NCBI GenBank assembly: GCA_030693145.1
Contig: JAUYBI010000049.1
Span: 7,305-71,304, forward strand
Direction: 5' to 3'
Length of the DNA stretch: 64,000 bases
DNA from: Candidatus Omnitrophota bacterium
GTDB lineage: Bacteria > Omnitrophota > Gorgyraeia > Gygaellales > Profunditerraquicolaceae
Shown here: in pieces, positions 1-64,000 of the stretch
Numbering within the stretch: the stretch's first letter is position 1
Layout of the letters: the number at the start of each line of letters is the position of its first letter
The notes under the pieces: model-generated
The model's database searches: none
Seen by the model: only the letters and a program-made list of their open reading frames with translations
Told to the model about the DNA's origin: nothing
Program-made: the position numbers and the translations under genes

Positions 1-785
1 GTGGGGATATCGAGAATTATACAGGTTATCAATTTATCAGCGGCCCGGAACTGACGCAAAAGTTTGAAGAACATATGCGCAAATACGGCATTGCGCTTAA
101 AGAAAATGAAGAGGTTCTAGGGCTTAAGAAAACTAATGAAGTATTCTTAGTCAAGACTAATAAAGCAGATTATCAGGCCCATAGCGTGATTGTTGCCTCC
201 GGGAAAAAATCAAAAGAGCTGGGGGTTCCGGGGGAAAAAGAATTCAAGAATCACGGTTTGACCTATTGCGCTACCTGCGATGGCCCATTGTTTGCCGGCA
301 AGGTTGTGGCGGTAATCGGGGGCGGTAACTCTGCGCTGGACGCTGCCCTGCAACTGATAAAAATCGCCAAGCAGATCTATATTATAAACAATACAGAGCG
401 GTTGGCCGGGGATGCGATTATGCTCCAGAAGATCCAGGAAGCCGGCAATGTTACAATTTTAAATAATCATCAGATTAGTGTTATTTTGGGAGATAAATTT
501 GTCCGGGCGATTAAAATTAAGCATAAGGATCAGGAAAAAGAGTTAGCCATAGAGGGAGTATTTGTGGAGATTGGGCTTATTCCTAACTCCGGATTCCTTA
601 AGGACATAGAAAAGAACGCTCGGAATGAGATAAATATAAATTTAGATAACCAAACCAATATCCCGGGAATATTTGCCGCAGGTGATGTTACTAATGTTTT
701 AGAGAAACAGATTATCATTGCCGCCGGAGAAGGTGCAAAAGCCGCTTTAAGCGTTTTTCGTTATCTGTCTCAGAAAAAATTTTAG
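1..785 (+). CDS. trxB: thioredoxin-disulfide reductase (5'-truncated at window edge)
   Basis: Open frame from position 3 with no stop before 785. Translation ...IENYTGYQFISGPELTQKFEEHM... followed by GLTYCATCDGPLF redox-active CxxC and GGGNSALDAALQL NAD(P)-binding motif, typical of TrxR/AhpF C-terminus. Confidence 0.8.
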   Translation, partial: GDIENYTGYQFISGPELTQKFEEHMRKYGIALKENEEVLGLKKTNEVFLVKTNKADYQAHSVIVASGKKSKELGVPGEKEFKNHGLTYCATCDGPLFAGKVVAVIGGGNSALDAALQLIKIAKQIYIINNTERLAGDAIMLQKIQEAGNVTILNNHQISVILGDKFVRAIKIKHKDQEKELAIEGVFVEIGLIPNSGFLKDIEKNARNEININLDNQTNIPGIFAAGDVTNVLEKQIIIAAGEGAKAALSVFRYLSQKKF

Positions 786-874
786 AAAATAAGTTGCGGG
801 TAATTCAGGCAGTGGTACAATTAATGTATGCATGCGGCGGGGATAATGCCTTTATTTAAAGGGAGGAAAATAAG

Positions 875-1096
875 ATGAGGGAGAGAATTGAAAAGGCGCT
901 GGATAAAGTCAGGCCGATGTTAATGGCTGATGGCGGGAATGTGGAATTAATTGATGTTACGGCTGAGGGAGTAGTTAAATTAAAACTAAAAGGAAGCTGC
1001 GGGTGCTGCCCGATGAGTTCGATGACTTTAAAAAATGGGATTGAAAAGATCTTAAAGCAGGAAGTTCCGGAAATAAAAGAAGTCATCGCTTTATAG
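875..1096 (+). CDS. NifU-like (Nfu) Fe-S cluster assembly domain protein
   Basis: 73 aa; GSCGCCPMS motif and NifU C-terminal domain pattern; RBS GGGAGGAAAATAAG upstream. Confidence 0.75.
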   Translation: MRERIEKALDKVRPMLMADGGNVELIDVTAEGVVKLKLKGSCGCCPMSSMTLKNGIEKILKQEVPEIKEVIAL

Positions 1097-1109
1097 AATA
1101 AATTTTACC

Positions 1110-1916
1110 ATGGTGCTTCAGGATAAGCTTAATCGCCTTAAGCGTATAATTCTTGCGTATAAATCAACTCTCGTAGCATTTTCCGGAGGCCAGGACAGCG
1201 CGTTGCTGCTAAAGATTTGCGCGTTGGTGTTGCCGCCGGATAAAATTCTGGCCGTTACCGCTGTTTCGGCTACTTATCCTCAAGGTGAGCTAGCCAAGGC
1301 AAAAATGCTGGCTAAAGAGATCGGGGTAAGGTTTGAGGCAATCAATACCCGTGAGCTGGATAATAAAAAGTTTGTGGCTAACCCGGTTAAACGCTGCTAT
1401 TTTTGCAAGCAGGAGCTTTTTTTAAAGTTGATTGCTATTGCCAAGCAGAATAAATTGCATTCTGTTTTGGAGGCAAGCAATCTTTCCGATAAAAAAGATT
1501 ACCGGCCCGGAAATATTGCTAAGCGCCAACTTAAAATAAAATCACCTCTAATCGAAGCGGGTTTTAATAAAGAGGATATCCGTAGATTAAGCAGGAAGCT
1601 GGGCCTTTCCAGCTGGAATAAGCCGAGCCTTGCCTGCCTGGCTTCACGTATACCTTACGGCACTAAAATTACTGCCGGCCTGCTTAAACGTATTGATCAG
1701 GCGGAGGTATATTTGAGCAGCTTGGGTTTTAAGCAGGTGCGTTTACGCCATTATAATGGCCTTTGCCGTATTGAAGTGGATAAAAAAGATATCCCCCGCC
1801 TGTTAAAGAAGCGCCAGGCGGTAGTTGAGCGTTTAAAAGATTTAGGGTATAATTATATCACCTTGGATTTAGAGGGGTATCGTACGGGCAGTTTAAATGA
1901 GGTAATTGCTAGATGA
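1110..1916 (+). CDS. PP-loop ATP pyrophosphatase family protein (LarE-like sulfur-insertion ATPase)
   Basis: SGGQDSALLL PP-loop (SGGxDS) near N-terminus, ~268 aa, conserved C-terminal region of TIGR00268/LarE-like proteins; sits between nfu and nifS. Confidence 0.6.
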   Translation: MVLQDKLNRLKRIILAYKSTLVAFSGGQDSALLLKICALVLPPDKILAVTAVSATYPQGELAKAKMLAKEIGVRFEAINTRELDNKKFVANPVKRCYFCKQELFLKLIAIAKQNKLHSVLEASNLSDKKDYRPGNIAKRQLKIKSPLIEAGFNKEDIRRLSRKLGLSSWNKPSLACLASRIPYGTKITAGLLKRIDQAEVYLSSLGFKQVRLRHYNGLCRIEVDKKDIPRLLKKRQAVVERLKDLGYNYITLDLEGYRTGSLNEVIAR

Positions 1917-3085
1917 AAAAGGTATATTTAGATTATGCGGCAACTACGCCTACGGATCCGGAAGTTATCGCGGCGATGGAACCGTATTTCTTTGAGAAGT
2001 TTGGCAATGCCTCAAGTTTGCATGCTTACGGCCAGGAAGCCAAGAAAGCTCTTGAGGATAGCCGCCAGACACTGGCGGATTTTATCGGCGCAAAACCCGA
2101 GGAGATTGTTTTTACCTCCGGCGGCACAGAGTCGGATAATTCTGCGCTTTTAGGTGTGGCCCACGCTTTAGAGAAAAAGGGCAATCATATTATTACTTCG
2201 GAGATTGAGCATCATGCTATTAGTGAACCGGCGAATTTCCTGGAAAAGAAAGGGTTTAAAATTACTTATCTGGGAGTAGATAAAGACGGACTGGTTTCTG
2301 TCGAGGACTTAAAGAAAGCAATTACCGATAAAACTATTCTGATCAGCGTTATGCACGCGAATAATGAAATCGGCACGCTTGAGCCGATTGCGCAATTAGG
2401 CAAGCTGGCCAGAAATAAAGGAATTTATTTTCATACGGACGCAGTACAGACCGTGGGGCATATTCCGGTAAATGTCGATGAGCTGAATGTGGACCTTTTA
2501 TCGCTTTCAGCCCATAAGTTTTACGGGCCCAAAGGAGTGGGGGCTTTGTATATTAGAAAAGGCACGCGTTTAGAAACATTCTTGCGCGGCGGAGATCAGG
2601 AAAGAGGCCGGCGCGCTTCCACGCATAATATTACCGGAATAGTGGGTTTAGCTTGCGCCATTGAGCTTTGTAAAAATAAAATGGAAGATGAGATTAAATT
2701 TCAGAGCGCCCTGCGCGATAGATTAATTAAAGAAATCCCTGTTAGAATTCCTGAGGTTAGGCTTAACGGGCATCCTACGCAAAGATTGCCCAACAGTGTA
2801 AATTTTTCCATTAAATACATCGAAGGCGAATCCATGCTTTTAAGCCTGGATATGTTGGGGATTGCCTGTTCTACCGGCTCCGCCTGCACTTCCAGCTCTC
2901 TTGCGCCATCGCATGTTTTATTGGCGATTGGTTTAGATCATGAGACGGCGCACGGTTCTCTGAGGATTACCCTGGGGCGCTGGACCCGCCAGAGTGATAT
3001 AGATTATCTTTTGGAAAAATTACCTCTGGTTGTGCAAAAGCTGCGCGCCATGTCCCCGCTTTACCCTTCTAAAGAAAATCACTAA
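1913..3085 (+). CDS. nifS: cysteine desulfurase (NifS/IscS class)
   Basis: 390 aa; SAHKFYGPKGVGALY PLP-lysine motif, C-terminal active-site Cys loop GSACTSSS; start overlaps upstream stop (ATGA). Confidence 0.85.
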   Translation: MKKVYLDYAATTPTDPEVIAAMEPYFFEKFGNASSLHAYGQEAKKALEDSRQTLADFIGAKPEEIVFTSGGTESDNSALLGVAHALEKKGNHIITSEIEHHAISEPANFLEKKGFKITYLGVDKDGLVSVEDLKKAITDKTILISVMHANNEIGTLEPIAQLGKLARNKGIYFHTDAVQTVGHIPVNVDELNVDLLSLSAHKFYGPKGVGALYIRKGTRLETFLRGGDQERGRRASTHNITGIVGLACAIELCKNKMEDEIKFQSALRDRLIKEIPVRIPEVRLNGHPTQRLPNSVNFSIKYIEGESMLLSLDMLGIACSTGSACTSSSLAPSHVLLAIGLDHETAHGSLRITLGRWTRQSDIDYLLEKLPLVVQKLRAMSPLYPSKENH

Positions 3086-3092
3086 TGAAGAA

Positions 3093-4049
3093 ATGAAAGA
3101 AAAAATACTCGATTATTTAAATAAAAAACATGATTATCTTTCCGGGGACCAGATCAGCAAACATCTGGGGATTAGCCGCCAGGGTTTATGGAAGCACATC
3201 CAGGAGCTCAAGGATTCCGGTTACCAGATAGCCGCTGTCCCGCATTTAGGCTATCGCCTTGAATCTTGCCCGGACAGGCTTTTTGTTTTTGAAGTCGCTC
3301 GCTCCCTGAATACAAAATTTGTCGGTAAGAAGATTCATTATTTTGATTATCTGGCTTCTACGATGGATTTCGCCATGCAATTGGGTGTGGAGGGGGCTGC
3401 GGGCGGCAGTTTGGTGTTGGCGGAATCGCAAATTAAAGGCCGCGGTAGATTAGGCCGTAGCTGGTTCTCGCCCAAATACAAAGGAATTTATCTTTCTTTA
3501 ATTTTAAGGCCTAAGATTCTGCCTGCTGCTTGCCCGATATTAACTTTAATGAGCGCAGTAAGCATCTGTGAGGCGGTAAAAGAGGTTATTGATCTGGATG
3601 CGCAGATTAAGTGGCCGAATGATGTGCTGATCCATAATAAAAAGGTTGCTGGTATTTTGACGGAGATGAATGCGGAAGTGGATAAGGTGAATTTTGTGGT
3701 GATCGGTATGGGTTTGAATGTAAATAATGATAAGAAATCTTTGGTTGCCCAGGCTACTTCATTAAAGGAGCAGCAGGGTGAAGAAATAAGCCGCGTGGTT
3801 TTATTGCAGGAACTTTTGCGCCGGATAGAAAGCAATTATCTTCTCCTGGAAGATAAGGGAAGCAGTGAGATCATTAATAAATGGCGTAATTTTAATCTTA
3901 CTTTAGGTACGCGCGTTAAGGTTTGTTACCAGGATAAACATATCGAAGGCCAGGCCACCGATATCGATGCCGATGGCTCCCTGCTTATCCGTAAAGACTC
4001 CGGGTTGATTCAAAAGATTTCCAGCGGAGATGTAATGCACTGCCGGTAA
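3093..4049 (+). CDS. birA: bifunctional biotin--[acetyl-CoA-carboxylase] ligase / biotin operon repressor BirA
   Basis: N-terminal wHTH (LSGDQISKHLGISRQGLWKHIQEL), biotin ligase core (GRGRLGRSW, KWPNDVL), C-terminal SH3-like domain; likely start ATG 3093 (MKEKIL) rather than ORF-track 3030. Confidence 0.85.
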   Translation: MKEKILDYLNKKHDYLSGDQISKHLGISRQGLWKHIQELKDSGYQIAAVPHLGYRLESCPDRLFVFEVARSLNTKFVGKKIHYFDYLASTMDFAMQLGVEGAAGGSLVLAESQIKGRGRLGRSWFSPKYKGIYLSLILRPKILPAACPILTLMSAVSICEAVKEVIDLDAQIKWPNDVLIHNKKVAGILTEMNAEVDKVNFVVIGMGLNVNNDKKSLVAQATSLKEQQGEEISRVVLLQELLRRIESNYLLLEDKGSSEIINKWRNFNLTLGTRVKVCYQDKHIEGQATDIDADGSLLIRKDSGLIQKISSGDVMHCR

Positions 4050-4068
4050 TGTAAACCGTTAGAATAAT

Positions 4069-4123
4069 GGGACCGTTTCTATTTTTCAATCAAGTTAGAC
4101 GAAAGAAAAATAGAAACGGTCCC
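4069..4123. repeat. palindromic hairpin element GGGACCGTTTCTATTTTT/AAAAATAGAAACGGTCCC (copy 1)
   Basis: 18-bp perfect inverted repeat with ~19-nt loop read directly from sequence. Confidence 0.8.
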
Positions 4124-4258
4124 AAGTTTTTCCTAGTTTTTATTTTTAGTTAGATTTCCCCTCTTTTTGCGTCAATTATAGTAGAAGGGGGGATTTTTTA
4201 TGCCAAAACAAGGCAGTAGCTTTTTAATAATAAATAAAAAGTTTCGGGAGGCGCAAAT

Positions 4259-5275
4259 ATGACGAAGATGGTGAGTAGCGAGTATTTAGGTTTATTAAAA
4301 GCAGTCCGGGAACGCGTCCGTTCCGCGCAATATAGCGCGTTGAAAGCGGTAAATAAGGAATTGATACATCTTTACTGGGATATTGGCAAGATGATTGTTG
4401 AACGGCAGTTTAAGCACGGATGGGGCAAAGCTATTGTGGAAACGCTGGCGCGGGATTTGCAAGCGGAGTTTCCGGGGATGCAGGGATTTTCTGCCAGGAA
4501 TATCTGGTATATGCGGATATTTTATGTGACATACCGGAAAAACGGAAAACTGCAACCATTGGTTGCAGAAATAAGCTGGACGAAACATTTGATAATTATT
4601 GACCGTTGCCGCGATGATTTTGAGCGTGAATTTTATATTCGCATGACCCGTAAGTTTGGCTGGACAAAAAATGTCCTGATTCATCAGATAGACAATCAGG
4701 GCTACAAGAAGACAATGGTTAATCAGACGAATTTTGATAAAGCTCTTCCTGAAAAAATTAAAAATCAGGCAAAACTGGCAGTTAAAGATGAGTACACCTT
4801 TGATTTTCTGGAACTTGGAGAAAAGCATAGCGAGATGGAGCTTGAGCGGGCATTGATTGTTAAAGTTAACCAATTTCTTGTTGAAATGGGCGGTACTTTT
4901 GCCTTTATGGGGAATCAGTTTCGGCTGGAAATAGACGGTGAGGAATTCTTTATTGATATTTTACTTTATCACAGGCGGCTTAAACGTCTTGTGGCGGTTG
5001 AGCTCAAGGTGGGTAAATTTCTACCGGAGTATGTAGGTAAGATGCAGTTTTACCTTGCGGCGTTGGACAATATGGTTCGGGAAAAGGGCGAGAATACTTC
5101 TATTGGGATCATTCTTTGCAGAGATAAAAAACGCACGATTGTTGAATACGCACTTAAAGAGAGTAAAAAACCTATTGCGGTTTCTCAATATCGGATTACC
5201 TCGACTTTACCGAAAAACTTACGGAAAGAATTGCCTGCGCCTGAGCAGATACGAAAGCTATTTAATGAGATTTAA
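4259..5275 (+). CDS. YhcG/DUF1016 family protein (PD-(D/E)XK nuclease-like C-terminal domain)
   Basis: 338 aa; N-terminal YhcG_N-like region and C-terminal DUF1016/PDDEXK-like region (EIDGEEFFIDILLYHRRLKRLVAVELKVGKF = D...E-L-K motif). Confidence 0.6.
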   Translation: MTKMVSSEYLGLLKAVRERVRSAQYSALKAVNKELIHLYWDIGKMIVERQFKHGWGKAIVETLARDLQAEFPGMQGFSARNIWYMRIFYVTYRKNGKLQPLVAEISWTKHLIIIDRCRDDFEREFYIRMTRKFGWTKNVLIHQIDNQGYKKTMVNQTNFDKALPEKIKNQAKLAVKDEYTFDFLELGEKHSEMELERALIVKVNQFLVEMGGTFAFMGNQFRLEIDGEEFFIDILLYHRRLKRLVAVELKVGKFLPEYVGKMQFYLAALDNMVREKGENTSIGIILCRDKKRTIVEYALKESKKPIAVSQYRITSTLPKNLRKELPAPEQIRKLFNEI

Positions 5276-5410
5276 GGAATAAGTATGTCACAAAAGAACA
5301 ATATATTGAATTTGTAGTTGATGGCAGTATAATAAATACGCAGAGGCTGCATAGGTAGCAGTTTATCGGTAATCAAGCTTTTGTTCAGGAATCAGAACAG
5401 CTGAAACAAT

Positions 5411-5461
5411 GGGACCGTTTCTATTTATCATTGCAGGGATTGGAAAAATAGAAACGGTCCC
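5411..5461. repeat. palindromic hairpin element (copy 2)
   Basis: GGGACCGTTTCTATTT...AAAAATAGAAACGGTCCC, same arms as copy 1. Confidence 0.8.
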
Positions 5462-5563
5462 ATTATTCGGTAATGTAAACCGTTAAATAAAATTAAGTTG
5501 ACAATAGCCCCACTCTGATTATACTAAATTTAGGGAGTGGGGATTTTTTTTAAAGAGGAGACT

Positions 5564-6481
5564 ATGGAAAAGAAAGATATTGATAAACTTTTGGAATTGC
5601 CTTTAGCCGAACTTATTGCCAGGGCGGATAAGGTACGCAAGCGGTTTGCCGGCAATAAGGTTGAGCTGTGCAATATACTCAATGCCAAGAGCGGTTTATG
5701 TCCTGAGGATTGCAAATTTTGCGCTCAATCCGCTAGGCATAAAACCGGCGCAGGAGCGTATCCTCTAAAAAGCAAAGCGGAGATGTTGGAAGCGGCAAGG
5801 CGCGCCAAAGAGATAGGGGCGGAGAGATTTGATATTGTGACTAGCGGGGATAAATTATCGCCGGAAGATTTTGGCGTTATTGTCGATGCAATTAGGGCCA
5901 TAACCGCGGAGGTTAAAATCAAGATGTGCGCTTCGTTGGGGAGCCTGGGAGATAGAGAGTTCTCTTTACTTAAAGAGGCCGGGCTTTCACGTTATCACCA
6001 TAATCTTGAGAGTTCCCCTCGATTTTTCCCAAAGATAGTTTCCACACATACGTTTGAGGATAGGTTAAAGACGATTAAGGCCGCTAAGAAGTCTGGCCTG
6101 GAGGTTTGTTCCGGAGGCATTATCGGCATGGGTGAAACAATGGATGACCGGATTCAGATGGCGCTGATTTTGAAAGAGCTAAAAGTTGATTCTGTTCCGC
6201 TGAATATATTAGTTCCGATAGCCGGAACACCATTGGCAGATAATCCGGTCTTGTCTGGTGAGGAAGTAATCCGAACCATTGCGATCTTTAGAATTATTTT
6301 GAAAGATAAAATAATAAAAATTGCCGCAGGCCGGGAATCGATATTCAAAGATTTTCAAGCCTTAGGATTTATGGCGGGAGCAAACGGTATGCTTATCGGC
6401 GGGTATCTGACGATTAAAGGAAGGTCTGTGGAAGAGGACCGCAAACTGGTTGACCAGGTTGAGAAATTATGGCAGGCATAG
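5564..6481 (+). CDS. bioB: biotin synthase
   Basis: Radical-SAM CxxxCxxC (CPEDCKFCAQS), ~305 aa, biotin synthase-like C-terminus; start MEKKD after AGGAG RBS. Confidence 0.9.
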   Translation: MEKKDIDKLLELPLAELIARADKVRKRFAGNKVELCNILNAKSGLCPEDCKFCAQSARHKTGAGAYPLKSKAEMLEAARRAKEIGAERFDIVTSGDKLSPEDFGVIVDAIRAITAEVKIKMCASLGSLGDREFSLLKEAGLSRYHHNLESSPRFFPKIVSTHTFEDRLKTIKAAKKSGLEVCSGGIIGMGETMDDRIQMALILKELKVDSVPLNILVPIAGTPLADNPVLSGEEVIRTIAIFRIILKDKIIKIAAGRESIFKDFQALGFMAGANGMLIGGYLTIKGRSVEEDRKLVDQVEKLWQA

Positions 6482-7620
6482 AAGAATTTTTAAAAGAGAG
6501 GCAGGAGCAGGGGTTGCTTAGGAGATTAAAACCCGCCTCTTTGCGCCTGGGAGGTAAGATCTATTTTGAAAATAAAGAATATGTTGATCTTTCCTCCAAT
6601 GATTATTTGGGATTATCCAACCATCCGGAACTAAAAAAAGCGGCAATTGCGGCAATGGCTAAATTCGGCGTGGCCAGTTGCGCTTCACGGTTATTAAGCG
6701 GTGATTCAGCACTCTTCCGGGAGTTAGAAGATGCGGTAGCCAGATTCAAAGGCAAAGAAGCGGCTCTTGTCTTTAATTCCGGCTATCAGGCAAATGTCGG
6801 CATTATCAGCGCGCTTTTTACAAGAGGAGATTGTATTTTTTCCGACCGGCTTAATCATGCCAGCATTATTGACGGGATACTTCTGTCGCAAGCCAGAATC
6901 TTTCGTTTTCAGCACAATGATCCTGGGCATCTGGAGGCGCTTTTAAAAAAAGAAAGAGCTAAATTCAAGAACGCCTTGATTATCAGTGAATCGATTTTTA
7001 GCATGGATGGCGACAGGGCGCCGCTAAAAGAATTGGTGGGATTAAAAGAAAAATATAATTGCCAAATTATGGTTGATGAGGCGCACGCAACCGGGGTTTT
7101 TGGAGAGAATGGAAGCGGTTTGGTTGAAGAGGAAGGATTAAGCGCGAGGATAGATTTGATTATGGGTACTTTTAGCAAAGCCTTGGCTGGTTTCGGAGCC
7201 TACCTGGCTACTTCCCAGAGTATCGTTGATTATCTGGTGAATACCTGCAGGAGTTTTATCTATTCTACCGCCTTGCCTCCGGCGGTGATTGCCGGTAATT
7301 TAGCCAGCCTGAAATTGATTAAGGAAGAGCCGTACCGGCGCAAAACACTTTTGTCGATGGCGAAAATGTTGCGCGATAAATTAAAAGAAAAGGGTTTTTG
7401 TCCTAAAGGCGCATCACAAATTATCCCGTTAATCCTGGGAGATAATTTAAGGGCAGTTGAATTTGCCAAAAAAGTTCAAGAGCAGGGTTATTGGGCTTTA
7501 CCGGTAAGGCCTCCGACCGTACCTGCCGGGCAGGCGCGCTTAAGGCTTTCCTTGAGCTATGATCATAACCAGGAAACTTTAAATAAACTAATCGATGTTC
7601 TCTCTGCAATCAGAATTTGA
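6469..7620 (+). CDS. bioF: 8-amino-7-oxononanoate synthase
   Basis: 383 aa class-II aminotransferase; PLP-lysine region GTFSKALAGFGAY; position in bio operon. Confidence 0.85.
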   Translation: MAGIEEFLKERQEQGLLRRLKPASLRLGGKIYFENKEYVDLSSNDYLGLSNHPELKKAAIAAMAKFGVASCASRLLSGDSALFRELEDAVARFKGKEAALVFNSGYQANVGIISALFTRGDCIFSDRLNHASIIDGILLSQARIFRFQHNDPGHLEALLKKERAKFKNALIISESIFSMDGDRAPLKELVGLKEKYNCQIMVDEAHATGVFGENGSGLVEEEGLSARIDLIMGTFSKALAGFGAYLATSQSIVDYLVNTCRSFIYSTALPPAVIAGNLASLKLIKEEPYRRKTLLSMAKMLRDKLKEKGFCPKGASQIIPLILGDNLRAVEFAKKVQEQGYWALPVRPPTVPAGQARLRLSLSYDHNQETLNKLIDVLSAIRI

Positions 7621-8296
7621 ATTCCGCGACCGGGGTTTTAAGGAGACTTTAGTCTTAATCCCCGGTTGGGCAACTGACTGGCGGATATTTGATGGTTTGG
7701 AATTAGATTATAATTACCTTTTGCCAACCAAGCTAGATACTTCTGATTTTAATCGGCAACTTTTAAGCCGGATGGAGCAACTCAAAATCAGCAAGGTCTC
7801 TGTGCTTGGTTTTTCTTTAGGTGGGTTTTTAGCCACCGAGTTTGCCTCTGCCTATCCTGAGAAAATAACCAAACTTATTCTTTTAGGCGTGCGCAAGTGT
7901 TATACACCGCAATTATTGGGAAATATTAGAAGCCAAATTCAGTCAGACCGGCGGCCCTGGCTCTATAAATTCTATCTTAATTGTTTTTCCAAGGCGGATG
8001 TCTGTGGCCGGGAGTGGTTTAAGAAGAATTTATTAAAAGATTATCTGGATAAGTTAAGCTCCGATGAACTCATCCAGGGGCTGGATTATTTAGCCGCTCA
8101 AACGTTAAACCTCAGGATTCTGAAAAGGATAGAGGATATCAGTATATTCCACGGCAGCGATGATTTGATCGCGCCGGTAGAGGGGGCTTTAGAGATCAAA
8201 GCGGATTTACCACAAGCCAAATTTATGCTGCTTGCGGATAGAGGGCATCTGTTTTTCTTAAGCGGTGATTTTAGGGAAAGGTTCTACCATGGATAA
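7595..8296 (+). CDS. bioH: pimeloyl-ACP methyl ester esterase (alpha/beta hydrolase, BioH-like)
   Basis: GFSLGG nucleophile elbow (GxSxG), ~230 aa, between bioF and bioC. Confidence 0.7.
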   Translation: MFSLQSEFEFRDRGFKETLVLIPGWATDWRIFDGLELDYNYLLPTKLDTSDFNRQLLSRMEQLKISKVSVLGFSLGGFLATEFASAYPEKITKLILLGVRKCYTPQLLGNIRSQIQSDRRPWLYKFYLNCFSKADVCGREWFKKNLLKDYLDKLSSDELIQGLDYLAAQTLNLRILKRIEDISIFHGSDDLIAPVEGALEIKADLPQAKFMLLADRGHLFFLSGDFRERFYHG

Positions 8297-9053
8297 GTCC
8301 AAGATTGCCAATAATTTCTCCCGCTACGCGCATCTTTACGATAAATATGCCGCTGTGCAGAACCAGGCCGCTTTTAAACTGGCAACTTCTTTAAAAAACG
8401 ATAATTTTTCCAAGATCTTGGAGTTGGGTTGCGGAACAGGCAATTATACGCTTATGCTCCGGGAGAGGTTTACCCACGCAAGAATCAAGGCCGTGGATAT
8501 TTCAGAGGAGATGATTTCCTTAGCGCAAAACAAATTAAAGCATAAAAATATTGAGTTTATGGTTGCGGACGCAGAAAAGATAATTCCGGATAAGGATTTT
8601 GACCTGATTACCTCCAACGCCTGTTTCCAGTGGTTAAATGATCTGGCTAAAGCCCTGCGAGGATACGCGAAATCACTGCGCCGAGGAGGATTTATTAATT
8701 TTTCAATATTCGGCCCGGATACTTTTTGTGAATTGAATACGGCATTAAAAAGCGTCCTGGAAGAAAGCCGCCTGGATTCAGTTTATTTTTGTAACCGCGC
8801 CAGCCTCAAGGAAATGCTTAAAGATAATTTTAAATCTGTAAAGGTAAATGAGGTTTGCTATAAAGAAAGCTTTGGGAGCCTGAAAGAATTATTGGAGAAA
8901 ATAAAATATTCCGGGATTAGGGGAAACGGTTTAAGCAAAGAAGTTTATTTTAGCCGCGGGTTGTTAGAGAGGTTGGAAAAGGCGTACCGGGATAGATTCC
9001 AGGAAATTGGCGTTACTTATCAGGTATTTTTTTGCCGGGGAGAAAAACGATGA
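8289..9053 (+). CDS. bioC: malonyl-[ACP] O-methyltransferase
   Basis: SAM-MTase motif I LELGCGTGNYT; ~254 aa; ATG 8289 overlaps bioH stop. Confidence 0.8.
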   Translation: MDKSKIANNFSRYAHLYDKYAAVQNQAAFKLATSLKNDNFSKILELGCGTGNYTLMLRERFTHARIKAVDISEEMISLAQNKLKHKNIEFMVADAEKIIPDKDFDLITSNACFQWLNDLAKALRGYAKSLRRGGFINFSIFGPDTFCELNTALKSVLEESRLDSVYFCNRASLKEMLKDNFKSVKVNEVCYKESFGSLKELLEKIKYSGIRGNGLSKEVYFSRGLLERLEKAYRDRFQEIGVTYQVFFCRGEKR

Positions 9054-9125
9054 CCCATTCGACGCGGCCGCCGACGGCGGCCTTGCTCAGGGTCATGGTG
9101 AACAAGTGAAACGAGTTGAACCATG
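9051..9125 (+). repeat. dispersed intergenic repeat (copy A, bioC-bioD junction)
   Basis: TGACCCATTCGAC...TTGCTCAGGGTCAT..TGA.C...GAGTTGAACCATGA; 5' TGA is the bioC stop, 3' ATG is the bioD start. Confidence 0.8.
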
Positions 9126-9800
9126 AAGGGGATATTTATTACCGGCACGGATACCGGGGTAGGTAAATCCATAGTTACCGGGCTTTTGGCGAAATATTTA
9201 CGGGAAAAAGGCTATAAGGTAGTAACTCAGAAATGGGTGCAGACCGGCAGCCGTTTTAGCGCGGATATTAATCTGCATCTTAAAATCATGGGTGTATCTA
9301 AAGGCGCAATTAAAGATCATCTTGATTGCGTTTGTCCTTACATATTTAAACTGCCTGCCTCTCCGCATTTAGCCGCCAAAGTTGAGAATAAAAAAATCGA
9401 TATCGCCAGGATCAAGCAAAGCTTTAAATCATTATCCGCAAAATTTGATTTTGTGATTGTCGAGGGGATTGGTGGTTCGCTGGTCCCGTTAAATGAAAAA
9501 CGTTTGGTGATTGATATCGCCAGGGAGCTTGGCCTGCCGGTGTTAATAGTAGCGCAAAATAAATTAGGCGCGATAAATCATATCCTGATGACTATTGAAG
9601 TTTTAAAATATAGAAAGATGAAAATTTTGGGCATAGTGTTCAATAATTGCCCAGGCCAGAATAAATTAATCCTTCGGGATAATCCGGAGATTATCCGGAA
9701 AATGACCAAACAAAACATACTGGGTGTTTTACCCCGGAATAATAGGCTGGGTTTATTATACAAAAAATTTTTACCGATAGCCGCAAGGATAATCTTATGA
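9123..9800 (+). CDS. bioD: dethiobiotin synthetase
   Basis: P-loop GTDTGVGKS at N-terminus, 225 aa. Confidence 0.85.
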   Translation: MKGIFITGTDTGVGKSIVTGLLAKYLREKGYKVVTQKWVQTGSRFSADINLHLKIMGVSKGAIKDHLDCVCPYIFKLPASPHLAAKVENKKIDIARIKQSFKSLSAKFDFVIVEGIGGSLVPLNEKRLVIDIARELGLPVLIVAQNKLGAINHILMTIEVLKYRKMKILGIVFNNCPGQNKLILRDNPEIIRKMTKQNILGVLPRNNRLGLLYKKFLPIAARIIL

Positions 9801-11137
9801 AAGATTGGCTGGGCACAGACTTAAAATATGTTTGGCATCCTTATACTCAAGCCAAGGAAGCGTTGCGCCTGAGGCCGGTTTTAATTGAAAGAGCCAAGGG
9901 AATCAAACTCTATGACGTAAAAGGCAATTTCTATTACGATACTATTTCCAGCTGGTGGTGTAATGTCCACGGGCATAATCATCCGCGGATAAAAGCCGCG
10001 ATTAAGCAACAGGTCAATCTTCTGGAGCATGTGTTGTTTGCCGGTTTTACCCACAAACCGGCGATTGAACTGTCCAGCAAGCTGATTGCCCTGACGAAAA
10101 ATAAGTTTAACCGGGTGTTTTTTTCGGATAACGGCTCAACCAGCGTTGAGGTGGCCTTAAAGATGTCATTTCAATATTGGCAGAATATTGGCCGGAAAAG
10201 GAAGACAAAGTTTGTTTCCCTTGATCATGGTTATCACGGAGATACAATCGGCACGATGAGCGTAAGCGGTTTAGATCTTTTTAACGCGGTATTTTCTCCT
10301 TTATTGTTCGCCGCATATAAAGTACCGTCTCCTTATTGTTACCGTTGCCCGATGAAAAAAAGGAGGTTTACTTGTGTGATTGATTGTATAAAACCGTTGG
10401 AAAGATTACTGCAGGAGAAACACGCAGAGATCTGCGCTTTGATCATTGAGCCTTTGGTGCTGGGGGCTGCCGGGATGATTATTTATCCCAAAGAATATTT
10501 AGAAAAAGCTGCTTGTTTGGCGAAAAAATACAAAATCCATCTTATCTTGGATGAGGTGGCTGTTGGTTTTGGCCGTACAGGAAAGATGTTTGCCTATGAG
10601 CATACGCCCGGCATCAAGGCAGATTTTCTCTGTCTTTCCAAAGGCATAACTTCCGGGTATCTTCCACTGGCGGTAACTTTGACTACGGAGGAGGTATTTC
10701 GGGCGTTTTACGGGGATTATGAAAAAAGGAAGACATTTTTCCATGGGCATACTTATACCGCTAATCCGGTTTCCTGCTCTGCCGGCTTGGCGAGCTTGAG
10801 CATCTTTAAAGAAGAAAAAACATTGCCGAAAGCAAGAAAGTTAATGCCTTTTTTTCATCGGGAACTGGAAAAATTCAGGGATTTAGATTTAGTAGGAGAT
10901 GTGCGCTATATCGGATTTATCGGAGCAATAGAATTGGTTAAGGATAAAAAGACAAAAGAGGGTTTTGGGCTTAAAAGAAGGCTGGGTTTAGAAGTTTACA
11001 AGAGAGGGCTTAAAGAACATCTTGTGCTCAGGCCGTTGGGTGATATAATTTATCTGTTTTTGCCGCTTTGTGCGTCTCAGGCGGAAATTAAGGATATTTT
11101 AAAAAGGACTTATTCCGTAATTAAATCTTTATCTTAA
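9797..11137 (+). CDS. bioA: adenosylmethionine--8-amino-7-oxononanoate aminotransferase
   Basis: 446 aa class-III aminotransferase; LDEVAVGFGRTGKMFA PLP-lysine region; start overlaps bioD stop. Confidence 0.85.
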   Translation: MKDWLGTDLKYVWHPYTQAKEALRLRPVLIERAKGIKLYDVKGNFYYDTISSWWCNVHGHNHPRIKAAIKQQVNLLEHVLFAGFTHKPAIELSSKLIALTKNKFNRVFFSDNGSTSVEVALKMSFQYWQNIGRKRKTKFVSLDHGYHGDTIGTMSVSGLDLFNAVFSPLLFAAYKVPSPYCYRCPMKKRRFTCVIDCIKPLERLLQEKHAEICALIIEPLVLGAAGMIIYPKEYLEKAACLAKKYKIHLILDEVAVGFGRTGKMFAYEHTPGIKADFLCLSKGITSGYLPLAVTLTTEEVFRAFYGDYEKRKTFFHGHTYTANPVSCSAGLASLSIFKEEKTLPKARKLMPFFHRELEKFRDLDLVGDVRYIGFIGAIELVKDKKTKEGFGLKRRLGLEVYKRGLKEHLVLRPLGDIIYLFLPLCASQAEIKDILKRTYSVIKSLS

Positions 11138-11157
11138 AAGGCGCGTGGTAATATTTA

Positions 11158-11185
11158 TTGACAAGCAGCCAGATTATTATATAAT
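11158..11185 (+). promoter_or_regulatory. sigma70-type promoter upstream of cspA (TTGACA-16-TATAAT)
   Basis: TTGACA at 11158-11163, TATAAT at 11180-11185. Confidence 0.5.
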
Positions 11186-11220
11186 TTCTTCGTAGTAAGC
11201 AAGGGGGTAGAAGTCTCCAA

Positions 11221-11258
11221 CCGTAAGGAGAAAGAATAACACGCCTTACGGTTTTTTT
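11221..11258 (+). promoter_or_regulatory. hairpin + U-tract in cspA 5' leader (attenuator/thermosensor candidate)
   Basis: CCGTAAGG..CCTTACGG stem followed by TTTTTTT, located between the predicted promoter and the cspA RBS. Confidence 0.4.
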
Positions 11259-11281
11259 GTGGAAAGGAGGAAGCAGAGAAA

Positions 11282-11482
11282 ATGGCAAAGGGTAAAGTAA
11301 AGTGGTTTTCCAATCAAAAGGGTTATGGTTTTATTACTCCTGAGAATGGCGCGGATGTGTTTGTGCATCATACCGCGATTCAGGGTGATGGCTATAAAAC
11401 TCTCGAGGAGGGCCAGGAGGTGGAGTTTGAGATTGAAAAAGGCCCCAAAGGTGAACAAGCTACTAAAGTAGTGAAGTTATAA
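11282..11482 (+). CDS. cspA: cold-shock protein (CspA family)
   Basis: 66 aa, [17 protein letters not shown]-1 and VFVHH RNP-2 motifs. Confidence 0.95.
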
Positions 11483-11501
11483 CCTAATCAGGAATAAATA
11501 A

Positions 11502-11583
11502 AGGGGACGGTTCTATTTTTTATTGCGGTAGGGGAGGTTTAAACCTCCCCTACAGTTGAAAGAAAAATAGAAGCGTCCCTTTT
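11502..11583. repeat. palindromic hairpin element (copy 3) with nested GGTTTAAACC hairpin
   Basis: GGGACGGTTCTATTTTTT ... AAAAATAGAAGCGTCCC arms enclosing GTAGGGGAGGTTTAAACCTCCCCTAC (11527-11553). Confidence 0.75.
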
Positions 11584-11596
11584 ATTTTCTGCTATA

Positions 11597-12673
11597 ATGA
11601 AAATTATGAAAAAATTTGTAGCGGTAGCCATGAGTGGCGGGGTTGATTCTTCAGTAGCCGCAGCTTTATTAAAAGAGCAGGGTTATGAGGTAATCGGCCT
11701 GACTATGTGTTTCAATCTGGCAGAGAAGAATGGCCGCAAACCCAGTTGTTGCGGTTTAACCGGAATTGAGGATGCGCGCCGGGTTTGTCAAAAGCTGGGG
11801 ATTAGGCATTATGTTTTAAACTTGAATAAAGATTTTTCCCGGGAGGTAATTCAAAATTTTTATCAGGAGTATCTTTGCGGCCGGACCCCCAATCCTTGTG
11901 TTCGATGTAATCAATTTATAAAATTCGGCATTTTACTTAAAAAGGCGATTAATTTAGGAGTGCAATTTCTGGCTACCGGCCATTATGCCCGGATTGTAAA
12001 ATCTCCACAGGGATATCTGCTGAAGAAAGCCAAGGACCTTAAAAAAGATCAATCTTATTTTCTCTATCGTTTAACCCAGGCGCAGCTTAAACATGTAATT
12101 TTTCCTTTAGGCAATTTTACTAAACCTAAAGTAAGGCAGTTGGCTTCTGATTTCGGGCTGAAAGTGGCAGAAAAACAAGACAGCCAGGAGATTTGTTTTT
12201 TACCTGACGGCAAATACGGTGATTTTATTAAAGCCAAAGGGCAAGGCGGTGTTCAGCCGGGAAAGCTTATCGATAGAAATGGAAATATTTTGGGTGCACA
12301 TCAGGGAATAGCATTTTATACCATTGGCCAGCGTCACGGACTGGGGATTACTACGGGATATCCTCTCTATGTAACGCAGATTAATGCCCGGGATAATCGG
12401 GTGAGCGTAGGCAGGCGCCAGGAGGTTTATAAAAGTGAATTTATTATAAAAGAGAGGCATTTTTTGGGTAAACCTCCTAAAAAGAAGATTGAGATTAAGG
12501 TGCGGATACGCTATAATCATAAAGAAATGCCGGCCGTTATTTATCCGGCTAAAGATAAGCTCAAGGTAATTTTTAAGCATCCGCAGTTTGCCATCACTCC
12601 CGGACAATCTGCAGTTTTTTACGATAAAGATACAGTTTTAGGCGGAGGAATAATTCAAAAGGTTATTGCTTAA
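11597..12673 (+). CDS. mnmA: tRNA-specific 2-thiouridylase
   Basis: PP-loop SGGVDSSVAA, conserved Cys (CVRCN), ~358 aa. Confidence 0.85.
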   Translation: MKIMKKFVAVAMSGGVDSSVAAALLKEQGYEVIGLTMCFNLAEKNGRKPSCCGLTGIEDARRVCQKLGIRHYVLNLNKDFSREVIQNFYQEYLCGRTPNPCVRCNQFIKFGILLKKAINLGVQFLATGHYARIVKSPQGYLLKKAKDLKKDQSYFLYRLTQAQLKHVIFPLGNFTKPKVRQLASDFGLKVAEKQDSQEICFLPDGKYGDFIKAKGQGGVQPGKLIDRNGNILGAHQGIAFYTIGQRHGLGITTGYPLYVTQINARDNRVSVGRRQEVYKSEFIIKERHFLGKPPKKKIEIKVRIRYNHKEMPAVIYPAKDKLKVIFKHPQFAITPGQSAVFYDKDTVLGGGIIQKVIA

Positions 12674-12674
12674 A

Positions 12675-13592
12675 ATGATCAAGGAAGACAAAAGGTTAGT
12701 CAATAAGATCAAAGAATTAAAGAAAAAACGCAACGCCATCATTCTGGCGCATAATTATCAATTACCGGAGGTTCAGGATATCGCGGATTTCCGCGGGGAT
12801 TCCCTGGAGCTTTCCCGGATTGCCGCCAAAACCGAAGCCGAAGTAATTGTTTTCTGCGGAGTTTATTTTATGGCCGAGACCGCTTCTATCCTTTCTCCGG
12901 ATAAATTAGTAATTATGCCGGATGTGTCCGCGGGCTGCCCCATGGCGAATATGATGAATGCTGATGATTTAAGGAAGCTTAAAAGAGAGCATCCCGGCGC
13001 AGTCGCGGTAGGCTATGTCAATACTTCTGCGGCGGTTAAAGCCGAGTTAGATTATTGCTGCACCTCGACGAATGCGGTGGCGGTAGTTAATGCGCTTAAA
13101 AATGAAAAAGAAATAATTTTTGTTCCGGATAAATATTTGGCCGACTATGTTTCCAAAAAGAGCGGCAGGAAACTAATTTCTTGGCATGGATTTTGCCCGA
13201 CGCATGTTAAAATATTGCCTGAGGATTTAAAGCGGGAAAAAAAGTTTCATCCTCAGGCCAAGGTGATGGTGCACCCGGAATGTTTGGCCTCGGTAGTGGC
13301 TTTAGCCGATGCCGTGCTTTCTACCAGTCAGATGGCCAAATATGCCAGCCAAGATCCGGCGAAAGAATTTATTGTGGGCACGGAGTCCGGGTTGATCTAC
13401 CGGCTTAAGCAGGATAATCCAACTAAAGAATTTTATTTAGCCAGCGAACGCGCGGTCTGCCCGAACATGAAACGCACTACGCAGGAAAAAGTACTTTGGG
13501 CTCTAGAGGAGCTTAAGGATGAAGTCAGGGTTCCTGAAGAGATTAGAAAAAAAGCGCGCCTGGCTATTGAGCGCATGCTAAAAATTATTTAA
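12675..13592 (+). CDS. nadA: quinolinate synthase
   Basis: ~305 aa, ILAHNYQ motif and conserved Cys residues typical of NadA; ATG 12675 (ORF track TTG 12666). Confidence 0.8.
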   Translation: MIKEDKRLVNKIKELKKKRNAIILAHNYQLPEVQDIADFRGDSLELSRIAAKTEAEVIVFCGVYFMAETASILSPDKLVIMPDVSAGCPMANMMNADDLRKLKREHPGAVAVGYVNTSAAVKAELDYCCTSTNAVAVVNALKNEKEIIFVPDKYLADYVSKKSGRKLISWHGFCPTHVKILPEDLKREKKFHPQAKVMVHPECLASVVALADAVLSTSQMAKYASQDPAKEFIVGTESGLIYRLKQDNPTKEFYLASERAVCPNMKRTTQEKVLWALEELKDEVRVPEEIRKKARLAIERMLKII

Positions 13593-14219
13593 TTGAATAT
13601 TCCGGTTATTTTTGAGGATGATTGGCTGTTGGTGGTAAATAAACCCGCGGGATTGTTAAGCGTTCAGACGCCTAAGCATGAAGCGCGTACCCTGACTAGT
13701 ATCTTAAATCAGGATGCAGAAGGCCGGGGCCTAAAGTATCGCCTGCACCCTTGCCATCGCCTGGACCGGGAAACTTCGGGGCTCCTGATTTATGCTAAAG
13801 GCAAGAGTATCGAGCAAAAATTGATCGGCGCCTTTAGAGACAGGTTGGTGGGTAAAAAATATATCGCTTTTGTGCATGGAAAATTATCCCGGAAGCAAGG
13901 AACGATTAGTTCGGCGGTTGAAGGAAAAAGCGCGCTTACCCGCTACAAGGTCATCCAGGAAAAAAGCAATTATAGCGTTGTAGAGGTTTCTCCGGTTACC
14001 GGCCGGACGAATCAGATACGCATTCATTTTAAGAATATTCAGCACCCTCTGGTGGGAGAGGATAAATTTGTTTTTCGTAAAGATTTTGCTTTACGTTTTA
14101 AGCGCGTCTGCTTAGAAGCCCAAGAGTTAAATTTTAAACATCCAGTCACCGGTAAGGACTTAAACATTAGTATTGATTTAGCGCCGGATCTAGCCAAATT
14201 TTTAAAAGAGCATGAATAA
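13593..14219 (+). CDS. pseudouridine synthase, RluA family
   Basis: HRLDRETSGLL catalytic-Asp motif; TTG start directly after nadA stop. Confidence 0.75.
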   Translation: MNIPVIFEDDWLLVVNKPAGLLSVQTPKHEARTLTSILNQDAEGRGLKYRLHPCHRLDRETSGLLIYAKGKSIEQKLIGAFRDRLVGKKYIAFVHGKLSRKQGTISSAVEGKSALTRYKVIQEKSNYSVVEVSPVTGRTNQIRIHFKNIQHPLVGEDKFVFRKDFALRFKRVCLEAQELNFKHPVTGKDLNISIDLAPDLAKFLKEHE

Positions 14220-14676
14220 TATTGCTAATTTAATTTTTATCTTCGGGGCAAAATATTTATACCTGCTGGTGATGGTTATTGCTTTTGTTTGGTTTTGGAT
14301 TCAACCTTGGCCCAGGAAGAAAGAAATCCTGATTATTTTTTGCATTTGCCTGCCGCTGGTTTTTGTCATTTCCAAGATCGCCGGTTATCTTTATTATAAT
14401 CCGCGGCCATTTGTCGCAGGGCATTTTAAACCCTTAATTTACCATATTGCGGATAATGGTTTTCCGTCACACCATACGTTGTTAGTTTCGGCAATTGCGG
14501 CGGTGATTTCTCTCTTTAGCCGGCGCATTGGTTTGATATTGTGGATTTTGGCATTAGGCGTGGGTTTTTCCCGGGTCTATGTTGGAGTGCATCATGTAGT
14601 TGATATCATGGGGAGTATACTAATTTCAATTATTTCGGTAACCTTGGTTTATAAATTTTTCAGGAGGATGAAGTGA
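14212..14676 (+). CDS. PAP2-family membrane phosphatase (undecaprenyl-diphosphatase-like)
   Basis: 4 TM segments; PSHHT and SRVYVGVHHVVD phosphatase motifs. Confidence 0.7.
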   Translation: MNNIANLIFIFGAKYLYLLVMVIAFVWFWIQPWPRKKEILIIFCICLPLVFVISKIAGYLYYNPRPFVAGHFKPLIYHIADNGFPSHHTLLVSAIAAVISLFSRRIGLILWILALGVGFSRVYVGVHHVVDIMGSILISIISVTLVYKFFRRMK

Positions 14677-15572
14677 GCATAATTGTCCTGGGTACTGTGG
14701 CACTGGATAGCGTAAAAACTCCTTTTGGCAGGCGTAAAGAGCTGTTGGGAGGTTCGGCGGCGCATTTTTCGATGGCCGCCAGGCTTTTTACCGGTGTCAA
14801 TTTGATTGCGATTGTGGGCAGTGATTTCCCGCGAAAGCATATTTCCTTCTTAAGGAGTAAAGGGCTTAATCTTAGCTCTTTGATTATGGATAAGGGAAAA
14901 ACTTTCAGATGGGAAGGTGAATATCAGGGGGATTTAAATTCCGCGCTTACTTTAAATACCCAGCTGGGCGTGTTATCCGTATTTAAACCGCAGATCTCCG
15001 AAGCGCAGCGCAAGATCGAGAATATATTCTTAGCCAATGTCGATCCGGATATCCAGGAGCATCTTTTAACGAAGATGCATTCTCCAAAATTAGTGGGCCT
15101 AGACAGTATGAACTATTGGATTAATACCAAGCGCAAAGAGTTGATTAAATTACTTAAGCATATAGATATTTATGTGGCCAATGATCAGGAGGCGCGCACA
15201 TTAAGCGGTGAAAGTAATTTGATTAAGGCGGCCAAGGGCTTGTGTTCTTTGGGGCCGAAGATGGTCTTGATAAAAAAAGGCGAGCACGGGGTTATTTTTT
15301 ACAATAAAAAATTTACTTTTTCTCTTCCGGCGTATCCGGTGGAAAAAGTAATTGATCCTACCGGAGCCGGAGATACTTTTGCCGGGGGGTTTATGGGTTA
15401 TTTGACTAAGGCGGCCAAGGTTAATTCTCTGGCCATCAAGAAGGCTTTAGCCTACGGGACAGTTGCCGCTTCTTTTAACGTGGAAGATTTTGGTTTGTAT
15501 AGGACAAGCAAGCTTACCCGGGGAGATTTAGAAAGGCGCTTAACTAAGTTCAAGGATTGTTTTTCTTTTTAA
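14673..15572 (+). CDS. PfkB-family carbohydrate kinase
   Basis: DPTGAGDTFAGGF signature near C-terminus, 299 aa. Confidence 0.75.
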   Translation: MSIIVLGTVALDSVKTPFGRRKELLGGSAAHFSMAARLFTGVNLIAIVGSDFPRKHISFLRSKGLNLSSLIMDKGKTFRWEGEYQGDLNSALTLNTQLGVLSVFKPQISEAQRKIENIFLANVDPDIQEHLLTKMHSPKLVGLDSMNYWINTKRKELIKLLKHIDIYVANDQEARTLSGESNLIKAAKGLCSLGPKMVLIKKGEHGVIFYNKKFTFSLPAYPVEKVIDPTGAGDTFAGGFMGYLTKAAKVNSLAIKKALAYGTVAASFNVEDFGLYRTSKLTRGDLERRLTKFKDCFSF

Positions 15573-15604
15573 CTTTATCATCAGAAAAGGGGAGGAGAGC
15601 GATC

Positions 15605-16057
15605 ATGTTGGCAGAAAAGATTTTTAATGATTATAAAGAGGCGATGAAGGCCAGGGATACCCTGAAAAGTTCCGTTTTAAGTTTCTTGCGGGCGGACATG
15701 CTTAATCAGGCAACCACCATGAAAAAAGATAAGTTGCTGGATGCGGAAGTTATTGTCGTTATAAAAAAACAAATCAAGCAGCGGCAGGATTCTATCCAAC
15801 AGTTTACCAGCGGCGGGAGGCTGGAAGCGGCAGAAAAAGAGAAGAAAGAATCAGAGATCCTTAAGGGTTATCTGCCTGCGGAGTTATCCGCCGAGCAAAT
15901 TAAGAGCCTGATGGAAGAAGCGATCATTTCCACCGGGGCCAAGGACATAAAGGATATGGGCCGCTTGATGAAAGAGCTGACGGCTAAGCTTGCCGGGCAG
16001 GCTGATGGCAAGTTAGTAAGTGATCTGGTAAAGCAAAGGTTAAGCAGTCCTTCCTAA
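15605..16057 (+). CDS. GatB/YqeY domain-containing protein
   Basis: ~150 aa; start after GGAGGAG RBS. Confidence 0.65.
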   Translation: MLAEKIFNDYKEAMKARDTLKSSVLSFLRADMLNQATTMKKDKLLDAEVIVVIKKQIKQRQDSIQQFTSGGRLEAAEKEKKESEILKGYLPAELSAEQIKSLMEEAIISTGAKDIKDMGRLMKELTAKLAGQADGKLVSDLVKQRLSSPS

Positions 16058-16060
16058 AAT

Positions 16061-16088
16061 AGTAGTGCAGGTTTAAACCTGCACTACT
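16061..16088. repeat. GGTTTAAACC-core hairpin (copy 2)
   Basis: AGTAGTGCAGGTTTAAACCTGCACTACT, perfect palindrome immediately after yqeY stop. Confidence 0.75.
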
Positions 16089-16107
16089 ACTACAAGAAAG
16101 CTTAAGC

Positions 16108-17301
16108 ATGTTTTCTTCATTGAAAGTAAAATATTTCCGGATATATTGGTTGGGTATGTTTGTATCTTTAGTGGGTACCTGGATACAAACCGTGGCGCAG
16201 AGCTGGCTGGTGTTTCAACTTACTAACTCGGCTTTTCTTTTAGGGGTGGTGGGTTTTTTAGGTTCCATTCCGATATTTATTCTTTCCTTATTCGGAGGAG
16301 TTTTGGCGGATAGGATAAATAAAAGAAATATACTAATTTTCACCCAGGCCGCTTTTATGTTGCTGGCATTTTTATTGGCAGTTTTGACCCAATTTAGATT
16401 TATTACGCCGGCGCAGATTATGTTTATTGCCCTGCTTAATGGGGTGATTATGGCTTTTGATGCCCCGGCCAGGCAGTCGATAGTGGTGGAGCTGGTGGGC
16501 AGAGAACATCTTTTTAATGCGATTGCTTTAAACTCGGTGGCTTTTAATTCTTCGCGGATTATCGGCCCGGCGATTGCCGGCGTGTTAATTTCGGTAATCG
16601 GAATGAGCGGGTGTTTTTATTTAAACGGGATTAGTTTTCTGGCGGTAATTATTGCGCTTTTTTATATTAAGTTTGGCAAAAGCACAGTGCGCAACGGTAA
16701 TTCCGCGTTCAGGGACATTAAAGAAGGGTTGGGTTTTGTTAGTGGTAATCGTCTTATTATAGCCTTAATGAGCGTGGTTGCAGCGATGAGCCTTTTTGGT
16801 GTTTCTTATATCATACTTATGCCGGTTTTTGCCAGCCATGTGCTTGGCGTAGGAGTAAAAGGTTTGGGGGTGCTTATGTCCAGCACCGGAATTGGCGCAT
16901 TGGCGGGAGCGTTAGGCTTAGCCAAGCTGGGCGATTTTAAATTTAAGGGCAGGCTTTTGATTTGGTCGGTATTTTTATTTTCTGTTTCCCTGGTAACCTT
17001 TTCATTATCTAAAAATTACCTCCTGTCTATTTTTACTTTAATTTTTGTAGGTGGTTGCAGCGTTATTCCGATTGCCCTAGTGAATACCTTATTGCAGGTT
17101 AATGTGCCGGATGAATTTCGCGGCAGGGTGATGAGCCTGTTTATGATTACCTTTGCCGGGGTGGTGCCGTTCGGGAATTTAATTTCCGGGACACTGGCGC
17201 AATCCTGGGGGGTATCGGCAGCTCTTTTTTTCTGCGGCCTGGTATGCCTGGTATTATTTACATTGATTATTTTTTTGTTTCCGGGGTTGAAAAGATTATA
17301 A
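16108..17301 (+). CDS. MFS transporter
   Basis: 397 aa, ~12 TM helices, GGVLADRINKR loop 2-3 motif. Confidence 0.75.
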   Translation: MFSSLKVKYFRIYWLGMFVSLVGTWIQTVAQSWLVFQLTNSAFLLGVVGFLGSIPIFILSLFGGVLADRINKRNILIFTQAAFMLLAFLLAVLTQFRFITPAQIMFIALLNGVIMAFDAPARQSIVVELVGREHLFNAIALNSVAFNSSRIIGPAIAGVLISVIGMSGCFYLNGISFLAVIIALFYIKFGKSTVRNGNSAFRDIKEGLGFVSGNRLIIALMSVVAAMSLFGVSYIILMPVFASHVLGVGVKGLGVLMSSTGIGALAGALGLAKLGDFKFKGRLLIWSVFLFSVSLVTFSLSKNYLLSIFTLIFVGGCSVIPIALVNTLLQVNVPDEFRGRVMSLFMITFAGVVPFGNLISGTLAQSWGVSAALFFCGLVCLVLFTLIIFLFPGLKRL

Positions 17302-17447
17302 GATGCTTGATTTATTTTTAAATTTTGTTAGAATTAACTTTGATAAGCCTGCCTGCCGGCAGGCAGGGAGGTGAACAGGTTCCGGCAATTTAAAAACAAC
17401 AAAACGTCATAATAATCAATTTGATAAAGTATAGAGAGGAGAGAGGT

Positions 17448-17891
17448 ATGAAGAGGGTATTGAATTTTGGAATAGCGGTTTTAGTTTTGGCAGCATTATC
17501 TGGTTGTAGTAAAAAGCAGCAGGATGAGGAGTTGCAGCCTATTACCATGGAATCTTTAAGTACGGCAGATGGCCCTATTCAGGCTGCGCCGGAGCTCAAG
17601 GCTCCAGAAACTAAAATTTTAACGACGAGTACAACTGCTCCGGCTAAAGAACTGTTGCCTTTACCGCCCTCAGGCCCGTATAAACCGACAGGTATTGAAA
17701 TCCAGACGGCTTTAAAGAACGCGGGTTTCTATGCTGGTAAAATCGACGGAAATATTGGCCCGAAGAGTAAGAAGTCCATCGAGGACTTCCAGAAGGAAAA
17801 TGGTTTAAAAGTTGATGGCAGGGTCGGCCCAAAAACCTGGGAAGCGATGAGTAAATATTCCAATACGGCAGTTAAGCCGGTTAAACGCTAG
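17448..17891 (+). CDS. lipoprotein with C-terminal peptidoglycan-binding domain
   Basis: Signal peptide + lipobox LSGC; C-terminal PG_binding_1-like repeat (IQTALKNAGFYAGKIDGNIGPKSKKSIEDFQKENGLKVDGRVGPKTW). Confidence 0.65.
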   Translation: MKRVLNFGIAVLVLAALSGCSKKQQDEELQPITMESLSTADGPIQAAPELKAPETKILTTSTTAPAKELLPLPPSGPYKPTGIEIQTALKNAGFYAGKIDGNIGPKSKKSIEDFQKENGLKVDGRVGPKTWEAMSKYSNTAVKPVKR

Positions 17892-17988
17892 CCTGAAAGT
17901 TCCATCCGGAGAAATAGTTTTGTTTAAAGATAATCCCAGCATTTTATGTTGGGATTATCTTTTTCCCGGTGCTATAATATAACCCTAT

Positions 17989-19206
17989 ATGCATAAATTT
18001 CCGCAAGCCTTTCTTTGGGGTGCAGCAACTTCGGCGCATCAGGTTGAGGGCCAGAATATTTATAACGACTGGTGGCAAGCTGAGCAGGGCCATTTCTTAA
18101 AAGAAGCTTCCCATTCAGCCTGCAAGCATTATGAACTTTACGCGGAAGATTTCGCCATCGCTAAACAACTTAATCATAACTGTCATCGTTTTTCCATAGA
18201 ATGGAGCCGAGTTGAGCCGTCTGAGGGGAACTTCCAGCCTTTAGAGATCGAGCACTACCGTAAAATTATTGCGGATTTAAAGAGCAAAGGAATAGAGCCG
18301 ATAGTTACCCTGCATCATTTTACCAATCCTATCTGGTTTAGCCAAAAAGGCGGCTGGACTAAATTCAAGCTGCAAAGGTATTTCTTGCGTTTTGTAGATA
18401 AAATAGTCAGGGAGTTTGCGGACCAGGTAAAGTTCTGGATAACCATCAATGAGCCGCTGGTTTATTCTTCACATGCTTATCTCTTAGGTGCTTGGCCTCC
18501 CGGAGAGTGTTCATTATTTAAGACGGCTAAAGTAACCCTGAATTTAGCCCAAGCGCATATTAAAGCTTACCGGATAATACACAAAATTTATCGTCAAAAG
18601 GCCTTAGCCCGTCCGATGGTTAGTATCGCGGCTAATTTACAGGCCTTTGAGATTTGCCAGCCGACATTAAAAAATAAATTGGCCTCCTACCTGCGGAATA
18701 AATTATATAATTTTTATTTTATCGATACACTCCTGCGCGCCAAAACCCTGGATTACATCGGAATTAATTATTACGGCCGGAACCTGGTGGATGCGCGCAG
18801 CTGGCGGATCAGGGATTTATTGCTGCGGACTTGTCAAGATAATCACTATCCGTTGCGTAAAAATTCTTTAGGCTGGGATATCTATCCGGAGGGATTGTTT
18901 AAGTTGCTGATTACCACGAAGAAGTATAATCTGCCAGTTTTGATCACTGAAAATGGTATCTGTACTGAAGATGATGATTTAAGATGGGATTATATTCGTG
19001 AGCATCTGGAGCAGTTGCAGCGGGCTATCGGCCAGGGGGTTAGAGTTTTAGGGTATATTTATTGGTCGCTGATAGATAACTTTGAGTGGGATAAGGGTTT
19101 TGCCCCCCGTTTTGGCCTGGTGCATGTGGATTATCAAAATTATAAACGCACGATTAAAGCCAGCGCGATGAAACTGGCGGAAGTTTCTAAAAGCGGTGAA
19201 ATTTAA
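17989..19206 (+). CDS. glycoside hydrolase family 1 (beta-glucosidase)
   Basis: FLWGAATSAHQVEG N-terminal signature, TINEP acid/base and ITENG nucleophile motifs. Confidence 0.85.
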   Translation: MHKFPQAFLWGAATSAHQVEGQNIYNDWWQAEQGHFLKEASHSACKHYELYAEDFAIAKQLNHNCHRFSIEWSRVEPSEGNFQPLEIEHYRKIIADLKSKGIEPIVTLHHFTNPIWFSQKGGWTKFKLQRYFLRFVDKIVREFADQVKFWITINEPLVYSSHAYLLGAWPPGECSLFKTAKVTLNLAQAHIKAYRIIHKIYRQKALARPMVSIAANLQAFEICQPTLKNKLASYLRNKLYNFYFIDTLLRAKTLDYIGINYYGRNLVDARSWRIRDLLLRTCQDNHYPLRKNSLGWDIYPEGLFKLLITTKKYNLPVLITENGICTEDDDLRWDYIREHLEQLQRAIGQGVRVLGYIYWSLIDNFEWDKGFAPRFGLVHVDYQNYKRTIKASAMKLAEVSKSGEI

Positions 19207-21219
19207 ATGAACCCGGAAAATAAAGAGTTTATTATCAGCGAGCTGTCATTTTTTGCGGGCTTGAGCAAAAAAGAGTTGGCCATCATTAATGCCAAAAGCC
19301 AGGTTATTGAATACCGCAAAGGCCAAATTATTTACGAAGAAGGCTCTGCCCCCAGCGCTTTTTATTGTATTATTTCGGGCCGGGTACAAATTTACACTAA
19401 GGATAAAGACGGTAACCAATTAATTTTAGAATATCTGCACCGGGGTAAATATTTCGGCATTATTTCTTTGCTTACTAATGAAACACATTCGGTTACTAGC
19501 GAAGCAATGAATGATTGTGCTATTCTGGTGATTCAGAGAGATGATTTCAATCCCCTGCTGCAGAGTATTCCGCATTTGGCCATTGATTTAAGCCGCTCCT
19601 TAAGCCGCCGGCTTAAGCGTAAAGACATCCATCAGAAAAAAATATTTGAGAGTACGGTTATTTCGGTGTTTAGCTCTTATGCCCAGGCAGGAAAAACCGT
19701 TTACGCCTTGAATCTCGCGCTTAGCCTTAATCGTGAAACGCATAAATCGGTAATTGTTTTGGATATTTTAGCTAAGGGCAAGATACACACTTTGCCGCAA
19801 AAGCTCCAAATCCAGCAGCCGCCGATATTTGATTTATCCAGCAAGGCCGATATTCATGTTTTGCCCAAAGAGCTTATCTTAAGAAATAACTTTGGTATTG
19901 AACTGCTTTGTTTTTATTATGAGGAGGATAATGATTCTTGCCTTAAAAGATTAATTGAAATATTAAGTATTTTGGTTAATGACTACCATTATATTATTTT
20001 AGATTTGCCTGCGGCGATGGACCGCTCAATCATCAGCATGCTTAATCAAAGCGACCTGATCCACATATTGAGCAGCCCGGATCCTTGCGATTTAAAACGT
20101 ACGAATAACCTGATCAGCCGCTTGAAAAAGGATTTTAATTTTGATCCGGGTAAAATAAAGACCATTATTAATGAATATAAATTATCCAAGATTGGCCATA
20201 GCGGCCAGTTAGAAATCCTGGGCCAGGATATTTTCGCTACTATTCCTAAGATAAAATTTGACGCGCCAGCCCGGTTAATTATTGATGCGCCGGATTGCGA
20301 ATATTCCCAGGCAGTCAGGCGTATTGCCCGGCAGTTAGGGGATTGCCTGGTGGGTTTAGTGCTGGGAGTAGGGGTAGGGTATGGTTTTTGCCATCTGGGG
20401 GTATTAAAGGTTATCGAGGAAGAAAATATTCCGGTTGATATTATCGTCGGCTCCAGTATCGGCGCGCTCATTGCCAGCCTCTGGGCTGTCGGTAAAAGCA
20501 GCAGTGAAATCTTAGAGATCATGCGGGAGTTCAGAGAGCCCAAGCATATTTGGGGCTTGATTGACATAACTTTTCCGCGCCTGGGTTTTATCAAAGGCAA
20601 TAAATTGTACCGGTTTTTAAAGAAGCATCTGGGAGATAAAACTTTTTATGATGTAAAACTTCCCTTAAAAATAATTGCCAGCGATGTGCGGAAGAAAGAA
20701 CCGAAGATTTTAGACAAAGGGCTCTTAGTTGATGCTATAATGGCCTCCTGTTCCATGCCGGGGGTGTTTGCGCCTTTTAAGTTCAAAGAAGAGGTGCTTT
20801 TTGATGGCGGGGTGACCTATCCTTTGCCCACTGAGCCTTTAATGCAGATGGGGATCAAAAAGATTATCGCCGTCAATGTTACCCCCTCCCGGGAGGATAT
20901 TTTAAATCAGCTAAAAAAGCTAAAAGAAGGAGTTCCGCCGGAGTCGAGCGGGGAGATTCAGAAAGCCAGCCGCCCGGGTTTGTTTGGCCGGCTAAAGAAT
21001 TTTTTTAACTTTAATATCGTAGATATTATTTTTAGTAGTGTTGAGGTCTTGCAGTCTGAGGTCGCCAGGCGTGAAGGTGAGTTGGCGGATATTGTTTTAC
21101 ATCCGGATACTACAGGTTTATTCTGGCTGGAACTGCATAAGGCGGATGAATTTGCCAAGCGCGGAGAGGCTGAGGCGCGTAAACATTTAGCGAGGATTTG
21201 GCAGCTGGTCAATGAATGA
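19207..21219 (+). CDS. cyclic nucleotide-binding domain / patatin-like phospholipase multidomain protein
   Basis: N-terminal CAP-type cNMP-binding fold, central region with degenerate P-loop (SYAQAGKT), patatin core with GVGVGYGFCHLG oxyanion/Gly-rich loop, GSSIG serine lipase motif and DGG Asp dyad. Confidence 0.75.
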   Translation: MNPENKEFIISELSFFAGLSKKELAIINAKSQVIEYRKGQIIYEEGSAPSAFYCIISGRVQIYTKDKDGNQLILEYLHRGKYFGIISLLTNETHSVTSEAMNDCAILVIQRDDFNPLLQSIPHLAIDLSRSLSRRLKRKDIHQKKIFESTVISVFSSYAQAGKTVYALNLALSLNRETHKSVIVLDILAKGKIHTLPQKLQIQQPPIFDLSSKADIHVLPKELILRNNFGIELLCFYYEEDNDSCLKRLIEILSILVNDYHYIILDLPAAMDRSIISMLNQSDLIHILSSPDPCDLKRTNNLISRLKKDFNFDPGKIKTIINEYKLSKIGHSGQLEILGQDIFATIPKIKFDAPARLIIDAPDCEYSQAVRRIARQLGDCLVGLVLGVGVGYGFCHLGVLKVIEEENIPVDIIVGSSIGALIASLWAVGKSSSEILEIMREFREPKHIWGLIDITFPRLGFIKGNKLYRFLKKHLGDKTFYDVKLPLKIIASDVRKKEPKILDKGLLVDAIMASCSMPGVFAPFKFKEEVLFDGGVTYPLPTEPLMQMGIKKIIAVNVTPSREDILNQLKKLKEGVPPESSGEIQKASRPGLFGRLKNFFNFNIVDIIFSSVEVLQSEVARREGELADIVLHPDTTGLFWLELHKADEFAKRGEAEARKHLARIWQLVNE

Positions 21220-21239
21220 TTAAAATTAAATAATATAGT

Positions 21240-21361
21240 ATTTCCCCCTCGCGGGAGCTCGGGGTCATTTTTCCCCAAGCGCCGGAGGCTGGGGAAAAAG
21301 TTCTCCCCCTCGCGGGAGCTCGGGGTCATTTTTCCCCAAGCGCCGGAGGCTGGGGAAAAAT
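21240..21361. repeat. 2 x 61-bp GC-rich tandem repeat, each unit containing a 10-bp-stem hairpin
   Basis: CCCCCTCGCGGGAGCTCGGGGTCATTTTTCCCCAAGCGCCGGAGGCTGGGGAAAAA repeated head-to-tail. Confidence 0.85.
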
Positions 21362-21373
21362 GAGGAGCCATAA

Positions 21374-21859
21374 ATGAATAAACGTTTTGTTTCGATCGCT
21401 GTATGTTATTTACTAATTATGGTTTTGTCAGGATGCGCAACAGTCAAAGAGATGGGGAAGGGTTTTATCGGCGTATCTACGCAGGTCTTAGAAGAAAAGC
21501 GCAAGGATGCCTTGAAAAAATCTTTTGCTCTGGGATATAATGACTGCTATGTTAAAGTTAAGGATATCCTGAATACTAAGGATAAAGAATCCAGTATCTA
21601 TGCAGAGGATCTTGAGAAAAAGATGATTGCTATTTATCTTTCTCCCACAGATACTACCCCTGTAGGAATATTCTTTACTGAGGAAACAGGAGCCAGCACC
21701 TTGATTGAAATATCCAGCCCCAGCATTTACGCTAAAGAGGAAATCGCAAATAGAATATTTACCGGTATTGATACGTTACTTAATCCTAAACCCAAGCCTA
21801 ATATTCAAAACCAACAGGAGAAGAAAACTGATGTTAAAGAAAAAGTTATCAATCAATGA
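21374..21859 (+). CDS. hypothetical lipoprotein
   Basis: Signal peptide + lipobox LSGCAT; no recognisable domain. Confidence 0.45.
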   Translation: MNKRFVSIAVCYLLIMVLSGCATVKEMGKGFIGVSTQVLEEKRKDALKKSFALGYNDCYVKVKDILNTKDKESSIYAEDLEKKMIAIYLSPTDTTPVGIFFTEETGASTLIEISSPSIYAKEEIANRIFTGIDTLLNPKPKPNIQNQQEKKTDVKEKVINQ

Positions 21860-22139
21860 TTTAATTAAGGAGTGCCACCGCGTTGCTAAAAGCAAGGGTT
21901 GGTGGGATGATACGCGTAATGACGGGGAGTTAATCGCGCTGATGCATTCGGAATTATCCGAGGCCCTGGAGGCAATGCGCAGTCACGATAAAGAAAATAA
22001 TCTGGCGGAGGAATTGGCAGACTGCTGTATCCGCATATTCGATTATTGCGGCTCGCGAAAAATAGACCTGGAAAAAGCGTTATTAAAGAAAATTGAATAT
22101 AATAAAACCCGTGCTTATCGGCACGGAAAGAAGTTTTAA
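21831..22139 (+). CDS. MazG-like nucleotide pyrophosphohydrolase domain protein
   Basis: ~100 aa all-alpha NTP-PPase pattern (ExxExLExxEAxR ... EELADCxIR); internal ATG 21831 with upstream overlap. Confidence 0.55.
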   Translation: MLKKKLSINDLIKECHRVAKSKGWWDDTRNDGELIALMHSELSEALEAMRSHDKENNLAEELADCCIRIFDYCGSRKIDLEKALLKKIEYNKTRAYRHGKKF

Positions 22140-22153
22140 AAGGGGGGAATATA

Positions 22154-22390
22154 ATGCCATACGATAGCAGTTTGGATACGCAGGTGTTCACGCGGTTTTG
22201 GGAGAATGATTCCGGTAAAATTGTGGTCAGCGTTTATTCTTATAATAAGGGGCCTAAAAAGATTCAAATCGTCAGAGAGGTAAAAGATAGGAACGGCGAA
22301 TATGCTTTCGCCAAACTTGGGCGCCTGGTAAAAGAAGAAGCGGAGGGCGTATTACCATTGATCCAGGAAGCACTTAAATCGATGCAGTAA
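22154..22390 (+). CDS. small hypothetical protein (possible PC4-like/YdbC-family ssDNA-binding fold)
   Basis: 78 aa; GGGGAATATAATG RBS; weak resemblance to bacterial PC4-like proteins. Confidence 0.3.
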   Translation: MPYDSSLDTQVFTRFWENDSGKIVVSVYSYNKGPKKIQIVREVKDRNGEYAFAKLGRLVKEEAEGVLPLIQEALKSMQ

Positions 22391-22391
22391 A

Positions 22392-23948
22392 ATGATGGCG
22401 CAGAAAAAAAAGAGGGATAGCTGGGGGTCACGCCTGGGAATTATTATGGCCGTGGCGGGTTCAGCCATTGGCCTGGGAAATTTCCTGCGTTTTCCGGCTA
22501 AGGCTGCGGCTAACGGCGGGGGAGCGTTCATGATCCCCTATTTTATTTCTCTTTTGCTTTTAGGAATACCCCTGATGTGGATTGAATGGACTCTGGGCCG
22601 TTACGGAGGAGGATTTGAGCATGGCACTGCCCCCGGAATATTCCATAGCCTCTGGCAGAAAAACCGCTTTATTAAATATTTCGGAGTCATCGGAATATTC
22701 GGCCCGCTAGTTATCTTCATCTATTATATCTTTATTGAATCCTGGACTCTGGCTTACAGTTTCTTTGCTTTAACCGGCAGGTATACCGCTCTTCTGGACC
22801 AGCATTCTTTGCGCAGCTTTTTGATCGGTTTTCAGGGGTTAGAGAAAAATCAGTATTTTAATGGCATAGGAACCGCGTATACCTTCTTTTTAATTACTTT
22901 TTTATTGAATGTTTGGGTAATTTTTTATGGAATAAAAGGGGGAATAGAAAAGCTCTGTAAGTGGGCGATGCCGCTATTGTTTATTTTTGGTTTAGTGCTG
23001 ATGATCAGAGTGTTTACCTTAGGGGTTCCGGATTTAAGCAGGCCGGGTTGGAATGTTTCCGCAGGATTTGGTTTTTTATGGAATCCGGATTTTTCCGCGC
23101 TCAAGTCGGCTAAAGTCTGGCTGGAGGCAGCCGGACAGATATTTTTCACCTTAAGTGTGGGTATCGGAGTAATTCTTACCTATGCCAGTTATTTGAAGAA
23201 AGCCGATGATGTTGTGCTTTCCGGGCTTACCGCCTCGGTGACTAATGAAGTTGCCGAAGTCATCCTGGGGGCCAGCATAATTATTCCGGCGGCATTTGTA
23301 TTTTTTGGGCCGGTGGATATTAAATTAATTGCGCAGTCCGGGGTATTTAATTTAGGCTTTGTAACTATGCCGCTGGTTTTAAATAAATTACCCTGGCCGC
23401 AGCTTTTTGGATTCTTTTGGTTTTTTCTATTATTTTTAGCCGGAATAACCTCTTCGGTTTCTTTGGCGCAGCCGGCAGTGGCATTTTTAGAGGATGAGTT
23501 CAATATTAACCGTAAACGGGCAGTTTCCATATTTGGTATAGTTTCGTTCATCTTGTGCCAGCCGGCAATATTTTTTCTGGGCCGGGGAGTAGTTGATGAA
23601 TTGGATTTTTGGGGCGGCACATTTTTTCTGGTAGTTTTTGCTACCATTGAGACCATATTATTTGCCTGGGTATTTGGTATGGATAAAGCCTGGGAGGAGA
23701 TCCATCAGGGCGCGGATATGACGATACCTAAGGTTTATAAATTTATCATTAAGTATATCACGCCTGCATTCTTATTTATTATTTTAGGCCTGTGGTTTGC
23801 GCAAGAGTGGCTGCCGATAATCATGATGAAAAATGTATCCGGCGTAAATAAGCCGTTTATTTTTTGTACGCGTTTGGGTTTATTGCTTGTATTTATAATC
23901 CTGGTGGTTTTGGTAAGGATTGCTTGGAGGCGTAGAAAGCTAAAATAG
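22392..23948 (+). CDS. sodium:neurotransmitter symporter family (SNF) transporter
   Basis: WGSRLGIIMAVAGSAIGLGNFLRFP N-terminal signature, ~12 TM. Confidence 0.8.
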   Translation: MMAQKKKRDSWGSRLGIIMAVAGSAIGLGNFLRFPAKAAANGGGAFMIPYFISLLLLGIPLMWIEWTLGRYGGGFEHGTAPGIFHSLWQKNRFIKYFGVIGIFGPLVIFIYYIFIESWTLAYSFFALTGRYTALLDQHSLRSFLIGFQGLEKNQYFNGIGTAYTFFLITFLLNVWVIFYGIKGGIEKLCKWAMPLLFIFGLVLMIRVFTLGVPDLSRPGWNVSAGFGFLWNPDFSALKSAKVWLEAAGQIFFTLSVGIGVILTYASYLKKADDVVLSGLTASVTNEVAEVILGASIIIPAAFVFFGPVDIKLIAQSGVFNLGFVTMPLVLNKLPWPQLFGFFWFFLLFLAGITSSVSLAQPAVAFLEDEFNINRKRAVSIFGIVSFILCQPAIFFLGRGVVDELDFWGGTFFLVVFATIETILFAWVFGMDKAWEEIHQGADMTIPKVYKFIIKYITPAFLFIILGLWFAQEWLPIIMMKNVSGVNKPFIFCTRLGLLLVFIILVVLVRIAWRRRKLK

Positions 23949-24059
23949 GGGGGTAGAGGTGAAATTAGGAGGATGGATTTTTTTAATTTTTTCCTGGGGA
24001 TTAATTATCGGCCTGACTATTTTCTGTTTTATTAAAGTTTTTTCAAAAAGGGAGCCAAG

Positions 24060-24443
24060 ATGAACAGGTGCTTTGCGGTTATTTTAGTATTATGTTTTCT
24101 TCCATTAATTTGTGGATGCGTGCCTCTGATTATCGGGGCAGCCGCAGGCGGTATGGGGGCATATGCGGTAAGCAAGGATACTGTGCAGGGGGATACGGAT
24201 AAGAATTATGAGGCGCTTTGGGGCTCAGCCTTGAGGGTTGCCAGTGCTTATGGCACAATCCAGCAGGAAAATGCCAGTACCGGTTATATTGAATTAGGGG
24301 CGCAATCCAGCAAAGTTTGGATAAAATTAGTCCGCTTGACTCAGGCGACAACTCGGGTTAGGGTGTCTGCGCGTAAATACCATTTCCCCAACATGGAGCT
24401 GGCGCAGGATATTTTTGTGAAGATTATTACCGGTGTGAGATAA
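24060..24443 (+). CDS. hypothetical lipoprotein
   Basis: Signal peptide with Cys-rich lipobox LICGC; no domain recognised. Confidence 0.4.
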   Translation: MNRCFAVILVLCFLPLICGCVPLIIGAAAGGMGAYAVSKDTVQGDTDKNYEALWGSALRVASAYGTIQQENASTGYIELGAQSSKVWIKLVRLTQATTRVRVSARKYHFPNMELAQDIFVKIITGVR

Positions 24444-24515
24444 GAGATTCCTCGTATTTTTATCTTTTCTTTTTGGGGAATCTGTGTACAATATAACAAA
24501 AGCTTAAAATAATAT

Positions 24516-24531
24516 TTAGCCGAGATAGCTC
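24516..24531 (+). repeat. duplicated 5' fragment of tRNA-Phe (TTAGCCGAGATAGCTC)
   Basis: 16-nt exact copy of the tRNA-Phe 5' end 56 bp upstream of the gene, followed by hairpin TCCGCCACAAAGCGTGGCGGA. Confidence 0.6.
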
Positions 24532-24573
24532 TCCGCCACAAAGCGTGGCGGATTCGCTAAGACATAAAAGTTA

Positions 24574-24645
24574 GCCGAGATAGCTCAGTGGTAGAGCGCG
24601 GCCCTGAAAAGGCCGGCGTGGGGGGTCCGATTCCCTCTCTCGGCA
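24574..24645 (+). tRNA. tRNA-Phe (GAA)
   Basis: Cloverleaf: acceptor GCCGAGA/TCTCGGC, D-arm GCTCAGTGGTAGAGC, anticodon stem CGGCC/GGCCG, loop CTGAAAA (anticodon GAA), T-arm; discriminator A. Confidence 0.85.
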
Positions 24646-24654
24646 TTTAATAAA

Positions 24655-24684
24655 AAGAGGGGTTTTCATAACCCCTCTTTTTTG
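24655..24684 (+). terminator. rho-independent terminator after tRNA-Phe
   Basis: AGAGGGGTT-TTCAT-AACCCCTCT followed by TTTTTTG. Confidence 0.7.
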
Positions 24685-24863
24685 TTTATGTTATGGCGTA
24701 ATTGTGTGGAAAACATACAGTTACGCCTTTTTGTTTTCCTATACTTAATTAGTTAATTTTGTATGAATTTGTATTTTCTTTATAGTTATTGGCTCATTAA
24801 CGGCTCAAACTTATTGAGTCATTGCGAGGAGCCGAAGGCGACGAAGCAATCTCAGGAGGTTTT

Positions 24864-25400
24864 ATGGCCTACGATCACATTAGAATATTAAATACTTTAT
24901 TTGCTAGCGGTGTATGGTATGAAATGACTCTGTCTGAAGTTAGAGTTTATGTCGCTATATGCAGCCACTGGAATTGGCAGAGATTAGAGGCATATCCTGC
25001 CATAAACACCCTTGCTGAAGAAACCCGTCTTTCCCGGCGCGGAGTTATCTATGCCCTAGAGCGGCTAAAAAAGAGGGGCCTCATCAGGGTTATTAAGAAG
25101 GGTCGCAAAAACTATTACCAAATCTTTGATTATCTTTTCAAAATGACTGCAACCTCAATAGGTGCAAAAAGTGCACTAATGGAATGGATAGGTGCAGATT
25201 TCGCTAAAACAGGTGAACAGGAGCGCGTAGATGGGTGCAGCCATATTCACCACCATATTAACTATACAATAAACAATACAACTATAACTAATTCCTTTAA
25301 CGCATCTAGCGAGAAAGCTGAACCTGATTATCTAAGGCAAATGCGTAGCGATCTTTTGGCAAGCGGGAGATATTTCTCGCCTAATCGCATAAAATTGTAG
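24864..25400 (+). CDS. winged-helix/HTH DNA-binding protein (replication-initiator N-terminal-like)
   Basis: ATG 24864 after GGAGG RBS; HTH segment NTLAEETRLSRRGVIYALERLKKRGLIRV. Confidence 0.45.
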   Translation: MAYDHIRILNTLFASGVWYEMTLSEVRVYVAICSHWNWQRLEAYPAINTLAEETRLSRRGVIYALERLKKRGLIRVIKKGRKNYYQIFDYLFKMTATSIGAKSALMEWIGADFAKTGEQERVDGCSHIHHHINYTINNTTITNSFNASSEKAEPDYLRQMRSDLLASGRYFSPNRIKL

Positions 25401-25473
25401 TATAATTAGCTTTACAGTTGAAAGAGTTATTTTTGAATCTAAAAATAGAAAAATTATTGTTGGAGGTGTTGAA

Positions 25474-26565
25474 ATGAAACAGCCTTATGTACCACAGCTG
25501 CTACCGTTAGAATCAGTGGATTGGGTTAGGTTTATTACCTTAATTGGCCAAGCAAATGCTGAGCTGGCGCGATATGACGGTATATTGCAAGGCATCATTA
25601 ATCCGAGAGTCCTTTTGTCTCCATTGACTACTAATGAAGCTGTTATTTCTTCTAAAATTGAAGGAACGCAGGCTTCTTTGGAAGAGGTTTTGAAATACGA
25701 AGCTTCGCCGGATGTAAAAACTGAGAAATATGATGATATTAGGGAAATTATTAATTACCGAGAAGCAATGCGTTTCGCGATTCAATGGATGAAAGAAAAA
25801 CCTATAACGTTAAACCTAATTAAACAAATGCACGGCATGCTTCTTGACAGCGTTAGAGGTAAAGATAGAAGTCGCGGGAGTTTTAGGACTAGCCAGAATT
25901 ATATTGGTAGGTTTGGCTCTACTATTGAACAAGCAAGCTATGTTCCGCCTGAACCAGCGATTCTTATGGAGCATCTTTCAAATTTTGAGAAATATATCCA
26001 TTATGATGAAAAAGATCGCTTGGTACAATTGGCTATTATTCATGCGCAATTTGAAATAATTCATCCTTTTTTAGATGGCAATGGCAGATTAGGTAGAATC
26101 TTAATACCGCTCTTTCTTTATGAAAAGAAAGTGCTTAATTCTCCGATGTTTTATATAAGTGAATATCTTGAGAGTAATCGCGAAGAATATTACGCAAAAC
26201 TGAGGGCAATATCTGAAGATAAAAAATGGGATGACTGGATTGAATTTTTCCTTCGGGCGATCGTCGCGCAAGCAAAGGCCAATAGCGTTAAAGCAAAAGC
26301 GATACTCGAGTTATATGAAATTAAAAAACACAAACTTTCAGAGCTGACGCACTCTCAATATGTCATAAAAGTTCTAGATACGATGTTTGCGCGCCCGCTT
26401 TTTTCAACAACAGATTTTATTAAAATTTCAAAGATACCTAAAGAAAGCGCTATTAGGCTTTTACGACTACTTAAGAAAGAAAAGATACTGACTACGCTTC
26501 GGGAGGGTAAAGGAAGAAGCCCGGAGATACTCATATTTAATAAGCTTTTCGATATTGTGCAATAA
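25474..26565 (+). CDS. Fic family protein (AMPylase/adenylyltransferase-type) with C-terminal wHTH
   Basis: Canonical Fic motif HPFLDGNGRLGRIL (HPFx[D/E]GNGR), 363 aa. Confidence 0.85.
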   Translation: MKQPYVPQLLPLESVDWVRFITLIGQANAELARYDGILQGIINPRVLLSPLTTNEAVISSKIEGTQASLEEVLKYEASPDVKTEKYDDIREIINYREAMRFAIQWMKEKPITLNLIKQMHGMLLDSVRGKDRSRGSFRTSQNYIGRFGSTIEQASYVPPEPAILMEHLSNFEKYIHYDEKDRLVQLAIIHAQFEIIHPFLDGNGRLGRILIPLFLYEKKVLNSPMFYISEYLESNREEYYAKLRAISEDKKWDDWIEFFLRAIVAQAKANSVKAKAILELYEIKKHKLSELTHSQYVIKVLDTMFARPLFSTTDFIKISKIPKESAIRLLRLLKKEKILTTLREGKGRSPEILIFNKLFDIVQ

Positions 26566-26665
26566 TCTTGTGTGTAATAAATGATGCGCTATATAGTTTG
26601 TGTGTCAAAAAATAGATAAAATGACACACAAGTCATTTTGTGTGTAATATATGACACGCAGTAAA
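26566..26665. promoter_or_regulatory. cluster of TGTGTGT(A/C)A / T(G/T)ACACACA repeats upstream of hsdM (operator candidate)
   Basis: TTGTGTGTAATAAATGA (26567), inverted pair TGTGTGTCA-N13-TGACACACA (26599-26631), TTGTGTGTAATATATGA (26638). Confidence 0.45.
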
Positions 26666-26742
26666 ATCTTGTAATAAGACTATTAAGCAATATTCGCTAT
26701 ATAAAGATTCGAGGATTGATACTTGAAGTAAAGGAGATTAGA

Positions 26743-28749
26743 GTGACGATTAATTTTAAAGAGAGTGCAAGTTTTATTTGGAGCATGGCCGAACTTTTGC
26801 GCGGAGACTATAAGCAGTCTGAATACGGCCGGGTGATATTACCGCTTACGGTTTTGCGACGTCTGGATTGTGTGCTTGAGCCAACTAAGGAAGCAGTGTT
26901 GTCATATTTGCCACAAACTAAAGGATTATCGCCAGAAGCCGCCGAGACGGTACTTAAGAAAAAAGCGAAGTTATCTTTTTACAGTAAGAGCAAGTTTGAT
27001 TTTCAGAAACTGGTTGCTGATCCCAATGACATAGCCGCTAACCTAAGAAATTATATCAACGGTTTTTCTAAGAACGCCCGCAGTATTCTGGAACATTTTA
27101 ATTTTAATGATCATATCGAGCGGCTTGATAAATCGAATCTTTTGTATATGATCGTCAAGCGTTTTGCCGAAGTTGATCTGCATCCAGACAAGATTCAAAA
27201 CATTGAGATGGGCTATATCTTTGAAGAGCTTATTCGCAAGTTCGCCGACCTTTCCAATGAAACAGCCGGAGAACACTTTACGCCACGCGAAGTTATCCGG
27301 CTTATGGTCAATATTCTCTTTCTGAACGATAAAGATGTTCTTACTAAAAAAGGTATCGTAAAAACTCTATACGATCCTGCATGTGGAACTGGAGGTATGC
27401 TCTCTGTAGCTGAAGAATATCTTCGTGAACTTAACCCCGGTGCAGATTTACGCGTATTCGGTCAGGAGTTAAATCCTGAGTCTTATGCTATTTGTAATTC
27501 TGACATGCTCATTAAGGGGCAGAATACGGAGCATATTAAGTTTGGCAATTCCTTCACGCAAGATGGACTTAAAGACGAAAAGTTTGACTATATGCTGAGC
27601 AATCCTCCCTTTGGTGTGGAGTGGAAAAAGATTGAGGAGGAAATTACCAAGGAATACGAGAAGTTGGGTTTTTCTGGGCGTTTTGGCGCTGGACTTCCGC
27701 GTATCAGTGACGGCTCTTTTCTATTCTTACAGCACATGATTTCTAAGATGCGACCGGAGAATGGTGGCGCGCGGCTAGGGATAGTTTTCAACGGTTCACC
27801 TCTTTTTTCGGGTGGGGCCGTAAGTGGTGAAAGTGAAATCCGTAAATGGATTATTGAAAATGATATGCTCGAAGCGATTATTGCGATGCCGGATCAACTT
27901 TTCTATAACACCGGCATTTCGACTTACATTTGGATTGTTACGAATCGTAAAGAGAAGGAACGCAAAGACAAGATTCAGTTTATCAACGCGGTTGAGTCTT
28001 TTAGTAAAATGCCCCGTAGCCTTGGGAATAAACGAAATGAAATTAGTGATGAGCATATTACTGAAATTACCAAGATTTACGGAGAATTTAAGGAGTGTGA
28101 ATACTGCAAAATATTTCCTAACGAATATTTTGGCTATACGCGCGTAACAGTGGAAAGGTCGCTTCGGCTTAATTTTCAGGTTTTAAAGGAACGGATTGAG
28201 CGGCTTGATGAGCAGCCAGGACTAATTAATCTGGCTAAATCCAAGAAGAAAGGCAAAGAAGGATTAAGGGAAATCGAGGAAGGCGAAAAACTGAAAAAAG
28301 ATATCAAGGTGATGTTATTAACTTTCGATTCTAAGCTTTATAGGAACCGTGAGAAGTTTATTGAGGTTATCGAGCAAGTTGCAGAAAAATCAAGGCTTGA
28401 GATTAAAGCGCCTGTGATGAAGGCGATCCTTGAAGCTCTATCCGAGCGAGATGGAACGGCAGATATCTGTATGGATAAAGACGGGAATCCGGAGCCGGAT
28501 ACTGATCTGCGGGATTATGAAAACATTCCACTTATGGATAATATTGAGGATTATTTCAAGCGCGAAGTTTTGCCTCATGTGTCTGACGCGTGGATGGACA
28601 GGAGCAAAGATAAAGTCGGCTATGAGATAAATTTTACCAAGGAGTTTTATAAATACAAACCGCTAAGATCACTGAAAGAGATTCGCAATGATATCCTCGC
28701 ATTGGAAAAAGAAACCGAAGGGCTAATGGGGGAGGTTTTGAAAGACTAA
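26743..28749 (+). CDS. hsdM: type I restriction-modification system methyltransferase subunit HsdM
   Basis: HsdM N-terminal domain (FIWSMAELLRGDYKQSEYGRVILPLTVLRRLD), motif I DPACGTGGML, motif IV NPPF; GTG start 26743 after AAGGAG RBS. Confidence 0.9.
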   Translation: MTINFKESASFIWSMAELLRGDYKQSEYGRVILPLTVLRRLDCVLEPTKEAVLSYLPQTKGLSPEAAETVLKKKAKLSFYSKSKFDFQKLVADPNDIAANLRNYINGFSKNARSILEHFNFNDHIERLDKSNLLYMIVKRFAEVDLHPDKIQNIEMGYIFEELIRKFADLSNETAGEHFTPREVIRLMVNILFLNDKDVLTKKGIVKTLYDPACGTGGMLSVAEEYLRELNPGADLRVFGQELNPESYAICNSDMLIKGQNTEHIKFGNSFTQDGLKDEKFDYMLSNPPFGVEWKKIEEEITKEYEKLGFSGRFGAGLPRISDGSFLFLQHMISKMRPENGGARLGIVFNGSPLFSGGAVSGESEIRKWIIENDMLEAIIAMPDQLFYNTGISTYIWIVTNRKEKERKDKIQFINAVESFSKMPRSLGNKRNEISDEHITEITKIYGEFKECEYCKIFPNEYFGYTRVTVERSLRLNFQVLKERIERLDEQPGLINLAKSKKKGKEGLREIEEGEKLKKDIKVMLLTFDSKLYRNREKFIEVIEQVAEKSRLEIKAPVMKAILEALSERDGTADICMDKDGNPEPDTDLRDYENIPLMDNIEDYFKREVLPHVSDAWMDRSKDKVGYEINFTKEFYKYKPLRSLKEIRNDILALEKETEGLMGEVLKD

Positions 28750-28750
28750 A

Positions 28751-29215
28751 ATGCTCATTCTTGTAAAAAGTTATCTGTGTCTATTTAATAAAAATTGGTT
28801 TTTGGATGAATTGGTAAACGTTGATTTTAAGAGAGAATTACTTTCGAATTCTGGATTGCGAGAAGCTAATGAACAACATAAGAATGAAGCTAAAGATCGT
28901 CTGCGTCGCGATACAATAGAACGAAGAAAACTGCTTTATCAGAAAATGATACTTTCATTAGGCTGGATTTTGTTGGCAGCAGTCTCGGGATTGTTAATAT
29001 CGGTGTTCGGCTTCCATAGACAAATTTTTTATGAGAATAAATATGTCGGATTGTTATCTATATTTTGTTTTTCTTGGGCAACGCTTGCTCGCTTAGGATG
29101 GCAAGGGCAAACGTGTGCAGGAGATACTATTTTTGAGAAACTTGATGAAAATATTTTCTGGGTTTTGTATTTTTTTGGCACCCTATTTGGTGCTTTTTCA
29201 ATAATTGCGTCTTGA
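28751..29215 (+). CDS. small 3-TM membrane protein embedded between hsdM and hsdS
   Basis: 154 aa; charged N-terminal ~65 aa then three hydrophobic helices; starts 2 nt after hsdM stop. Confidence 0.5.
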   Translation: MLILVKSYLCLFNKNWFLDELVNVDFKRELLSNSGLREANEQHKNEAKDRLRRDTIERRKLLYQKMILSLGWILLAAVSGLLISVFGFHRQIFYENKYVGLLSIFCFSWATLARLGWQGQTCAGDTIFEKLDENIFWVLYFFGTLFGAFSIIAS

Positions 29216-29219
29216 TTAT

Positions 29220-30530
29220 ATGAAATATTATCCGGCATATAAAGATTCTAAAATTGAGTGGTTTCCTTCGATTCCTAAGCATTGGCAGCTTATTAAGCTA
29301 GGAAGAATAGGCCGTTTTTCTGCCAGCGGTATTGATAAGAAAAGCGATGCAAGCGAACTTCCCGTTAGGATGGTAAATTATACAAATGTTTATGGTAATT
29401 CTAGTTTAGAGATTAAGTTTTCGGAAAATTTAATGGAAACGACAACAACGTTAGAAAAAGTTAGGGAGCATAGTTTAAAAAAAGGAGACATGGTGTTTAC
29501 TCCAAGTTCTGAAACAGCCGAAGATATTGGTTTATCGGCTGTGGTTACAGCAGAGCTTCGTAATACTGTTTATAGCTATCATTTGATTCGTCTAAGGACT
29601 GGTGAGCGTTATAATCTGAATTTAGGGTTTAAGAAATATTTTTGCAATGTTCATGAAGTTTTGAGTCAATTTAGCAAAGCGTGTAAGGGAACGACGCGGC
29701 AAATCTTAGGTCGAGATGATTTTAAAGATATATTAATTCTGCTCCCACCAGTAAGCGAACAGAAAATAATTGCTGAGTATCTTAATCGCAAGGCCGCGCA
29801 GGTTGATGACTTGATTGCCAAAAAAGAGCGGATGATTGATCTTATCAAGGAGGAGCGGGCGGCGATCACCAATCGAGCAGTAACTAAAGGGCTTGATCCC
29901 AATGTCGAGATGAAAGATTCTGGCATTGAGTGGTTAGGCAAAATGCCGAAGCATTGGCAGATGAAAAGATTGAAATATTTAGTGTCCTTAGTTAATCAGC
30001 CGATTGAAGAGGTTAATGGAGCGGAACTGCGTATTGACTTAGAAAATCTTGAAAGCTGGACTGGAAAAACAATTGAGCTTGAGAGCCAAGATCAAAACAA
30101 CGAAGGAATGAAAAGTTTTGCTCCAGGGGACGTGTTGTTCAATAAATTGCGGCCATATCTTGCCAAAGTATATCGAGCAAAAAATTGTGGTGTTTGCGGC
30201 GGGGAACTCTTGGTTCTGCGTCCGACCACATTGATCGATCCGGATTTTCTTTTCTGTAGAGTCCTTTCAAGTGCTTTTATAAATGTGGTTGATGGTTCGA
30301 CCTACGGATCTAAAATGCCGAGGGCAAGTTGGGATTTTATTGGGAATCTCATTGTTCCATTTCCGAGCAAACCCGAACAAATTAAGATCGCAGAATACCT
30401 GCATCAGACCTTACAGAGAATGGATATAATTTTACAGAAATTGGGTTCGGAAATTGAATATTTAAGAGAATACCGCACCGCTTTGATTTCAGAAGTGGTA
30501 ACGGGAAAGATTGATGTGAGGGGGTTTTAG
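29220..30530 (+). CDS. hsdS: type I restriction-modification system specificity subunit HsdS
   Basis: Two target-recognition domains separated by conserved central/distal repeats (LPPVSEQKIIAEYLNRK ... PFPSKPEQIKIAEYLHQ). Confidence 0.85.
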   Translation: MKYYPAYKDSKIEWFPSIPKHWQLIKLGRIGRFSASGIDKKSDASELPVRMVNYTNVYGNSSLEIKFSENLMETTTTLEKVREHSLKKGDMVFTPSSETAEDIGLSAVVTAELRNTVYSYHLIRLRTGERYNLNLGFKKYFCNVHEVLSQFSKACKGTTRQILGRDDFKDILILLPPVSEQKIIAEYLNRKAAQVDDLIAKKERMIDLIKEERAAITNRAVTKGLDPNVEMKDSGIEWLGKMPKHWQMKRLKYLVSLVNQPIEEVNGAELRIDLENLESWTGKTIELESQDQNNEGMKSFAPGDVLFNKLRPYLAKVYRAKNCGVCGGELLVLRPTTLIDPDFLFCRVLSSAFINVVDGSTYGSKMPRASWDFIGNLIVPFPSKPEQIKIAEYLHQTLQRMDIILQKLGSEIEYLREYRTALISEVVTGKIDVRGF

Positions 30531-30532
30531 TC

Positions 30533-31507
30533 ATGAAAGATATAGTTAAGTCATTAAGAAATTCAGTATTTACAACATTTTTTTACATCTTGCTTGATTA
30601 TTATAAGAAACAACGTTCATGGTTTGATTATCTAATCATTTTTTTGATATTGAGTACAACTCTATTATTAGTTTCTTTAACTTGGAACGTAATTAAACAA
30701 TGGTATCTAGACTGGAGAAGAAAACACTTTCCTCGCGTGGGAATACTTAATGGGTCTATTAAATCTCGAACTGTCGAGCATCCATGCAGAAGACAGTGGA
30801 GTGAGATGACGCCGAGCATGTGGTTTGAACAATTAAAAAGGGATTTCAAGAAGCCCTTACTTAGCGAATTGATTCTAATACCAACGTCAGAAATTGACAA
30901 TTCTTGGAGTATAGTTATTAATCCGTTCGGAGAAAACTATCCCGAAGAAAATCCGCGTTTACTAAAAACTTTTAAAGAGATCTGTGAGTATATTAATAAA
31001 GGAGGAATATTTGTAGTAACTGGTAGCGCATTCTTTTATAATCAAAATACCTTTGCTACACCCCAGTCCGAGAGAGTAATAACGCATGTTATTGAAGGTG
31101 TGCAGTATCTTGAATATTCTGTTCTCACTCAAGAGTTTGGAGTTAAATATACAGGTAATATACATGATATTCAGAATAAAAAGGTGCTTTTTGAAGAACC
31201 GGTTGAGATAAATGTTACTCAAACGAGCGACATGGTTAAGATGTGGGGAGATTTATTGCAAGGGATTAACCATTTGAAGAGATTTAGGGCAGCTACTAGC
31301 GAAACTATCGATTATCTTCCTGTTATTATACAGGAAGGTGAGGATCAGTGGAATAAAGGCAAAAAAATATTTCCCATAGCTTTAATTCGATATGGCAAGG
31401 GGGCTTTGATACATGCAGGGTTGCACATACATTCATATAGTTGTGATGAATTTTTAGTTTTGAAGCGTTTAATCTTGAAATTGGCGAAGAATAAGTTTAC
31501 ATTCTGA
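30533..31507 (+). CDS. hypothetical protein with N-terminal TM helix, embedded between hsdS and hsdR
   Basis: 324 aa; TM LIIFLILSTTLLLVSLTW then ~270-aa soluble domain with no motif I can assign. Confidence 0.5.
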   Translation: MKDIVKSLRNSVFTTFFYILLDYYKKQRSWFDYLIIFLILSTTLLLVSLTWNVIKQWYLDWRRKHFPRVGILNGSIKSRTVEHPCRRQWSEMTPSMWFEQLKRDFKKPLLSELILIPTSEIDNSWSIVINPFGENYPEENPRLLKTFKEICEYINKGGIFVVTGSAFFYNQNTFATPQSERVITHVIEGVQYLEYSVLTQEFGVKYTGNIHDIQNKKVLFEEPVEINVTQTSDMVKMWGDLLQGINHLKRFRAATSETIDYLPVIIQEGEDQWNKGKKIFPIALIRYGKGALIHAGLHIHSYSCDEFLVLKRLILKLAKNKFTF

Positions 31508-31530
31508 TAATATAAATTAGGAGTTGCAAG

Positions 31531-34500
31531 GTGGGTATAACTAACGAAAAAGCTTTTGAAGACGCTATCGAACAAAGTTTGATGGATCCTGGCGGATATG
31601 TAAAAGGCGATCCGAATAATTTTAATCGGGATCTGGCGATTGATCAAATGGTTTTGTTTCAGTTTATCAAGGATACCCAGAAGAATGTTTGGGATAGCTT
31701 GGTGGCTATCCATGGCGCAGAGGTCGAGAAAAAGTTTTTATATCGCCTTAATCAAGAGCTGGATGCGCGCGGGATGCTTGATTGTTTGCGCCACGGATTC
31801 ACTGATTATGGCAAGAAATTCACACTCGCCTATTTTAAGCCAGTCAGCAAATTAAACCCGGAAACCCAAAAGTTATTCGATAGAAATATCCTCACCGTTA
31901 CCCGGCAGGTTCATTACAGCATCAAGGATGAAAGCTCGATTGATATGCTTTTGTCTGTCAACGGCCTTCCTGTGGCTACTATTGAATTAAAAAATCCATT
32001 TACCGGTCAGGATGTGGATGACGCCAAACGGCAATATAAATATGACCGCGACGAACGTGAGCTTTTATTTCAGTTTAAGAAGCGTGCCTTTGTCCATTTT
32101 GCTGTAGATACAGACGTCATTTACATGACCACGCGCCTTCAGGGGAGCAAGACAAAGTATCTGCCTTTCAATAAGGGCTATAACAAAGGTGCCGGGAATC
32201 CCCCGAATTCAAGCGGCCATAAGACATCGTATTTATGGGAAGCGGTCTTGGTAAAAGACAGCTGGATGGATATCTTAGGAAGATTTTTGCTTTTAGAAGT
32301 TGAGGAAAAGACGTTTGATGGTAGAAAGTTCAAGATTGAGACAATGATATTTCCACGTTATCACCAACTTGATAGCGTCCGGAAGCTTTCTTCCGATGCT
32401 CTCGCAAATGGAGCAGGAAAGAATTATTTAATTCAACATAGCGCTGGGAGTGGCAAGAGCAATTCTATCGCATGGCTTGCATATCATTTGGCTAGTCTTC
32501 ATGACAAAAACGATAAGAGGTTATTTGATTCGGTGATTGTGATCACCGATCGTATCGTTCTTGATAAACAATTACAAGATACGATTTATCAATTTGAACA
32601 TAAGTCTGGAGTGGTTGAAAAAATTGACAAAGATTCCGCCCAGCTGGCTCAGGCACTCACCAGTGGAACAAATATTATTATCACTACACTTCAAAAGTTT
32701 CCTTTTGTTTTGGATAAGGTTGGGGCACTGCCTAAGCGAAATTACGCGGTTATCGTAGATGAGGCGCATAGTTCGCAGGGTGGCGAATCCGCTAAAAAGA
32801 TGAAAGACGTTCTTTCGGCGGTTGATAAAATCGAGATCGTATCCGAGAAAATCGATGAGGATGACGATATAGAAGATGAAATCCGTGAATCTATGCTTAA
32901 ACGTGGCCCCCGGACGAATTTAAGTTTCTTTGGTTTTACGGCAACCCCAAAAGCAAAAACGCTGGAGTTTTTCGGGCAAAAGGGCATAGATGGAAAACCA
33001 CAACCATTTCATCTTTATTCTATGAGGCAGGCGATCGAAGAAAGATTTATTTTTGATGTTCTTGAAAACTACACCAGCTATCAAACTTTTTTCCAGTTAT
33101 CCAAGAAGATTGAAGACGATCCGAATATGAATAAGAAAAAGGCCGCTTGTGCGATCGCGCGTTTTTTAACACTACACCCCTATAACTTGGCACAGAAAAC
33201 CGAAGTCATGATTGAGCACTTCCGGCAGATCACTTTGAAAAAGATTGGCGGTAAGGCCAAGGCGATGGTCGTGACCGCTTCTCGCGAACACGTGGTGCGA
33301 TATAAACATGAGTTTGATCGGTATTTGAAAGAGAAAGGCTATAAAGATATCAAAGCTCTTGTGGCCTTTTCGGGTACAGTGCTTTTGGATGGTATTCCTC
33401 CGGAATATACCGAACCGGGAATGAATGGTTTTGGCGAAAAAGAACTGCCCCAAAAGTTTGCTACATCCGAATATCAGATTTTGCTTGTTGCGGAAAAGTA
33501 TCAGACCGGCTACGACGAGCCACTTTTACATACCATGTATGTGGACAAGCGGCTTGACGGCGTCAAGGCTGTGCAGACCATGAGCCGGTTAAATAGAACG
33601 TGTCCGGGGAAGGAAGATACTTTCATTTTGGACTTCGTTAATAAGCGCGAAGATATATTAGCGGCGTTTCAGCCGTATTACGAGCAGACACAGTTAAGCG
33701 ATGTTACGGATCCAAATAAGCTTTATGATCTCAAGACCAAACTGGATTCGTTTAAGGTGGTTTATCAATCAGATATCGATGCATTCTGTGCCGTATTTTT
33801 CAGGAATAAAGAATTACAGACGAAGCGCGAGCATGCTCAATTGAATTCAATAGTGGATGTGGCGGTTGAGCGGTTCAAGGCAATTGAAAAAGATGAGCAT
33901 AAAGAAGATTTTGCCAATACGCTGGGTGTTTTTGTTCGCTTGTACGCGTTTTTGGCGCAGATTATGCCATTTCAAGATATTGAACTTGAGAAATTCTATG
34001 CTTATTCCCGACTATTGTTGAAAAAACTTCCGGGGCCTGATGGTGGAGAAAGATATCATTTTGGTGATGAAGTCGCTCTTGAGTATTACCGCTTGCAAAA
34101 AATAGTTGATGGTAAGATTCAATTGCAAAAGGATTCAGGTGCGGCCATTGATCCTATTTCAGAAGCTGGGACGAAGAAGGATAAAGAAGAATACGCTTAC
34201 TTGTCAGAGATAATAAAGTTTTTAAATGACCGGTTTGGAACTGATTTTACCGAAGCTGACAAGCTATTTTTTGATCAGATAGAAGAAGAGATGGTTATGG
34301 ATGAGAAGTTGGGTGTTCAGGCTAAGGCTAACACAATTGATAATTTTAAATATGGATTTGATGACGTTTTTATTGCAAAACTCGTTGAGCGAATGGACCA
34401 GAATCAGGATATTTTTAACAAAATTATGGATGATAAAGTTTTTGCGGCAGTGGTGAAGGATTATTTATTAAAGAAGGTTTATGATCGTTTAAATAAAGAT

Positions 34501-35016
34501 AATAGTGGTTCGGCGGAAGGCATTTTATTTTTTAAGGATGTGATTACGAATGGAGATATTGATGATAATCGTAAATACATAAATTTTCTGCCGGTGTATT
34601 CCTTGCAGGCAGTAGCGACGTCTTTTAAAGAACAATCAACTCCTGAAGTTATTGGTTGGAAACCGATTAGCGGTCGGAAGATCAGCAAAGAAATGTTTAT
34701 TGCACAGGTAATAGGTAAATCTATGGAGCCGACTATTTCGGACGGGAGCTGGTGTTTATTTCGGTTTGAACGCGGAGGATCTCGTAATGGATTAGTGGTG
34801 CTTGTTGAGTCGCGTTTGGTTGCTGATCCTGAAACCAATCAAAAATTTACAATTAAACGTTACAAGAGTGAAAAGGAAGATCTTGGTAACGGTCAGTGGA
34901 GGCACAAAAAAATTATTTTATCCCCTGACAATAAAGATTTTAAGGATATTGTTCTTGAAAATATATCTGGGGAAGATTTTCGAGTTGTGGCAGAGTTTAT
35001 AGAAGCTTTTAAATAA
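31531..35016 (+). CDS. hsdR: type I restriction enzyme endonuclease subunit HsdR with C-terminal S24 (LexA-like) peptidase domain
   Basis: N-terminal PD-(D/E)XK nuclease (VATIELKNP), SF2 helicase motifs (QHSAGSGKS Walker A, VIVDEAHSS DEAH box, YQTGYDEP), then C-terminal ~130 aa with GKSMEPTISDGSWCLF ... FTIKRYK matching the S24 Ser/Lys dyad context (GDSMEPTI.DGD ... VKRL in LexA). Confidence 0.8.
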   Translation: MGITNEKAFEDAIEQSLMDPGGYVKGDPNNFNRDLAIDQMVLFQFIKDTQKNVWDSLVAIHGAEVEKKFLYRLNQELDARGMLDCLRHGFTDYGKKFTLAYFKPVSKLNPETQKLFDRNILTVTRQVHYSIKDESSIDMLLSVNGLPVATIELKNPFTGQDVDDAKRQYKYDRDERELLFQFKKRAFVHFAVDTDVIYMTTRLQGSKTKYLPFNKGYNKGAGNPPNSSGHKTSYLWEAVLVKDSWMDILGRFLLLEVEEKTFDGRKFKIETMIFPRYHQLDSVRKLSSDALANGAGKNYLIQHSAGSGKSNSIAWLAYHLASLHDKNDKRLFDSVIVITDRIVLDKQLQDTIYQFEHKSGVVEKIDKDSAQLAQALTSGTNIIITTLQKFPFVLDKVGALPKRNYAVIVDEAHSSQGGESAKKMKDVLSAVDKIEIVSEKIDEDDDIEDEIRESMLKRGPRTNLSFFGFTATPKAKTLEFFGQKGIDGKPQPFHLYSMRQAIEERFIFDVLENYTSYQTFFQLSKKIEDDPNMNKKKAACAIARFLTLHPYNLAQKTEVMIEHFRQITLKKIGGKAKAMVVTASREHVVRYKHEFDRYLKEKGYKDIKALVAFSGTVLLDGIPPEYTEPGMNGFGEKELPQKFATSEYQILLVAEKYQTGYDEPLLHTMYVDKRLDGVKAVQTMSRLNRTCPGKEDTFILDFVNKREDILAAFQPYYEQTQLSDVTDPNKLYDLKTKLDSFKVVYQSDIDAFCAVFFRNKELQTKREHAQLNSIVDVAVERFKAIEKDEHKEDFANTLGVFVRLYAFLAQIMPFQDIELEKFYAYSRLLLKKLPGPDGGERYHFGDEVALEYYRLQKIVDGKIQLQKDSGAAIDPISEAGTKKDKEEYAYLSEIIKFLNDRFGTDFTEADKLFFDQIEEEMVMDEKLGVQAKANTIDNFKYGFDDVFIAKLVERMDQNQDIFNKIMDDKVFAAVVKDYLLKKVYDRLNKDNSGSAEGILFFKDVITNGDIDDNRKYINFLPVYSLQAVATSFKEQSTPEVIGWKPISGRKISKEMFIAQVIGKSMEPTISDGSWCLFRFERGGSRNGLVVLVESRLVADPETNQKFTIKRYKSEKEDLGNGQWRHKKIILSPDNKDFKDIVLENISGEDFRVVAEFIEAFK

Positions 35017-35115
35017 TAATGAATAATCGTTTCTAATTTTTTTAAAAAACAGTGAAGTAAAGGGAAAACAATTTCTAGTTTCTACAGGTGTGCGAAGGAT
35101 TAAACAGGAGGAGAA

Positions 35116-36273
35116 ATGGCAGATATAAAAAGAGAGTATGAAGGAGATCATGAAGTAGAAGAAGAATATTTGGTTCTTGAATATGATATTACAGCTTCGC
35201 CAAATGATTTTAATATAAAAACCATATTTGATTTTATAGAATCTGGAGCTGTTATCATACCGGAATTTCAAAGGAATTATGTATGGGATATTAGGCGAGG
35301 ATCAAAATTTATCGAATCCCTTATTATGAACTTGCCTGTACCGCAAATTTTTCTCTATGAATCAGGGAGAAATAAATTCAAAGTTATTGATGGACAGCAA
35401 AGATTAATGACAATTTATTATTTTATGAAAAAGAGGTTCCCTTGGAAAGAAAAAAGAATGGAGCTGCGGCGTATCTTTGATAAAGCAGGGAAAATTCCTC
35501 CTGAGGTGTTAGCTGATGATAAATTCTTTTCAGATTTTAACCTCAAATTAGAAAGTAGCGTTGAGGGAGTGACTAGTAGATTAAATGGTTTGAACTATGA
35601 TACGCTCAAGGATTACAAAACCTCTTTTGACCTACGTACTATTAGGAATATTATTGTTAAACAAACTAAGCCAGAAGATGATGATTCTTCTATGTATGAA
35701 ATATTTACAAGATTAAACTCTGGTGGGATTAATTTAACTCCTCAAGAAATTCGTGCGTGTATGTTTCATTCTGATTTCTATGATACATTACATAAAGTTA
35801 ATTTAGATGAGCGTTGGAGAAAAATAATTGGCTCGAAAGATCCAGATCTTCATTTAAAGGATGTAGAGATCCTATTAAGGAGTTATGCTGCGTTAATAAA
35901 AGGAGAAAACTATGCTCCTCCCATGACAAAGTTTCTTAATACATTTTCAAAAGAACGTGAAAAGGAAACTCGTAAAAGCTTAGATTATTACGAAAAATTA
36001 TTTTATTCATTTTTGGATTATTGTTCAGAACTTCGAGAAAAATCTTTCTTTGGTAAAACTGGAAAGTTTAATATTTCTCTTTTTGAAGCTGTTTTCTATG
36101 CAATTTGCGAAAAATCTTATAAAAAGCATTCTTTAGTTGAGGGGAAGATCGAGGCAATAAAATTAAATAGATTAAAAAGAGACAAACAGTTTACGGGTGC
36201 TTCTCAAATGCGTTTATCAAGTAAACAAAATGTCGCTATTCGCCTTGATCGCGCAAGGAAGATTATATTATAA
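35116..36273 (+). CDS. DUF262 (ParB/Srx-like nuclease domain) protein
   Basis: PEFQRNYVW and KVIDGQQRLMTIYYF (DGQQR) motifs diagnostic of DUF262. Confidence 0.8.
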   Translation: MADIKREYEGDHEVEEEYLVLEYDITASPNDFNIKTIFDFIESGAVIIPEFQRNYVWDIRRGSKFIESLIMNLPVPQIFLYESGRNKFKVIDGQQRLMTIYYFMKKRFPWKEKRMELRRIFDKAGKIPPEVLADDKFFSDFNLKLESSVEGVTSRLNGLNYDTLKDYKTSFDLRTIRNIIVKQTKPEDDDSSMYEIFTRLNSGGINLTPQEIRACMFHSDFYDTLHKVNLDERWRKIIGSKDPDLHLKDVEILLRSYAALIKGENYAPPMTKFLNTFSKEREKETRKSLDYYEKLFYSFLDYCSELREKSFFGKTGKFNISLFEAVFYAICEKSYKKHSLVEGKIEAIKLNRLKRDKQFTGASQMRLSSKQNVAIRLDRARKIIL

Positions 36274-36282
36274 AATTTTCAT

Positions 36283-36798
36283 ATGGACAATTCCCCAATT
36301 GATAAGTTATATTTTGAAACTAAGTCGATATTGGATTTTCTTGAAAGAAATAATGAATTATCATTTAAAAGTGATATTGATAATATGTTTAAAAGATATT
36401 TATTATTGGTTTCAGGAGGTTATTTTGAAGAATGCATAACGAATATTTTACTGAATCTTGTATCTAAAAACGTAGATAACAAACTTATCATTGAATTTTT
36501 AAAGAATAAAGGTATTAAAAGACAATACCATACTTATTTTGATTGGGAATCTATTAATGCAAATCAATTCTTTAGTTTGTTTGGGGAAGAATTCAAGGAA
36601 AAGATGAGTCAAGAAGTTAATAATAAAGAAACATTGAAGGTTTCGATAAAAGATTTTATACAAATAGGGCATGCTAGGAATTTACTTGCTCATAAAAATG
36701 CTACTTTAGTTAATCTAGATAAGACTTCGGAAGAAACATATGCTCAATACAAGAGTGCAGAGGAGTTTATTAGTTTTCTTCAAGAGCAACTTTTATAA
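36283..36798 (+). CDS. HEPN-domain protein (Abi/RiboL-PSP-like)
   Basis: 171 aa alpha-helical; C-terminal GHARNLLAHKN = R-[N]-x3-H HEPN catalytic motif. Confidence 0.55.
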   Translation: MDNSPIDKLYFETKSILDFLERNNELSFKSDIDNMFKRYLLLVSGGYFEECITNILLNLVSKNVDNKLIIEFLKNKGIKRQYHTYFDWESINANQFFSLFGEEFKEKMSQEVNNKETLKVSIKDFIQIGHARNLLAHKNATLVNLDKTSEETYAQYKSAEEFISFLQEQLL

Positions 36799-36823
36799 AT
36801 TTTAAATTTAACAAAAATAATGC

Positions 36824-36852
36824 TTGACAGATGTAATTACATATGGTAACAT
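36824..36852 (+). promoter_or_regulatory. promoter TTGACA-17-TAACAT overlapping palindromic operator TGTAATTACA
   Basis: TTGACA 36824-36829, TAACAT 36847-36852, perfect 10-bp palindrome 36832-36841 in the spacer; upstream of XRE gene. Confidence 0.55.
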
Positions 36853-36878
36853 GGGACTAAGCTAAGATAAGGGGAAAG

Positions 36879-37073
36879 ATGACGACGATTGATAGGCAAA
36901 AATTCGCGAGAGCAATTAAGAGGTATAGAGAAGAGAAGGATCTTACTCAGAAGGAATTAGCGGGTAAGTTGATGACTACAACTACAACAGTTGCGCGGTG
37001 GGAATTGGGGATGAGCGTGCCGAAACAAGACAGGGTGATTCAGGAGATAAAGGCATTAGGTATTAACTGGTAA
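36879..37073 (+). CDS. XRE-family HTH transcriptional regulator
   Basis: 64 aa; LTQKELAGKLMTTTTTVARWELG HTH_3 pattern. Confidence 0.75.
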   Translation: MTTIDRQKFARAIKRYREEKDLTQKELAGKLMTTTTTVARWELGMSVPKQDRVIQEIKALGINW

Positions 37074-37099
37074 ATTTTTTTGTCCTTTGAGATTACAAG

Positions 37100-37109
37100 T
37101 GTAATTACA
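37100..37109. promoter_or_regulatory. second copy of TGTAATTACA palindromic operator
   Basis: Identical 10-bp palindrome between XRE gene and xis-like gene. Confidence 0.5.
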
Positions 37110-37135
37110 TACGATATAAGGAAAGGAGTGGCGAC

Positions 37136-37315
37136 ATGGATAGATTATTAACGCCGGAGGAAGTTTGTCAGAGGTATAGCATTAAAAAGAATACGTTTTA
37201 TCAGTGGACTTCAAAAAATTTAATACCATACCTCAAAAGAGGCGGCTTACGTTTTAAGGCGGATGAGCTTGAGAAATGGGAGAGCGGAGAGGTAAACAAT
37301 GTTAAATTAATATGA
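37136..37315 (+). CDS. excisionase-family DNA-binding protein (Xis/AlpA-like)
   Basis: 59 aa (below ORF-track cutoff): MDRLLTPEEVCQRYSIKKNTFYQWTSKNLIPYLKRGGLRFKADELEKWESG; RBS AAGGAAAGGAG; stop overlaps integrase ATG (ATGA). Confidence 0.65.
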   Translation: MDRLLTPEEVCQRYSIKKNTFYQWTSKNLIPYLKRGGLRFKADELEKWESGEVNNVKLI

Positions 37316-38505
37316 CCTATCGTTTAAGGCAATTTAACCTTAAGAGCGTTGTTAAGCGGGGTAAATTTTTTGAGATCCGCTATACTAACCCTCGTACCCA
37401 AAAAAGGGAATATTATAAGTTAGGCATAACACATGATGAAGTAAAAAGGAACCTGCCTGAATTTAATAGAATGTACGCCGGCCTTAAAAGGCAGGTTTTT
37501 TCTTATAGGATTACTGTCAGTCAAGGTGTGCAATCGTGGCTTGAGCAAAAAAGAACTGAATTAAGTAATAAGAAAACCGTGGTTCGGTATGAAGAAATTA
37601 TGAATAATTTCGCGGAATTTCTTAAAGATAAATTCCCGGCTTTAGGATATATGGATGAATTAGCGCAAAAACACTTTGAGGAGTTTAAAGAATACCGCAA
37701 AAATATTAAAGGGAAAAAGGAGAGGACGGTCAATTTTGAATTAGATATGTTAAGTAACTTATTCAAACGTTTGATGGAAAAAGATTATCTTAATTATAAT
37801 CCTTTATCGAAAGTTAAGAGATTGCAGGAACCATATAAAGAAGAGCGTTGGTTTACTGAAGAGGAGATTCGGAAAATTTTTGAAATAGCCAAAAGTGAGA
37901 AAACAAAGATAAATTGGTATGTTATATTCGCTACCTATTATTATACAGGTATGCGTAAAAGGGAATTGATGTCTCTCAGGAAGAAAGATATTGATTTTGA
38001 CAAAGGAATTATACTTATTCGGCACAAAGAGGGGTTTAAGCCGAAAACAGATAGGCCGAGGGCGATTCCTATTCATCCGGAGTTGGTGTCGATTTTGAGA
38101 TTGCTTCGGCCCTTCGGGCCTCGCAATGACACTGGGGACAGTGTTTGCAATGACGAGGGGAAAGTCGTGTCTTGTAATAACCAGGGAGACGGAGATTTTG
38201 TATTTGTTAATTCAAGGGGTAAGCCGTTTTCTAACGACGCGATAAGGCAGAAGTTAAAGAAGTTGTGCCGCAAGGCAGAGATAAAGCCCGGTAAGTTACA
38301 TAGCTTTAGGCATACTTGGACCGCTCATTCTATTATGAAAGGCTGTCCTTCAGATGTGGTTCAGGCGATCGGCGGCTGGAAAGAAAAAGATATGATTGAA
38401 AGATACAAGCACCTTGCGCCGGATTATATGGCTGATATTTATAAGAAAACAATTTTTTTAGGCAGCCAGGCTGAAGATAAAGGCTCTTTAAAGGCTCAAG
38501 ATTAA
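37312..38505 (+). CDS. tyrosine-type site-specific recombinase/integrase
   Basis: N-terminal SAM-like domain, C-terminal catalytic R...HSFRHTWTAH...GGW...RYKHL (R-H-R-Y) motifs. Confidence 0.85.
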   Translation: MTYRLRQFNLKSVVKRGKFFEIRYTNPRTQKREYYKLGITHDEVKRNLPEFNRMYAGLKRQVFSYRITVSQGVQSWLEQKRTELSNKKTVVRYEEIMNNFAEFLKDKFPALGYMDELAQKHFEEFKEYRKNIKGKKERTVNFELDMLSNLFKRLMEKDYLNYNPLSKVKRLQEPYKEERWFTEEEIRKIFEIAKSEKTKINWYVIFATYYYTGMRKRELMSLRKKDIDFDKGIILIRHKEGFKPKTDRPRAIPIHPELVSILRLLRPFGPRNDTGDSVCNDEGKVVSCNNQGDGDFVFVNSRGKPFSNDAIRQKLKKLCRKAEIKPGKLHSFRHTWTAHSIMKGCPSDVVQAIGGWKEKDMIERYKHLAPDYMADIYKKTIFLGSQAEDKGSLKAQD

Positions 38506-38586
38506 AGTTATGGGAGATGTAAATGTTTGATATAGTTAATATTTATGAGAAAAGAAATTCCTTATCCCTCTTTCGGCATTTTAAAT

Positions 38587-38627
38587 AAGAAATGGGGTCA
38601 GATCTAATAGATCTGACCCCATTTCTT
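38587..38627. terminator. bidirectional hairpin between integrase (+) and cspA2 (-)
   Basis: AAGAAATGGGGTCAGATCT-AAT-AGATCTGACCCCATTTCTT, 19-bp perfect inverted repeat with flanking A/T runs. Confidence 0.65.
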
Positions 38628-38646
38628 ATTGACCTTATTTAAAAGC

Positions 38647-38847
38647 TTATATTTTTTTTACGTTAGTTGCCTGGTCGCCTTTGGGGCCTTGAGTAACCTC
38701 AAATTCAACTTCATCGCCTTCTGCTAAAGATTTATATCCTTCTCCGGTGATAGCGCTGAAGTGAATGAAAACATCTTTGCCATCTTCAGAAGTAACAAAT
38801 CCGTAACCCTTTTGGTTGCTAAACCACTTTACTTTACCCTTTGCCAT
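38647..38847 (-). CDS. cold-shock protein (CspA family), second paralog
   Basis: 66 aa, [14 protein letters not shown] / VFIHF motifs. Confidence 0.95.
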
Positions 38848-39096
38848 TTTGTTTCACCTCCTCTTAAGATAAAAAAAAATCCGCAAAGCATGGTTATTTT
38901 TTGTTGCTGCTTTGCGGTTTATACGTGTTACTAATCAATTTCTTTGTTTCTCCTCTAGACTGATCTTATGTAATAAATATATCATGAATTGTCAATTTGT
39001 CAACCCTTTTTCCAATTCTAAGCGAGTAATTGACTATTATCCAGGAATTGGTATAATGTTGAAAAATTGCCGAGTAAGATATTATTGCCGATGTAG

Positions 39097-39169
39097 CTCA
39101 GTTGGTAGAGCAGGACTTTCGTAAAGTCAAGGTCGGTGGTTCGATTCCACTCATCGGCTTAAGTTTAGT
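39097..39169 (+). tRNA. tRNA-Thr (CGU)
   Basis: Acceptor GCCGATG/CATCGGC, D-arm GCTCAGTTGGTAGAGC, anticodon loop TTCGTAA (CGT), T-loop TTCGATT, discriminator T. Confidence 0.75.
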
Positions 39170-39180
39170 TTTCTCACCCT

Positions 39181-40446
39181 ATGGCCAGATTACGCGAAGT
39201 TTTAAAAAATCGCAACTTCTTTTTATTGTGGAGCGGCCAGATTGTCTCCCAGCTGGGGGATAGATTAGGCCAGATGGCCCTGATTGCTTTAGTCTATTTG
39301 CGCGCGCCGGGGTCAACACTGCAAATTGCCAAAATCCTTTCATTCACGATCATCCCGGTATTTATAATCGGCCCTTTAGCCGGGGTTTATGTGGACCGTT
39401 GGGACAGGCGGCGCACGATGTATGTCTGTGATTTCTTGCGCAGTTTACTGGTTTTTACCATTCCTTTATTTTTATTCTATGCTAAAAGTTTAGCCCTCAT
39501 TTATTTGATTATTTTTATTGCTTTTTCTATCGGCAGGTTTTATGTCCCGGCCAAGCTTTCGATTATACCGGACCTGGTGGATAAAAAAGACCTGTTGGTT
39601 GCCAATTCCCTGATTAACACCTCCGGAATGATCGCGGCAATCTTAGGTTTTGGGATAAGCGGCGTATTGGTAGAGAAGCTGGGGGCCAAAAGCGGTTTTT
39701 ATCTGGATTCTTTAAGTTTTTTAATTTCCGGGACATTTATTTTCCTGATCTCCAAGCGGTTTGTGTCCGCGATGGATTTTAAATCCGAATTCCGGCAGGT
39801 AAGTAAAGAGATTGTGGAGGTAATTAGAAAATCGGTATTTCAAGAGATCCGGGAAGGTATCGCTTATTTTATCCGTAAAAAAGATATCCGTTTTACCGCG
39901 GGGATCATTTTTGCGCTTTGGTCAGCTTTAGGAGCGGTTTATGTCGTCGCTATTGTTTTTGTGCAAAAGGCATTGCATTCGGCAACCAAGGACCTGGGGC
40001 TTTTGGTAATGTTTTTGGGAATTGGTTTATTTCTGGGTTCTTTGATTTATGGCAAGTTTGGCCAGCGTGTTTCGCATTATAAAATAATATTTGTCTGTTT
40101 GGTCGCCAGTGGTATAATGCTGGTCGTCTTTGCCTTGGGAATACATTATTATCCTAATTTTATTGTCGCGGCATTTTTGGCTTTGTGTTTAGGTTTGATT
40201 ATTGCCCCGATTATGATTGCTTCCAATACGATCATTCATAATGTCAGCGATAATGAGATGCTGGGCAAGATTTTTAGTTCCCTGGAAATTGTGATGCATC
40301 TGGGGTTTCTTTCGTTTATGTTTATCAGCAGCGTGCTGGCGGAGAAATTTTCGCATGTATTAATTTTGGTTAGCGTGGGTGGTTTATTAAGCGTGCTGGG
40401 TGTAGTCAGTTTGATTTTTAATCGAAAGGCGGCATGGTTAGATTAG
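39181..40446 (+). CDS. MFS transporter
   Basis: 421 aa, 12 predicted TM, GVYVDRWDRRRTM loop motif. Confidence 0.75.
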   Translation: MARLREVLKNRNFFLLWSGQIVSQLGDRLGQMALIALVYLRAPGSTLQIAKILSFTIIPVFIIGPLAGVYVDRWDRRRTMYVCDFLRSLLVFTIPLFLFYAKSLALIYLIIFIAFSIGRFYVPAKLSIIPDLVDKKDLLVANSLINTSGMIAAILGFGISGVLVEKLGAKSGFYLDSLSFLISGTFIFLISKRFVSAMDFKSEFRQVSKEIVEVIRKSVFQEIREGIAYFIRKKDIRFTAGIIFALWSALGAVYVVAIVFVQKALHSATKDLGLLVMFLGIGLFLGSLIYGKFGQRVSHYKIIFVCLVASGIMLVVFALGIHYYPNFIVAAFLALCLGLIIAPIMIASNTIIHNVSDNEMLGKIFSSLEIVMHLGFLSFMFISSVLAEKFSHVLILVSVGGLLSVLGVVSLIFNRKAAWLD

Positions 40447-41702
40447 CGGAAAATAAACATTATTCAGAAAACAAGGCGACGCAGAGTTTACCGCTTCCGC
40501 TGAAAGTTTATCTTCCTTTAATCCAGCATTTAGGAAAGATATGTAATCCGGAAGTAAAAGTTGGCGATACGGTTAGCCTCGGCCAGAAGATTGCCAGCAT
40601 CGCGGCCCATGTTTATGCGCCCATTCATGCCTCGATATCGGGTAAGGTCGTGGCTGTCCAGGATTGGCCGCACCCTGTTTTAGGCAGGGCTAAAGCCGTG
40701 GTCATTGAAGGTGATGGCCAGGATAATTCCGCAGCATTTTACTTGAAAAACCAGCAAGAGATAGATAAATTAACGGCGCAGGATTTGAGAAAAATTGTTT
40801 TAGATGCCGGGATAGTCGGGATGGGCGGGGCGAGTTTTCCCACGCACATCAAACTTAATCCCCCGCAGCCGGTAGACATTCTGATTATTAACGGCGCAGA
40901 GTGCGAGCCGTATTTAACCGCGGACGCCAGGTTAATGGTTGAGAAAACCGCGGAGATATCCTTAGGTATTGCGTTAGTTGCCAGGTGTTTAGGCGTGCAA
41001 AAAATTTATATTGGGATAGAGGAAAATAAACCTGAAGCGATCAAGGTTTTTTCCGGAATTTCCGGTTTCCGGGTCAAAGTTTTGCCGTCGGATTATCCGC
41101 AAGGCGGAGAAAAACAATTAATTCAGAATATATTAGGCAAAGAGATTCCCCGCGGTAAGCTGCCCTTTGATATCGGCGTTTTGGTGCAGAATGTAGCGAC
41201 AGTGTATGCAATTTATGAGGCGGTTTATAAAGGTAAGCCTTTGATTGAGCGGATCGTTACGGTTACAGGCAGTTGCCTGCAAAACCCGAAGAATTTACTC
41301 GTGCGCCTAGGCACACCCATCAAGAACTTGATAGAGTTTTGCGGGCCGCTTAAAGAACCGCCGGCAAAAATTATTATCGGCGGGCCGATGATGGGTATTG
41401 CCCAGTATACGGATGAGGTTCCGATCATAAAATCCAGCGGCGGCCTGTTATTGATGAATAAAAAAGAAGCTAAAATTACAGAAGAAGATCCTTGCATCCG
41501 CTGCGCCGCCTGCGTGCGCGGCTGTCCGGTGGGGCTAATGCCTTGCCAGATTAATTTAGCCTCGGAAAGATTGCTTTGGGATTTAACTAAGGAGTATGGA
41601 GCCAGTGATTGTATCGAGTGCGGTATATGTAATTATGTTTGTCCTTCTAACCGGAGATTGTTGCAGACGATTAAAAGGGCAAAGTTAGAGGTAGCCAAAT
41701 GA
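40434..41702 (+). CDS. rnfC: Rnf electron transport complex subunit C
   Basis: GMGGASFPTHIKL NADH/FMN-binding region, two 4Fe-4S ferredoxin motifs CIRCAACVRGCP and CIECGICNYVCP. Confidence 0.85.
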   Translation: MVRLAENKHYSENKATQSLPLPLKVYLPLIQHLGKICNPEVKVGDTVSLGQKIASIAAHVYAPIHASISGKVVAVQDWPHPVLGRAKAVVIEGDGQDNSAAFYLKNQQEIDKLTAQDLRKIVLDAGIVGMGGASFPTHIKLNPPQPVDILIINGAECEPYLTADARLMVEKTAEISLGIALVARCLGVQKIYIGIEENKPEAIKVFSGISGFRVKVLPSDYPQGGEKQLIQNILGKEIPRGKLPFDIGVLVQNVATVYAIYEAVYKGKPLIERIVTVTGSCLQNPKNLLVRLGTPIKNLIEFCGPLKEPPAKIIIGGPMMGIAQYTDEVPIIKSSGGLLLMNKKEAKITEEDPCIRCAACVRGCPVGLMPCQINLASERLLWDLTKEYGASDCIECGICNYVCPSNRRLLQTIKRAKLEVAK

Positions 41703-41757
41703 CCCATTCGACTTTTGCTCAGGGTCATCCTGAGCGACTGAAAGGAGTCGAAGGATG
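41700..41757 (+). repeat. dispersed intergenic repeat (copy B, rnfC-rnfG junction)
   Basis: TGACCCATTCGACTTTTGCTCAGGGTCATCCTGAGCGACTGAAAGGAGTCGAAGGATGA; supplies rnfC stop and rnfG RBS/start. Confidence 0.85.
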
Positions 41758-42390
41758 AAAGAGATGGCGCGTTACGGTTTCATTTTAGCATTTATTTGTG
41801 TAGTGGCCGCGGGGTTGCTGGCGATAGTGAATACGCTTACCGGCCCTAAAATTATTGCCGCCGCGCAATCCGAGGAACAGGCAGCGCTTAAAGAGGTTAT
41901 GCCTTTGGCTGCCAAATTTACCGCGGTTAAGCCTCCTGCGGCTGAGGAAATATTATATTATAAGGCATTTGACGCCCAAGGTAAGTTAATCGGTTTTGTT
42001 TTTAAAGCCAGCGGTAAAGGATATTCCAGCGTCATTGAAACCTTAGCCGGGATATTCCCGGATGGAAAAATCAGCGCGATAAAAATCATATCTTTGAATG
42101 AGACCCCGGGCTTAGGCATGCGGGTAGCGGAAGATAAATTTACCGCTCAGTTTAATCGTCAGAGTAGTTTGGATTTATTTGGAGTTCAGGCAATTACCGG
42201 GGCAACAATTTCCAGCCGCGCGGTAATGAATTCAGTGATGAAAAAAGCTCAAGAGATAAAAGCATTGATAAAAAATGACCCATTCGATGGTTCGACTAAG
42301 CTCACCATCGACACTGAGCAGGGTCGAAGTGTCGACTCCGCTCAGGGTCATGCTGAGCTAACCAAAGGAGAGTCGAAGCATGACAAATAA
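41755..42390 (+). CDS. rnfG: Rnf complex subunit G (FMN-binding), with repeat-derived C-terminal extension
   Basis: N-terminal TM, FMN-attachment motif GATISSRAV; last ~35 codons are encoded by a copy of the dispersed intergenic repeat. Confidence 0.8.
   Translation: MKEMARYGFILAFICVVAAGLLAIVNTLTGPKIIAAAQSEEQAALKEVMPLAAKFTAVKPPAAEEILYYKAFDAQGKLIGFVFKASGKGYSSVIETLAGIFPDGKISAIKIISLNETPGLGMRVAEDKFTAQFNRQSSLDLFGVQAITGATISSRAVMNSVMKKAQEIKALIKNDPFDGSTKLTIDTEQGRSVDSAQGHAELTKGESKHDK
42276..42383 (+). repeat. dispersed intergenic repeat (copy C, expanded, in-frame within rnfG 3' end)
   Basis: TGACCCATTCGATGG...GAGCAGGGTCGAAG...GCTCAGGGTCATGCTGAGC...GGAGAGTCGAAGCATGA; read through as codons of rnfG, 3' ATG is the rnfD start. 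Confidence 0.8.
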
Positions 42391-43330
42391 TCTTATTGTT
42401 TCCGGTTCGCCGCATATCCATAAACCAGCATCCATTTCCCGGATTATGTGGACGGTGGTAATCAGCCTTATCCCCGCGGGGATTGCGGGTGTAATTATTT
42501 TCGGACTGGATGCTTTATGGGTAACCTTGGTGGCGGTGGCTGCCGCGGTATTAACGGAATTGCTCTTTGGAATATGGACGAAAAAGAAGATTACGGTTCT
42601 GGATGGCTCGGCGGTAATTACCGGTATATTATTAGCTTTTAATCTTCCTTCGGGAGTGCCGTTATGGTTACCGATTGTGGGAGCGGTATTTTCTATTGCC
42701 ATTGGTAAACAGGTTTTTGGCGGTTTAGGGCAAAATATTTTTAATCCGGCGTTGGTGGGCAGGGTTTTTCTGATGGCCTCCTGGCCAAAATATATGACTA
42801 CCTTTACCCAGCCTCTGCGTGCAGCCGGGTATGATGCCATCACTAGCGCTACTCCTTTGGCCATGCTTAAAGAAGGCAAGGTTTTAGAGCACATTCGGTA
42901 TCTGGATTTATTTTTGGGTAAGCACGGCGGATGTATTGGTGAGGTTTGTATCCTGGCATTATTAATCGGGGCAGCGTTACTTTTAATTAAAGGTTATATT
43001 TCCTGGCACATTCCGGTAACCTATATTTTTACCACGGCAGTGTTTACCTATATTTTTGGAGGAAGGCAGCTTTTTGGCGGAGATTGGTTATTTCATATTT
43101 TAAGCGGCGGGTTAATTCTGGGGGCATTTTTTATGGCTACGGATTATGTGGCTACTCCTTTAACGGCCAAGGGCCAGCTAATTTTTGGCCTGGGTTGTGG
43201 CTTGCTTACTGCGGTGATCCGGATTTGGGGAGGCTATCCCGAAGGCGTATCCTATGCCATATTGATGATGAATGCCGCTACACCATTTATTGACAGGTAT
43301 ACTAAGTGTAGAATTTACGGAACAAAATGA
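42380..43330 (+). CDS. rnfD: Rnf complex subunit D
   Basis: 316 aa polytopic membrane protein, NqrB/RnfD family pattern incl. FMN-binding Thr region. Confidence 0.8.
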   Translation: MTNNLIVSGSPHIHKPASISRIMWTVVISLIPAGIAGVIIFGLDALWVTLVAVAAAVLTELLFGIWTKKKITVLDGSAVITGILLAFNLPSGVPLWLPIVGAVFSIAIGKQVFGGLGQNIFNPALVGRVFLMASWPKYMTTFTQPLRAAGYDAITSATPLAMLKEGKVLEHIRYLDLFLGKHGGCIGEVCILALLIGAALLLIKGYISWHIPVTYIFTTAVFTYIFGGRQLFGGDWLFHILSGGLILGAFFMATDYVATPLTAKGQLIFGLGCGLLTAVIRIWGGYPEGVSYAILMMNAATPFIDRYTKCRIYGTK

Positions 43331-43495
43331 CCCCTGGATATCTTTCCCTGGGTCATTTTGAACGAGCGGACATTGGAATAAACCTTGCTGATTTTTATTA
43401 ATTATCAATTACAGTAGGAGAGGTTTAAACCTCTCCTACTGTCGAAAATCAGAAAGTTTGTTACACTATCAACGAGCGAAGCGAGTCGAAGAATG
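43328..43495 (+). repeat. dispersed intergenic repeat (copy D, split/degenerate, rnfD-rnfE junction)
   Basis: 5' part TGACCCCTGG...CCCTGGGTCAT (43328-43357) and 3' part AACGAGCGAAGCGAGTCGAAGAATGA (43468-43495) separated by the GGTTTAAACC hairpin. Confidence 0.6.
43411..43442. repeat. GGTTTAAACC-core hairpin (copy 3)
   Basis: ACAGTAGGAGAGGTTTAAACCTCTCCTACTGT perfect palindrome between rnfD and rnfE. Confidence 0.75.
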
Positions 43496-44086
43496 AAAAA
43501 CCTGATTAAAGAATTTACTAAAGGTATCATTAAAGAAAATCCGACATTTGTCCTGGCTTTAGGCTTATGCCCGACATTGGCAGTTTCTGTATCGGTAGCT
43601 AACGCCATTGGCATGGGAATTGCCGCTACCTTCGTGCTTTTGGGCTCCAGTTTAATTATCTCATTAATCAGAGATTTTATTCCTGACAAGATCCGCATAC
43701 CCTGTTACATTGTGATCATCGCTACTTTTGTTACTATCGCTGAGTTGTGTATGAAGGCTTACAGCCCGGCGTTAGACCGTTCCTTAGGTATTTATGTCCC
43801 GCTGATCGTGGTTAACTGTATAGTTTTAGGCCGGGCAGAAGCATTCGCCTGCAAGAATAATTTAGCGCGTTCATTCTTTGATGGTTTAGGCATGGGCGTA
43901 GGCTTTACCTTGGCGCTGATCCTTATTTCGGCGATCCGGGAATTTTTGGGTTCCGGCCAGATCTTGGGCCATACCTTAGTTAAAGGGTTTGAACCGATTT
44001 TTGTTTTTGGCATGCCTTCCGGCGCCCTGTTAGTCATTGGCCTGCTGTTAGGTTTATTTAATCTCCTTAAGGATAAGAGAGCATGA
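43493..44086 (+). CDS. rnfE: Rnf complex subunit E
   Basis: 197 aa, NqrD/RnfE family 6-TM pattern (LCPTLAV..., GLGMGVGFTLAL). Confidence 0.8.
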   Translation: MKNLIKEFTKGIIKENPTFVLALGLCPTLAVSVSVANAIGMGIAATFVLLGSSLIISLIRDFIPDKIRIPCYIVIIATFVTIAELCMKAYSPALDRSLGIYVPLIVVNCIVLGRAEAFACKNNLARSFFDGLGMGVGFTLALILISAIREFLGSGQILGHTLVKGFEPIFVFGMPSGALLVIGLLLGLFNLLKDKRA

Positions 44087-44691
44087 ACATTCAGGAATTT
44101 TTGACCATATTTATCTCCGCGGTATTTGTCTACAATGTCATCCTTTCGCGTTTTTTAGGTCTCTGTTCATTTATTGCTATTTCCAAAGAGACTAAGCCGG
44201 CATTGGCCATGAGCTCGGCGGTAATGTTTGTTATTGTGATGTCATCGGCAATTACCTGGTTTGTTTATCGTTTTTTACTTTTACCGTTTAATCTTGGTTA
44301 TCTGCGCACTATTTCGTTTATCTTAGTTATTGCTACTTTTGTGCAGCTGGTAGAAATGGTGATTAGAAAGGTAAGCCCGCAATTGTACCGCGCCTTCGGA
44401 ATCTATTTACCCTTAATTACCGTAAACTGCGCGGTATTAGGTGTGGCGGTATTGAATATTGATATGTTTTTTATAAATGGCAAGGCCGTGGCGGGAAGTT
44501 TTTATTATGCTGTTTTTCAGGGTGTATGCGTAGGGTTAGGGTATACTTTGGCGATGCTTTTAATGTCGGGTATCCGGGAAAGATTAGAGCTTTGTAATGT
44601 TCCCAAACCACTCAAGGATTTCCCTTTGGCCTTTATTATTGCTTCGATCTTAAGCTTAAGCTTTATGGGGTTTAGCGGATTTAAATTTTAA
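44083..44691 (+). CDS. rnfA: Rnf complex subunit A
   Basis: 202 aa, NqrE/RnfA family. Confidence 0.8.
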   Translation: MNIQEFLTIFISAVFVYNVILSRFLGLCSFIAISKETKPALAMSSAVMFVIVMSSAITWFVYRFLLLPFNLGYLRTISFILVIATFVQLVEMVIRKVSPQLYRAFGIYLPLITVNCAVLGVAVLNIDMFFINGKAVAGSFYYAVFQGVCVGLGYTLAMLLMSGIRERLELCNVPKPLKDFPLAFIIASILSLSFMGFSGFKF

Positions 44692-44695
44692 TATT

Positions 44696-45484
44696 ATGGA
44701 AATTCTAATTGCGATTCTGGTTTTAGGGATTTTAGGTTTGACCTTTGGCATTGGATTAGCGATTGCTTCCAAGAAATTAGCGGTTCAGATTAATCCCAAA
44801 TTAGACCAGGTGCAGCACCTGCTTCCCGGATCAAATTGCGGGGCATGCGGAAATCCGGGCTGTTTTGGTTTTGCCGAAAGCCTGATAAGCGGAAAGAGCG
44901 CCGTTGAAGGCTGTCGAGTCTGTAATGATGAATCCAGGGAGGAGATTGCTAAAGTTTTGGGCCTGGCGCTGGCCAAACAAAATAAGAAGATCGCTGCCTT
45001 GCATTGTAATGGCGGTTTAAGGGTTAAAGATAAATACTTATATAACGGAGTCAATGATTGTATTGCTGCAAATTTAGTTTTAGGTGGGCAGAAGTGCTGC
45101 GTTTTTGCCTGTTTGGGTTTTGGCACTTGTGTAAAAGCCTGCCTTTTCGGAGCGATTACTATGTCGCCGGAAGCTTTGCCGGTAGTGGATAAAGTTAAAT
45201 GCCGCGCATGCAATAAATGCGTTTTGGTTTGCCCGAAGAAATTATTTTCACTGGTATCTGTAACTTATCCTGTTTATGTCGCCTGCAGTTCGCATGATTT
45301 AGGCAAGGACGTAAAGAATGTTTGTCCTGTGGGTTGTATTGCCTGTAAATTGTGCGAGAAGGCCTGCAAATTTGATGCCATACATGTAATAGATAACCTG
45401 GCGGTAATTGATTATCATAAGTGTACTTCCTGCCAAGCATGCGTAAAGGTTTGTCCCGCAAAAACAATCAGGGTGAGAGCTTGA
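44696..45484 (+). CDS. rnfB: Rnf complex subunit B (ferredoxin-like)
   Basis: N-terminal TM, CGACGNPGC cluster, several CxxCxxC 4Fe-4S motifs. Confidence 0.8.
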   Translation: MEILIAILVLGILGLTFGIGLAIASKKLAVQINPKLDQVQHLLPGSNCGACGNPGCFGFAESLISGKSAVEGCRVCNDESREEIAKVLGLALAKQNKKIAALHCNGGLRVKDKYLYNGVNDCIAANLVLGGQKCCVFACLGFGTCVKACLFGAITMSPEALPVVDKVKCRACNKCVLVCPKKLFSLVSVTYPVYVACSSHDLGKDVKNVCPVGCIACKLCEKACKFDAIHVIDNLAVIDYHKCTSCQACVKVCPAKTIRVRA

Positions 45485-46059
45485 ACCTGGCTATATTTGC
45501 TTCAGGGAATGGAAGCAATTTTGCCGCGCTGGTTAAAGCAGTAAAAGAGAAAAAAATTAAAGTCAAGCTTGTAGTGTTGGTTTGCGATAAACCAGAAGCC
45601 TTTGTCGTTAAGCGCGCGCAAAAAGCTAAAGTTGCAGTAATTTTAGTCAGGCGCGAAGATTTCTCCAGCCGGCTTGATTTTGAAGCAGCGATCATCCAGA
45701 GATTAAAAAACTACAAGATAGATTTAATTGCTTTAGCGGGATTTATGCGTTTACTTAGCCCGGATTTTGTTAAACGCTACCGCAACCGGATAATGAATAT
45801 CCATCCTTCATTGCTTCCTGCGTTTAAAGGCGCTTATGCCATCCGGGATGCCTTCTGTGCCCGCGCGGATTCTACGGGGGTTACGGTGCATTTTATCGAT
45901 GAGGAAATTGACCACGGGCCGATTATTCTGCAGGAGAAGATAAAAATTAGAAGTAAGGATACCTTGGCGTCTCTGGAGAAGAGAATCCATCTTCTAGAGC
46001 ATAAGCTTTACCCCCAGGCAATTAAATTATTTATCAGCGGTAAAATAAAATTCTCCTAA
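45481..46059 (+). CDS. purN: phosphoribosylglycinamide formyltransferase
   Basis: N-terminus LNLAIFASGNGSNF aligns with the PurN start (M-N-I-V-V-L-I-S-G-N-G-S-N) if TTG 45481 is used; NIHPSLLPAF active-site motif. Confidence 0.8.
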   Translation: MNLAIFASGNGSNFAALVKAVKEKKIKVKLVVLVCDKPEAFVVKRAQKAKVAVILVRREDFSSRLDFEAAIIQRLKNYKIDLIALAGFMRLLSPDFVKRYRNRIMNIHPSLLPAFKGAYAIRDAFCARADSTGVTVHFIDEEIDHGPIILQEKIKIRSKDTLASLEKRIHLLEHKLYPQAIKLFISGKIKFS

Positions 46060-46086
46060 AGGGGAGCAAGGGCGGGGCTTAGTTTT

Positions 46087-46986
46087 CTACTTTTTAAAAT
46101 TAGCCAAGATTGCTGTTTGGTTTAAAATTATACTCTTCCCGGTGGCCAGATTCGCCATTTCTACCAGAGCAAAATCTTTAAATTGGTAGGCATCTAAAGT
46201 ATAAGTAACTATCTTTAGGACCTCCTTATCAATATCGACACCGGCGGGAACTTCCGGCTTTTGAAATTTAAGTTTTATCCGGGTTTGAATCTGGTCCGCA
46301 ATAAACTCCTCCAAAGTTATATCCCGGTAATTTAAGTGGCTGCCAGTTTTGTCGCCGATGATTTCCGCGGAAATTGAGGTATCCTGGATAATGCGGTGCT
46401 GGTATTCGGTTTGGGAAATAAAACTATAGGAGAGTTTCTTTAAGTCCAGAAGATAAAAAATCTGTTTTATTTCAAACCCATTCCGAATATCCGCGGTAAC
46501 AATGCAGAAAAATAAAGGGATATCTTTTTTAGAGTTACCCATACTAAAAAGCACGCGGCGGATAACCTGCAATACATTAAAAATCTTTTCGTTAACCGAT
46601 TTATCCAGGGCCATCTCCTGAAGTTTTTCTTTTTCCGTAGTCGGGCGGACAAGGTAATTAACCCTTAATATTTTTTCATTCAGGGAATTCTTTTTGTCTT
46701 CCAATAAGAATCTTTCGACGTACTTTTCCGGTTTGTCGGGTTTAGAGACGATATTTTCAAGGGGCAGATATACCCAAAGAGTGCTGCCGGAAAGTTTGGT
46801 GGAGGTGTCCAGTTTATATTCTTTTTTACAGATATCTTTAACGGCTTGGGTGATATCTTCTTTTAGAAATGACGGCTTAACTGAGGAGTTACAAGCGGAT
46901 AAGAATAAGACTAAAGGGAGGAGCCTAAGGCCGGCTTTTACCAAACTCTTTGAAGATAGCTTCGATTTCATCATAATTAAGTTCAT
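46087..46986 (-). CDS. hypothetical lipoprotein
   Basis: 299 aa; signal peptide with lipobox LSAC; no domain recognised. Confidence 0.45.
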   Translation of the reverse strand: MNLIMMKSKLSSKSLVKAGLRLLPLVLFLSACNSSVKPSFLKEDITQAVKDICKKEYKLDTSTKLSGSTLWVYLPLENIVSKPDKPEKYVERFLLEDKKNSLNEKILRVNYLVRPTTEKEKLQEMALDKSVNEKIFNVLQVIRRVLFSMGNSKKDIPLFFCIVTADIRNGFEIKQIFYLLDLKKLSYSFISQTEYQHRIIQDTSISAEIIGDKTGSHLNYRDITLEEFIADQIQTRIKLKFQKPEVPAGVDIDKEVLKIVTYTLDAYQFKDFALVEMANLATGKSIILNQTAILANFKK

Positions 46987-48574
46987 CTTTGGTTACCAGC
47001 TCTTTGGCCAGCCGGTCCATGAGGGGCTCTTCTTTTTTAAGCAAATCGGTTACTTCATTAAGACAGGTCTTTAATATATCTTGAACATCAGCATCCAGCT
47101 TGGCTTTAACATCTTCGGATATTTTAGCCACAATCTCCCAGTTGCCCAAGAATCCACTTTTACCCATACCGCAAACCCAGACCATATTGTGGGCATGGTG
47201 CATGGCGCTGGAAAAGTCTCCGTATACTCCGCTGGTGGTCGCGTTATATTTAATTTTTTCAGCAGCGTATGAACCAAGGCTAATTTTTATTTTAGCCAAT
47301 AGGTCATTGGAATCTTCGATAAAGGTGTCTTCTCTTTCCGGAATCCAGGTTGCTCCGCCGGTTGGCCCGCGCGGAGTGATGGTTATTTTAAAGACATCTT
47401 TAGAAGGGGCAAGCAGATAGGTGGTAATGGCGTGCCCTGTTTCATGATAGGCAGTCTGCCATTTTTCTTTTTCGCTCAGTTTCACCCTGCGTTTTATACC
47501 CAAGGCGATTCTTTCCCGCGCTTCATCAATTTCTTTCATCGAAACCAATGCATTCTGATTGCGTACGGTAATTAAGGCGGCTTCGTGCACGATATTAGCG
47601 ATATCTGCCGGAGTTTGGCCTACAGTAATGCGCGCCAGCCGGTCAATCTTTACATCCTGGGCGTTGTATTTTATATTTTTTAGGTAATAAGCAAAAAGTT
47701 TAGTGCGGTCCTCAAGATTGGGTTTATCCACGATGATCTTACGGTCAAATCTCCCTGGCCTTAAGAGCGCCGGGTCCAGGTAGGTTTCGGGGGCGTTGGT
47801 AGCGCCGATTAAAATAATATTATAATCTTTATCTTTTAAGCCGTCCATTTCCACCAGCAGTTGATTTAAAGTAGTATTATGCTCGGTGGTCCCGCCAAAC
47901 CCGCGGTCCATCGAGCGCTGCGCGCCGATGGCATCGATTTCATCGATAAAAATAATGCAGCCACCTTCAAGCTCGGCTAGTTGTTGGGCTCTTTTAAAAA
48001 GAGAGCGCACTCTACCTGCGCCTACGCCGACAAACATTTCCACAAACTCCGAACCGGACATGGAAATAAAAGGAAGTTTGGTTTCCGTAGCGATCGCCTT
48101 GGCCAGGTAAGTTTTTCCGCAGCCAGGCGGCCCGAGCATAAGGATGCCTTTTAGGATTTTTCCCCCGATACGCTGGAGGCTCACGCGGTCAGTAATCAGC
48201 TTAACCACTTCCAGGGCTTCTTGTTTGGCCTCATCCATTCCGATAACATCCGCCCAGGTAATTCCGATATCGCCTCCGGAAATGGATTTTTTGCTAGTTT
48301 GGGAAAAGGATGAAGCTCCGCGCTTAAAATAGAGCCAGTACATTAAATAGGTGTAGACAAAACCGAAGATCAGCGCCATGATAATCTGCAGGTATAGCTG
48401 CAGAGGGATCATCGCCAGCTGCGATTGCCTAAGGTAGGATTCAGATTCATTCCAGGCGCGCAGGCCGATAATAATGAAAATCGCCAGGGAGATAGCCAAG
48501 CCGCCCAGAAAAGTAAAGAGCAGCGCTTTTAACCAGTGTAATTTTACGTAGAATCTAAATTTTTTCCAAGTCAT
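46925..48574 (-). CDS. ftsH: ATP-dependent zinc metalloprotease FtsH (short form)
   Basis: Two N-terminal TM helices, AAA+ Walker A GPPGCGKT, Walker B IIFIDEID, SRH, HEXXH zinc site HETGHA. Confidence 0.85.
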   Translation of the reverse strand: MTWKKFRFYVKLHWLKALLFTFLGGLAISLAIFIIIGLRAWNESESYLRQSQLAMIPLQLYLQIIMALIFGFVYTYLMYWLYFKRGASSFSQTSKKSISGGDIGITWADVIGMDEAKQEALEVVKLITDRVSLQRIGGKILKGILMLGPPGCGKTYLAKAIATETKLPFISMSGSEFVEMFVGVGAGRVRSLFKRAQQLAELEGGCIIFIDEIDAIGAQRSMDRGFGGTTEHNTTLNQLLVEMDGLKDKDYNIILIGATNAPETYLDPALLRPGRFDRKIIVDKPNLEDRTKLFAYYLKNIKYNAQDVKIDRLARITVGQTPADIANIVHEAALITVRNQNALVSMKEIDEARERIALGIKRRVKLSEKEKWQTAYHETGHAITTYLLAPSKDVFKITITPRGPTGGATWIPEREDTFIEDSNDLLAKIKISLGSYAAEKIKYNATTSGVYGDFSSAMHHAHNMVWVCGMGKSGFLGNWEIVAKISEDVKAKLDADVQDILKTCLNEVTDLLKKEEPLMDRLAKELVTKDELNYDEIEAIFKEFGKSRP

Positions 48575-48722
48575 TAGTGCTCCCTGCCTGTATTTTTTAA
48601 TCTGAATACTATAGAAATTAACATATCTAGAACTTTAAGTCAATTCTTTTCTTCCTTGACTTAGGTTTCTTTTTGTGTATACTTATTAAGTTCCCTAAAA
48701 AATATTAAAAAAGGAGTTTAAG

Positions 48723-49988
48723 GTGGCTAAAATCAAGCGAGTTTTCGCACGAGAAATCCTAGATTCACGGGGCAACCCCACAATTGAAGTGGATTGTCTT
48801 TTGAGTAATGGTATTTTAGGCCGGGCTGCGGTTCCTTCGGGCGCTTCTACCGGAGATAAAGAGGCTTTAGAGTTAAGGGATAATGATCCTGCCAGGTATT
48901 TAGGTAAAGGGGTATTAAAGGCAGTCGCTAATGTTAACGGCCTGATTAATTCCGCAGTTAAAGGGCGCGCCGCAGATTTTTTTAAGATCGATAAACTTTT
49001 AATTAAACTCGACGGCACGGAGTTTAAGTCCAAGTTGGGGGCAAACGCTATTTTGGGGGTTTCCCTGGCCGTGGCTAAAGCTGAAGCGCTTTCTAAGAAG
49101 CAGCCGCTTTATAAATTTCTGGGAAAAGATAAAGCAAAAATTTTGCCTATTCCGCTAATGAATATTTTAAACGGCGGGATGCACGCGGATAACAATTTAG
49201 ATATTCAGGAGTTTATGATTGCCCCGCAAGGCGCCCCGGACTTTTCCAATGCCCTGCGTATGGCCACCGAGGTTTTTCATAAGTTAAAATCCATCCTTAA
49301 ATCTAAAAAACTTTCTACTTCCGTCGGCGACGAAGGCGGTTTTGCTCCCAACCTTAATTCTAATGAAGAGGCCTTAAGTTTAATTATCGAGGCGATAAAA
49401 GCAGCCGGATACCTTCCGGGTAAAGATATTTCTTTGGCCCTAGATTGCGCGGCCAGCTCTTTTTGTAAAGATGGTAAATATACCTTTGAAGGATCGCCTA
49501 AGAGCTCTGAGGATTTAATCGCTATTTATGAGGGGTGGCTTGAGCGTTATCCGATTTTATCCATTGAAGATGGCCTTTCGGAGCATGATTGGGCGGGTTG
49601 GCGCCAGATGACCGAAAGAATCGGCGGTAAAGTGCAGTTAGTGGGGGATGATATTTTTGTCACTAACCCCAAGATATTCAAAAAAGGGATTGCGGAAAAA
49701 ATAGGCAATGCTATACTAATTAAGGTTAATCAGATCGGCTCATTATCGGAAACGCTGGAAGCGATTGCGATTGCCAAGAAGAATAAATACCGGGCCATAA
49801 TTTCGCATCGTTCCGGGGAAACTGAAGATACGACGATCGCGCACTTAGCGGTGGCCACCGGCGTAGGGCAGATTAAGACTGGGTCTTTGTCGCGCACCGA
49901 TAGGGTTTGTAAATATAACGAGCTGTTGAGGATTCAAGAGGAATTAGGTAAAAAAGCAGTTTATGCGGGGAAGATTTGGAAGAAGTAA
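48723..49988 (+). CDS. eno: enolase
   Basis: 421 aa; [11 protein letters not shown]-terminus, [12 protein letters not shown] and SHRSGETED signature motifs. Confidence 0.95.
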
Positions 49989-50285
49989 ATGCTTTCCACG
50001 TTAAGAAAGTCGCTTTGGCTTTTTAGTTTTGCAGTTTTGCTTTTGATTTTATTCCTGCCGGGTTATACTAAGCTGCAGGAATCAAGAGCCAAGAATCGCC
50101 GGTTGGAAGAGAAGTTTCATAATATGGCTATTGAAAATTCTCTTCTTCAGGAGGAGCTCAAGCGGGTTCAGAATGACCCGTTTTATCAAGAAAAAATTGT
50201 CCGGGATAAGATGGGGGTGGTAAGGAAAGGCGAAATTCCCATTAAGATTTTCTCGGGTAAGAAGCAAGAGAACCGGCTTTGGTAA
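49989..50285 (+). CDS. ftsB: septum formation initiator (FtsB/DivIC family)
   Basis: 98 aa, N-terminal TM then coiled coil, C-terminal FYQEKIVRDKMGVVRKGE motif. Confidence 0.65.
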   Translation: MLSTLRKSLWLFSFAVLLLILFLPGYTKLQESRAKNRRLEEKFHNMAIENSLLQEELKRVQNDPFYQEKIVRDKMGVVRKGEIPIKIFSGKKQENRLW

Positions 50286-50380
50286 ATAAATTAATAAATT
50301 TTTTATACAAATAAGTGATATAATATATCTGTTCTTTAAAAAGTTTCGCGGGGTGGAGCAGCCTGGTAGCTCGCAAGGCT

Positions 50381-51016
50381 CAAATGGATACAAAACTCAA
50401 AGCAGATATTGCAGAATCAGCTGTAACAACTGAGCTTCTTAAAAGAAGCTTTAGGGTGTTACAACCTATAGGAGATCGGCTAGCCTACGATTTAGGAGTA
50501 GATCTTCAAGGTAGGTTGTTGCGCATACAGGTGAAGAGTGCTTGGTTTAACGCCAAAGATAATTGCTATGTTGTTGATGGGCGTAGAACTAAGACAAATC
50601 GCCGGCGTATGTTAAGAAAGCACTACAGCGCTGAAGATTTTGATTTTGCAATTATTTACCTTGCTGATTTGCAAGTGTTTTATGTTATGCCTGTAGCAGT
50701 TTTTTCTAGCTATGGAAGCACAGTAACATTGATAGAAAAAATTAAAAGGCAGCGTAAACCTAAATCAGCAGAGTATAGGGAGCGTTGGGATTTGTTATCC
50801 GATGGGCTCTTCAGCCGGTAACGGTTGAAGGATAACCTGTCAAATTCGGTGAAGCCTTAATTTGCAAAGGTAATACCGAGCCAAGTTCGCCAATATTTGT
50901 GGCGAAAAGGTGTAGAGACTAAACGGCAGGGACCCGCCATAGGATTTTGGCGGGCCAAGATATAGTCCAGACTACGAATTCACTATTTGTGAAGCAGCGC
51001 AAGCTGAAGTAGTAAG
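50381..51016 (+). other. group I (IC3-like) self-splicing intron in tRNA-fMet anticodon loop
   Basis: 5' exon ends in U, insert ends in G (GAAGTAGTAAG). 3' ~195 nt carries bacterial tRNA group I core motifs GTCAAATTCGGTGAAGCCTAA, CCGAGCCAAG, AAGGTGTAGAGACTAAACGGCAGGG as in the Azoarcus/cyanobacterial tRNA introns. Confidence 0.75.
50384..50821 (+). CDS. intron-encoded PD-(D/E)XK-family homing endonuclease (I-Ssp6803I-like)
   Basis: 145 aa ORF filling the 5' part of the intron. E11, D36, Q49-V-K51 match the E/D/QxK catalytic constellation of I-Ssp6803I from the Synechocystis tRNA-fMet intron. Confidence 0.55.
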   Translation: MDTKLKADIAESAVTTELLKRSFRVLQPIGDRLAYDLGVDLQGRLLRIQVKSAWFNAKDNCYVVDGRRTKTNRRRMLRKHYSAEDFDFAIIYLADLQVFYVMPVAVFSSYGSTVTLIEKIKRQRKPKSAEYRERWDLLSDGLFSR

Positions 51017-51093
51017 CATAACCTTGAGGTCGTCCGTTCAAATCGGGCCCCCGCAACCATGTAAATCTCTCGAACTTTAGATTGAGAGATAAA

Positions 51094-51131
51094 AATAGCC
51101 CTGATTAGCTTTGCTAGCCAGGGCTATTTTT
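51094..51131 (+). terminator. rho-independent terminator after tRNA-fMet
   Basis: ATAGCCCTG-loop-CAGGGCTAT followed by TTTTTAT. Confidence 0.7.
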
Positions 51132-51629
51132 ATGTCTTGATGTGTCAAATGGTTAGGACATTATTTATTCTGTCGTTTTGCCATTAGCGAATACCCCCGT
51201 AGGTTCGAAGAAGTCAGCCAAATAAATCTCGTCGAACCATCTCTTTATCTCAGAATTGGCGATTAGTTTCTCGCAGTTAGTGTCGCGCTTATTAGGCTAT
51301 ATATTGAATATTTTGATAAAATAATAGGCGAGAAACTGTAAAATACGTCTTTTTATCTCTGTCGTGCCATATTTCTGAGTGGTCAGGAAGGATATATTAT
51401 TTTTATGGATGGTAGAGTCCAAAAAATCAAGCCATTTTTTGTTGTTAATAGCTTATAATGTGGTACTATAAAGTAAAATTAGATTTAGCATTTTTTAAGA
51501 ATTGGTATAACTTATAGCGTAGGTCCTGAATATTGAATCTAATTTATTGAAAAGCCTAAGAGAATAATTTCAAGTTTCAAGGGTTAACCCTGATGTTTTT
51601 TCTTATACTTATTTCCTCGAGGATCTAAA

Positions 51630-52283
51630 ATGATGTTGTGGCCAAAGTTTTTTGTTATAGTTTGCGCGTCTTATGTCCTTGGGTCTATTCCCTATGGGTT
51701 CATCATCGCAAAATTATTTAAGAAAATTGATATCCGAACTGTCGGATCAGGAAATGTCGGAGCAAAGAACTTGGCACGAGTTTTGGGTAGGCGATGGGGC
51801 ATTATTACTTTTCTGATGGATGCGTTGAAAGGTTCCGTTGCAGTTATTACTGCACATCTCATAATGCGTGAATATAAATATTTTCAACCATCAATTTATG
51901 AAATGGGACTGATTGTTGCCGGCCTTTTTTCGGTTATCGGGCACAATTGGACGATTTTGTTGGGTTTTAAGGGTGGTAAAGGTCTCTCAACTAGCATAGG
52001 AGTTCTTTTAGCTTTAAGTCTATTTTTGCCATATTTGAGAGTTATTTCTTTTGCCGGAATAGGTACTTTTGTCATCGCGTTCCTCGTACTTAAAAATCAC
52101 TTTATATCCGCAAGTCTGGCAATAGTGATCTATTTTTTATTATGTTTTATTTATCCTTTGATTAATATTCAATATAAAATATTTATATTTCTTTTGAGTT
52201 TTATTCTGCTAGTGAGACACACTGATAATTTTAAGGACATAAGTAAAAAATATAGAGCGCAAGCTTTAAAAAATGCTGAATAA
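51630..52283 (+). CDS. plsY: glycerol-3-phosphate acyltransferase PlsY
   Basis: 217 aa, 5-6 TM; SIPYGF, GSGNVGAKN and GFKGGKGL motifs. Confidence 0.85.
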   Translation: MMLWPKFFVIVCASYVLGSIPYGFIIAKLFKKIDIRTVGSGNVGAKNLARVLGRRWGIITFLMDALKGSVAVITAHLIMREYKYFQPSIYEMGLIVAGLFSVIGHNWTILLGFKGGKGLSTSIGVLLALSLFLPYLRVISFAGIGTFVIAFLVLKNHFISASLAIVIYFLLCFIYPLINIQYKIFIFLLSFILLVRHTDNFKDISKKYRAQALKNAE

Positions 52284-52827
52284 ACTTGTATTTAAAATCG
52301 CGGATTGTAAAGAGGAGTTCGAGCAGATTTATCGATTGAATTATGATACTTTTGTCAAAGAAATTCCTCAGCACGCCGGCAATCCCAGTAATCAATTAAT
52401 TGACAAGTTTCATAGTAAGAATACTTATTGCATCGCTAAAGATCAAAAAGAAGTGGTGGGCATGATTAGCGCTTGCGACGATCGGCCGTTTTCAGTGGAA
52501 CAAAAAATAGATAACTTCGATGATTTTTTTCCTAAAAACAGAAAAATACTTGAATTACGCCTCTTAAGTATAAAGAAAAAATATCGTAAAGGACTTGTAT
52601 TCAAAGCGTTGATTAAAACTCTCTATGAGCGCGTTATAAAAGGGCGTTACGAATTTATTGTTATTTCCGGCACATTGAGAGAAGTGAAGCTTTATCAACA
52701 CATCGGTTTTGTCCCTTTCGGAGGACTCGTTGGGTCAAAAGAGGCTCCCTATCAACCCATGTTTATTGAAGAAAAAATGATCAATGTCTTTACTGGTAAA
52801 TTTTTCGATGAAATCAATTCAAACTAA
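52273..52827 (+). CDS. GNAT-fold N-acyltransferase family protein
   Basis: 184 aa; acyl-CoA N-acyltransferase-like core (VVGMISAC ... YQHIGFVPFG); function inferred only from fold-level resemblance. Confidence 0.4.
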   Translation: MLNKLVFKIADCKEEFEQIYRLNYDTFVKEIPQHAGNPSNQLIDKFHSKNTYCIAKDQKEVVGMISACDDRPFSVEQKIDNFDDFFPKNRKILELRLLSIKKKYRKGLVFKALIKTLYERVIKGRYEFIVISGTLREVKLYQHIGFVPFGGLVGSKEAPYQPMFIEEKMINVFTGKFFDEINSN

Positions 52828-53872
52828 AAAAACAAGAAAAATCAATCTTCTCCCAGGTCCTATTTATATTCATGACCGGGTAAAAAGTGATTTTGGTAGA
52901 GTTCCGATCTCTCATAGAGATGATTCTTTTTCTGGTAGCTTAAAAAAGGTCAAAGGATTGCTCCACTCTTTAACTCGTTGTAAAAAAGTGGAAGTTTGTC
53001 TTGGCACCGGTACGCTGGCGAACGATATCATAGCATCTCAGTTATCATTATTGAATAAAAGAGGGCTGATTCTCTCGAATGGAGAATTTGGAGAAAGGTT
53101 GATTCGTCACGCTCAGGGATTTGGGTTAAAATATCAGAATATCAAAATGCGGTGGGGCACCGCTTTTGATTATCAAAGAATCAATTTGACAATAAATAGA
53201 AATAACATCCAATGGATATGGTTTGTTCATCACGAAACATCTACGGGTATGCTGAATGATTTTAACCGGCTCCTGGGCTTATCGAGAAAATTTAAACTTC
53301 TTTTTTGCGTGGACTGCATTAGTTCCATCGGAGCTTATCCCATTAAACTTGCCGAAGTAGACTTTGCTTCCGGAACAAGCGGGAAAGCCATAGGTGCCTA
53401 TCCCGGACTGTCGTTTGTTTTTTATAAAAAGGCATACCTTTCAAAGGCAAGGAATGTTCCGGCGTATCTTGATCTACGGATGTATAGAAAAAAATTCGGA
53501 ATACCATTTACCTCGTCATCAAACTTACTTTCGGCTTTAAAAAATGCTCTTCAACTGCTATTGAGAGACAGAAAAAAATTCCGGAGAATTCAAAAACAAA
53601 ACCAATGGATAAGAAAACAAGTTATTAAGACAAATGTACAGATCCTTGTAGAAAATGAGCGGGAATCGCCGTTGATGACCACGTTTCGTATTCCATCAAA
53701 GGTAGGTTCACATATCATAGGAAAAAATCTAAGGGACCGAGGTTTTCTTGTACATTATCAAGGAGAATATTTGCGTAACAGAAATTGGGTGCAAATAGTC
53801 AGTTTCAGCTTGTATTCCCGGCAGCATCTAAAGCCGATGTTTGACTATCTCAAGAAACGGTTAAAGATCTAA
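52808..53872 (+). CDS. class V aminotransferase (serine-pyruvate/AGXT family-like)
   Basis: N-terminal LLPGPI motif, ~355 aa PLP-fold pattern; ATG 52808 overlapping upstream gene. Confidence 0.55.
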   Translation: MKSIQTKKTRKINLLPGPIYIHDRVKSDFGRVPISHRDDSFSGSLKKVKGLLHSLTRCKKVEVCLGTGTLANDIIASQLSLLNKRGLILSNGEFGERLIRHAQGFGLKYQNIKMRWGTAFDYQRINLTINRNNIQWIWFVHHETSTGMLNDFNRLLGLSRKFKLLFCVDCISSIGAYPIKLAEVDFASGTSGKAIGAYPGLSFVFYKKAYLSKARNVPAYLDLRMYRKKFGIPFTSSSNLLSALKNALQLLLRDRKKFRRIQKQNQWIRKQVIKTNVQILVENERESPLMTTFRIPSKVGSHIIGKNLRDRGFLVHYQGEYLRNRNWVQIVSFSLYSRQHLKPMFDYLKKRLKI

Positions 53873-53876
53873 TCGC

Positions 53877-54440
53877 ATGTCCGACTTGAAGAGAAAGAAA
53901 ATTACGATCTGCCGGCACTTTCGTACTCAAAATACCTCTGATTGGGAATGGATGTCCGCCCAAAAATTCAATGAATGGGTTAGATTCTACGAAAGTTCTC
54001 TCCCTTTAAAAGGGCATAAAGGAGAATCAGACAGTAAAGACTGGGAAATCTGCGTTTCAAGTAGTTTGCCTAGGGCTATCGCAACAGCGCAGATTTACGC
54101 AAAAAACATTCCAATCGAATATAATTCGGATCTCAATGAAGTGCCGTTTGTGCATTTCAATAATAGTTTTTTTTTGCCCAAGGCTGGTTGGCTTTTTATA
54201 AGCCGTCTTTGCTGGTTTTTCGGAAACGGCGAATATGAAAATAGAAAAAAGACAGTTTCTCGTGTAAATAAAGTGATAATGATGCTGAGAGAGAAGAATG
54301 AAAGAAGTATTTTAATAGTCAGCCATGGGTTCTTTATGAATTGTCTTGCTAGAGAGCTTAAATTATTACGTTTTAAAGGACATCTTTCTATCTATCCGAA
54401 ACATGGAAAGTTTTATATTTTTGAGTCGTATTCGATATAA
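53877..54440 (+). CDS. histidine phosphatase superfamily protein
   Basis: ICRHFRT (RHxxT) near N-terminus and IVSHG near C-terminus. Confidence 0.5.
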   Translation: MSDLKRKKITICRHFRTQNTSDWEWMSAQKFNEWVRFYESSLPLKGHKGESDSKDWEICVSSSLPRAIATAQIYAKNIPIEYNSDLNEVPFVHFNNSFFLPKAGWLFISRLCWFFGNGEYENRKKTVSRVNKVIMMLREKNERSILIVSHGFFMNCLARELKLLRFKGHLSIYPKHGKFYIFESYSI

Positions 54441-54524
54441 AATTTCACTTATGTTAATAGCTTAAATTAGTGGTATAATAAGTTTAAAGTAAGTGGATTA
54501 TTTTTTTAAGAGTAGGAGGATCCA

Positions 54525-56189
54525 ATGATGTATTTAGGTATAATAAGCAGCTTGTTATGGTGGGCAGTTATTATTTTCGTTATTGTGAAATTAGCTTCCG
54601 GTAGTCGTAAAAAACATTATTCCTGGTTGCAACGGGAGTTGCCGTTATGGGAAGAAAAAAATATTGTTAACAAAGAGCAAGGCGATGCCGTTTTAAGCCT
54701 TTATAAGCTAAAGAGAGTTACCGCCAGAAAGAAGATGGATATGGTCAAAGTCCTTACTCTTATCGGCGTTATATTTGTGGGCTTAGGCGTTATCTTTTTT
54801 GTGGGTTCTAACTGGCAGAGAATTCCTTCTCACATCAGGACTATTATGCTTTTAGCCATAACTATTACTACATTGTATGAAGGGTACTTCTTTAGTTACG
54901 AAAAAGAGGGCTTTGTTAATTTAGGTAAAAGTTTATTACTTTTAGCCTCACTTTTTTGGGGAGGGACTATAGCGCTAATTGGACAGATTTATAATATTCC
55001 TACCTCTGAAAACTGGTATATCATGCTGCTGTGGGCTTTTCCTATTGTGCCAATTGCCATTCTTTTTAAGAATGATTATGTGCATATTCTTGCGTCTGTT
55101 TTGTTCGTTATCTGGAACTTTCTTTATGGTAGCGATAACAATATAGCTAATTATTATTACCCCAGTATTGTTTTTCTCCTAATGTTACCAACGGCTAAGA
55201 ATTTAATTTTAAGCCGCAGGATTAATATTATCGGCCTACTGTCAGCAAGCCTCTACTGTTGTTTTAATAAATATGAGTGGTTGGCGCTTTTGATAAGCGC
55301 GGGTTTATTGGTCGGCTATCTCGCCCAGAAAGAAGAGCGTGCTTATCTTTATGCCGCTTGTCTTTCGTTTATTTTCTGGGATATTACTTATTTTACCGTA
55401 AGACAACTTCAGCCTAATTTATATTTTCTTCTGCCTTTGGGATTTATGCTTTATTTGACGTACAGAGATAATATAGAGAAAAATTTAGTTTTTTGCCTGG
55501 CAGGTTTAATGATCGGGATAAATTTAGCGCTATCTTCGGTTTCTCAGATAGTCAATTATCCGTTCAACGGGCTACAATTTACAATCTTTCAATTATTGTT
55601 GGGGTTATCTATTTATTCTGTAGGGATTGCTTCCCGGAATAGAGAATATTTATTTCCTGTAATTTATAAAATAATTGGCTACTTGGTTACATTTATTTGT
55701 GTATATCTTTTAGCGTTTAAGGCGCTCTTAGGCGAATGGGGAGGAGCAGCAAACAATGTATATCTATTCGGATCTCTGATTTTAGCGGGGATTATAGCTC
55801 TGCTTGTGGTAGATGAAAGAAGGTCCGGTAATTTCAATAATAAATCTAGCCTTATAGAATTAGCAGCCCTGGTAGTAGCTTTGGTGGGAAGCATTATTTT
55901 ATTGGTTAGTCCACGTACAGTATTGTTGAATACTATAACGATGAATAGTGTTTTGGTAGTTTTTGCACTCAGTAGCATTTTCTTAGGCGTGGAACTGAAA
56001 AAGCCTCCCATTTTTACTTTGGGTATTGTACTTTTTGCCTTATTTATTATTACGCGTTATATTGATGTCACTTGGGCATTAAAAGAAAAATCCCTATTCT
56101 TTATAGTTGGGGGATTGGTTATTTTATTTCTCGGGACGTTTCTAGAGAAACAAAGAAGAAAGATTATAGAAAGGATGAAGCCAGAATGA
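54525..56189 (+). CDS. polytopic membrane protein (DUF2157/DUF4401-like)
   Basis: 554 aa with >12 hydrophobic helices; precedes a GDYXXLXY protein as in the known DUF2157-DUF4401-GDYXXLXY cassette. Confidence 0.45.
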   Translation: MMYLGIISSLLWWAVIIFVIVKLASGSRKKHYSWLQRELPLWEEKNIVNKEQGDAVLSLYKLKRVTARKKMDMVKVLTLIGVIFVGLGVIFFVGSNWQRIPSHIRTIMLLAITITTLYEGYFFSYEKEGFVNLGKSLLLLASLFWGGTIALIGQIYNIPTSENWYIMLLWAFPIVPIAILFKNDYVHILASVLFVIWNFLYGSDNNIANYYYPSIVFLLMLPTAKNLILSRRINIIGLLSASLYCCFNKYEWLALLISAGLLVGYLAQKEERAYLYAACLSFIFWDITYFTVRQLQPNLYFLLPLGFMLYLTYRDNIEKNLVFCLAGLMIGINLALSSVSQIVNYPFNGLQFTIFQLLLGLSIYSVGIASRNREYLFPVIYKIIGYLVTFICVYLLAFKALLGEWGGAANNVYLFGSLILAGIIALLVVDERRSGNFNNKSSLIELAALVVALVGSIILLVSPRTVLLNTITMNSVLVVFALSSIFLGVELKKPPIFTLGIVLFALFIITRYIDVTWALKEKSLFFIVGGLVILFLGTFLEKQRRKIIERMKPE

Positions 56190-56701
56190 ATAAAAAACTT
56201 ATTTTTATTGCAGTGAGTTTTTTATGGATCGCGGTAGCAGTTGGGTTAATCATTTCCAAACAGCACATTATACGGACAGGGAAAACCATACTTTTAGAAA
56301 CTGTTCCTGTGGATCCCCGAGATTTTTTAAGGGGCGATTATGTTATTTTGCGTTATAAAATAAGTACAATTGATTTGCAGCAGATACAAAGTGAAAAATC
56401 TTATTATGGACAAGGCGAGAAGGTTTATGTAAAACTTGAGCCAAAGGAAAGATTTTGGGAAGCCATAGCCGTTAAAACAAAAAAACCTGTTTCCGATAAT
56501 GGGGTATATATAAAAGCAAAAGCTAAATATTGTTACAATAAGAAATTAGAACTTAATTATGGCATTGAGAGTTATTTTGTTCCGGAGGGTGAGGGTAAAG
56601 ATATTGAGAAAAATATGCGGGGGAATAAGAGTTCGGTAGAGGTTGAGATTTTGGTAGATACATCAGGAAATGCTCTAATAAAAAAAGTATTTGCACAATA
56701 A
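56186..56701 (+). CDS. GDYXXLXY domain-containing protein
   Basis: N-terminal TM then LRGDYVILRYKIS (GDYxxLxY) motif; ATGA overlap with upstream gene. Confidence 0.55.
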   Translation: MNKKLIFIAVSFLWIAVAVGLIISKQHIIRTGKTILLETVPVDPRDFLRGDYVILRYKISTIDLQQIQSEKSYYGQGEKVYVKLEPKERFWEAIAVKTKKPVSDNGVYIKAKAKYCYNKKLELNYGIESYFVPEGEGKDIEKNMRGNKSSVEVEILVDTSGNALIKKVFAQ

Positions 56702-56729
56702 ATTTAATCTGTTTATAAAGGTAGAAGAT

Positions 56730-56764
56730 GTGGAATGTCCGCCTCTCAAGGGCGGACATTCCAC
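56730..56764. terminator. 14-bp-stem hairpin downstream of GDYXXLXY gene
   Basis: GTGGAATGTCCGCC-TCTCAAG-GGCGGACATTCCAC. Confidence 0.45.
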
Positions 56765-57028
56765 ATTCAGTTATCTCTCAATCAGTTACGTCATTTCCAG
56801 CCAAAAAATACCGGACAAAACGGACATATTTTCACCTAACTTTATCTCTGATTAGGGCAAATTTCTCGGTATTTGCCCGATTACCTATATAATCAGCTTG
56901 TGAGTATTAAGAGATATAGTTATAAAGTATACAAACATGGGCAACCAATTAACCCGCTAGGGAAACTTAGCGGGTTTTTTGTTGTTTTTATGCCTGATTA
57001 GAGGTATAATAATAATCAGGAGGGCAAA

Positions 57029-57352
57029 ATGAAAAAAATCATTGTGTTATTGTGTTTAGGGCTAATCGGCTGCGCCACGGTAACCAAAGAAAGTAAAACG
57101 CCGCCTCCGATTATAGAAAAACCAAGAGTAGTTAATGAAGCGGAGATAAATAGTATTATTTCTATATTTAGCGAAGCCATAAAAAAGACGCCTAATTTCG
57201 CCGGGGGCTATTATAATCGGGCGGTTGCTTATTTTTATAAAAATAACTATGAACAATGCTGGCAGGATGTCTATATGGCAGAGTCCTTAGGTTGTAGATT
57301 CAGTGCTAATTTTATCGAATCGTTGAAAAAAGCTTCCCGTAGAGAAAAATAA
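57029..57352 (+). CDS. TPR-like lipoprotein
   Basis: Signal peptide + lipobox LIGCAT; TPR-like helix pair (GGYYNRAVAYFYKNNYEQCWQD). Confidence 0.5.
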   Translation: MKKIIVLLCLGLIGCATVTKESKTPPPIIEKPRVVNEAEINSIISIFSEAIKKTPNFAGGYYNRAVAYFYKNNYEQCWQDVYMAESLGCRFSANFIESLKKASRREK

Positions 57353-57395
57353 ATATCCTATCCATTGCTTAGGGTAATTACAGAGGAGGAAAATT

Positions 57396-57545
57396 ATGGC
57401 AGTAGTTAATTATTCATTTCAAAAGAATCTCAAAGAACAGGCAAGAAAAAAGAAACAAGAGGCGAAAAGATTATTGAAATTAAATAAGAAGATGGCCAAG
57501 TTAAATGAAGGCTCAGCACCGGTTATTCCTCAGGATAGGGCTTAA
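57396..57545 (+). CDS. small basic hypothetical protein (49 aa)
   Basis: Strong RBS GGAGGAAAATTATG; MAVVNYSFQKNLKEQARKKKQEAKRLLKLNKKMAKLNEGSAPVIPQDRA; below ORF-track cutoff. Confidence 0.3.
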   Translation: MAVVNYSFQKNLKEQARKKKQEAKRLLKLNKKMAKLNEGSAPVIPQDRA

Positions 57546-57659
57546 GTTTTTACCGCGCTGCCTAATTGCCCGCCAGGAAATTTATAATTTAGCAAAATTT
57601 TTCTCATAACCTTTTAAATGCCCTTGAAACTAAAAGAGCTTAGGTTAATTTAAATTCCG

Positions 57660-60329
57660 ATGGAAAATAATTTATATAATTTTACGGATGATTCAGGCAG
57701 CTTTAAATCTTTCTTTGCGCATAAGATAAAAAGCCTGTATTTACCGCTGTGCAATGAATTACTGATGTCTTCCGTAACCGCGGATTTACATGGAGATATA
57801 AAAAGCGGCCAGAATAGTTTTTTACTTGAGCCGGTCAGCAGAGCCGGTCTTTCTCTTTCCAGGGCTTCCCGGAATTTTTGGGTTTACGTAAATAAAGATA
57901 AGGTTTGGTCCGCCGCAGGAGTTTCTAAAGACTATCAGCAGATGCGTCAGGACGAATTTATCCTGGAAGCCGGGCAGCTTTGGCAGAGGATCAGCCGTAA
58001 AAATGAAAAAGTAGGTTTAAAATCTGAAATCTTATCTTTTATTCCTATGGGGCCGGAGGCATTGGAGGTGATGCAGGTTGAGATCACGAATGTCAGTGAA
58101 AGAAAAATAAGTTTTATTCCTTACGCGGCCATACCTTTGTATGCCCGCAGCGCCGATAATTTACGCGATCATCGCCAGGTGACTTCGCTTTTAACCCGGA
58201 TTAAAGAGGAAAAATATGGAATGAAGATCAAGCCGACATTGCTTTTTGATGAATCCGGGCATCGGCCGAATAATACGGTTTACTATGTGGCTGCCTGTGA
58301 TCAAAAAGGGAGGGGGCCGCAGTATATTTATCCTACGCAGGAAATTTTTTGCGGAGAATCCGGAGATTTAGAATACCCGGAGGCTATTTTTGAAAATAAA
58401 CTTCCTTTGGCCCGGAAAACATTCCTCCAAGGCAAAGAGCCAATGGGGGCAATGCGTTTTGCTAAGATTACCCTGCCGGCGAAAGCCCGGGTAACTTACA
58501 CGATGATTATGGGCATTGCCCAAGAGGATTGTAATTTAAGCCGGCTGATCAGTAAATTTAATCAGCGCGCAAAAGTAAGTACGCATTTTGAAAAAACCAG
58601 CAAGTTCTGGCAGGGCCAATCCCGGTTAATCGAGGTGGACAGCGGCAATAAGCATTTTGATAATTGGCTGCGCTGGGTAAGCATTCAGCCCAGCTTGAGA
58701 AAAATATTCGGCTGTTCATTTTTACCGGATTTTGATTATGGCAAAGGCGGCCGGGGATGGCGTGATCTTTGGCAGGATTGCCTGGGGCTTATTTTAAATA
58801 ACCCGCAGGCAGTGCGGCCGCTTTTAATCAATAATTTTTGCGGGGTAAAAATCGATGGGTCAAATGCCACCATCATCGGCAAAAAATCGGGAGAATTTAT
58901 CGCGGACCGCAATAATATCAGCCGGGTCTGGATGGACCATGGGGTCTGGCCTTTGATTACTCTGGATTTATATATCCAGGAGACTGCTGATTTGGGGATT
59001 TTATTTGCGCCGGCTACTTATTTTAGGAATCATCAAGTAAACCGCGCCGGCGGCATTGATTATCGCTGGAGCCCGGCATATGGGAACCGGCTAAAAACAA
59101 AATCCGGGAAGATTTATTCAGGTACGGTACTGGAGCATTTATTGGTTCAGAATCTGGTGCAGTTTTATAATGTCGGCGCGCATAACCATGTCCGGTTAGA
59201 AGGCGCGGATTGGAATGACGGCCTGGATATGGCCAAGGAACACGGAGAGAGCGTGGCTTTTTCTTCAATGTATGCCCAAAATCTTTCTACTTTAGCGCAA
59301 CTGTTGCTTAAATGCGGCAGAAAAGAACTGGAGGTTGCCGAAGAATTAAAAATTTTACTTACGGATTTTAATTATCAGGATATAGCGCAAAAACATAAGC
59401 TATTGGAGAGGTATTTTTCTAAAACCAAAGAAAATCTTTCAGGCAAAAAAATTCGCCTGGAGGCAGTGGCGTTAAGCCGTATTTTAAGCAAAAAATCTCT
59501 TTGGATGAAAAAATATATTCAGAAGAGCGAGTGGTTGAAAGAAGGGTTCTTTAACGGATATTATGATAATCGTAAGAACAAGGTAGATGGTAAAAAAGGA
59601 AATCTCCTGCGGATGACTTTGGCCTCTCAGGTATTTCCGATTATGAGCGGGGTAGCCAGCCCCGGGCAAATAAAGAAAATTTTAGCCAATGTTTACCGGC
59701 ATTTATATGACACTTCTCTGGGTGGTATTCATTTGAACACGGATTTTAAAGAAGAACAGCATGATTTAGGCCGGGCATTTTCTTTTGTTTACGGAGATAA
59801 AGAAAATGGCGCGGTGTTTAGCCACATGGTGGTGATGTTTGCCTATGCTTTATATAAACAGGGTTATGCTCAAGAAGGGTGGAGGGCTTTAAGTTCGCTA
59901 TATAAGATGGCGGCTAATACCGCCAGAAGCAAGATTTATCCCTGCCTGCCGGAATATTTTGATCTTAGCGGCCGGGGGATGTATACCTATCTTACCGGTT
60001 CCGCCAGCTGGTTTATGCTTACTTTGCTTACGCAATCATTCGGGGTTAGAGGGCAAAACGGGGATTTGCTGATTGCACCCAAATTTTCCGGTGAACAATT
60101 TCAATCGGTAAACAAATTAAGTATTACGCGTGTTTTTGCCGCCAGGCGCCTAAAAATAATTTTCTTAAATCCTAAACGCCTGGAGGAAGGCAAATACCGT
60201 ATCCAACGCTTCAGGCTCAACGCAGAGCGGTTTCCGATTCAAGAAACCGCCCGGATAGTTGTGCCCAGAGAAGTTATCACCAGCCTGCCAAAAGATAAGC
60301 TGAATATAATTGAAGTACATTTAGGATAA
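57660..60329 (+). CDS. (alpha/alpha)6-barrel glycoside hydrolase/phosphorylase, GH94-like
   Basis: 889 aa; GGRGWRDLWQD and GADWNDGLDM motifs resembling the catalytic region of cellobiose/chitobiose phosphorylase-type enzymes. Confidence 0.45.
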   Translation: MENNLYNFTDDSGSFKSFFAHKIKSLYLPLCNELLMSSVTADLHGDIKSGQNSFLLEPVSRAGLSLSRASRNFWVYVNKDKVWSAAGVSKDYQQMRQDEFILEAGQLWQRISRKNEKVGLKSEILSFIPMGPEALEVMQVEITNVSERKISFIPYAAIPLYARSADNLRDHRQVTSLLTRIKEEKYGMKIKPTLLFDESGHRPNNTVYYVAACDQKGRGPQYIYPTQEIFCGESGDLEYPEAIFENKLPLARKTFLQGKEPMGAMRFAKITLPAKARVTYTMIMGIAQEDCNLSRLISKFNQRAKVSTHFEKTSKFWQGQSRLIEVDSGNKHFDNWLRWVSIQPSLRKIFGCSFLPDFDYGKGGRGWRDLWQDCLGLILNNPQAVRPLLINNFCGVKIDGSNATIIGKKSGEFIADRNNISRVWMDHGVWPLITLDLYIQETADLGILFAPATYFRNHQVNRAGGIDYRWSPAYGNRLKTKSGKIYSGTVLEHLLVQNLVQFYNVGAHNHVRLEGADWNDGLDMAKEHGESVAFSSMYAQNLSTLAQLLLKCGRKELEVAEELKILLTDFNYQDIAQKHKLLERYFSKTKENLSGKKIRLEAVALSRILSKKSLWMKKYIQKSEWLKEGFFNGYYDNRKNKVDGKKGNLLRMTLASQVFPIMSGVASPGQIKKILANVYRHLYDTSLGGIHLNTDFKEEQHDLGRAFSFVYGDKENGAVFSHMVVMFAYALYKQGYAQEGWRALSSLYKMAANTARSKIYPCLPEYFDLSGRGMYTYLTGSASWFMLTLLTQSFGVRGQNGDLLIAPKFSGEQFQSVNKLSITRVFAARRLKIIFLNPKRLEEGKYRIQRFRLNAERFPIQETARIVVPREVITSLPKDKLNIIEVHLG

Positions 60330-60401
60330 TTTTTGCTTTACAATCTAGGTTAATCTGGGTATAATAAATTCTCCGAACTTTTTATTTAAAAAGGGAAAAT
60401 A

Positions 60402-61286
60402 ATGAAAGAAAAAATCTTAAAACTAGGGCTTCCTAAAGGCAGCCTCCAGGAAGCTACCTTCAGGATGCTTAAAAAAGCCGGATTTAATGTAAATCTCTCT
60501 AGCCCGCGTTCTTATTTTCCGTCAATAGATGACAGCCAGATTCAGCCGGTTCTCTTGCGGGCACAGGAGATGTCACGCTATGTTCAGGATGGGGCATTGG
60601 ATTGCGGGATTACCGGCAATGATTGGATCCTGGAGAATAAATCTGATGTCGTGAGGGTCACGGATTTAACTTATGCCAAGCAAAGTTTAAATAAGGTCCG
60701 CTGGGTTTTAGCGGTACCGGCGGATTCCGGAATAAAAAAAGTTAAAGACTTAAACGGCAAGCGCATTGCCACCGAATTAGTCAATGTAACTAAAGAGTAT
60801 TTCCAAAAGCATAAGGTTAAGGTGGAGGTAGAGTTCAGCTGGGGGGCAACCGAGGTTAAGGTTTCCGGAGGCCTGGTGGATGCGATTGTTGAGCTGACCG
60901 AAACCGGCAGCTCTTTGCGGGCGAATAAATTAGTTGAAATTGCTACTCTTTGCGAGTCTACCACTCAATTTATCGCCAACATTGGCGCTTATAAGGATAG
61001 CTGGAAGAAAGCGAAGATGGAGCAGATTGCCCTCCTTTTAAAAGGAGCGATTGCCGCGGAAGATAAAGTCGGGCTAAAGATGAATGTGAAAAAAGAAAAT
61101 CTTAAAAAAGTTATAGCGAAGTTACCGGCTTTAAAAAAACCCACAATTTCCGGTTTAAGTGATGACGGCTGGTTTGCTATTGAGACGATTATAGACGAGA
61201 AAATTGTCCGAATACTTATCCCTGAATTAAAGGCTGCGGGAGCCCAAGGGATTATTGAATATCCGTTAAATAAGGTTATTTATTAA
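60402..61286 (+). CDS. hisG: ATP phosphoribosyltransferase (long form with regulatory domain)
   Basis: [23 protein letters not shown]-terminus, 294 aa. Confidence 0.8.
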
Positions 61287-61304
61287 TTAAGGAAAGAGGT
61301 AGTT

Positions 61305-61415
61305 ATGCCTTGTGGAAAGAAAAGAAAAAGACAAAAGATCAAAACCCATAAGCGTAAGAAATTACGCCGTCGTCTGCGCCACTTGAAGAAAAGAGCTTGG
61401 GGTGGTAAAGGTTAA
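61305..61415 (+). CDS. bS22-like tiny arginine/lysine-rich protein (36 aa)
   Basis: MPCGKKRKRQKIKTHKRKKLRRRLRHLKKRAWGGKG, RBS GGAAAGAGG; pattern resembles ribosomal protein bS22 (KKRRKRMxKKKHRKLLxRTR). Confidence 0.4.
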   Translation: MPCGKKRKRQKIKTHKRKKLRRRLRHLKKRAWGGKG

Positions 61416-61436
61416 ATCTTGTTTTCTCTTAGAAGG

Positions 61437-62420
61437 ATGCTTTTGAAGTTTAAATATCTTAACAGTGTAATCTGCTTTTGCCTTACATTGGCCTCAAGCG
61501 TTTTATCCGCGCAGGCTCAAGATACGCATAAAGAAGATTCCAGAAGTTTAAGCCACTATATTTCAGGAGTTTATTGCGAAGGCCTCGGGGATTTAGAAGG
61601 GGCTATCCAGGAATATCGCAAGGCGTTAGAAACTGACCCTGGGAGTTCTTTGCTGCATTTGAATTTGGCATCAGTTTTCATCCAAAAAGATAATCCGGCT
61701 CAAGCGGAAGAAGAATTAAAGCAGTCTATTCGCCTTGCTCCGGAAGCTGTGCAGCCGCACGCGTTATTGGCTTTAGTCTACGCCTCCCAGAATAAAGCGG
61801 ATCTGGCGGCCGCCGAATATATTCTGGCACTGGAAAATGCCACCAAGTCCGAGCCGAAGAATATTGATATTTATAAGGGTTTAGGCGCGATTTATCTGCA
61901 GCAGAAGAAATTAAAACAAGCCGAGAGTATTTTTAAACTGATTCTAAATTTGGATCCGGCAGATCCCCAGGCGCGTTTTTATCTGGGTAATATTTATTAT
62001 AATTTAGAAGATTATCCTTCTGTAGAGAAAGAGCTAAAGACCGCGGTAAAATTAAAACCGGATTATCATGAAGCCCTGAATTTCTTAGGGTATTTTTATC
62101 TGGAACAGGATAAGAATATTGATCAGGCGGGCTTAATGATTAAGCAGGCTTTAGTTTTTGAGCCGGAAAACGGCGCTTACCTGGATAGCTTAGGCTGGTT
62201 TTATTACAAAAAGGGAAAGTTCAAGGAAGCAGTGACGCATTTAGAAAGAGCAGCATCTTTTCTAAGTGACCCGGTGATTTATGATCACCTGGGAGATGTT
62301 TTTTTGAAATTAGGTAATGCCGGCAGCGCAAAATTGAATTGGGAGAAATCCCTGAAATTAGATTCTCAAAGCGCTAAGGTAAAAGCAAAACTGCTCAAGC
62401 TTACTAATCATGGCAAATAA
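61437..62420 (+). CDS. tetratricopeptide repeat protein (secreted)
   Basis: Signal peptide ending SAQA, then >=7 TPR units (e.g. AIQEYRKALETDP, ALNFLGYFYLEQ). Confidence 0.7.
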   Translation: MLLKFKYLNSVICFCLTLASSVLSAQAQDTHKEDSRSLSHYISGVYCEGLGDLEGAIQEYRKALETDPGSSLLHLNLASVFIQKDNPAQAEEELKQSIRLAPEAVQPHALLALVYASQNKADLAAAEYILALENATKSEPKNIDIYKGLGAIYLQQKKLKQAESIFKLILNLDPADPQARFYLGNIYYNLEDYPSVEKELKTAVKLKPDYHEALNFLGYFYLEQDKNIDQAGLMIKQALVFEPENGAYLDSLGWFYYKKGKFKEAVTHLERAASFLSDPVIYDHLGDVFLKLGNAGSAKLNWEKSLKLDSQSAKVKAKLLKLTNHGK

Positions 62421-63231
62421 GCAATTAACCATTGAAGAATTAGTTGTTCAGGCCCGCCAAATCCGGCGTTTAATAATTCAGATGATCGCGCAGGCTGGTT
62501 CAGGGCACCCCGGAGGAAGCCTTTCTGCCGCAGATTTAATTACCGCGTTATATTTCAATGTTTTACGCTTTAATCCCGGCGTTCCCCAGTGGCCGGATAG
62601 AGATCGATTTCATATGTCGAAAGGCCACTGTTGTCCGCTTTGGTATGCGGTATTAGCTCAGGCCGGTTATTTCCCGCAAGAAAAATTATTCACCTTGCGG
62701 CAATTTGGTTCAATCCTGCAAGGGCATCCGGATCGTAAAACCCCGGGTGTAGAATCTGCTTCCGGTTCACTTGGCCAGGGGCTTTCCATTGCTTTAGGGA
62801 TGAGCCTGGCGGCAAAAGTAGATAAAAAAGATTATCGGGTTTATGTTTTATTAGGCGACGGAGAAGTGCAGGAGGGTAATGTTTGGGAGGCGGCGATGGC
62901 CTGCGGACATTTTGCCTGCGGTAATCTCTGCGCGATTTTGGATTTTAATGGTTGTCAGATTGACGGAAGATGCCAGGATATTATGGGAATAGAGCCTTTA
63001 GCTGCCAAATGGCAGGCATTTGGCTGGCATGTCATTGAGATTAACGGGCATGATATGCAGCAGATTCTAGCGGCGTATGCACAAGCTAAAACAATTAAAA
63101 ATAAGCCGACCATGATTATCGCCCGGACCGTAAAAGGCAAGGGAGTTTCTTTTATGGAGGGAGTAGTGGGTTTTCATGGCCGGGCTCCTACTCCGGAAGA
63201 AGCCCAGAGGGCTTTAAAGGAATTAGCATAA
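62410..63231 (+). CDS. transketolase, N-terminal (TPP-binding) subunit
   Basis: GHPGGSLS and LLGDGEVQEGNVWEA TPP-binding motifs, 273 aa split-gene form. Confidence 0.85.
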   Translation: MANKQLTIEELVVQARQIRRLIIQMIAQAGSGHPGGSLSAADLITALYFNVLRFNPGVPQWPDRDRFHMSKGHCCPLWYAVLAQAGYFPQEKLFTLRQFGSILQGHPDRKTPGVESASGSLGQGLSIALGMSLAAKVDKKDYRVYVLLGDGEVQEGNVWEAAMACGHFACGNLCAILDFNGCQIDGRCQDIMGIEPLAAKWQAFGWHVIEINGHDMQQILAAYAQAKTIKNKPTMIIARTVKGKGVSFMEGVVGFHGRAPTPEEAQRALKELA

Positions 63232-64000
63232 TGGCAGAGCAAATCTATCAAAGAGATGTTTACGGAAAGACATTAGTAAAGCTGGGGTCACTGGATAAAA
63301 ATATTGTGGTTCTGGATGCGGATCTTTCCAGTTCTACCCGCACTAATCTTTTTGCCCAGCAATTTCCGGATAGATTTTTTAATTTTGGAGTTGCCGAGCA
63401 AAACATGATGGCCGCGGCAGCGGGTTTGGCTTCCTGCGGCAAGACAGTATTTCTTTCCACTTTTGCCGTATTTGCCGCCGGCCGCGCCTGGGATCAGGTG
63501 CGGGTCTCTATAAGTTATAATAATTTTAATGTTAAAATCGTCGCTACGCATGCCGGCATTACCGTCGGACCGGATGGAGCCAGCCATCAGGCTTTGGAGG
63601 ATATCGCGCTGATGCGCGTACTGGCGAATATGAATATTATTGTTCCTGCCGACGGCCCGCAGACAGAGGATGCGGTAATGGCGGCTGCGAATAATCCCGG
63701 GCCTTTTTATATCCGCTTAGGTAGATGCAAAGTTCCGACTATTGAGAATAAAGGCGAGTTTAAATTTGGCCAAGGGCAATTGATCTCTGAAGGGCCGGAT
63801 GCGACGATTGTTGCTTGCGGGATAATGGTCACCCAGGCGCTTTTAGCGGTAAAAAATTTGGCGGCCAAAGGTATTCAGGCGCGCTTGATTAACCTGCATA
63901 CTATCTGGCCCCTGGATAATGCCATTATCCTTAAGGCGGCAAAAGAAACCAAATTGATTATTGTTTGTGAAGAGCATAATATTATCGGCGGTTTGGCTTC
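63231..64000 (+). CDS. transketolase, C-terminal subunit (3'-truncated at window edge)
   Basis: ATG overlaps upstream stop (TAATG); open to window end; pyrimidine-binding domain motifs FNFGVAEQNMM, EDIALMR. Confidence 0.8.
   Translation, partial: MAEQIYQRDVYGKTLVKLGSLDKNIVVLDADLSSSTRTNLFAQQFPDRFFNFGVAEQNMMAAAAGLASCGKTVFLSTFAVFAAGRAWDQVRVSISYNNFNVKIVATHAGITVGPDGASHQALEDIALMRVLANMNIIVPADGPQTEDAVMAAANNPGPFYIRLGRCKVPTIENKGEFKFGQGQLISEGPDATIVACGIMVTQALLAVKNLAAKGIQARLINLHTIWPLDNAIILKAAKETKLIIVCEEHNIIGGLA

What the first reader, a model, noticed from the sequence alone, without database searches (positions are those of the whole stretch)
9051..43495. A dispersed 'stop-to-start' intergenic repeat, one copy absorbed into the rnfG reading frame
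At least four junctions carry the same element: bioC|bioD, rnfC|rnfG, rnfG|rnfD and rnfD|rnfE. Its 5' end TGACCCATTCGAC provides the upstream stop codon. Its body holds nested inverted repeats (ATGACCC...GGGTCAT, GCTCAGG...CCTGAGC). Its 3' end GAGTCGAAG(N)ATGA provides an SD-like sequence, the start codon of the next gene and often an overlapping TGA. Copy C (42276-42383) is expanded and read in-frame, giving RnfG a ~35-residue C-terminal tail (...DPFDGSTKLTIDTEQGRSVDSAQGHAELTKGESKHDK). This resembles a MITE/REP-like element specialised for operon junctions and able to couple or uncouple translation via its hairpin.
Basis: seen in the sequence. Interest (0 to 1): 0.65.

Follow-up and report, generated by a model that had tools for sequence, protein, structure and literature searches.

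The report
Hairpin mobile element inserting at ATGA
Four gene junctions in this Omnitrophota genome carry a tiny hairpin-forming mobile DNA element that lands on the ATGA of a start codon and duplicates it, so the upstream stop and downstream start survive. The same apparently undescribed family, whose hairpin loop mirrors its own insertion junction, occurs in more than ten bacterial phyla.

Summary
The window holds four copies: A 9050-9126, B 41699-41758, C 42275-42383 and D 43327-43496.

Each copy is an insertion flanked by a direct repeat of ATGA. Relatives at 80-95% nucleotide identity have a single ATGA at the same rnf junctions.

Copy C sits 11 nt before the rnfG stop and is read in frame. 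Orthologous RnfG proteins end LIKNDK* (about 176 aa), or carry a 19-aa or 35-aa insert. The insert state shows no phylogenetic signal.

The extra 48 nt in copy C is a nested second element with its own core, TCGA.

The family is large.

The architecture is core-b-arm-b'-core'-d-arm'-d'-core. The apical loop (b' core' d) is the reverse complement of the junction (d' core b), and this holds as the core changes (ATGA, TGAA, TCAA, CGAA, TAA, GCCG, TCGA).

I found no transposase, no Rfam family and no matching paper. MIRUs are the closest analogue. Translational coupling is plausible for copy B but is not a general design feature.

The parts
9050..9126 (+). Copy A, at bioC|bioD. The insert plus one core is 73 nt. 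Layout: 5' ATGA 9050-9053 (its TGA is the bioC stop), CCCATTCGAC, a GC-rich extra hairpin at 9064-9082, GCTCA-GGGTCATGG loop at 9085-9098, 3' arm GTTGAA, CC, 3' ATGA 9123-9126 (its ATG is the bioD start).
   Evidence: The same insertion is present in the closest relative, L003.
41699..41758 (+). Copy B, at rnfC|rnfG, 56 nt. Sequence layout: ATGA-CCC-A-TTCGAC-tttt-GCTCA-GGG TCAT CC-TGAGC-gactgaaagga-GTCGAA-GG-ATGA. The loop GGGTCATCC lies at 41722-41730. A mini-ORF, MTHSTFAQGHPERLKGVEG*, is chained by ATGA overlaps to both genes. The internal Shine-Dalgarno is AAAGGAG.
   Evidence: The site is empty (single ATGA) in L002, L117 and L119, and L121 has GTGA there. The 3' half is identical in copies from other Omnitrophota genomes (L006, L009, L031, L051, L099, L111).
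42275..42383 (+). Copy C, inside the 3' end of rnfG and at the rnfD start, 105 nt and read in frame. The 5' ATGA is 42275-42278. The loop GGGTCATGC is 42345-42353. The 3' ATGA is 42380-42383 and is the rnfD start. It gives RnfG the tail DPFDGSTKLTIDTEQGRSVDSAQGHAELTKGESKH before the native DK*.
   Evidence: The empty site in relatives reads AAAAATGATAAATAA.
42288..42335 (+). Nested inner element within copy C, 48 nt, core TCGA. The cores lie at 42284-42287 and 42332-42335, with b = TGG and d' = GTG. The loop CCA-TCGA-CAC at 42305-42314 is the reverse complement of GTG-TCGA-TGG. This element is absent from the 57-nt version of the insert in L002 and in the 193-195-aa RnfG proteins.
   Evidence: Sequence; comparison with L002 and L121; alignment A1.
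43327..43496 (+). Copy D, at rnfD|rnfE, 166 nt, divergent. It begins ATGA-CCC-ctggatatctttcc-ctGGG-TCAT-TT and ends GAGTCGAA-GA-ATGA. The TT/GA pairing includes one T.G wobble. The 5' TGA is the rnfD stop and the 3' ATG is the rnfE start.
   Evidence: The site is empty in L002, L117 and L119. L065 has a canonical copy at the same junction.
43401..43447 (.). An unrelated perfect palindrome, ACAGTAGGAGAGGTTTAAACCTCTCCTACTGT (repeat family D1), nested inside copy D.
   Evidence: other copies at 11515 and 16049.

Best explanation
These are copies of a small (45-170 nt), non-autonomous, hairpin-forming mobile DNA element.

Shown:
- Each copy is an insertion flanked by a direct repeat of a 3-5 nt core, here ATGA. 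The core is present once at the uninserted site.
- ATGA is the commonest start-codon context and also the classic stop/start overlap. The 5' copy therefore keeps the upstream TGA stop, or the original ATG, and the 3' copy keeps the start codon of the downstream gene. Insertions at such sites survive selection.
- Copies are gained and lost precisely between close relatives. They nest in one another and form tandems that share one core.
- The layout is core | b - arm (TTCGAC..GCTCA) - b' core' d - arm' (TGAGC..GTCGAA) - d' | core. The segment b' core' d, the apical loop of the long hairpin, is the reverse complement of d' + core + b. That is the junction the two ends would form if joined, or the junction in a tandem.
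- This complementarity is kept in sub-families with different cores.

Inferred:
- The loop acts as an internal splint or guide. It pairs with the core at either end, and probably with the core in the target. It thereby defines where the element is cut out and where it goes in.
- A change in the loop would then retarget the element.
- The strand that folds is the sense (top) strand, as single-stranded DNA.
- The enzyme acts in trans and is unknown.
- Effects on the host are mostly neutral side-effects. Some sub-families carry a Shine-Dalgarno, some make a -4 coupled mini-ORF, and copy C is tolerated as a 35-aa RnfG tail.
For: Empty versus filled sites:
- Against L002 (91-95% nucleotide identity), the blastn alignments break exactly at the two ATGA copies of B and of D. 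The 4-5 nt containing the single ATGA are shared by the adjoining alignments: L002 3441-3444 and 4964-4968.
- The sequences of the empty sites are shown.

RnfG tail:
- The tail is 2, 21 or 37 residues after LIKN.
- Presence of the insert needs 21 parsimony changes for 25 insert-bearing tips out of 120. Shuffled tips give a mean of 22.5.
- Sister proteins about 97% similar differ in insert state.

Dispersal:
- More than 116 loci in species-representative genomes across more than 10 phyla, with several copies per genome. One Levyibacteriota MAG has 6.
- More than 120 variant loci in metagenomes.

Position relative to genes:
- The 3' ATG opens an ORF of at least 60 aa in 86 of 93 copies with a cleanly defined end.

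Loop-junction rule:
- With the 3' end defined only by the arm, the loop is fully complementary to the next 6-7 nt in 107 of 184 copies. Permutations give 12.8 (maximum 21).
- For loops other than TCAT the figure is 35 of 93, against 1.35 (maximum 6).
- 5'-flank complementarity averages 2.59 of 4 positions, against 1.35 when shuffled.
- Sub-family table: TTGATAC with TCAA, TTCATCC with ATGAA, TTCGTCC with CGAA, CGGCCC with GCCG.
- The nested element in copy C obeys the rule with core TCGA and b = TGG.
- NN/N'N' show double changes in 19 and 12 of 33 sequences, though that set was pre-selected for complementarity.

Other observations:
- Tandems share one core (L046, L211, L248) and nested copies occur (L001, L053, L076, L109).
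- The rnfG inserts are always multiples of 3 without stops (57 or 105 nt). They are therefore translated and not spliced out.
- There is no Rfam match even at E <= 10.
Against: - No mobilising enzyme or autonomous copy was found. No recurrent neighbouring gene family other than housekeeping genes appears. No ORF-carrying long copy exists among the held loci.
- Transposition itself has not been observed. Presence/absence could partly reflect homologous recombination between populations and hairpin-stimulated slippage deletion.
- All rnfG inserts belong to the rare 'GC' sub-type. That favours one old insertion with many precise losses over repeated insertion.
- The cross-phylum identity of the 5' half is partly imposed by the exact search patterns. 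Phylum labels come from MAG records and could include mis-binned contigs.
- The long hairpin and the loop-end pairings cannot all form at once. Which fold matters, and whether it forms in DNA or RNA, is not established.
- A large sister sub-family (loop CAGGCTC or CAAGCTC) has the 5'-segment-to-loop pairing but no 3' core repeat. That pairing is therefore not always target-derived.
Confidence: 0.72

Rival explanations
1. It is a derivative of a single-strand (HUH/Y1) transposon system, an IS200/IS605-type 'peel-and-paste' miniature (PATE) or a REPIN mobilised by a RAYT. On this reading the left ATGA is the target, the right ATGA is the element's own cleavage site, and the TCAT acts as the guide tetranucleotide.
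For: - Insertion is orientation-specific, next to a non-palindromic 4-5 nt sequence.
- Loss is precise.
- An internal sequence is complementary to the cleavage or target sites, which is the logic of IS608 guide sequences (established knowledge; background in PMC6006769 and PMC3479197).
- The sense strand is the lagging-strand template. GC skew is positive across the whole window and all copies are on the + strand.
- Non-ATGA sub-families also show a co-orientation bias with genes.
- G.T mismatches outnumber A.C mismatches 72 to 34 on the top strand.
Against: - The complement lies in the apical loop and serves both ends. In IS608 there are two separate guides, each 5' of the foot of a sub-terminal hairpin.
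- Both flanking tetranucleotides are identical, which is not required in IS200/IS605.
- The REP-type GTAG motif is absent.
- No Y1 transposase was found near about 240 copies.
- Orientation is confounded with gene direction.
Confidence: 0.25
2. It is a folded-hairpin recombination site, like an integron attC or the CTX phage attP(+), used by a tyrosine or other site-specific recombinase. The arms would be the two binding boxes and the core the overlap region, so the element would be an 'empty cassette'.
For: - The long hairpin has two conserved box pairs, TTCGAC/GTCGAA and GCTCA/TGAGC. They are separated by unpaired spacers of unequal length and capped by a variable loop, which resembles the attC layout.
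- If the ends were joined, the junction would read GTCGAA-[N'N' ATGA CCCA]-TTCGAC, an inverted-repeat site with a 10-nt spacer (read directly from the sequence).
- Tandems share a single core.
Against: - There is no GTTRRRY-type box.
- No integrase recurs next to copies.
- Targets have no arm sequences at all, only the 3-5 nt core.
- attC and attP sites have no loop complementary to their own junction.
Confidence: 0.12
3. It is primarily a functional RNA module selected by the host. On this reading it is a translational coupling or uncoupling device, or a thermosensor-like hairpin, placed between genes to tune subunit ratios. This is the functional half of the first reader's idea.
For: - In copy B the Shine-Dalgarno and start of rnfG lie in a -25.1 kcal/mol stem (z = -3.75). 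The 5' strand of that stem begins a few nucleotides after the rnfC stop.
- 37 of 106 copies make a mini-ORF whose stop overlaps the start.
- Many long copies carry AAAGGAG (42 of 58).
- MIRUs are thought to exploit -4 coupling (PMC12548453).
Against: - Close relatives do without it at the same junctions.
- Frames are near uniform, and there is no association between lacking a Shine-Dalgarno and being -4 coupled.
- Sub-families use non-codon cores such as TCAA, CGAA and GCCG.
- Nested, tandem and decayed copies occur.
- The same sequence sits in front of unrelated genes in many phyla.
Confidence: 0.08
4. It is an RNA-level mobile element, a very small self-splicing or self-circularising intron or a ribozyme. 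The loop would hold the two splice junctions together.
For: - The loop can splint the two ends. In the RNAalifold consensus TCAT is split between the 5' GA and the 3' AT.
- Copies are always in the sense orientation inside transcribed operons.
Against: - The rnfG inserts are constrained to 57 or 105 nt with no stop codons, which shows they are translated rather than removed.
- A continuous 9-bp duplex has no catalytic core.
- There is no Rfam hit.
- The element already restores the stop and the start at the DNA level.
Confidence: 0.04

Closest known systems
MIRUs (mycobacterial interspersed repetitive units; Supply et al. 1997, as summarised in PMC12548453)
   Same: Both are short intergenic repeats inside operons that appear to insert at start codons. 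In MIRUs an internal mini-ORF is coupled to the downstream gene with a -4 (ATGA) overlap, which minimises the cost to expression. Copy B is arranged exactly this way.
   Different: MIRUs belong to a different host clade, and I compared no sequences. MIRUs typically form tandem VNTR arrays and are not described as hairpins whose loop mirrors the junction. In this family only about 35-40% of copies are -4 coupled, and sister sub-families use cores that are not start codons.
RPE (Rickettsia palindromic elements) and other MITEs fused in frame to genes (reviewed in PMC2229807)
   Same: These are palindromic mobile repeats that can sit inside conserved protein genes and be translated as tolerated peptide insertions, like copy C in RnfG.
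   Different: RPEs are 105-146 bp and specific to Rickettsia. No defined start-codon target or loop-junction rule is reported for them. Here in-frame insertion is the exception: 1 of the 4 copies in the window.
IS200/IS605 family and its miniature derivatives (PATEs); REP/REPIN-RAYT systems
   Same: All have hairpin-dependent architecture, orientation-specific insertion next to a short non-palindromic sequence, precise excision, and an internal sequence complementary to the cleavage or target site.
   Different: In this family the guide-like sequence is in the apical loop and is shared by both ends. The two flanking cores are identical. The GTAG motif is absent, and no Y1 transposase was found nearby.
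Classical bacterial MITEs (Correia/NEMIS, ERIC/IRU, RUP; PMC2229807, PMC11602168)
   Same: All are small, non-autonomous, dispersed, able to form a stem-loop, co-transcribed with genes, and flanked by a target-site duplication.
   Different: Those elements duplicate a palindromic TA or similar target, have long terminal inverted repeats and are confined to a genus or family. This family has a non-palindromic core that varies between sub-families and is matched by the loop. Its inverted arms are only 5-7 bp and sub-terminal. It has near-identical modules in many phyla.
Integron attC sites / CTX phage attP(+) folded hairpins
   Same: Both are imperfect hairpins with two conserved box pairs and unpaired spacers. 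Integration shares a short core with the target.
   Different: This family has no GTTRRRY box, no associated integrase and no cassette ORF. attC sites have no loop complementary to their own junction.

Membership tests
MITE (generic definition) | Small (<~800 bp), no coding capacity for a transposase, multiple dispersed copies | tested here: met
   Copies are 45-170 nt. There are 4 in the window, more than 116 and more than 120 loci in the two collection scans, and several per genome.
MITE (generic definition) | Target-site duplication flanking the element, single at empty sites | tested here: met
   ATGA is duplicated at copies B, C and D and is single in L002, L117 and L119.
MITE (generic definition) | Terminal inverted repeats of at least 10-15 bp | tested here: not met
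   Only sub-terminal 5-7 bp arms are present (TTCGAC/GTCGAA, GCTCA/TGAGC). The extreme ends (CCC... and ...N'N') are not inverted repeats of each other; each pairs with the loop instead.
MITE (generic definition) | Cognate autonomous IS with the same ends | tested here: inconclusive
   None was found among about 240 loci or 1.76 Mb. Whole genomes could not be searched.
MIRU | Inserted at a start codon, with an internal ORF overlapping the flanking stop and start by 4 nt | tested here: inconclusive
   This is true of copy B and of 37 of 106 copies. It is not a family-wide property.
MIRU | Sequence relatedness to mycobacterial MIRU consensus; occurrence in Mycobacterium | not tested
All hosts found here are from other phyla.
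IS200/IS605-derived miniature (PATE) | Sub-terminal hairpins at each end, with a 4-nt guide 5' of the hairpin foot pairing with the cleavage site | tested here: not met
   Complementarity to the flanking core exists, but it lies in the apical loop and is shared by both ends.
IS200/IS605-derived miniature (PATE) | Y1 (HUH) TnpA partner in the genome | not testable with these tools
REP/REPIN-RAYT | REP palindrome preceded by conserved GTAG; RAYT gene flanked by REPs | tested here: not met
   No GTAG motif appears in any copy (sequences). No RAYT-like neighbour was found.
RPE (Rickettsia palindromic element) | Rickettsia-specific palindromic repeat inserted in frame in protein genes | tested here: not met
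   The behaviour is shared by copy C only. The hosts are Omnitrophota, CPR and others.
Any curated RNA family (riboswitch, ribozyme, leader; Rfam 15) | Covariance-model match | tested here: not met
   No match at the gathering threshold in the window. None at E <= 10 in 41650-42450.
Integron attC | R''/L''-L'/R' boxes with a GTTRRRY core, next to cassette ORFs and an IntI integrase | tested here: not met
   A two-box hairpin layout is present but there is no GTTRRRY. No integrase recurs near copies.

The most novel reading that the evidence does not exclude
This would be a previously unrecognised class of self-guided miniature mobile elements. A 6-10 nt apical hairpin loop specifies, by base pairing, both the element's own ends and the 3-5 nt integration core. 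A single loop change would then retarget the element, for example from ATGA to TGAA, TCAA, CGAA, TAA, GCCG or TCGA. A still-unknown trans-acting enzyme, shared or exchanged among very distant phyla including the Candidate Phyla Radiation, would mobilise it. It would be a natural, protein-free-encoded analogue of guide-programmed transposition.
Probability: 0.35. Interest if true: 0.88.

Novelty: new variant of a known kind. Interest (0 to 1): 0.74.

Why it matters
If the loop really programs the insertion site, this is a minimal, naturally reprogrammable DNA-insertion substrate. It would also give a handle for finding a new mobilising enzyme in barely studied phyla (Omnitrophota, Patescibacteria).

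Some consequences hold regardless of the mechanism:
- It explains a source of spurious N-terminal and C-terminal extensions and mini-ORFs in MAG annotations.
- It gives a sensitive strain-level marker, because filled and empty sites differ between genomes 91-95% identical.
- It shows how selfish DNA can colonise essential, tightly overlapping operons (rnf, ribosomal-protein operons) without breaking them.
- It supplies a natural experiment on tolerance of peptide insertions, in the form of the RnfG tail.

Tried and rejected
- **Conserved small peptide.** The mini-ORF frames differ between copies: A and C share one frame through GCTCAGGGTCAT, and B uses another (read). Rejected.
- **Known RNA family.** Rfam gave nothing at the gathering threshold or at E <= 10.
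- **Phage- or plasmid-borne element.**
  - The exact pattern gave 0 hits in IMG/VR.
  - A looser pattern gave 15 hits that are almost all chance matches inside coding sequence. Only L128 is a clear relative and L127 a partial one.
  - The PLSDB plasmid and INPHARED phage collections gave no blastn match.
- **Neighbouring transposase.** ORF clustering over the loci found only housekeeping families: ABC ATPase, response regulators, ribosomal proteins L6/S8/L18/S5/L15/L5/L2, SecY, PurN and TyrRS.
- **Long, ORF-carrying copies.** Distant matches to the expected 3' end are never preceded by the 3' arm, so they are chance matches.
- **Selection for -4 coupling.** No frame bias and no association with Shine-Dalgarno absence.
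- **rnfG as a cassette moved by flanking copies.** The C-G-D-E-A-B order is the same in relatives that lack the copies. Rejected.
- **Literature.** Searches for the motif strings, the translated motifs and descriptive terms found no description of this family.
- **Test of whether copies lie inside long ORFs.** The stop-to-stop test was too noisy to use.

Full report
**1. What is in the window**

The window comes from a Candidatus Omnitrophota genome. The RnfG homologues carry that name in their source records. The closest species representative is MAG JAHIKK01, at 91-95% nucleotide identity.

Pfam confirms the genes at the four junctions:
- a BioC-like methyltransferase (8265-9053) next to BioD (9123-9800);
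- RnfC (40434-41702), an FMN_bind protein that is RnfG (41755-42390), RnfD (42380-43330) and RnfE (43493-44086), followed by RnfA and RnfB.

TGACCCATTCGAC occurs 3 times, GAGTCGAAGNATGA 4 times (0 of 100 shuffles reach that), and GCTCAGGGTCAT 3 times against 0.18 expected.

A scan for ATGACC...GGTCAT finds exactly four sites, at 9050, 41699, 42275 and 43327. The fourth shows that copy D is a full but divergent element spanning 43327-43496. An unrelated palindrome is nested in it at 43401-43447.

**2. The copies are insertions with a duplicated ATGA**

Relatives fetched through their RnfG proteins and the genome-scan loci give empty sites.
- L117 and L119 read CAAATGAGAG or CAAATGAAAG at rnfC|rnfG, AAAAATGATAAATAA at rnfG|rnfD, and ACAAGATGAAAAAT or ACGAGATGATTAAT at rnfD|rnfE.
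- The nearest genome, L002, is empty at rnfC|rnfG and at rnfD|rnfE. At rnfG|rnfD it carries a shorter, 57-nt insert.
- In blastn against L002, the alignments stop at the 5' ATGA and resume at the 3' ATGA of copies B and D. The single ATGA in L002 is shared by both alignments, at L002 3441-3444 and 4964-4968.

Each copy is therefore ATGA[body]ATGA where the uninserted site has one ATGA. In the ancestral rnfG|rnfD junction the rnfD start ATG-A lies 11 nt before the rnfG stop (…AAT GAC/T AAA TAA). An insertion there falls inside rnfG.

**3. The RnfG tail is derived and labile**

Among the 120 best homologues, 80 end two residues (two of them one) after LIKN (174-177 aa). Sixteen have a 21-residue tail and seven a 37-residue tail; the window protein itself also has 37. 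Inserts are 57 or 105 nt, always in frame and free of stop codons. They are therefore translated and not removed from the RNA.

On a neighbour-joining tree of the core protein, insert-bearing and insert-free proteins are interleaved. Some sisters are about 97% similar. Presence/absence needs 21 changes for 25 insert-bearing tips, and shuffling the tips gives a mean of 22.5.

All rnfG inserts belong to the rare 'GC' sub-type (QGHAE). The most economical history is one old insertion with many precise losses, perhaps helped by recombination. Copies B and D are absent from L002, L117, L119 and L121. Copy B's 3' half is identical to copies in other Omnitrophota genomes. Both look recent.

**4. Copy C contains a nested second element**

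The 48 nt that distinguish the 105-nt insert from the 57-nt insert lie at 42288-42335 and are flanked by TCGA on both sides. They have the same arms as the main family, TTCGAC...GCTCA / TGAGC...GTCGAA. Their loop CCA-TCGA-CAC is the reverse complement of the module's own ends, GTG-TCGA-TGG.

**5. The family outside the window**

The hosts named in the records are:
- Omnitrophota;
- many Patescibacteria/CPR lineages (Levyi-, Gottesman-, Nealson-, Roizman-, Saccharibacteria and others);
- Planctomycetia and Pirellulales;
- Nitrospirae and Thermodesulfovibrionia;
- Elusimicrobiota, Margulisiibacteriota, Binatia and Actinomycetota;
- delta- and gammaproteobacterial MAGs.

Several genomes have multiple copies. 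Sub-types follow taxonomy. CPR copies are mostly 45-49 nt with AG or GG after TCAT. Omnitrophota and Planctomycetes copies are mostly 54-90 nt with CC or GG. This pattern argues against simple mis-binning.

Position relative to genes:
- Of 93 copies with a cleanly defined 3' end, 86 have the 3' ATG opening an ORF of at least 60 aa.
- In 55 of 106 copies the 5' TGA closes an upstream ORF of at least 60 codons.
- The remaining copies sit at start codons, often preceded by the native Shine-Dalgarno sequence.

Many copies lie in ribosomal-protein operons.

**6. The loop-junction rule**

All copies follow the plan core | b (CCC) A TTCGAC x GCTCA | b' (GGG) core' (TCAT) d (NN) | TGAGC y GTCGAA | d' (N'N') core. 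NN and N'N' co-vary as CC/GG, GG/CC, AG/CT, AC/GT, GC/GC and so on.

In these the loop and both flanks change together:

| Loop | 5' flank | 3' end |
|---|---|---|
| GGG-TTGA-TAC | nTCAA\|CCC | GTA-TCAA |
| TTCA-TCC | ATGAA | GGA-TGAA |
| TTCG-TCC | CGAA | GGA-CGAA |
| TTAT-CC | TAA | GG-ATAA |
| TAAT-CC | ATTA | GG-ATTA |
| CGGC-CC | GCCG | GG-GCCG |

There are also many singletons that fit the rule.

To avoid circularity I defined the 3' end by the arm alone. The loop is then fully complementary to the following 6-7 nt in 107 of 184 copies, against 12.8 in permutations (maximum 21). For non-TCAT loops the figure is 35 of 93 against 1.35 (maximum 6).

The loop is thus the reverse complement of d' + core + b. 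That is the junction the two ends would form in a circle, and the junction they do form in the observed tandems that share one core (L046, L211, L248).

RNAalifold on 33 minimal copies predicts two adjacent hairpins that split TCAT between the 5' GA and the 3' AT. This is a splint-like arrangement. That set was pre-selected for NN complementarity, so its 100% pairing is by construction. The long-hairpin arms are conserved in sequence and 94% paired, but they do not co-vary, which is uninformative. Copy D has a different 5' interior yet keeps ATGACCC/GGGTCAT. This suggests that the end-to-loop pairings, rather than the long hairpin, are the essential feature.

**7. Mechanism**

Shown:
- insertion with core duplication;
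- precise gain and loss between close relatives;
- nesting and tandem formation;
- loop-junction complementarity across different cores.

Inferred: the loop acts as a guide or splint for cutting and joining at the core. If both flanking cores are target-derived, a single change in core' would retarget the element. That would explain the many sub-families most simply.

The enzyme is unknown. No transposase or recombinase recurs near about 240 copies. No long copy exists among the held loci. The element is essentially absent from viral, phage and plasmid collections.

Three lines are compatible with a single-strand-DNA (IS200/IS605-like) process, but all are confounded by gene orientation:
- the sense-strand orientation on a window with uniformly positive GC skew;
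- the co-orientation bias of non-ATGA sub-families;
- the excess of G.T over A.C mismatches, 72 to 34.

Hairpin-stimulated slippage between the 4-nt repeats could account for precise loss without any enzyme.

**8. Translation**

In copy B the native Shine-Dalgarno serves the first ATG. A 19-codon mini-ORF is chained by ATGA overlaps to rnfC and to rnfG. The element's own AAAGGAG lies 8 nt before the rnfG ATG, inside a -25.1 kcal/mol stem. Coupling is plausible there.

Across the family, however:
- lengths modulo 3 are 41/34/31;
- only 37 of 106 copies are -4 coupled;
- coupling is not enriched among copies that lack a Shine-Dalgarno.

Preservation of expression therefore looks like a filter on which insertions survive, plus some sub-family adaptations. 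It does not look like the element's purpose.

**9. Comparison with known systems**

- MIRUs are the closest functional analogue, with insertion at start codons and -4 coupling (PMC12548453, citing Supply 1997).
- RPEs and other MITEs are the precedent for in-frame translated insertions (PMC2229807).
- IS200/IS605 and REP-RAYT systems are the precedent for hairpin- and guide-dependent single-strand transposition (PMC6006769, PMC3479197).

The family fails strict tests for each of these; see the membership table. I found no paper containing the motifs or describing such an element. This is absence within the searched library only.

**10. Verdict**

I rate the finding as a new variant of a known kind, the small non-autonomous mobile repeat. 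It has two unusual features: a loop that mirrors the insertion junction across changing cores, and a very wide phylogenetic spread. These justify an interest score of about 0.74.

Noticed in passing
window 50347-51051: An initiator tRNA (tRNA-fMet) gene is split in its anticodon loop by a group I intron. The Rfam hit is at 50784-50989 (69 bits). The intron contains a PD-(D/E)XK endonuclease ORF (PF11645) at 50384-50821. The 5' exon reads CGCGGGGTGGAGCAGCCTGGTAGCTCGCAAGGCTCA and the 3' exon reads ...TAACCTTGAGGTCGTCCGTTCAAATCGGGCCCCCGCAACCA. ARAGORN does not call this gene.
   Followed up: partly
window 21243-21360: A perfect tandem duplication of a 57-nt unit (start-to-start spacing 61 nt) lies between the patatin/cNMP-binding gene and the next ORF. 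It contains GGGGTCATTTTTCCCC...GGGGAAAAATGA, a 12-bp pairing of TCAT plus following bases with preceding bases plus ATGA. The interior is different, but the logic resembles the 3' hairpin of the element. No ATGA precedes the 5' end.
   Followed up: partly
window 11515-11561, 16049-16095, 43401-43447: A second repeat family (D1) consists of near-perfect 14-bp-stem palindromes around GGTTTAAACC, such as ACAGTAGGAGAGGTTTAAACCTCTCCTACTGT. One copy is nested inside copy D of the main element.
   Followed up: no
window 4063-4129, 5405-5467, 11497-11586: A third repeat consists of inverted pairs AATAATGGGACCGTTTCTATTTTT / GAAAAATAGAAACGGTCCCA about 40 nt apart (families D8/D9). They lie in intergenic gaps and look like terminators.
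   Followed up: no
window 40434-45484; L117, L119, L121: The rnf operon order is C-G-D-E-A-B rather than the usual C-D-G-E-A-B. The same order is found in relatives that lack the element, so the flanking copies did not cause it.
   Followed up: yes
window 37312-38505 and 39087-39159: A tyrosine recombinase (phage integrase family) gene lies about 580 nt upstream of tRNA-Thr(CGT). This may mark the edge of an integrated element.
   Followed up: no
L027, L037, L058, L059, L069, L076, L096 (ribosomal-protein spc-type operons): Copies of the ATGA element sit at junctions within ribosomal-protein operons, around S8/L6/L18/S5, in Planctomycetia, Patescibacteria and Omnitrophota. These are independent hits in essential, highly expressed operons of different phyla.
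   Followed up: partly
L180, L181, L198, L232 and about 15 other metagenome loci: A large sister family has the form GAGCCTGCCC-CATTCGAC-AAG-CTCAGGGCAGGCTC-TGAGC-GAA-GCCGAATGGG. It has the same arms and a 10-bp pairing between the 5' segment and the loop, but no 3' core repeat and no orientation bias relative to genes. From memory, its translations (…PFDKLRAG…, …LSLSKG…) are common in spurious hypothetical proteins.
   Followed up: partly
L121 5560-5616: In this relative the rnfD|rnfE junction holds an A-rich heptamer-like tandem, AACTGAAAAACCGAAAAACTGAAAAACCGAAAAATT..., in place of the ATGA overlap. This is a different kind of junction expansion.
   Followed up: no

Follow-up and report, generated by a model that had tools for sequence, protein, structure and literature searches.

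The window, a 64,000-nt stretch of a Candidatus Omnitrophota chromosome, holds an integrative island of 13.9 kb (24651-38588) between two tRNA genes located with ARAGORN, tRNA-Phe(GAA) at 24574-24645 and tRNA-Thr(CGU) at 39087-39159 (Table 1). From left to right, the island encodes an HTH_36 protein, Fic (SoFic), HsdM, a 154-aa ORF, HsdS, a 324-aa ORF, HsdR, DUF262/GmrSD_N, HEPN RiboL-PSP, XRE, an HTH_17 Xis-like protein and Int, which bears out the gene list (Fic, type I RM with inserts, DUF262+HEPN, XRE-Xis-Int) given in a preliminary description of the locus. The G+C content is 0.30-0.35 across 34.5-38 kb as against 0.42-0.46 in the flanks. The sequence tgtgtacaatata is kept 5' of tRNA-Phe in all relatives.

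Table 1. Features of the tRNA-Phe locus, in window coordinates
Feature	Position	Strand	Evidence or remark
Putative -10 box TACAAT of the tRNA-Phe promoter	24487..24492	+	TGTG before the box; inferred function
Promoter-proximal copy X, in-situ original tRNA 5' end	24516..24531	+	3 leader nt + tRNA nt 1-13
Invariant module core	24532..24559	+	hairpin TCCGCCAC-AAAGC-GTGGCGGA, then TTCGCTA
A-rich module spacer	24560..24573	+	last 3 nt lie in the second 16-mer copy (24571-24586)
tRNA-Phe(GAA), intact	24574..24645	+	ARAGORN; Rfam tRNA 63.4 bits
attL core	24632..24650	+	last T-loop base (nt 60), T-stem 3' strand, acceptor 3' strand, discriminator base, 5 nt of trailer
Two terminator-like hairpins, island left end	24652..24727	+	24652-24682 and 24695-24727
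Backbone HTH_36 protein, 192 aa, replication-initiator-like or DnaD-like	24822..25400	+	Pfam HTH_36 1.8e-7
Cargo: Fic_N + Fic protein, SoFic-type	25474..26565	+	PADLOC SoFic 1.2e-113; Pfam
Cargo: HsdM, type I RM methylase	26716..28749	+	Pfam N6_Mtase 1.3e-64, HsdM_N
Cargo: 154-aa protein between hsdM and hsdS	28751..29215	+	hydrophobic, apparently membrane-spanning segments
Cargo: HsdS, type I RM specificity subunit	29205..30530	+	Pfam Methylase_S
Cargo: 324-aa protein between hsdS and hsdR	30533..31507	+	N-terminal hydrophobic segment
Cargo: HsdR, 1161 aa	31531..35016	+	C-terminal LexA-like S24 peptidase domain; Pfam
Cargo: PD-T4-2-like pair	35116..36798	+	DUF262/GmrSD_N (35116-36273), HEPN RiboL-PSP (36283-36798)
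XRE gene between two 22-nt operator-like repeats	36827..37116	+	gene at 36879-37073
Xis-like HTH_17 protein, 59 aa	37136..37315	+	Pfam HTH_17 5.7e-12; PHROG excisionase families
Tyrosine integrase, 397 aa	37312..38505	+	Pfam Phage_integrase 7.1e-31; PHROG integrase 5.8e-62
attR, partial copy of the tRNA-Phe 3' end (TCCCTCTTTCGGCATTTTAAATAA)	38565..38588	+	C-to-T change absent from all relatives
Bidirectional host terminator common to tRNA-Phe and csp; right flank of attB	38584..38630	.	perfect 23-nt inverted repeat
csp (cold-shock protein), host flank gene	38647..38847	-	
Decayed module copy 5' of tRNA-Thr	39069..39086	+	GCCGA + gtaagatattatt, hairpin deleted; compare intact module in L001, module-free L002

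The ends of the island are marked by a repeat of the tRNA gene. The sequence TCCCTCTCTCGGCATTTAA at 24632-24650 has a second match, with 2 mismatches, at 38565-38583, and these are the only two matches in the 64 kb, compared with 0.03 expected from shuffled sequences. The second copy begins 60 bp past the stop codon of the integrase gene, confirming the earlier remark that the tRNA-Phe 3' end recurs imperfectly just beyond it; attR differs from attL by a private C-to-T change and small indels, whereas the core is perfect in every relative. An attR copy 3' of Int is also present in L009-L016 and L174-L182. Relatives with an empty site, which the preliminary description had proposed to look for, exist: in L002, L005 and L008, tRNA-Phe is followed by the shared terminator, csp and tRNA-Thr, with csp within about 55 bp of tRNA-Phe. 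The window sequence that follows attR (GGGGTCAGATCTAATAGATCTGACCCC...) corresponds to the L002 sequence directly after tRNA-Phe. These empty sites, together with the presence of the same integrase family at the same tRNA in many Omnitrophota, support the island reading.

The cargo consists of three anti-phage systems, namely SoFic, a type I RM system and the DUF262+HEPN pair (PADLOC: NsnA 6.8e-60, PD-T4-2_A 1.7e-43, PD-T4-2_B 1.8e-6). The RM system carries two embedded hydrophobic, apparently membrane, proteins in addition to an HsdR-S24 fusion. Neither the 154-aa nor the 324-aa protein matched a known family in Pfam, PADLOC and PHROG searches; the gene for the former is kept in L176. The S24 domain of HsdR contains the Ser (GKSMEPT) and Lys (TIKRY) motifs, and the fusion, a single gene call in L176, is found again in other proteins. 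Among the remaining genes, the HTH_36 protein matches a PHROG of O-like replication initiation proteins (5.9e-11), with the similarity confined to the DNA-binding part of replication initiators, and the integrase alignment includes the catalytic HxxR and Y motifs. The operator-like repeats that flank the XRE gene (36827-36848 and 37095-37116) contain the palindrome TGTAATTACA, with 2 matches against 0.05 expected; the pair recurs in L010, L011 and L013 at a spacing of 267-268 bp. The left-end hairpins are kept in L010 and L016 as well as in the integrase-less remnants L001, L006 and L007.

The att repeats belong to an integrase family that sits at tRNA-Phe in many Omnitrophota genomes: integrases 78-93% identical to that of the window are encoded in Omnitrophota MAGs, and more distant ones (37-39%) occupy the same site. 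Between L010 and the window, the element proteins are highly similar (HTH36 88% amino acid identity, XRE 100%, Xis 92%, Int 93%) compared to 54-77% for host proteins (csp 91%); likewise, the backbone DNA is 89-90.6% identical and the host flanks 68-70%. In other genomes, the same backbone is combined with no fewer than five further cargo sets, for example, NgoPII RM, Vsr, MazG-like and TIR-NLR genes in L010, a Bsp6I-like RM in L016, and domains of unknown function in L009; other cargo sets and a different chromosomal flank are found behind an identical XRE protein. Tandem remnants are present in L007 and L016. The relatives document insertion, a family of elements, its horizontal transfer and tandem remnants. 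No other record of the exact integrase sequence was found; the DNA of L176, from a second sample, is 100% identical to the window over 11.6 kb, which indicates only a recent population.

In the mechanism that we propose, the tyrosine integrase recombined an element-borne tRNA-Phe 3' end (attP) with the tRNA gene (attB), leaving the tRNA intact at attL and a partial copy at attR, beside the tRNA/csp terminator. The left end of the backbone comprises the two terminators and the replication-initiator-like HTH gene, and the right end the XRE repressor with its two operators, followed by Xis and Int, with swappable central cargo between ~25373 and ~36809. Excision would be regulated through XRE and Xis, with replication probably following excision, and the attP of the circular form would contain ...CCTTATCCCTCT[T/C]TCGGCATTTAATAAAAAGAGGGG. 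Elements of this family move among divergent Omnitrophota genomes and pile up at tRNA-Phe in a tycheposon-like manner.

The island had been called probably mobilisable. For the family this is a reasonable view; for this copy it is unproven, given the private C-to-T in its attR core. Neither an excised circle nor attP nor a repaired attB was seen for the window copy, and excision may be impaired if the change falls in the strand-exchange overlap. That the island integrated earlier and is now a fixed, non-excisable remnant, plain chromosomal defence DNA, is a distinct if doubtful possibility. Apart from the divergence of attR from attL, it is suggested by decayed relatives, such as L182 with a split integrase and the three contigs that retain the left-end hairpin without an integrase (L001, L006, L007). 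However, the ORFs for Int, Xis and XRE are intact, as are the two operators, and tyrosine integrases often tolerate one mismatch in a 17-nt core. That the region is a PICI-like phage satellite or a prophage that has degraded, and not a cargo island, appears unlikely. The integrase, excisionase-like gene, XRE repressor with operators and replication-initiator-like gene are shared with PICIs, which some tycheposons resemble (10.1101/2020.12.28.424599). Nevertheless, Pfam and PHROGs searches detected no terminase, capsid, portal, tail, primase, packaging-redirection or relaxase genes among the ORFs of the window island, and none of the phage genes in L010 (eight cargo/backbone ORFs and a small XRE-Xis ORF in Pfam; three in PHROGs); furthermore, no sequence in IMG/VR or INPHARED exceeds 33% identity to the integrase, and the island DNA has no match among phage or plasmid records.

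A second repeat lies at the other end of the tRNA gene. The window has exactly two copies of the 16-mer TTAGCCGAGATAGCTC, starting at 24516 and 24571, where 0.02 would be expected; the duplication reported earlier is therefore real, albeit with a spacing of 55 bp and not 56. In relatives without the insert, the tRNA begins at the position of copy X. The 55-bp insert is a discrete module made of the tRNA 5'-end copy, an invariant hairpin and TTCGCTA. With the covariance model R1, the core, present once in the window, reaches 60.8 bits (E 3e-15), and about 30 related metagenome copies lie 5' of tRNA-Phe, Thr, Arg, Lys, Met, Ala, Val and Gly, each duplicating the 5' end of its own tRNA; many also carry a complementary stretch (X') that could form an acceptor-stem-like helix. 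The hairpin is accordingly not confined to this locus; in L001, it accompanies a duplicated 5' end of tRNA-Thr. By our own count, tRNA leaders harbor 30 of the 35 metagenome pattern matches and 30 of the 32 genuine ones, the latter 30 at a single position, after tRNA nt 13. The 28-nt core (hairpin and TTCGCTA) follows a copy of the first 13 nt of the local tRNA at no fewer than eight tRNA species, as seen in over 20 metagenome samples that are independent of each other, its invariance being partly imposed by the search pattern. The module has no Rfam match, and we found no published description; thus, a family that is widespread in the leaders of many tRNA genes is apparently undescribed.

The preliminary description took the 16-nt duplication for the scar of an earlier recombination at the locus, which is not supported: the same insert, with its own tRNA 5' end duplicated, lies 5' of many tRNA genes that have no island. 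The duplication is unrelated to the island and probably represents target sequence duplicated around a separate hairpin module of 39 nt that lies behind tRNA nt 13. It is very improbable that an element once sat in the 5' portion of the gene and then shrank by deletion to 39 bp. Related contigs do contain larger insertions with a 5' tRNA fragment on the upstream side and the complete tRNA on the downstream side; for example, a LAGLIDADG-like ORF separates a 5' piece of tRNA-Lys from the intact gene in L081, and L075 has an interruption of tRNA-Phe after nt 21. Yet the recurrence of the core behind the first 13 nt of so many tRNAs speaks against this origin: independent deletions would not converge on the same remnant of about 40 nt, and a fixed attP could not restore two acceptor stems (GCCGAGA, GCCGATG). 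Moreover, the insert is independent of the island, which lacks it in L010, while L006 has the insert without an integrase.

As to the nature of the module, a small mobile DNA element (MITE/REP-like) that inserts after TAGCTC (tRNA nt 8-13) and duplicates at least 16 bp of target is a serious candidate, at somewhat less than even odds. Close relatives differ in whether they have the module at tRNA-Phe and at tRNA-Thr, 16-nt direct repeats flank it at both, and its core is near-invariant across different tRNA genes; there are tandem and nested copies in L016, L063, L088 and L092 and a decayed copy at the window's own tRNA-Thr, and the hairpin is also seen within an FMN riboswitch and between genes. 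On the other hand, neither an associated transposase nor terminal inverted repeats were found, loss through direct-repeat recombination would produce the same polymorphism, and a fixed element alone leaves X', complementary to each target tRNA, unexplained. Alternatively, and somewhat more tentatively, the module could be a cis-acting pre-tRNA element, a minihelix that would mimic the downstream acceptor stem and influence how the pre-tRNA folds, how RNase P processes it or how stable it is. For the two-stem hairpin, a significantly stable fold is predicted (z-scores -2.4 to -7.0), and the outer stem covaries with tRNA identity (observed 0.124, reached by 0 of 500 shuffles; slid controls 0.03-0.06) and makes use of G-U pairs. 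The same architecture recurs with different hairpin sequences (type B in L092 and L063; tRNA-Lys(UUU) in L093). With a good X', module and cloverleaf are predicted to fold independently; without one, the folding predictions pair the decoy 5' copy with the 3' acceptor strand of the tRNA. Against a role in the RNA, the Phe and Thr copies, that of the window among them, have a weak X' or none, many relatives lack the module, and the search pattern accounts for part of the core invariance.

Taken together, a tRNA-Phe cargo island inserted by the integrase, combined with an unrelated leader hairpin module that gave rise to the 16-nt duplication, is the best joint explanation (probability roughly 0.85). 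Like REP/BIME sequences and MITEs, the module is a short, GC-rich, non-coding hairpin with many near-identical, sometimes tandem copies that are polymorphic between close relatives; unlike these, it occupies one tRNA position (30 of 32 genuine matches, after nt 13), has a target duplication of at least 16 nt and no terminal inverted repeats, and contains a segment complementary to the particular tRNA targeted. Casposon or Cas1-type integration beside tRNA genes creates target duplications of 14-15 bp made of tRNA sequence, so that the module is similar in its unusually long duplication of tRNA sequence and its site-specific position. This would be only an analogy, however, given that the module inserts in the 5' and not the 3' part of the tRNA, measures about 40 nt, has a fixed hairpin sequence, and lacks casposon-type terminal repeats, with no Cas1 gene seen. 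Acceptor/T-arm minihelices of tRNA are model substrates for RNase P and aminoacyl-tRNA synthetases; in L066, L089 and L091, the best-preserved copies, the predicted outer helix resembles them: the acceptor 5' strand pairs with its complement, UAGC/GCUA lengthens this helix to 11 bp, and a hairpin caps it. Unlike them, the predicted helix resides in the 5' leader of the same tRNA and has neither a CCA end nor a T-loop.

Like the island, PICIs and phage satellites measure 10-14 kb and combine int and xis with a repressor, its operators and a replication-initiator-like gene, but no packaging, capsid-remodelling or primase genes were found in the window element, and no helper phage is known. Integration classes of tRNA-associated islands were reportedly defined by Williams in 2002. 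As in classical tRNA islands, the att core runs from the T-loop via the acceptor 3' strand into the trailer, the integrase adjoins attR and relatives have empty sites; nothing differs in principle, the family being new and from an uncultivated phylum. Tycheposons are tRNA-targeting, cargo-carrying integrative elements of Prochlorococcus (Hackl et al., bioRxiv 10.1101/2020.12.28.424599). Here too, a tyrosine recombinase specific for one tRNA targets its 3' part and leaves partial tRNA copies, Xis and regulator genes accompany variable cargo, and tandem integrations with degenerate remnants build an additive island beside the tRNA. The window family differs in its Omnitrophota host, in annotated cargo that is mostly restriction/anti-phage (window, L010, L016) as opposed to the nutrient-acquisition genes of tycheposons, and in the window element having only the HTH_36 protein in place of a recognisable primase or helicase replication module. 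The integrase-driven island at the tRNA 3' end is ordinary, a tRNA-targeting cargo island of a known kind that resembles tycheposons in layout.

The 3' end of the tRNA-Phe gene marks both boundaries of the island. The 19-mer TCCCTCTCTCGGCATTTAA, which spans the last T-loop base, the 3' strands of the T-stem and the acceptor stem, the discriminator and 5 trailer nucleotides, recurs with two mismatches 60 bp after the stop codon of a 397-aa tyrosine integrase (two matches in the window vs 0.03 expected), and this 3' part of the tRNA forms a direct repeat at the two island ends (attL and attR). The repeat had been recognized in the preliminary description, and the gene list given there is also correct: HTH_36, Fic, HsdM, a 154-aa ORF, HsdS, a 324-aa ORF, HsdR, DUF262/GmrSD_N, HEPN RiboL-PSP, XRE, HTH_17 (Xis-like) and Int. 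The comparison with related genomes that was proposed there yields an empty site: three related loci (L002, L005 and L008) lack the insertion, with tRNA-Phe followed within ~55 bp by a terminator hairpin and csp, a finding that favors the interpretation of this region as an island. In L002, the sequence directly 3' of tRNA-Phe, TTTAAATAAAAATGGGGTCAGATCTAATAGATCTGACCCCATTTTTATTGACC, equals the window sequence after attR, TTTTAAATAAGAAATGGGGTCAGATCTAATAGATCTGACCCCATTTCTTATTGACC; hence attB consists of the tRNA 3' end and the bidirectional terminator that it has in common with csp, and the 13,933 bp between the two att cores are an insertion. The left flank is SNF-DUF3568 and the right flank csp(-)-tRNA-Thr-MFS-Rnf; many related contigs, apparently all from Omnitrophota, encode an identical 66-aa csp protein. 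The G+C content is 0.30-0.35 in part of the island vs 0.42-0.46 outside.

Coordinates of the features in the window and in related loci (L numbers)
Feature	Sequence	Position	Match or remark
tRNA 5' end, upstream copy	window	24516	TTAGCCGAGATAGCTC
tRNA 5' end, second copy	window	24571	TTAGCCGAGATAGCTC
Leader compared with Rfam	window	24440-24573
tRNA-Phe(GAA)	window	24574-24645	ARAGORN
T-arm of tRNA-Phe	window	24622-24640	T-loop TCCGATT
attL core	window	24632-24650	TCCCTCTCTCGGCATTTAA
Backbone, left part	window	24572-25372	DNA identity to L010 89-90.6% (both parts)
Fic	window		PADLOC SoFic 1.2e-113, residues 3-362
154-aa ORF	window	28751-29215	between hsdM and hsdS
324-aa ORF	window	30533-31507	between hsdS and hsdR
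HsdR	window	31531-35016	PADLOC REase_I 1.1e-35
S24 peptidase domain of HsdR	window	~34630-35013	C-terminal, LexA-like
DUF262 protein	window		PADLOC NsnA 6.8e-60; PD-T4-2_A 1.7e-43
HEPN protein	window		PADLOC PD-T4-2_B 1.8e-6
Backbone, right part	window	36809-38584
D5 repeat	window	38426-38460
D2 repeat	window	38530-38564
attR core	window	38565-38583	2 mismatches to attL core
Decayed leader module	window	39069-39086	GCCGA + gtaagatattatt
tRNA-Thr(CGU)	window	39087-39159	ARAGORN
Split tRNA-Met	window	50347-51059	5' exon CGCGGGGTGGAGCAG... at 50347; 3' exon ends ...GGGCCCCCGCAACCA
Intron ORF	window	50384-50821	145 aa
Group I intron	window	50784-50989	Rfam Intron_gpI 69.2 bits
Intron stem	window	50931-50954	CCCGCCA-TAGGATT-TTGGCGGG
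ORF6N-domain gene insert	L006	10420-11560	186 aa
Hairpins in FMN riboswitch	L069	1315-1487	Rfam RF00050, 78.3 bits
Hairpins upstream of enolase gene	L061	10588-10700	perfect 14-bp inverted repeat
tRNA-Lys insertion	L081	100-800	~230-aa ORF
tRNA-Phe insertion	L075	~300 to contig end 1050	interrupted after nt 21

Several additional features of this locus were observed. The T-loop of tRNA-Phe deviates from the usual TTCGAAT type, and this form is kept in all relatives. In L006, the closest relative of the window, the interval between tRNA-Phe and csp contains, in place of the island, an ORF6N-domain gene flanked by ~65-bp direct repeats (aataatgggaccgtttctatttttcgagctttagcattaaaaaatagaaacggtcccatttatt), and another 1.2-kb insert lies between csp and tRNA-Thr. 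The D5/D2 repeat pair near the int end was considered as a possible set of integrase arm sites; the repeat is AT-rich and has one more copy beyond the island.

The integrase matches Pfam Phage_integrase (7.1e-31) and SAM-like N-terminal domains, shows the catalytic motifs HxxR (HSFRH) and Y (in ERYKHLA) in the alignment, and is encoded at one end of the element. Integrases with 78-93% identity are present in six MAGs, five labelled Omnitrophota/Omnitrophica and one labelled 'bacterium' (one genome per species); more distant ones were found as well, and in L009 a 39% identical integrase adjoins the same csp. Wherever the contig allows, the tRNA-Phe 3' core is located 40-60 bp past the integrase, and in two loci (L010 and L016) an intact tRNA-Phe lies ~9.9 kb upstream of it. 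L010 shares the backbone of the window island and carries different cargo. The HTH_36, XRE, Xis and Int proteins of the two loci are 88%, 100%, 92% and 93% identical, respectively, compared with 76%, 54%, 77% and 65% for the host proteins SNF, DUF3568, MFS and RnfC, and with 68-70% for the DNA of the host flanks. The element is ~20 points more similar than the surrounding chromosome and has thus moved horizontally.

A look-up of the exact 64-aa XRE protein in the contig index identified 17 contigs. Over 11.6 kb, L176 matches the window at 100% identity and represents the same population in another sample; SRR13727537, one of the samples that contain the island, is the source of a 100% identical contig. 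Two of the 17 contigs are of the L010 type, three combine the same XRE-Xis-Int genes and a perfect attR with a flank of response regulators and histidine kinases, not csp, and at least three others differ in cargo. Neither P0003 nor the exact integrase protein has a record in this index, in which the exact csp and XRE proteins did match. The right part of the backbone starts at a position equivalent to ~36810 of the window in every relative, and the same backbone is found in divergent hosts and flanks. In L007, another island left end comes after an internal attR-like site; an additional, degenerate att site is present in L016 and a split integrase in L182, and L001, L004, L006 and L007 retain the left-end hairpin and have no integrase. 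Together, these loci depict a single tRNA-Phe-specific integrase/XRE/Xis chassis with at least five to six cargo sets at a hot spot beside the tRNA.

The cargo of the window island includes a complete type I RM system, with HsdM (Pfam N6_Mtase/HsdM_N), HsdS (Methylase_S) and HsdR (HSDR_N/ResIII/SWI2_SNF2/T1R_D3) encoded together. The adjacent DUF262 and HEPN genes are a predicted defense pair of the PD-T4-2-like kind. The score of Fic against the NCBIfam SoFic equivalog, 175.9 bits, is well under the 550-bit cut-off. The two proteins encoded within the RM operon have no match in Pfam, PADLOC, PHROGs or NCBIfam; the 154-aa protein contains hydrophobic segments and apparently spans the membrane, the 324-aa protein has a hydrophobic N-terminal segment and looks membrane-associated, and both are kept in L176. 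In type I loci elsewhere, this position is occupied by anticodon nucleases and abortive-infection genes. The S24 domain of HsdR has intact Ser (GKSMEPT) and Lys (TIKRY) motifs. The last 202 aa of HsdR have 148 relatives, most of them from Omnitrophota or uncultured MAGs and, among the matches listed, 49-85% identical (one 99%); in these, the S24 module occurs alone (~115-180 aa) or fused to the HsdR C-terminal DUF3387, HsdS, Mrr, a TnsA-like endonuclease or PF09848. S24 looks like a promiscuous self-cleaving module added to restriction and defense nucleases, possibly as a built-in switch for restriction alleviation or activation. The S24 fusion to HsdR and the two apparent membrane proteins are candidates for defense research. 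The cargo of L010 consists of an NgoPII-type RM system with Vsr, a MazG-like protein, a TIR-NLR (PADLOC 8e-173) and two unknown proteins, and that of L016 of a C5-methylase with a Bsp6I-like RM system and other nuclease-like genes.

Integration at the tRNA 3' end, a conserved backbone with variable cargo and transfer between hosts are all directly apparent from these comparisons. The control of excision can be tentatively outlined as well. Two 22-nt repeats with the palindrome TGTAATTACA bracket the XRE gene (the only two copies in 64 kb vs 0.05 expected), and L010, L011 and L013 have the same pair at a spacing of 267-268 bp. The repeats are well placed to be putative operators for XRE itself and for the xis-int operon, which suggests a repressor-controlled excision switch. 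The left-end HTH_36 protein matches the DNA-binding part of phage replication initiators in PHROG (5.9e-11), which suggests that the element may replicate as a circle after excision; the island has no recognizable primase or helicase. The predicted attP junction of the excised circle is ...GAAATTCCTTATCCCTCT[T/C]TCGGCATTTAATAAAAAGAGGGGTTTTC, and the predicted repaired attB junction is ...GGTCCGATTCCCTCTCTCGGCATTT(T)AAATAAGAAATGGGGTCAG. The attR core of the window is TCCCTCTTTCGGCA, instead of the TCCCTCTCTCGGCA present in every relative, and with this difference the window copy may excise poorly; that it is fixed is less likely than not.

The second distinctive feature of the locus lies ahead of tRNA-Phe. 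In the relatives without the duplication, a promoter (TGTGTACAAT) is followed by a leader of ~27 nt and then by tRNA-Phe; the window and L006 have 55 extra bp, which consist of a hairpin (TCCGCCAC-AAAGC-GTGGCGGA), TTCGCTA, an A-rich spacer and a second TTA plus tRNA nt 1-13. The 16-nt duplication that was noted earlier is indeed present: the 16-mer occurs exactly twice in the window (0.02 expected). The same hairpin and TTCGCTA occur ahead of tRNA-Thr in L001 and L004, flanked by a 16-nt duplication of the tRNA-Thr start (ATTGCCGATGTAGCTC), such that a 16-nt direct repeat flanks the module at both tRNAs. The window retains a decayed module ahead of tRNA-Thr, in which the hairpin is deleted and GCCGA, the 5-nt start of the tRNA, appears again 18 nt upstream; the module is intact in L001, L004 and L059. 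The duplication had been explained as the scar of an earlier recombination at this locus. It is not a scar of the island: L010 has an island without the insert and L006 has the insert without an integrase, that is, the leader module is independent of the island. The recurrence of one ~40-nt unit at many different tRNAs also makes it unlikely that a larger element recombined here and left a scar.

This recurrence became apparent from a metagenome scan with the pattern TCCGCCA-N(3-14)-TGGCGGATTCGCTA, the flanks being left unspecified, which identified 35 loci in more than 20 samples. In 30 of these, the same layout is found upstream of tRNA-Phe, Thr, Arg(UCG, ACG), Lys(CUU), Met, Ala(CGC), Val(GAC) or Gly(GCC); eight of the 30 copies are exact duplicates, leaving 22 distinct sequences besides that of the window, and the 30 include L083, with no downstream tRNA on the contig, and L070 and L075, the tRNAs of which were not called by ARAGORN. 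Among the remaining loci, one is inside an FMN riboswitch, one is intergenic and three are apparently chance matches. In every tRNA case, the hairpin is preceded by a copy of nt 1-13 of the local tRNA itself, ending in TAGCTC (L081 has TAGCCC and L091 has TAGCAC). A stretch (X') that complements tRNA nt 7 back to nt 1-4 comes after TTC-GCTA in the Met, Lys, Ala, Val, Gly and some Arg copies. Such an RNA is predicted to form a helix of 8-11 bp, in which the acceptor 5' strand pairs with its complement, together with the hairpin and an internal loop that is invariant (UC/UUC); the z-scores of the predicted folds are between -2.4 and -7.0. The outer helix covaries with tRNA identity (0.124 vs 0.056 +/- 0.011 in shuffles of the 23-sequence alignment; reached by 0 of 500 shuffles, with slid controls at 0.03-0.06), and where the upstream copy (X) has diverged from the real tRNA, X' matches the real tRNA equally well or better. 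The same layout with other hairpins is seen in L092 and L063 ('type B', TAGCTCA + hairpin + TTTCGCA) and at tRNA-Lys(UUU) in L093, which was found independently of the search pattern; L016, L088 and L093 have tandem or multi-hairpin modules. An upstream copy of nt 1-13 is present in 21 of the 63 collected tRNAs and a downstream copy in 0 of 63, in a set that is biased by collection. A short hairpin pattern, too unspecific for this purpose, gave 40 matches in IMG/VR, all in unrelated coding or phage sequence.

We consider the chances about even (roughly 0.5) that the 55-bp insert represents a hitherto undescribed class of modules specific to the tRNA genes of Omnitrophota-like genomes, either a new mobile element or a new cis-acting leader RNA. 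A member of this class would be a ~40-nt unit of an invariant GC hairpin, TTCGCTA and a stretch complementary to tRNA nt 1-11, situated after nt 13 of 'TAGCTC' tRNA genes with the tRNA 5' end duplicated, so that the pre-tRNA leader would carry a minihelix mimicking the acceptor stem. The presence/absence polymorphism, the near-invariant core, the tandem and decayed copies and the occurrence in other structured RNAs suggest a small mobile insertion with TAGCTC of tRNA genes as its target and a duplication of at least 16 bp; its internal segment could be templated by, or matched to, the target. A cis-acting leader RNA that would control pre-tRNA folding or processing is about equally likely, given the covariation, the G-U pairs and the different hairpins within the same architecture. 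In L091, which has a good X', the module and the cloverleaf are predicted to fold independently; in the window, with its weak X', the predicted fold of lowest energy has the upstream decoy paired to the tRNA 3' acceptor strand. The two possibilities are not mutually exclusive: an insertion duplicating the tRNA 5' end would create a decoy, and a complementary stretch sequestering the decoy would be favored. Self-primed (snap-back) copying as the origin of X' was rejected because it predicts a perfect hairpin, and the internal loop TC/TTC is invariant and non-complementary.

Related hairpins and other tRNA-gene insertions were encountered along the way. The same GC hairpin, together with a second hairpin TTCGCTA...TGGCGAA, is found inside the FMN riboswitch aptamer of L069 and, nested in an inverted repeat, upstream of an enolase gene in L061. 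In the window, a group I intron splits the anticodon loop of an initiator-type tRNA-Met gene, which is why ARAGORN missed this gene; the intron ORF probably encodes a homing endonuclease, and one intron stem is a similar hairpin. The arrangement resembles that of the cyanobacterial tRNA-fMet introns. Larger insertions, with an upstream 5' fragment and a downstream intact tRNA, are present in L075 and in L081; the inserted ORF of L081 has a LAGLIDADG-like motif (LAGLMLYWAEG) and separates a tRNA-Lys copy, broken off at nt ~33, from the intact tRNA-Lys.

If it holds up, the leader module matters more than the island: a short element that recognizes one fixed position in many tRNA genes, duplicates the 5' ends of these genes and has a target-matched segment would point either to a novel mechanism of insertion or to an additional, new level at which pre-tRNAs are controlled. 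It is also the part of the finding that is most likely new. The leader has no match in Rfam even at E up to 10, the tRNA itself alone being matched, and R1, a covariance model built for the module, detected no additional diverged copies in the window and only partial hairpin matches elsewhere. Literature searches on hairpins in tRNA leaders, duplicated 5' ends, minihelix mimics and MITEs at tRNA genes yielded nothing relevant. IS200/IS605-type elements produce no target duplication, and an origin from these or from REP/RAYT-type elements was rejected in view of the 16-nt target duplication at tRNA-Phe and tRNA-Thr; no associated transposase (Y1) was seen among the loci collected. The module falls outside every family compared, namely, Rfam, REP/RAYT, IS200/IS605 and MITE.

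The island, in contrast to the module, belongs to a known kind. Unlike PICI and other phage satellites, the window island and L010 encode no terS, ppi, cpm or similar genes in the ORFs searched against Pfam and PHROG, and no packaging or structural genes were detected in the island ORFs with the same databases; unlike ICE and IME, the island ORFs include no Pfam family of a relaxase, oriT or type IV secretion/coupling protein. By its gene content, the island is not a PICI, an ICE or a prophage. The integrase relatives in IMG/VR and INPHARED reach at most 33% identity and the island DNA has no match among phage and plasmid records, so no known phage or plasmid origin is supported. The closest described model for this tRNA-targeting, integrase-borne cargo island is the tycheposons, in which tandem accretion and decay occur beside a tRNA (bioRxiv 10.1101/2020.12.28.424599). 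As in tycheposons, the integrase is specific for one tRNA, and partial copies of this tRNA accumulate beside it along with tandem or degenerate elements (L007, L016, L182). The NCBIfam Xer-like matches to the integrase are weak and under the cut-off. Of a replication module (primase, helicase), the only trace is the HTH_36 protein, which matches the DNA-binding part of replication initiators. Most of the defining features of tRNA islands and tycheposons are present, and the island provides a clean, comparatively documented case of the exchange of anti-phage systems in the uncultivated phylum Omnitrophota.

What the first reader, a model, noticed from the sequence alone, without database searches (positions are those of the whole stretch)
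34600..35016. HsdR fused to a C-terminal LexA-type S24 serine peptidase domain
After a complete HsdR (nuclease, DEAH helicase, helical C-region) the last ~130 residues read GKSMEPTISDGSWCLF...NGLVVLVESR...FTIKRYK...KKIILSPDNKDFKDIVL. This matches the S24 autopeptidase fold of LexA/UmuD/lambda CI, with the Ser nucleophile (GxSMxPT) and the general-base Lys (KRY) both conserved. A self-cleaving module on the restriction subunit suggests RecA*- or stress-triggered auto-inactivation of HsdR, a built-in restriction-alleviation switch. It could alternatively recruit or cleave a partner. I am not aware of this being a described HsdR architecture.
Basis: partly seen in the sequence, partly recalled or inferred. 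Interest (0 to 1): 0.7.

Follow-up and report, generated by a model that had tools for sequence, protein, structure and literature searches.

The report
LexA-type self-cleaving cassette on HsdR
The restriction subunit of this Type I restriction-modification system ends in a complete LexA-like self-cleaving protease cassette; the same cassette sits on the C-termini of many other restriction enzymes in hundreds of mostly uncultured bacteria, and may link restriction to DNA-damage sensing, although no cleavage has been tested.

Summary
ORF 31531..35016 (1161 aa) is an intact HsdR whose last ~173 aa form a Peptidase_S24 module. Pfam scores it at 35 bits against a 23.3-bit cut-off. The AF2 model (pLDDT 89.8) matches only LexA, lambda CI and UmuD. 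Ser1064 and Lys1109 align with LexA Ser119 and Lys156 and are invariant in all homologues examined.

New findings:
1. The module includes a LexA/UmuD-like cleavage-site strand 35 residues upstream of the Ser. Here the scissile pair is Ala1029-Thr1030, not the canonical Ala-Gly or Cys-Gly found in most of the wider subfamily.
2. The module is a portable cassette. It is at the extreme C-terminus of two HsdR families, Type III Res-like, Type ISP and Type IIG enzymes, DUF2075 helicases and small nucleases. It occurs in at least 548 species genomes.
3. It has been gained or lost at least 10 times within this one HsdR family.
4. Public annotation often calls only the tail as 'S24 family peptidase'.

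No paper in the searched library describes this architecture.

Best model (inferred): DNA-damage-triggered self-cleavage detaches the cassette and exposes an Ala-rich C-terminal degron on HsdR. That would be a built-in restriction-alleviation switch. Both the direction of regulation and whether Ala-Thr is cleavable remain untested.

The parts
26716..28749 (+). hsdM, Type I methyltransferase subunit
   Evidence: Pfam HsdM_N + N6_Mtase. PADLOC MTase_I, E 1.5e-288.
29205..30530 (+). hsdS, specificity subunit
   Evidence: Pfam Methylase_S, two stretches. PADLOC Specificity_I, E 1e-100.
31531..35016 (+). hsdR-S24 fusion ORF, 1161 aa, GTG start; end coordinate includes the stop codon
   Evidence: Continuous ORF. 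Domain content. Homologues with the same architecture at 64-92% identity.
31531..34494 (+). HsdR body, aa 1-988: PD-ExK nuclease, SF2 motor, helical C-region
   Evidence: HSDR_N, SWI2_SNF2/ResIII, T1R_D3-like. TIGR00348 match below its cut-off. Motifs D133..ExK154, GSGKS306, DEAH410, QTMSRLNR682. S24-less sister HsdRs end at '...KKVYxRLN', which is aa ~988 here.
34495..34584 (+). Tether between HsdR and the S24 cassette, aa 989-1018, containing the conserved 'LFFxDV' element
   Evidence: Absent from S24-less sisters. Present with the cassette on unrelated partner proteins. Variable in length and sequence.
34585..34659 (+). Cleavage-site region, aa 1019-1043: FLPVYSLQAVA|TSF ... GW
   Evidence: Aligns with UmuD FPLFSDLVQC|GF and LexA LPLVGRVAA|GEP. 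A1027, A1029, F1032, G1042 and W1043 are invariant in A1. Spacing to the Ser is 35 aa, as in LexA.
34615..34620 (+). Predicted scissile-bond equivalent, Ala1029-Thr1030 (codons GCG ACG)
   Evidence: Codons verified. Falls on UmuD Cys24-Gly25 in the MAFFT alignment. Among the top 150 subfamily representatives the pair is A|G in 80, C|G in 29, A|T in 16 and A|S in 5. Cleavage itself is not shown.
34633..35013 (+). S24 catalytic core, aa 1035-1161
   Evidence: PF00717 at aa 1035-1155. AF2 pLDDT 89.8. Foldseek hits to LexA, CI and UmuD.
34720..34722 (+). Ser1064 codon (TCT), predicted nucleophile in G-K-S-M
   Evidence: Aligns with LexA Ser119 and UmuD Ser60. Invariant in alignments A1, A2 and A3. 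Kept in 45 of 45 family members.
34855..34857 (+). Lys1109 codon (AAA), predicted general base in T-I-K-R-Y
   Evidence: Aligns with LexA Lys156 and UmuD Lys97. Invariant in A1, A2 and A3.
34810..34833 (+). Subfamily-specific insertion 1, aa ~1094-1101 (SRLVADPE), with invariant Asp1099
   Evidence: Gap in LexA and UmuD in the MAFFT alignment. Asp is invariant across 70 divergent representatives. Function unknown.
34879..34908 (+). Subfamily-specific insertion 2, aa ~1117-1126 (DLGNGQWRHK), a beta-hairpin extension with conserved W and H
   Evidence: Gap in LexA and UmuD. W and H are nearly invariant. Strands 97-110 and 113-122 of the model. Function unknown. Boundaries are approximate.

Best explanation
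The last ~173 residues of this HsdR are a complete LexA-type (MEROPS S24) autoproteolysis cassette. It consists of a flexible tether, a cleavage-site strand (…LPVYSLQAVA|TSF…) and a Ser1064/Lys1109 catalytic core. The cassette belongs to a distinct S24 subfamily found almost only as a C-terminal appendage of restriction and defence enzymes.

Proposed mechanism:
1. Resting state: the cassette is inert and HsdR restricts normally together with M2S.
2. Trigger: when DNA damage or self-restriction produces RecA-ssDNA filaments (or another activating state), the cleavage strand is pushed into the active site.
3. Cleavage: the protein cuts itself between Ala1029 and Thr1030.
4. Consequence: the S24 core is severed. 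HsdR is left with a new Ala-rich C-terminus (…SLQAVA) that acts like the latent ClpX degron of LexA, so HsdR is degraded or loses S24-mediated pairing.
5. Outcome: a transient, post-translational restriction alleviation that protects unmodified host DNA during repair.

Shown here: domain identity, intact dyad, presence and spacing of the cleavage-site strand, portability of the cassette and its exclusive association with DNA-targeting defence enzymes. Inferred, not shown: that it cleaves at all, that RecA* is the trigger, and that cleavage switches the enzyme off.
For: Domain and dyad:
- PF00717 above its cut-off.
- A profile search of the PDB hits only LexA, with Ser and Lys aligned.
- AF2 pLDDT 89.8; Foldseek matches LexA, CI and UmuD at probability 1.0.
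- Ser and Lys are invariant in 12, 70 and 66-sequence alignments and in 45 of 45 S24-bearing members of this HsdR family, although the module is only 40-70% identical among them.

Cleavage site:
- A conserved A-x-A|[G/T/S]-x-F motif lies 35-38 aa before the Ser; LexA has 35 and UmuD 36.
- It is canonical A|G or C|G in 109 of the top 150 representatives.
- It aligns with UmuD C24|G25.

Regulatory add-on:
- Sister HsdRs up to 89% identical stop exactly where the tether starts.
- Presence or absence flips at least 10 times on the HsdR-body tree.

Portability and guilt by association:
- The same cassette is at the extreme C-terminus of DUF3387-type HsdR, Type III Res-like, Type ISP, Eco57I/MmeI-type, AlwI, HNH, PLD, GIY-YIG, Mrr/TnsA-like nucleases, DUF2075 helicases and STAND NTPases.
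- 54 of 56 complete ORFs are 400 aa or longer.
- Cassettes 70-81% identical to the query's sit on an unrelated HsdR family.
- No constant partner gene is present, which fits a self-contained switch.

Literature logic:
- LexA-like proteins carry embedded C-degrons next to the autocleavage site. Cleavage exposes them and sends the N-terminal fragment to ClpXP (PMC5742171).
- E. coli restriction alleviation works through ClpXP degradation of HsdR after DNA damage (PMC4231737 and PMC11109961; PMC12707154).
Against: - In the query and in 43 of 45 members of its HsdR family the P1' residue is Thr, not Gly. Ala-Gly or Cys-Gly is treated as a defining S24 feature (PMC8565304). From my own recollection, LexA G85D is non-cleavable.
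- Cleavage at the predicted site would leave an HsdR as long as functional S24-less homologues, so inactivation needs an extra, untested step.
- Some partners (STAND NTPases, minimal nuclease domains) fit an activation logic at least as well.
- Equivalents of the LexA pocket that accepts RecA F203 are only partly hydrophobic here. By the MAFFT mapping V79->Y, V82->Q, F111->F, L113->A, V146->L and V153->F (pocket residues from 10.1101/2023.10.30.564768). The register in the loop is uncertain by one residue.
- Two conserved subfamily-specific insertions hint at a trigger or partner other than RecA*.
- There are no experimental data, and no RecA, LexA or ClpXP genes in the window (uninformative for 64 kb).
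Confidence: 0.45

Rival explanations
1. Activation switch (pro-enzyme or abortive-infection logic). The S24 cassette keeps the fused nuclease or motor auto-inhibited or mislocalised. RecA* formed during phage replication or DNA damage triggers self-cleavage and releases a fully active enzyme.
For: The cassette also sits on STAND NTPases, PLD, HNH and GIY-YIG nucleases and on minimal Mrr- or PD-(D/E)xK-only proteins, whose unrestrained activity would be toxic. After cleavage the HsdR would resemble the S24-less, presumably active, homologues.
Against: Most partners are classical modification-controlled restriction enzymes (Types I, III, ISP, IIG). These must act on incoming DNA at once and already discriminate self by methylation. 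Gating by RecA* would delay defence. Repeated loss and gain of the cassette among near-identical HsdRs suggests the enzyme works without it.
Confidence: 0.2
2. Non-cleaving module. In this Ala-Thr lineage the cassette no longer self-cleaves and instead serves as a dimerisation domain or as a RecA-filament docking domain. That would pair HsdR subunits, or recruit or sequester the enzyme at recombination intermediates.
For: The P1' Gly is replaced by Thr or Ser in the query's clade. LexA and UmuD C-terminal domains are dimerisation and RecA*-binding modules (structures 8trg and 8gms among the fold hits).
Against: The Ser/Lys dyad and the G-x-S-M motif are strictly kept in 45 of 45 Ala-Thr-clade HsdRs, although the module is only 40-70% identical among them. 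Pure binding would not need that. Closely related cassettes with canonical A|G occur in the same enzyme classes.
Confidence: 0.2
3. Trans-acting peptidase. The S24 domain cleaves another protein, for example a phage anti-restriction protein, a phage CI-like repressor or a host factor, rather than its own tether.
For: The catalytic dyad is conserved. From my own recollection, S24 domains can cleave in trans (UmuD dimers, LexA C-terminal domain).
Against: A cleavage-site strand with canonical geometry and spacing is part of the cassette itself in nearly all members. No conserved neighbouring gene could be a substrate: the passenger genes differ between loci.
Confidence: 0.1
4. Artefact: an assembly chimera, a read-through of a lost stop codon, or a decaying remnant without function.
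For: Public annotation often lists the tail as a separate 'S24 family peptidase' gene (P0179, P0155).
Against: The reading frame is continuous here and in L001. The fusion recurs in about 50 independent clusters of this HsdR family and in at least 548 species genomes. The separate 'genes' start at internal codons of one long ORF. Catalytic residues are invariant.
Confidence: 0.02

Closest known systems
LexA / UmuD / lambda CI C-terminal domains (MEROPS family S24, Pfam PF00717)
   Same: Same fold. Same Ser/Lys dyad in the same motifs, G-x-S-M and T-[IV]-K-R. A cleavage-site strand lies 35-36 residues upstream of the Ser. The architecture is 'effector domain - tether with scissile bond - S24 core'.
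   Different: The N-terminal partner is a 988-aa restriction helicase-nuclease rather than a DNA-binding HTH domain or the short UmuD arm. The scissile pair in this lineage is Ala-Thr rather than Ala-Gly or Cys-Gly. There are two subfamily-specific insertions with conserved Asp, Ser-x-Lys and Trp-x-His. Single-sequence searches do not reach LexA. Self-cleavage and RecA* dependence are untested.
ClpXP-dependent restriction alleviation of EcoKI-type (Type IA/IB) enzymes
   Same: The proposed outcome is the same: post-translational removal of HsdR activity when host DNA is at risk after DNA damage (PMC4231737, PMC11109961 and PMC12707154).
   Different: In E. coli the signal is a stalled or long-lived translocating HsdR recognised by ClpXP, and HsdR has no built-in protease. 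Here the sensor and switch would be part of HsdR itself and would read a RecA*-type signal. Nothing is shown experimentally.
Latent C-degrons of LexA-like repressors (LexA 1-84 '...VAA', S. mutans IrvR and HdiR)
   Same: An Ala-rich sequence immediately precedes the scissile bond (…AAA|G, …AAC|G, here …AVA|T) and would become the C-terminus of the N-terminal fragment (PMC5742171).
   Different: The fragment that would be destabilised is an enzyme of about 115 kDa, not a small DNA-binding domain. Degron activity of '…SLQAVA' is untested.
S24-less HsdR orthologues of the same family (~1000 aa, e.g. P0031, 89% identical)
   Same: The same nuclease, motor and helical C-region, and the same M-S-R operon.
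   Different: They end at '…KKVYxRLN(E/K)' and lack the tether and cassette.

Membership tests
Peptidase S24 (LexA/UmuD/CI-type autopeptidase) | S24 / LexA C-terminal-domain fold | tested here: met
   PF00717 at 35.3 bits against a 23.3-bit cut-off. AF2 pLDDT 89.8. Foldseek top 36 hits are LexA, CI and UmuD at probability 1.0.
Peptidase S24 (LexA/UmuD/CI-type autopeptidase) | Serine nucleophile in a G-x-S-M motif | tested here: met
   Ser1064 aligns with LexA Ser119 and UmuD Ser60. Invariant in A1, A2 and A3.
Peptidase S24 (LexA/UmuD/CI-type autopeptidase) | Lysine general base about 37-45 residues after the Ser | tested here: met
   Lys1109 aligns with LexA Lys156 and UmuD Lys97. Invariant.
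Peptidase S24 (LexA/UmuD/CI-type autopeptidase) | Scissile Ala-Gly (or Cys-Gly) bond about 35 residues upstream of the Ser | tested here: not met
   The position and flanking motif are conserved, but the pair is Ala1029-Thr1030 in the query and A|T in 43 of 45 members of its HsdR family. The wider cassette subfamily is mostly canonical: A|G in 80 and C|G in 29 of the top 150.
Peptidase S24 (LexA/UmuD/CI-type autopeptidase) | Self-cleavage in vitro at alkaline pH or stimulated by RecA* | not testable with these tools
   Requires biochemistry.
Peptidase S24 (LexA/UmuD/CI-type autopeptidase) | Hydrophobic pocket that accepts RecA F203 (LexA V79, V82, F111, L113, V146, V153) | tested here: inconclusive
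   The MAFFT mapping gives Y, Q, F, A, L and F, so it is partly conserved. The register in the cleavage loop is uncertain by one residue. Pocket definition from 10.1101/2023.10.30.564768.
Type I restriction enzyme R subunit (HsdR) | N-terminal PD-(D/E)xK nuclease, SF2 translocase motifs and HsdR domain 3 | tested here: met
   PF04313, PF18766, PF04851 and PF22679. Motifs D133..E152xK154, GSGKS306, DEAH410 and QTMSRLNR682. The TIGR00348 match scores 196.9, below its 284.55 cut-off, so this is a divergent subfamily. PADLOC REase_I, E 1e-35.
Type I restriction enzyme R subunit (HsdR) | Encoded with hsdM and hsdS | tested here: met
   hsdM at 26716-28749 and hsdS at 29205-30530, on the same strand upstream.
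Restriction-alleviation mechanisms | Loss of restriction after DNA damage that depends on the element in question | not testable with these tools
   Needs in vivo efficiency-of-plating assays before and after DNA damage, using S1064A, K1109A and recA or clpX backgrounds.

The most novel reading that the evidence does not exclude
A previously unrecognised, widespread layer of post-translational control of restriction. A portable LexA-type self-cleaving cassette is fused to Type I (two families), Type III, Type ISP and Type IIG enzymes, DUF2075 helicases and other defence nucleases in hundreds of species. It would wire these enzymes directly to the RecA*/SOS signal, or to a new trigger read by the subfamily-specific insertions. 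Each enzyme would then carry its own damage-sensing fuse.
Probability: 0.45. Interest if true: 0.85.

Novelty: new variant of a known kind. Interest (0 to 1): 0.66.

Why it matters
Restriction enzymes threaten their own host whenever unmodified sites appear, for example after repair, recombination or acquisition of a new system. The only well-understood safeguard is ClpXP-dependent restriction alleviation of EcoKI-type enzymes in E. coli. How other enzyme types and other phyla cope is largely unknown.

A self-contained LexA-like switch on the enzyme itself would give a direct physical link between the DNA-damage signal and restriction activity. It would extend the LexA/CI/UmuD autoproteolysis paradigm from transcription factors and polymerase subunits to large defence enzymes.

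It is directly testable with simple point mutants (S1064A, K1109A, T1030G). The cassette could also serve as a portable DNA-damage-responsive protein switch.

There is a practical consequence too. Genome annotation pipelines currently split or drop these fusions and label the tail 'S24 family peptidase', which hides the architecture from surveys.

Tried and rejected
- Single-sequence phmmer of the last 168 aa against PDB sequences found only a chance titin hit. A profile was needed.
- The first AF2 model, from 12 sequences, had only moderate confidence (pLDDT 63). It was replaced by a 66-sequence model.
- Lookup of P0179's contig failed. P0179 turned out to be the query's own aa 1022-1161, called from an internal GTG.
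- Apparent stand-alone S24 proteins were considered as a separate-gene version of the system. This was rejected: L001 holds a continuous 1199-aa HsdR-S24 ORF, and 54 of 56 complete ORFs are 400 aa or longer.
- The unknown ORFs inside the operon (154 aa and 324 aa) were considered as partners or substrates of the peptidase. This was rejected because related S24-bearing loci carry different passenger genes (DUF3800 plus unknowns), and an S24-less locus has none.
- A search for att-type direct repeats of the tRNA genes to delimit the island found nothing convincing.
- I tried to read the LexA cleavage-loop saturation mutagenesis paper to judge tolerance at P1'. It is not held.
- I tested co-variation between P1' identity (Gly versus Thr/Ser) and catalytic-domain columns. 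Many columns differ, which is a clade effect, so the test says nothing about cleavability.
- A motif scan of the window for RecA, LexA, ClpX and ClpP found none. This is uninformative for a 64-kb fragment.
- Six literature searches for prior descriptions, plus term look-ups in two R-M reviews, found none. The library lacks most subscription journals, so absence is not proof.
Full report

Yes. The window carries a continuous 1161-aa ORF at 31531..35016 on the + strand. Pfam assigns HSDR_N, SWI2_SNF2/ResIII/DEAD and T1R_D3-like to residues 116-702. It assigns Peptidase_S24 (PF00717) to residues 1035-1155. The S24 score is 29.5 bits in the whole protein and 35.3 bits (E 1e-8) when the last 168 aa are scanned alone, against a gathering cut-off of 23.3.

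The HsdR part looks functional. The PD-ExK motif (D133…E152-x-K154), Walker A (GSGKS at 306), DEAH (410) and motif VI (QTMSRLNR at 682) are all present. The gene follows hsdM (26716-28749) and hsdS (29205-30530) on the same strand.

GKSMEPT contains Ser1064 (nt 34720-34722) and FTIKRY contains Lys1109 (nt 34855-34857).

**2. Is it truly a LexA-type domain with the dyad in place?**

A single-sequence search of PDB sequences finds nothing. A 12-sequence profile of the C-terminal module hits only LexA chains. Its alignment places G-K-S-M on LexA G-M-S119-M and T-I-K-R on T-V-K156-R. MAFFT with E. coli LexA and UmuD gives Ser1064 = LexA Ser119 = UmuD Ser60 and Lys1109 = LexA Lys156 = UmuD Lys97.

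An AF2 model built on 66 homologues is confident (mean pLDDT 89.8, pTM 0.84). Foldseek against the PDB returns only LexA, lambda CI and UmuD at probability 1.0, with target-normalised TM up to 0.72. The S26 signal peptidases follow.

Ser and Lys are invariant in every alignment made: 12, 70 and 66 sequences. They are kept in all 45 S24-bearing members of this HsdR family, although the module is only 40-70% identical among them.

**3.

S24-less sister HsdRs, up to 89% identical over the shared part, stop at '…KKVYxRLN(E/K)'. That corresponds to residue ~988 here. The add-on therefore spans aa 989-1161 (nt 34495-35013).

It begins with a variable tether that contains a conserved LFFxDV element. 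A strongly conserved segment follows, F1019-LPVYSLQAVATSF-…-G1042-W1043. This segment parallels the cleavage-site regions of UmuD (FPLFSDLVQC|GF) and LexA (LPLVGRVAA|GEP). It lies 35 residues before the Ser, the same spacing as LexA Ala84 to Ser119.

Among the 150 best representatives of the wider subfamily the equivalent pair is Ala-Gly in 80, Cys-Gly in 29, Ala-Thr in 16 and Ala-Ser in 5. So the subfamily as a whole carries canonical LexA- or UmuD-type scissile bonds.

The query's own clade is the exception. Ala1029-Thr1030 (nt 34615-34620) occurs here, and A|T occurs in 43 of 45 members of its HsdR family. Ala-Gly or Cys-Gly is treated as a defining S24 feature (PMC8565304). Strictly, then, that membership feature is not met here, and cleavability of Ala-Thr is an open question. 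The subfamily also has two insertions relative to LexA and UmuD, on either side of the Lys strand. They carry invariant or nearly invariant Asp1099, Ser1113-x-Lys1115 and Trp/His residues of unknown role.

**4. The cassette is portable and tied to restriction and defence enzymes.**

A word-indexed search with the module profile found 1234 proteins. An exhaustive HMM search of 1.84 billion cluster representatives found 2099 at E ≤ 1e-3, 1365 at E ≤ 1e-10 and 361 at E ≤ 1e-30. The match is almost always at the extreme C-terminus of proteins up to 1878 aa.

Pfam on 70 long representatives shows these partners: ResIII (17), DUF2075/Schlafen-group-3 helicase (14), Type_ISP_C (11), Eco57I (6), MrfA Zn-binding (4), STAND NTPases (4), AlwI (3), HNH (3), RE_endonuc, MmeI methylase, PLD, GIY-YIG and TnsA-like nucleases.

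A scan of one genome per GTDB species confirmed at least 548 loci. They are mainly Omnitrophota, Planctomycetota, Elusimicrobiota, Bacillota, Nitrospirota and Acidobacteriota MAGs. Reading ORFs directly in the best 80 loci, 54 of 56 complete ORFs are 400 aa or longer. They fall into five classes, which Pfam identifies as follows:
- DUF2075 helicases, about 795 aa
- Type III Res-like enzymes, about 1050 aa
- two different HsdR families, 1150-1200 aa
- an Eco57I-like Type IIG enzyme, 1535 aa
- complete Type ISP enzymes, about 1775 aa

Cassettes 70-81% identical to the query's sit on the unrelated DUF3387-type HsdR. Within the query's own HsdR family they range from 49 to 78%. On an NJ tree of 112 HsdR bodies, presence of the cassette needs at least 10 state changes. 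The cassette is therefore shuffled among enzymes faster than it diverges. That is the behaviour of a self-contained functional module.

Gene neighbourhoods show no constant partner. Two S24-bearing loci carry DUF3800 plus unknown genes inside the operon. The window carries two other unknown ORFs. An 89%-identical S24-less locus is a compact M-S-R operon.

**5. Annotation artefact.**

Proteins that look like stand-alone 'S24 family peptidases' in public records are often the tails of these fusions. P0179 is exactly residues 1023-1161 of the query, preceded by Met at the internal GTG of Val1022 (nt 34594). P0155 is the last 177 aa of a continuous 1199-aa HsdR-S24 ORF in L001. This probably explains why the architecture has escaped notice.

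**6. Literature.**

Six full-text searches found no description of an S24 or LexA-like domain on HsdR or other restriction enzymes. The 2013 NAR review of Type I enzymes and the 2025 EcoSal Plus review of R-M biology contain no mention of peptidase or S24. The library lacks most subscription journals, so this is absence of evidence only.

**7. How it most likely works.**

By direct analogy with LexA, CI and UmuD, the architecture 'effector - tether with scissile bond - S24 core' predicts conformationally gated self-cleavage that separates the effector from the S24 core.

Cleavage at 1029|1030 would leave HsdR essentially as long as its functional S24-less relatives. The cut cannot by itself destroy the enzyme. 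Two literature-backed consequences could:
- LexA-like proteins carry embedded C-degrons immediately upstream of the scissile bond. Cleavage exposes them and sends the N-terminal fragment to ClpXP (PMC5742171, citing Neher 2003 and Niu 2010). Here the new C-terminus would be …SLQAVA, or …AAA / …AAC in other members.
- The S24 core is a dimerisation domain in LexA and CI, so cleavage could dissolve a required pairing.

ClpXP degradation of HsdR after DNA damage is exactly how E. coli achieves restriction alleviation (PMC4231737 and PMC11109961; PMC12707154). Most partners are modification-controlled, often ATP-dependent, translocating restriction enzymes for which unmodified host sites after repair are a hazard. 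I therefore favour an off-switch, that is, built-in restriction alleviation, with confidence about 0.45.

The rivals are:
- an activation (pro-enzyme) switch, 0.2, favoured by the STAND NTPase and minimal-nuclease partners
- a non-cleaving dimerisation or RecA*-docking role in this Ala-Thr clade, 0.2, disfavoured by the strict retention of the dyad
- a trans-acting peptidase, 0.1, disfavoured by the built-in cleavage strand and the lack of a conserved partner
- an artefact, about 0.02

The trigger need not be RecA*. RecA-independent LexA-like autocleavage is known (the abstract of PMC7101444, listed). The LexA pocket that accepts RecA F203 is only partly conserved in the mapping. The two conserved insertions are unexplained.

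**8. Verdict.**

The finding is larger than stated. It is one instance of a widespread and apparently undescribed family of restriction and defence enzymes carrying a LexA-type self-cleavage cassette. Both components are well known, so I rate it a new variant of a known kind. Interest is moderately high (0.66). An R-M or SOS specialist would be surprised, and the hypothesis is directly testable with three point mutants. Everything beyond domain identity and distribution is inference.

Noticed in passing
window 34594-35016; L001 4935-8534: Public annotation splits these fusions. NCBI protein P0179 ('S24 family peptidase', Candidatus Omnitrophota) is the query's aa 1023-1161, started at the internal GTG of Val1022. 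P0155 is the last 177 aa of a continuous 1199-aa DUF3387-type HsdR-S24 ORF, and the rest of that ORF has no called product.
   Followed up: yes
window 35116-36798: Directly downstream of hsdR-S24 lies a two-gene pair. The first is a DUF262/GmrSD_N protein (385 aa) that matches PADLOC NsnA (E 7e-60) and PD-T4-2_A. The second is a RiboL-PSP HEPN protein (171 aa) that matches PD-T4-2_B. This is likely a second defence system in the same island.
   Followed up: partly
window 28751-29215 and 30533-31507: Two ORFs with no Pfam, NCBIfam or PADLOC match are inserted in the Type I operon. A 154-aa protein with hydrophobic, TM-like segments lies between hsdM and hsdS. A 324-aa protein lies between hsdS and hsdR. 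Related loci carry different passenger genes at the same positions: an unknown 212-263 aa ORF, then DUF3800 plus an unknown ~185 aa ORF.
   Followed up: partly
window 24509-24645, 26000-38505, 39087-39159: The R-M and defence region has lower GC (0.32-0.39, against 0.42-0.45 in the flanks). It ends with an HTH gene (36879-37073) and a tyrosine integrase (37312-38505), and is bracketed by tRNA-Phe (24574-24645) and tRNA-Thr (39087-39159). A 23-nt near-copy of the tRNA-Phe 5' part lies at 24509-24531. This is probably an integrated island, but no clear att repeat was found.
   Followed up: partly
P0121 (287 aa): A protein with two S24 units in tandem. The N-terminal copy has Ser->Ala (VVGNALYP) and Lys->Arg (TIRRL) and is presumably inactive. 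It is followed by an intact cassette with an AAA|T site.
   Followed up: no
L085 4956-7426 (Halomonas sp. PA16-9, NZ_CP040452): This is the only cultured-organism hit in the plasmid collection. A DUF2075-type helicase ORF (686 aa) is followed by the S24 cassette (IAA|G site) in an overlapping, shifted frame. It is either a real frameshift or pseudogene, or a sequencing error. The record carries essentially no annotation.
   Followed up: partly
window 34810-34833 and ~34879-34908: There are two insertions specific to this S24 subfamily, absent from LexA and UmuD. They carry invariant or nearly invariant Asp1099, Ser1113-x-Lys1115 and Trp/His residues. They could form an extra binding or sensing surface. 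Their function is unknown.
   Followed up: no
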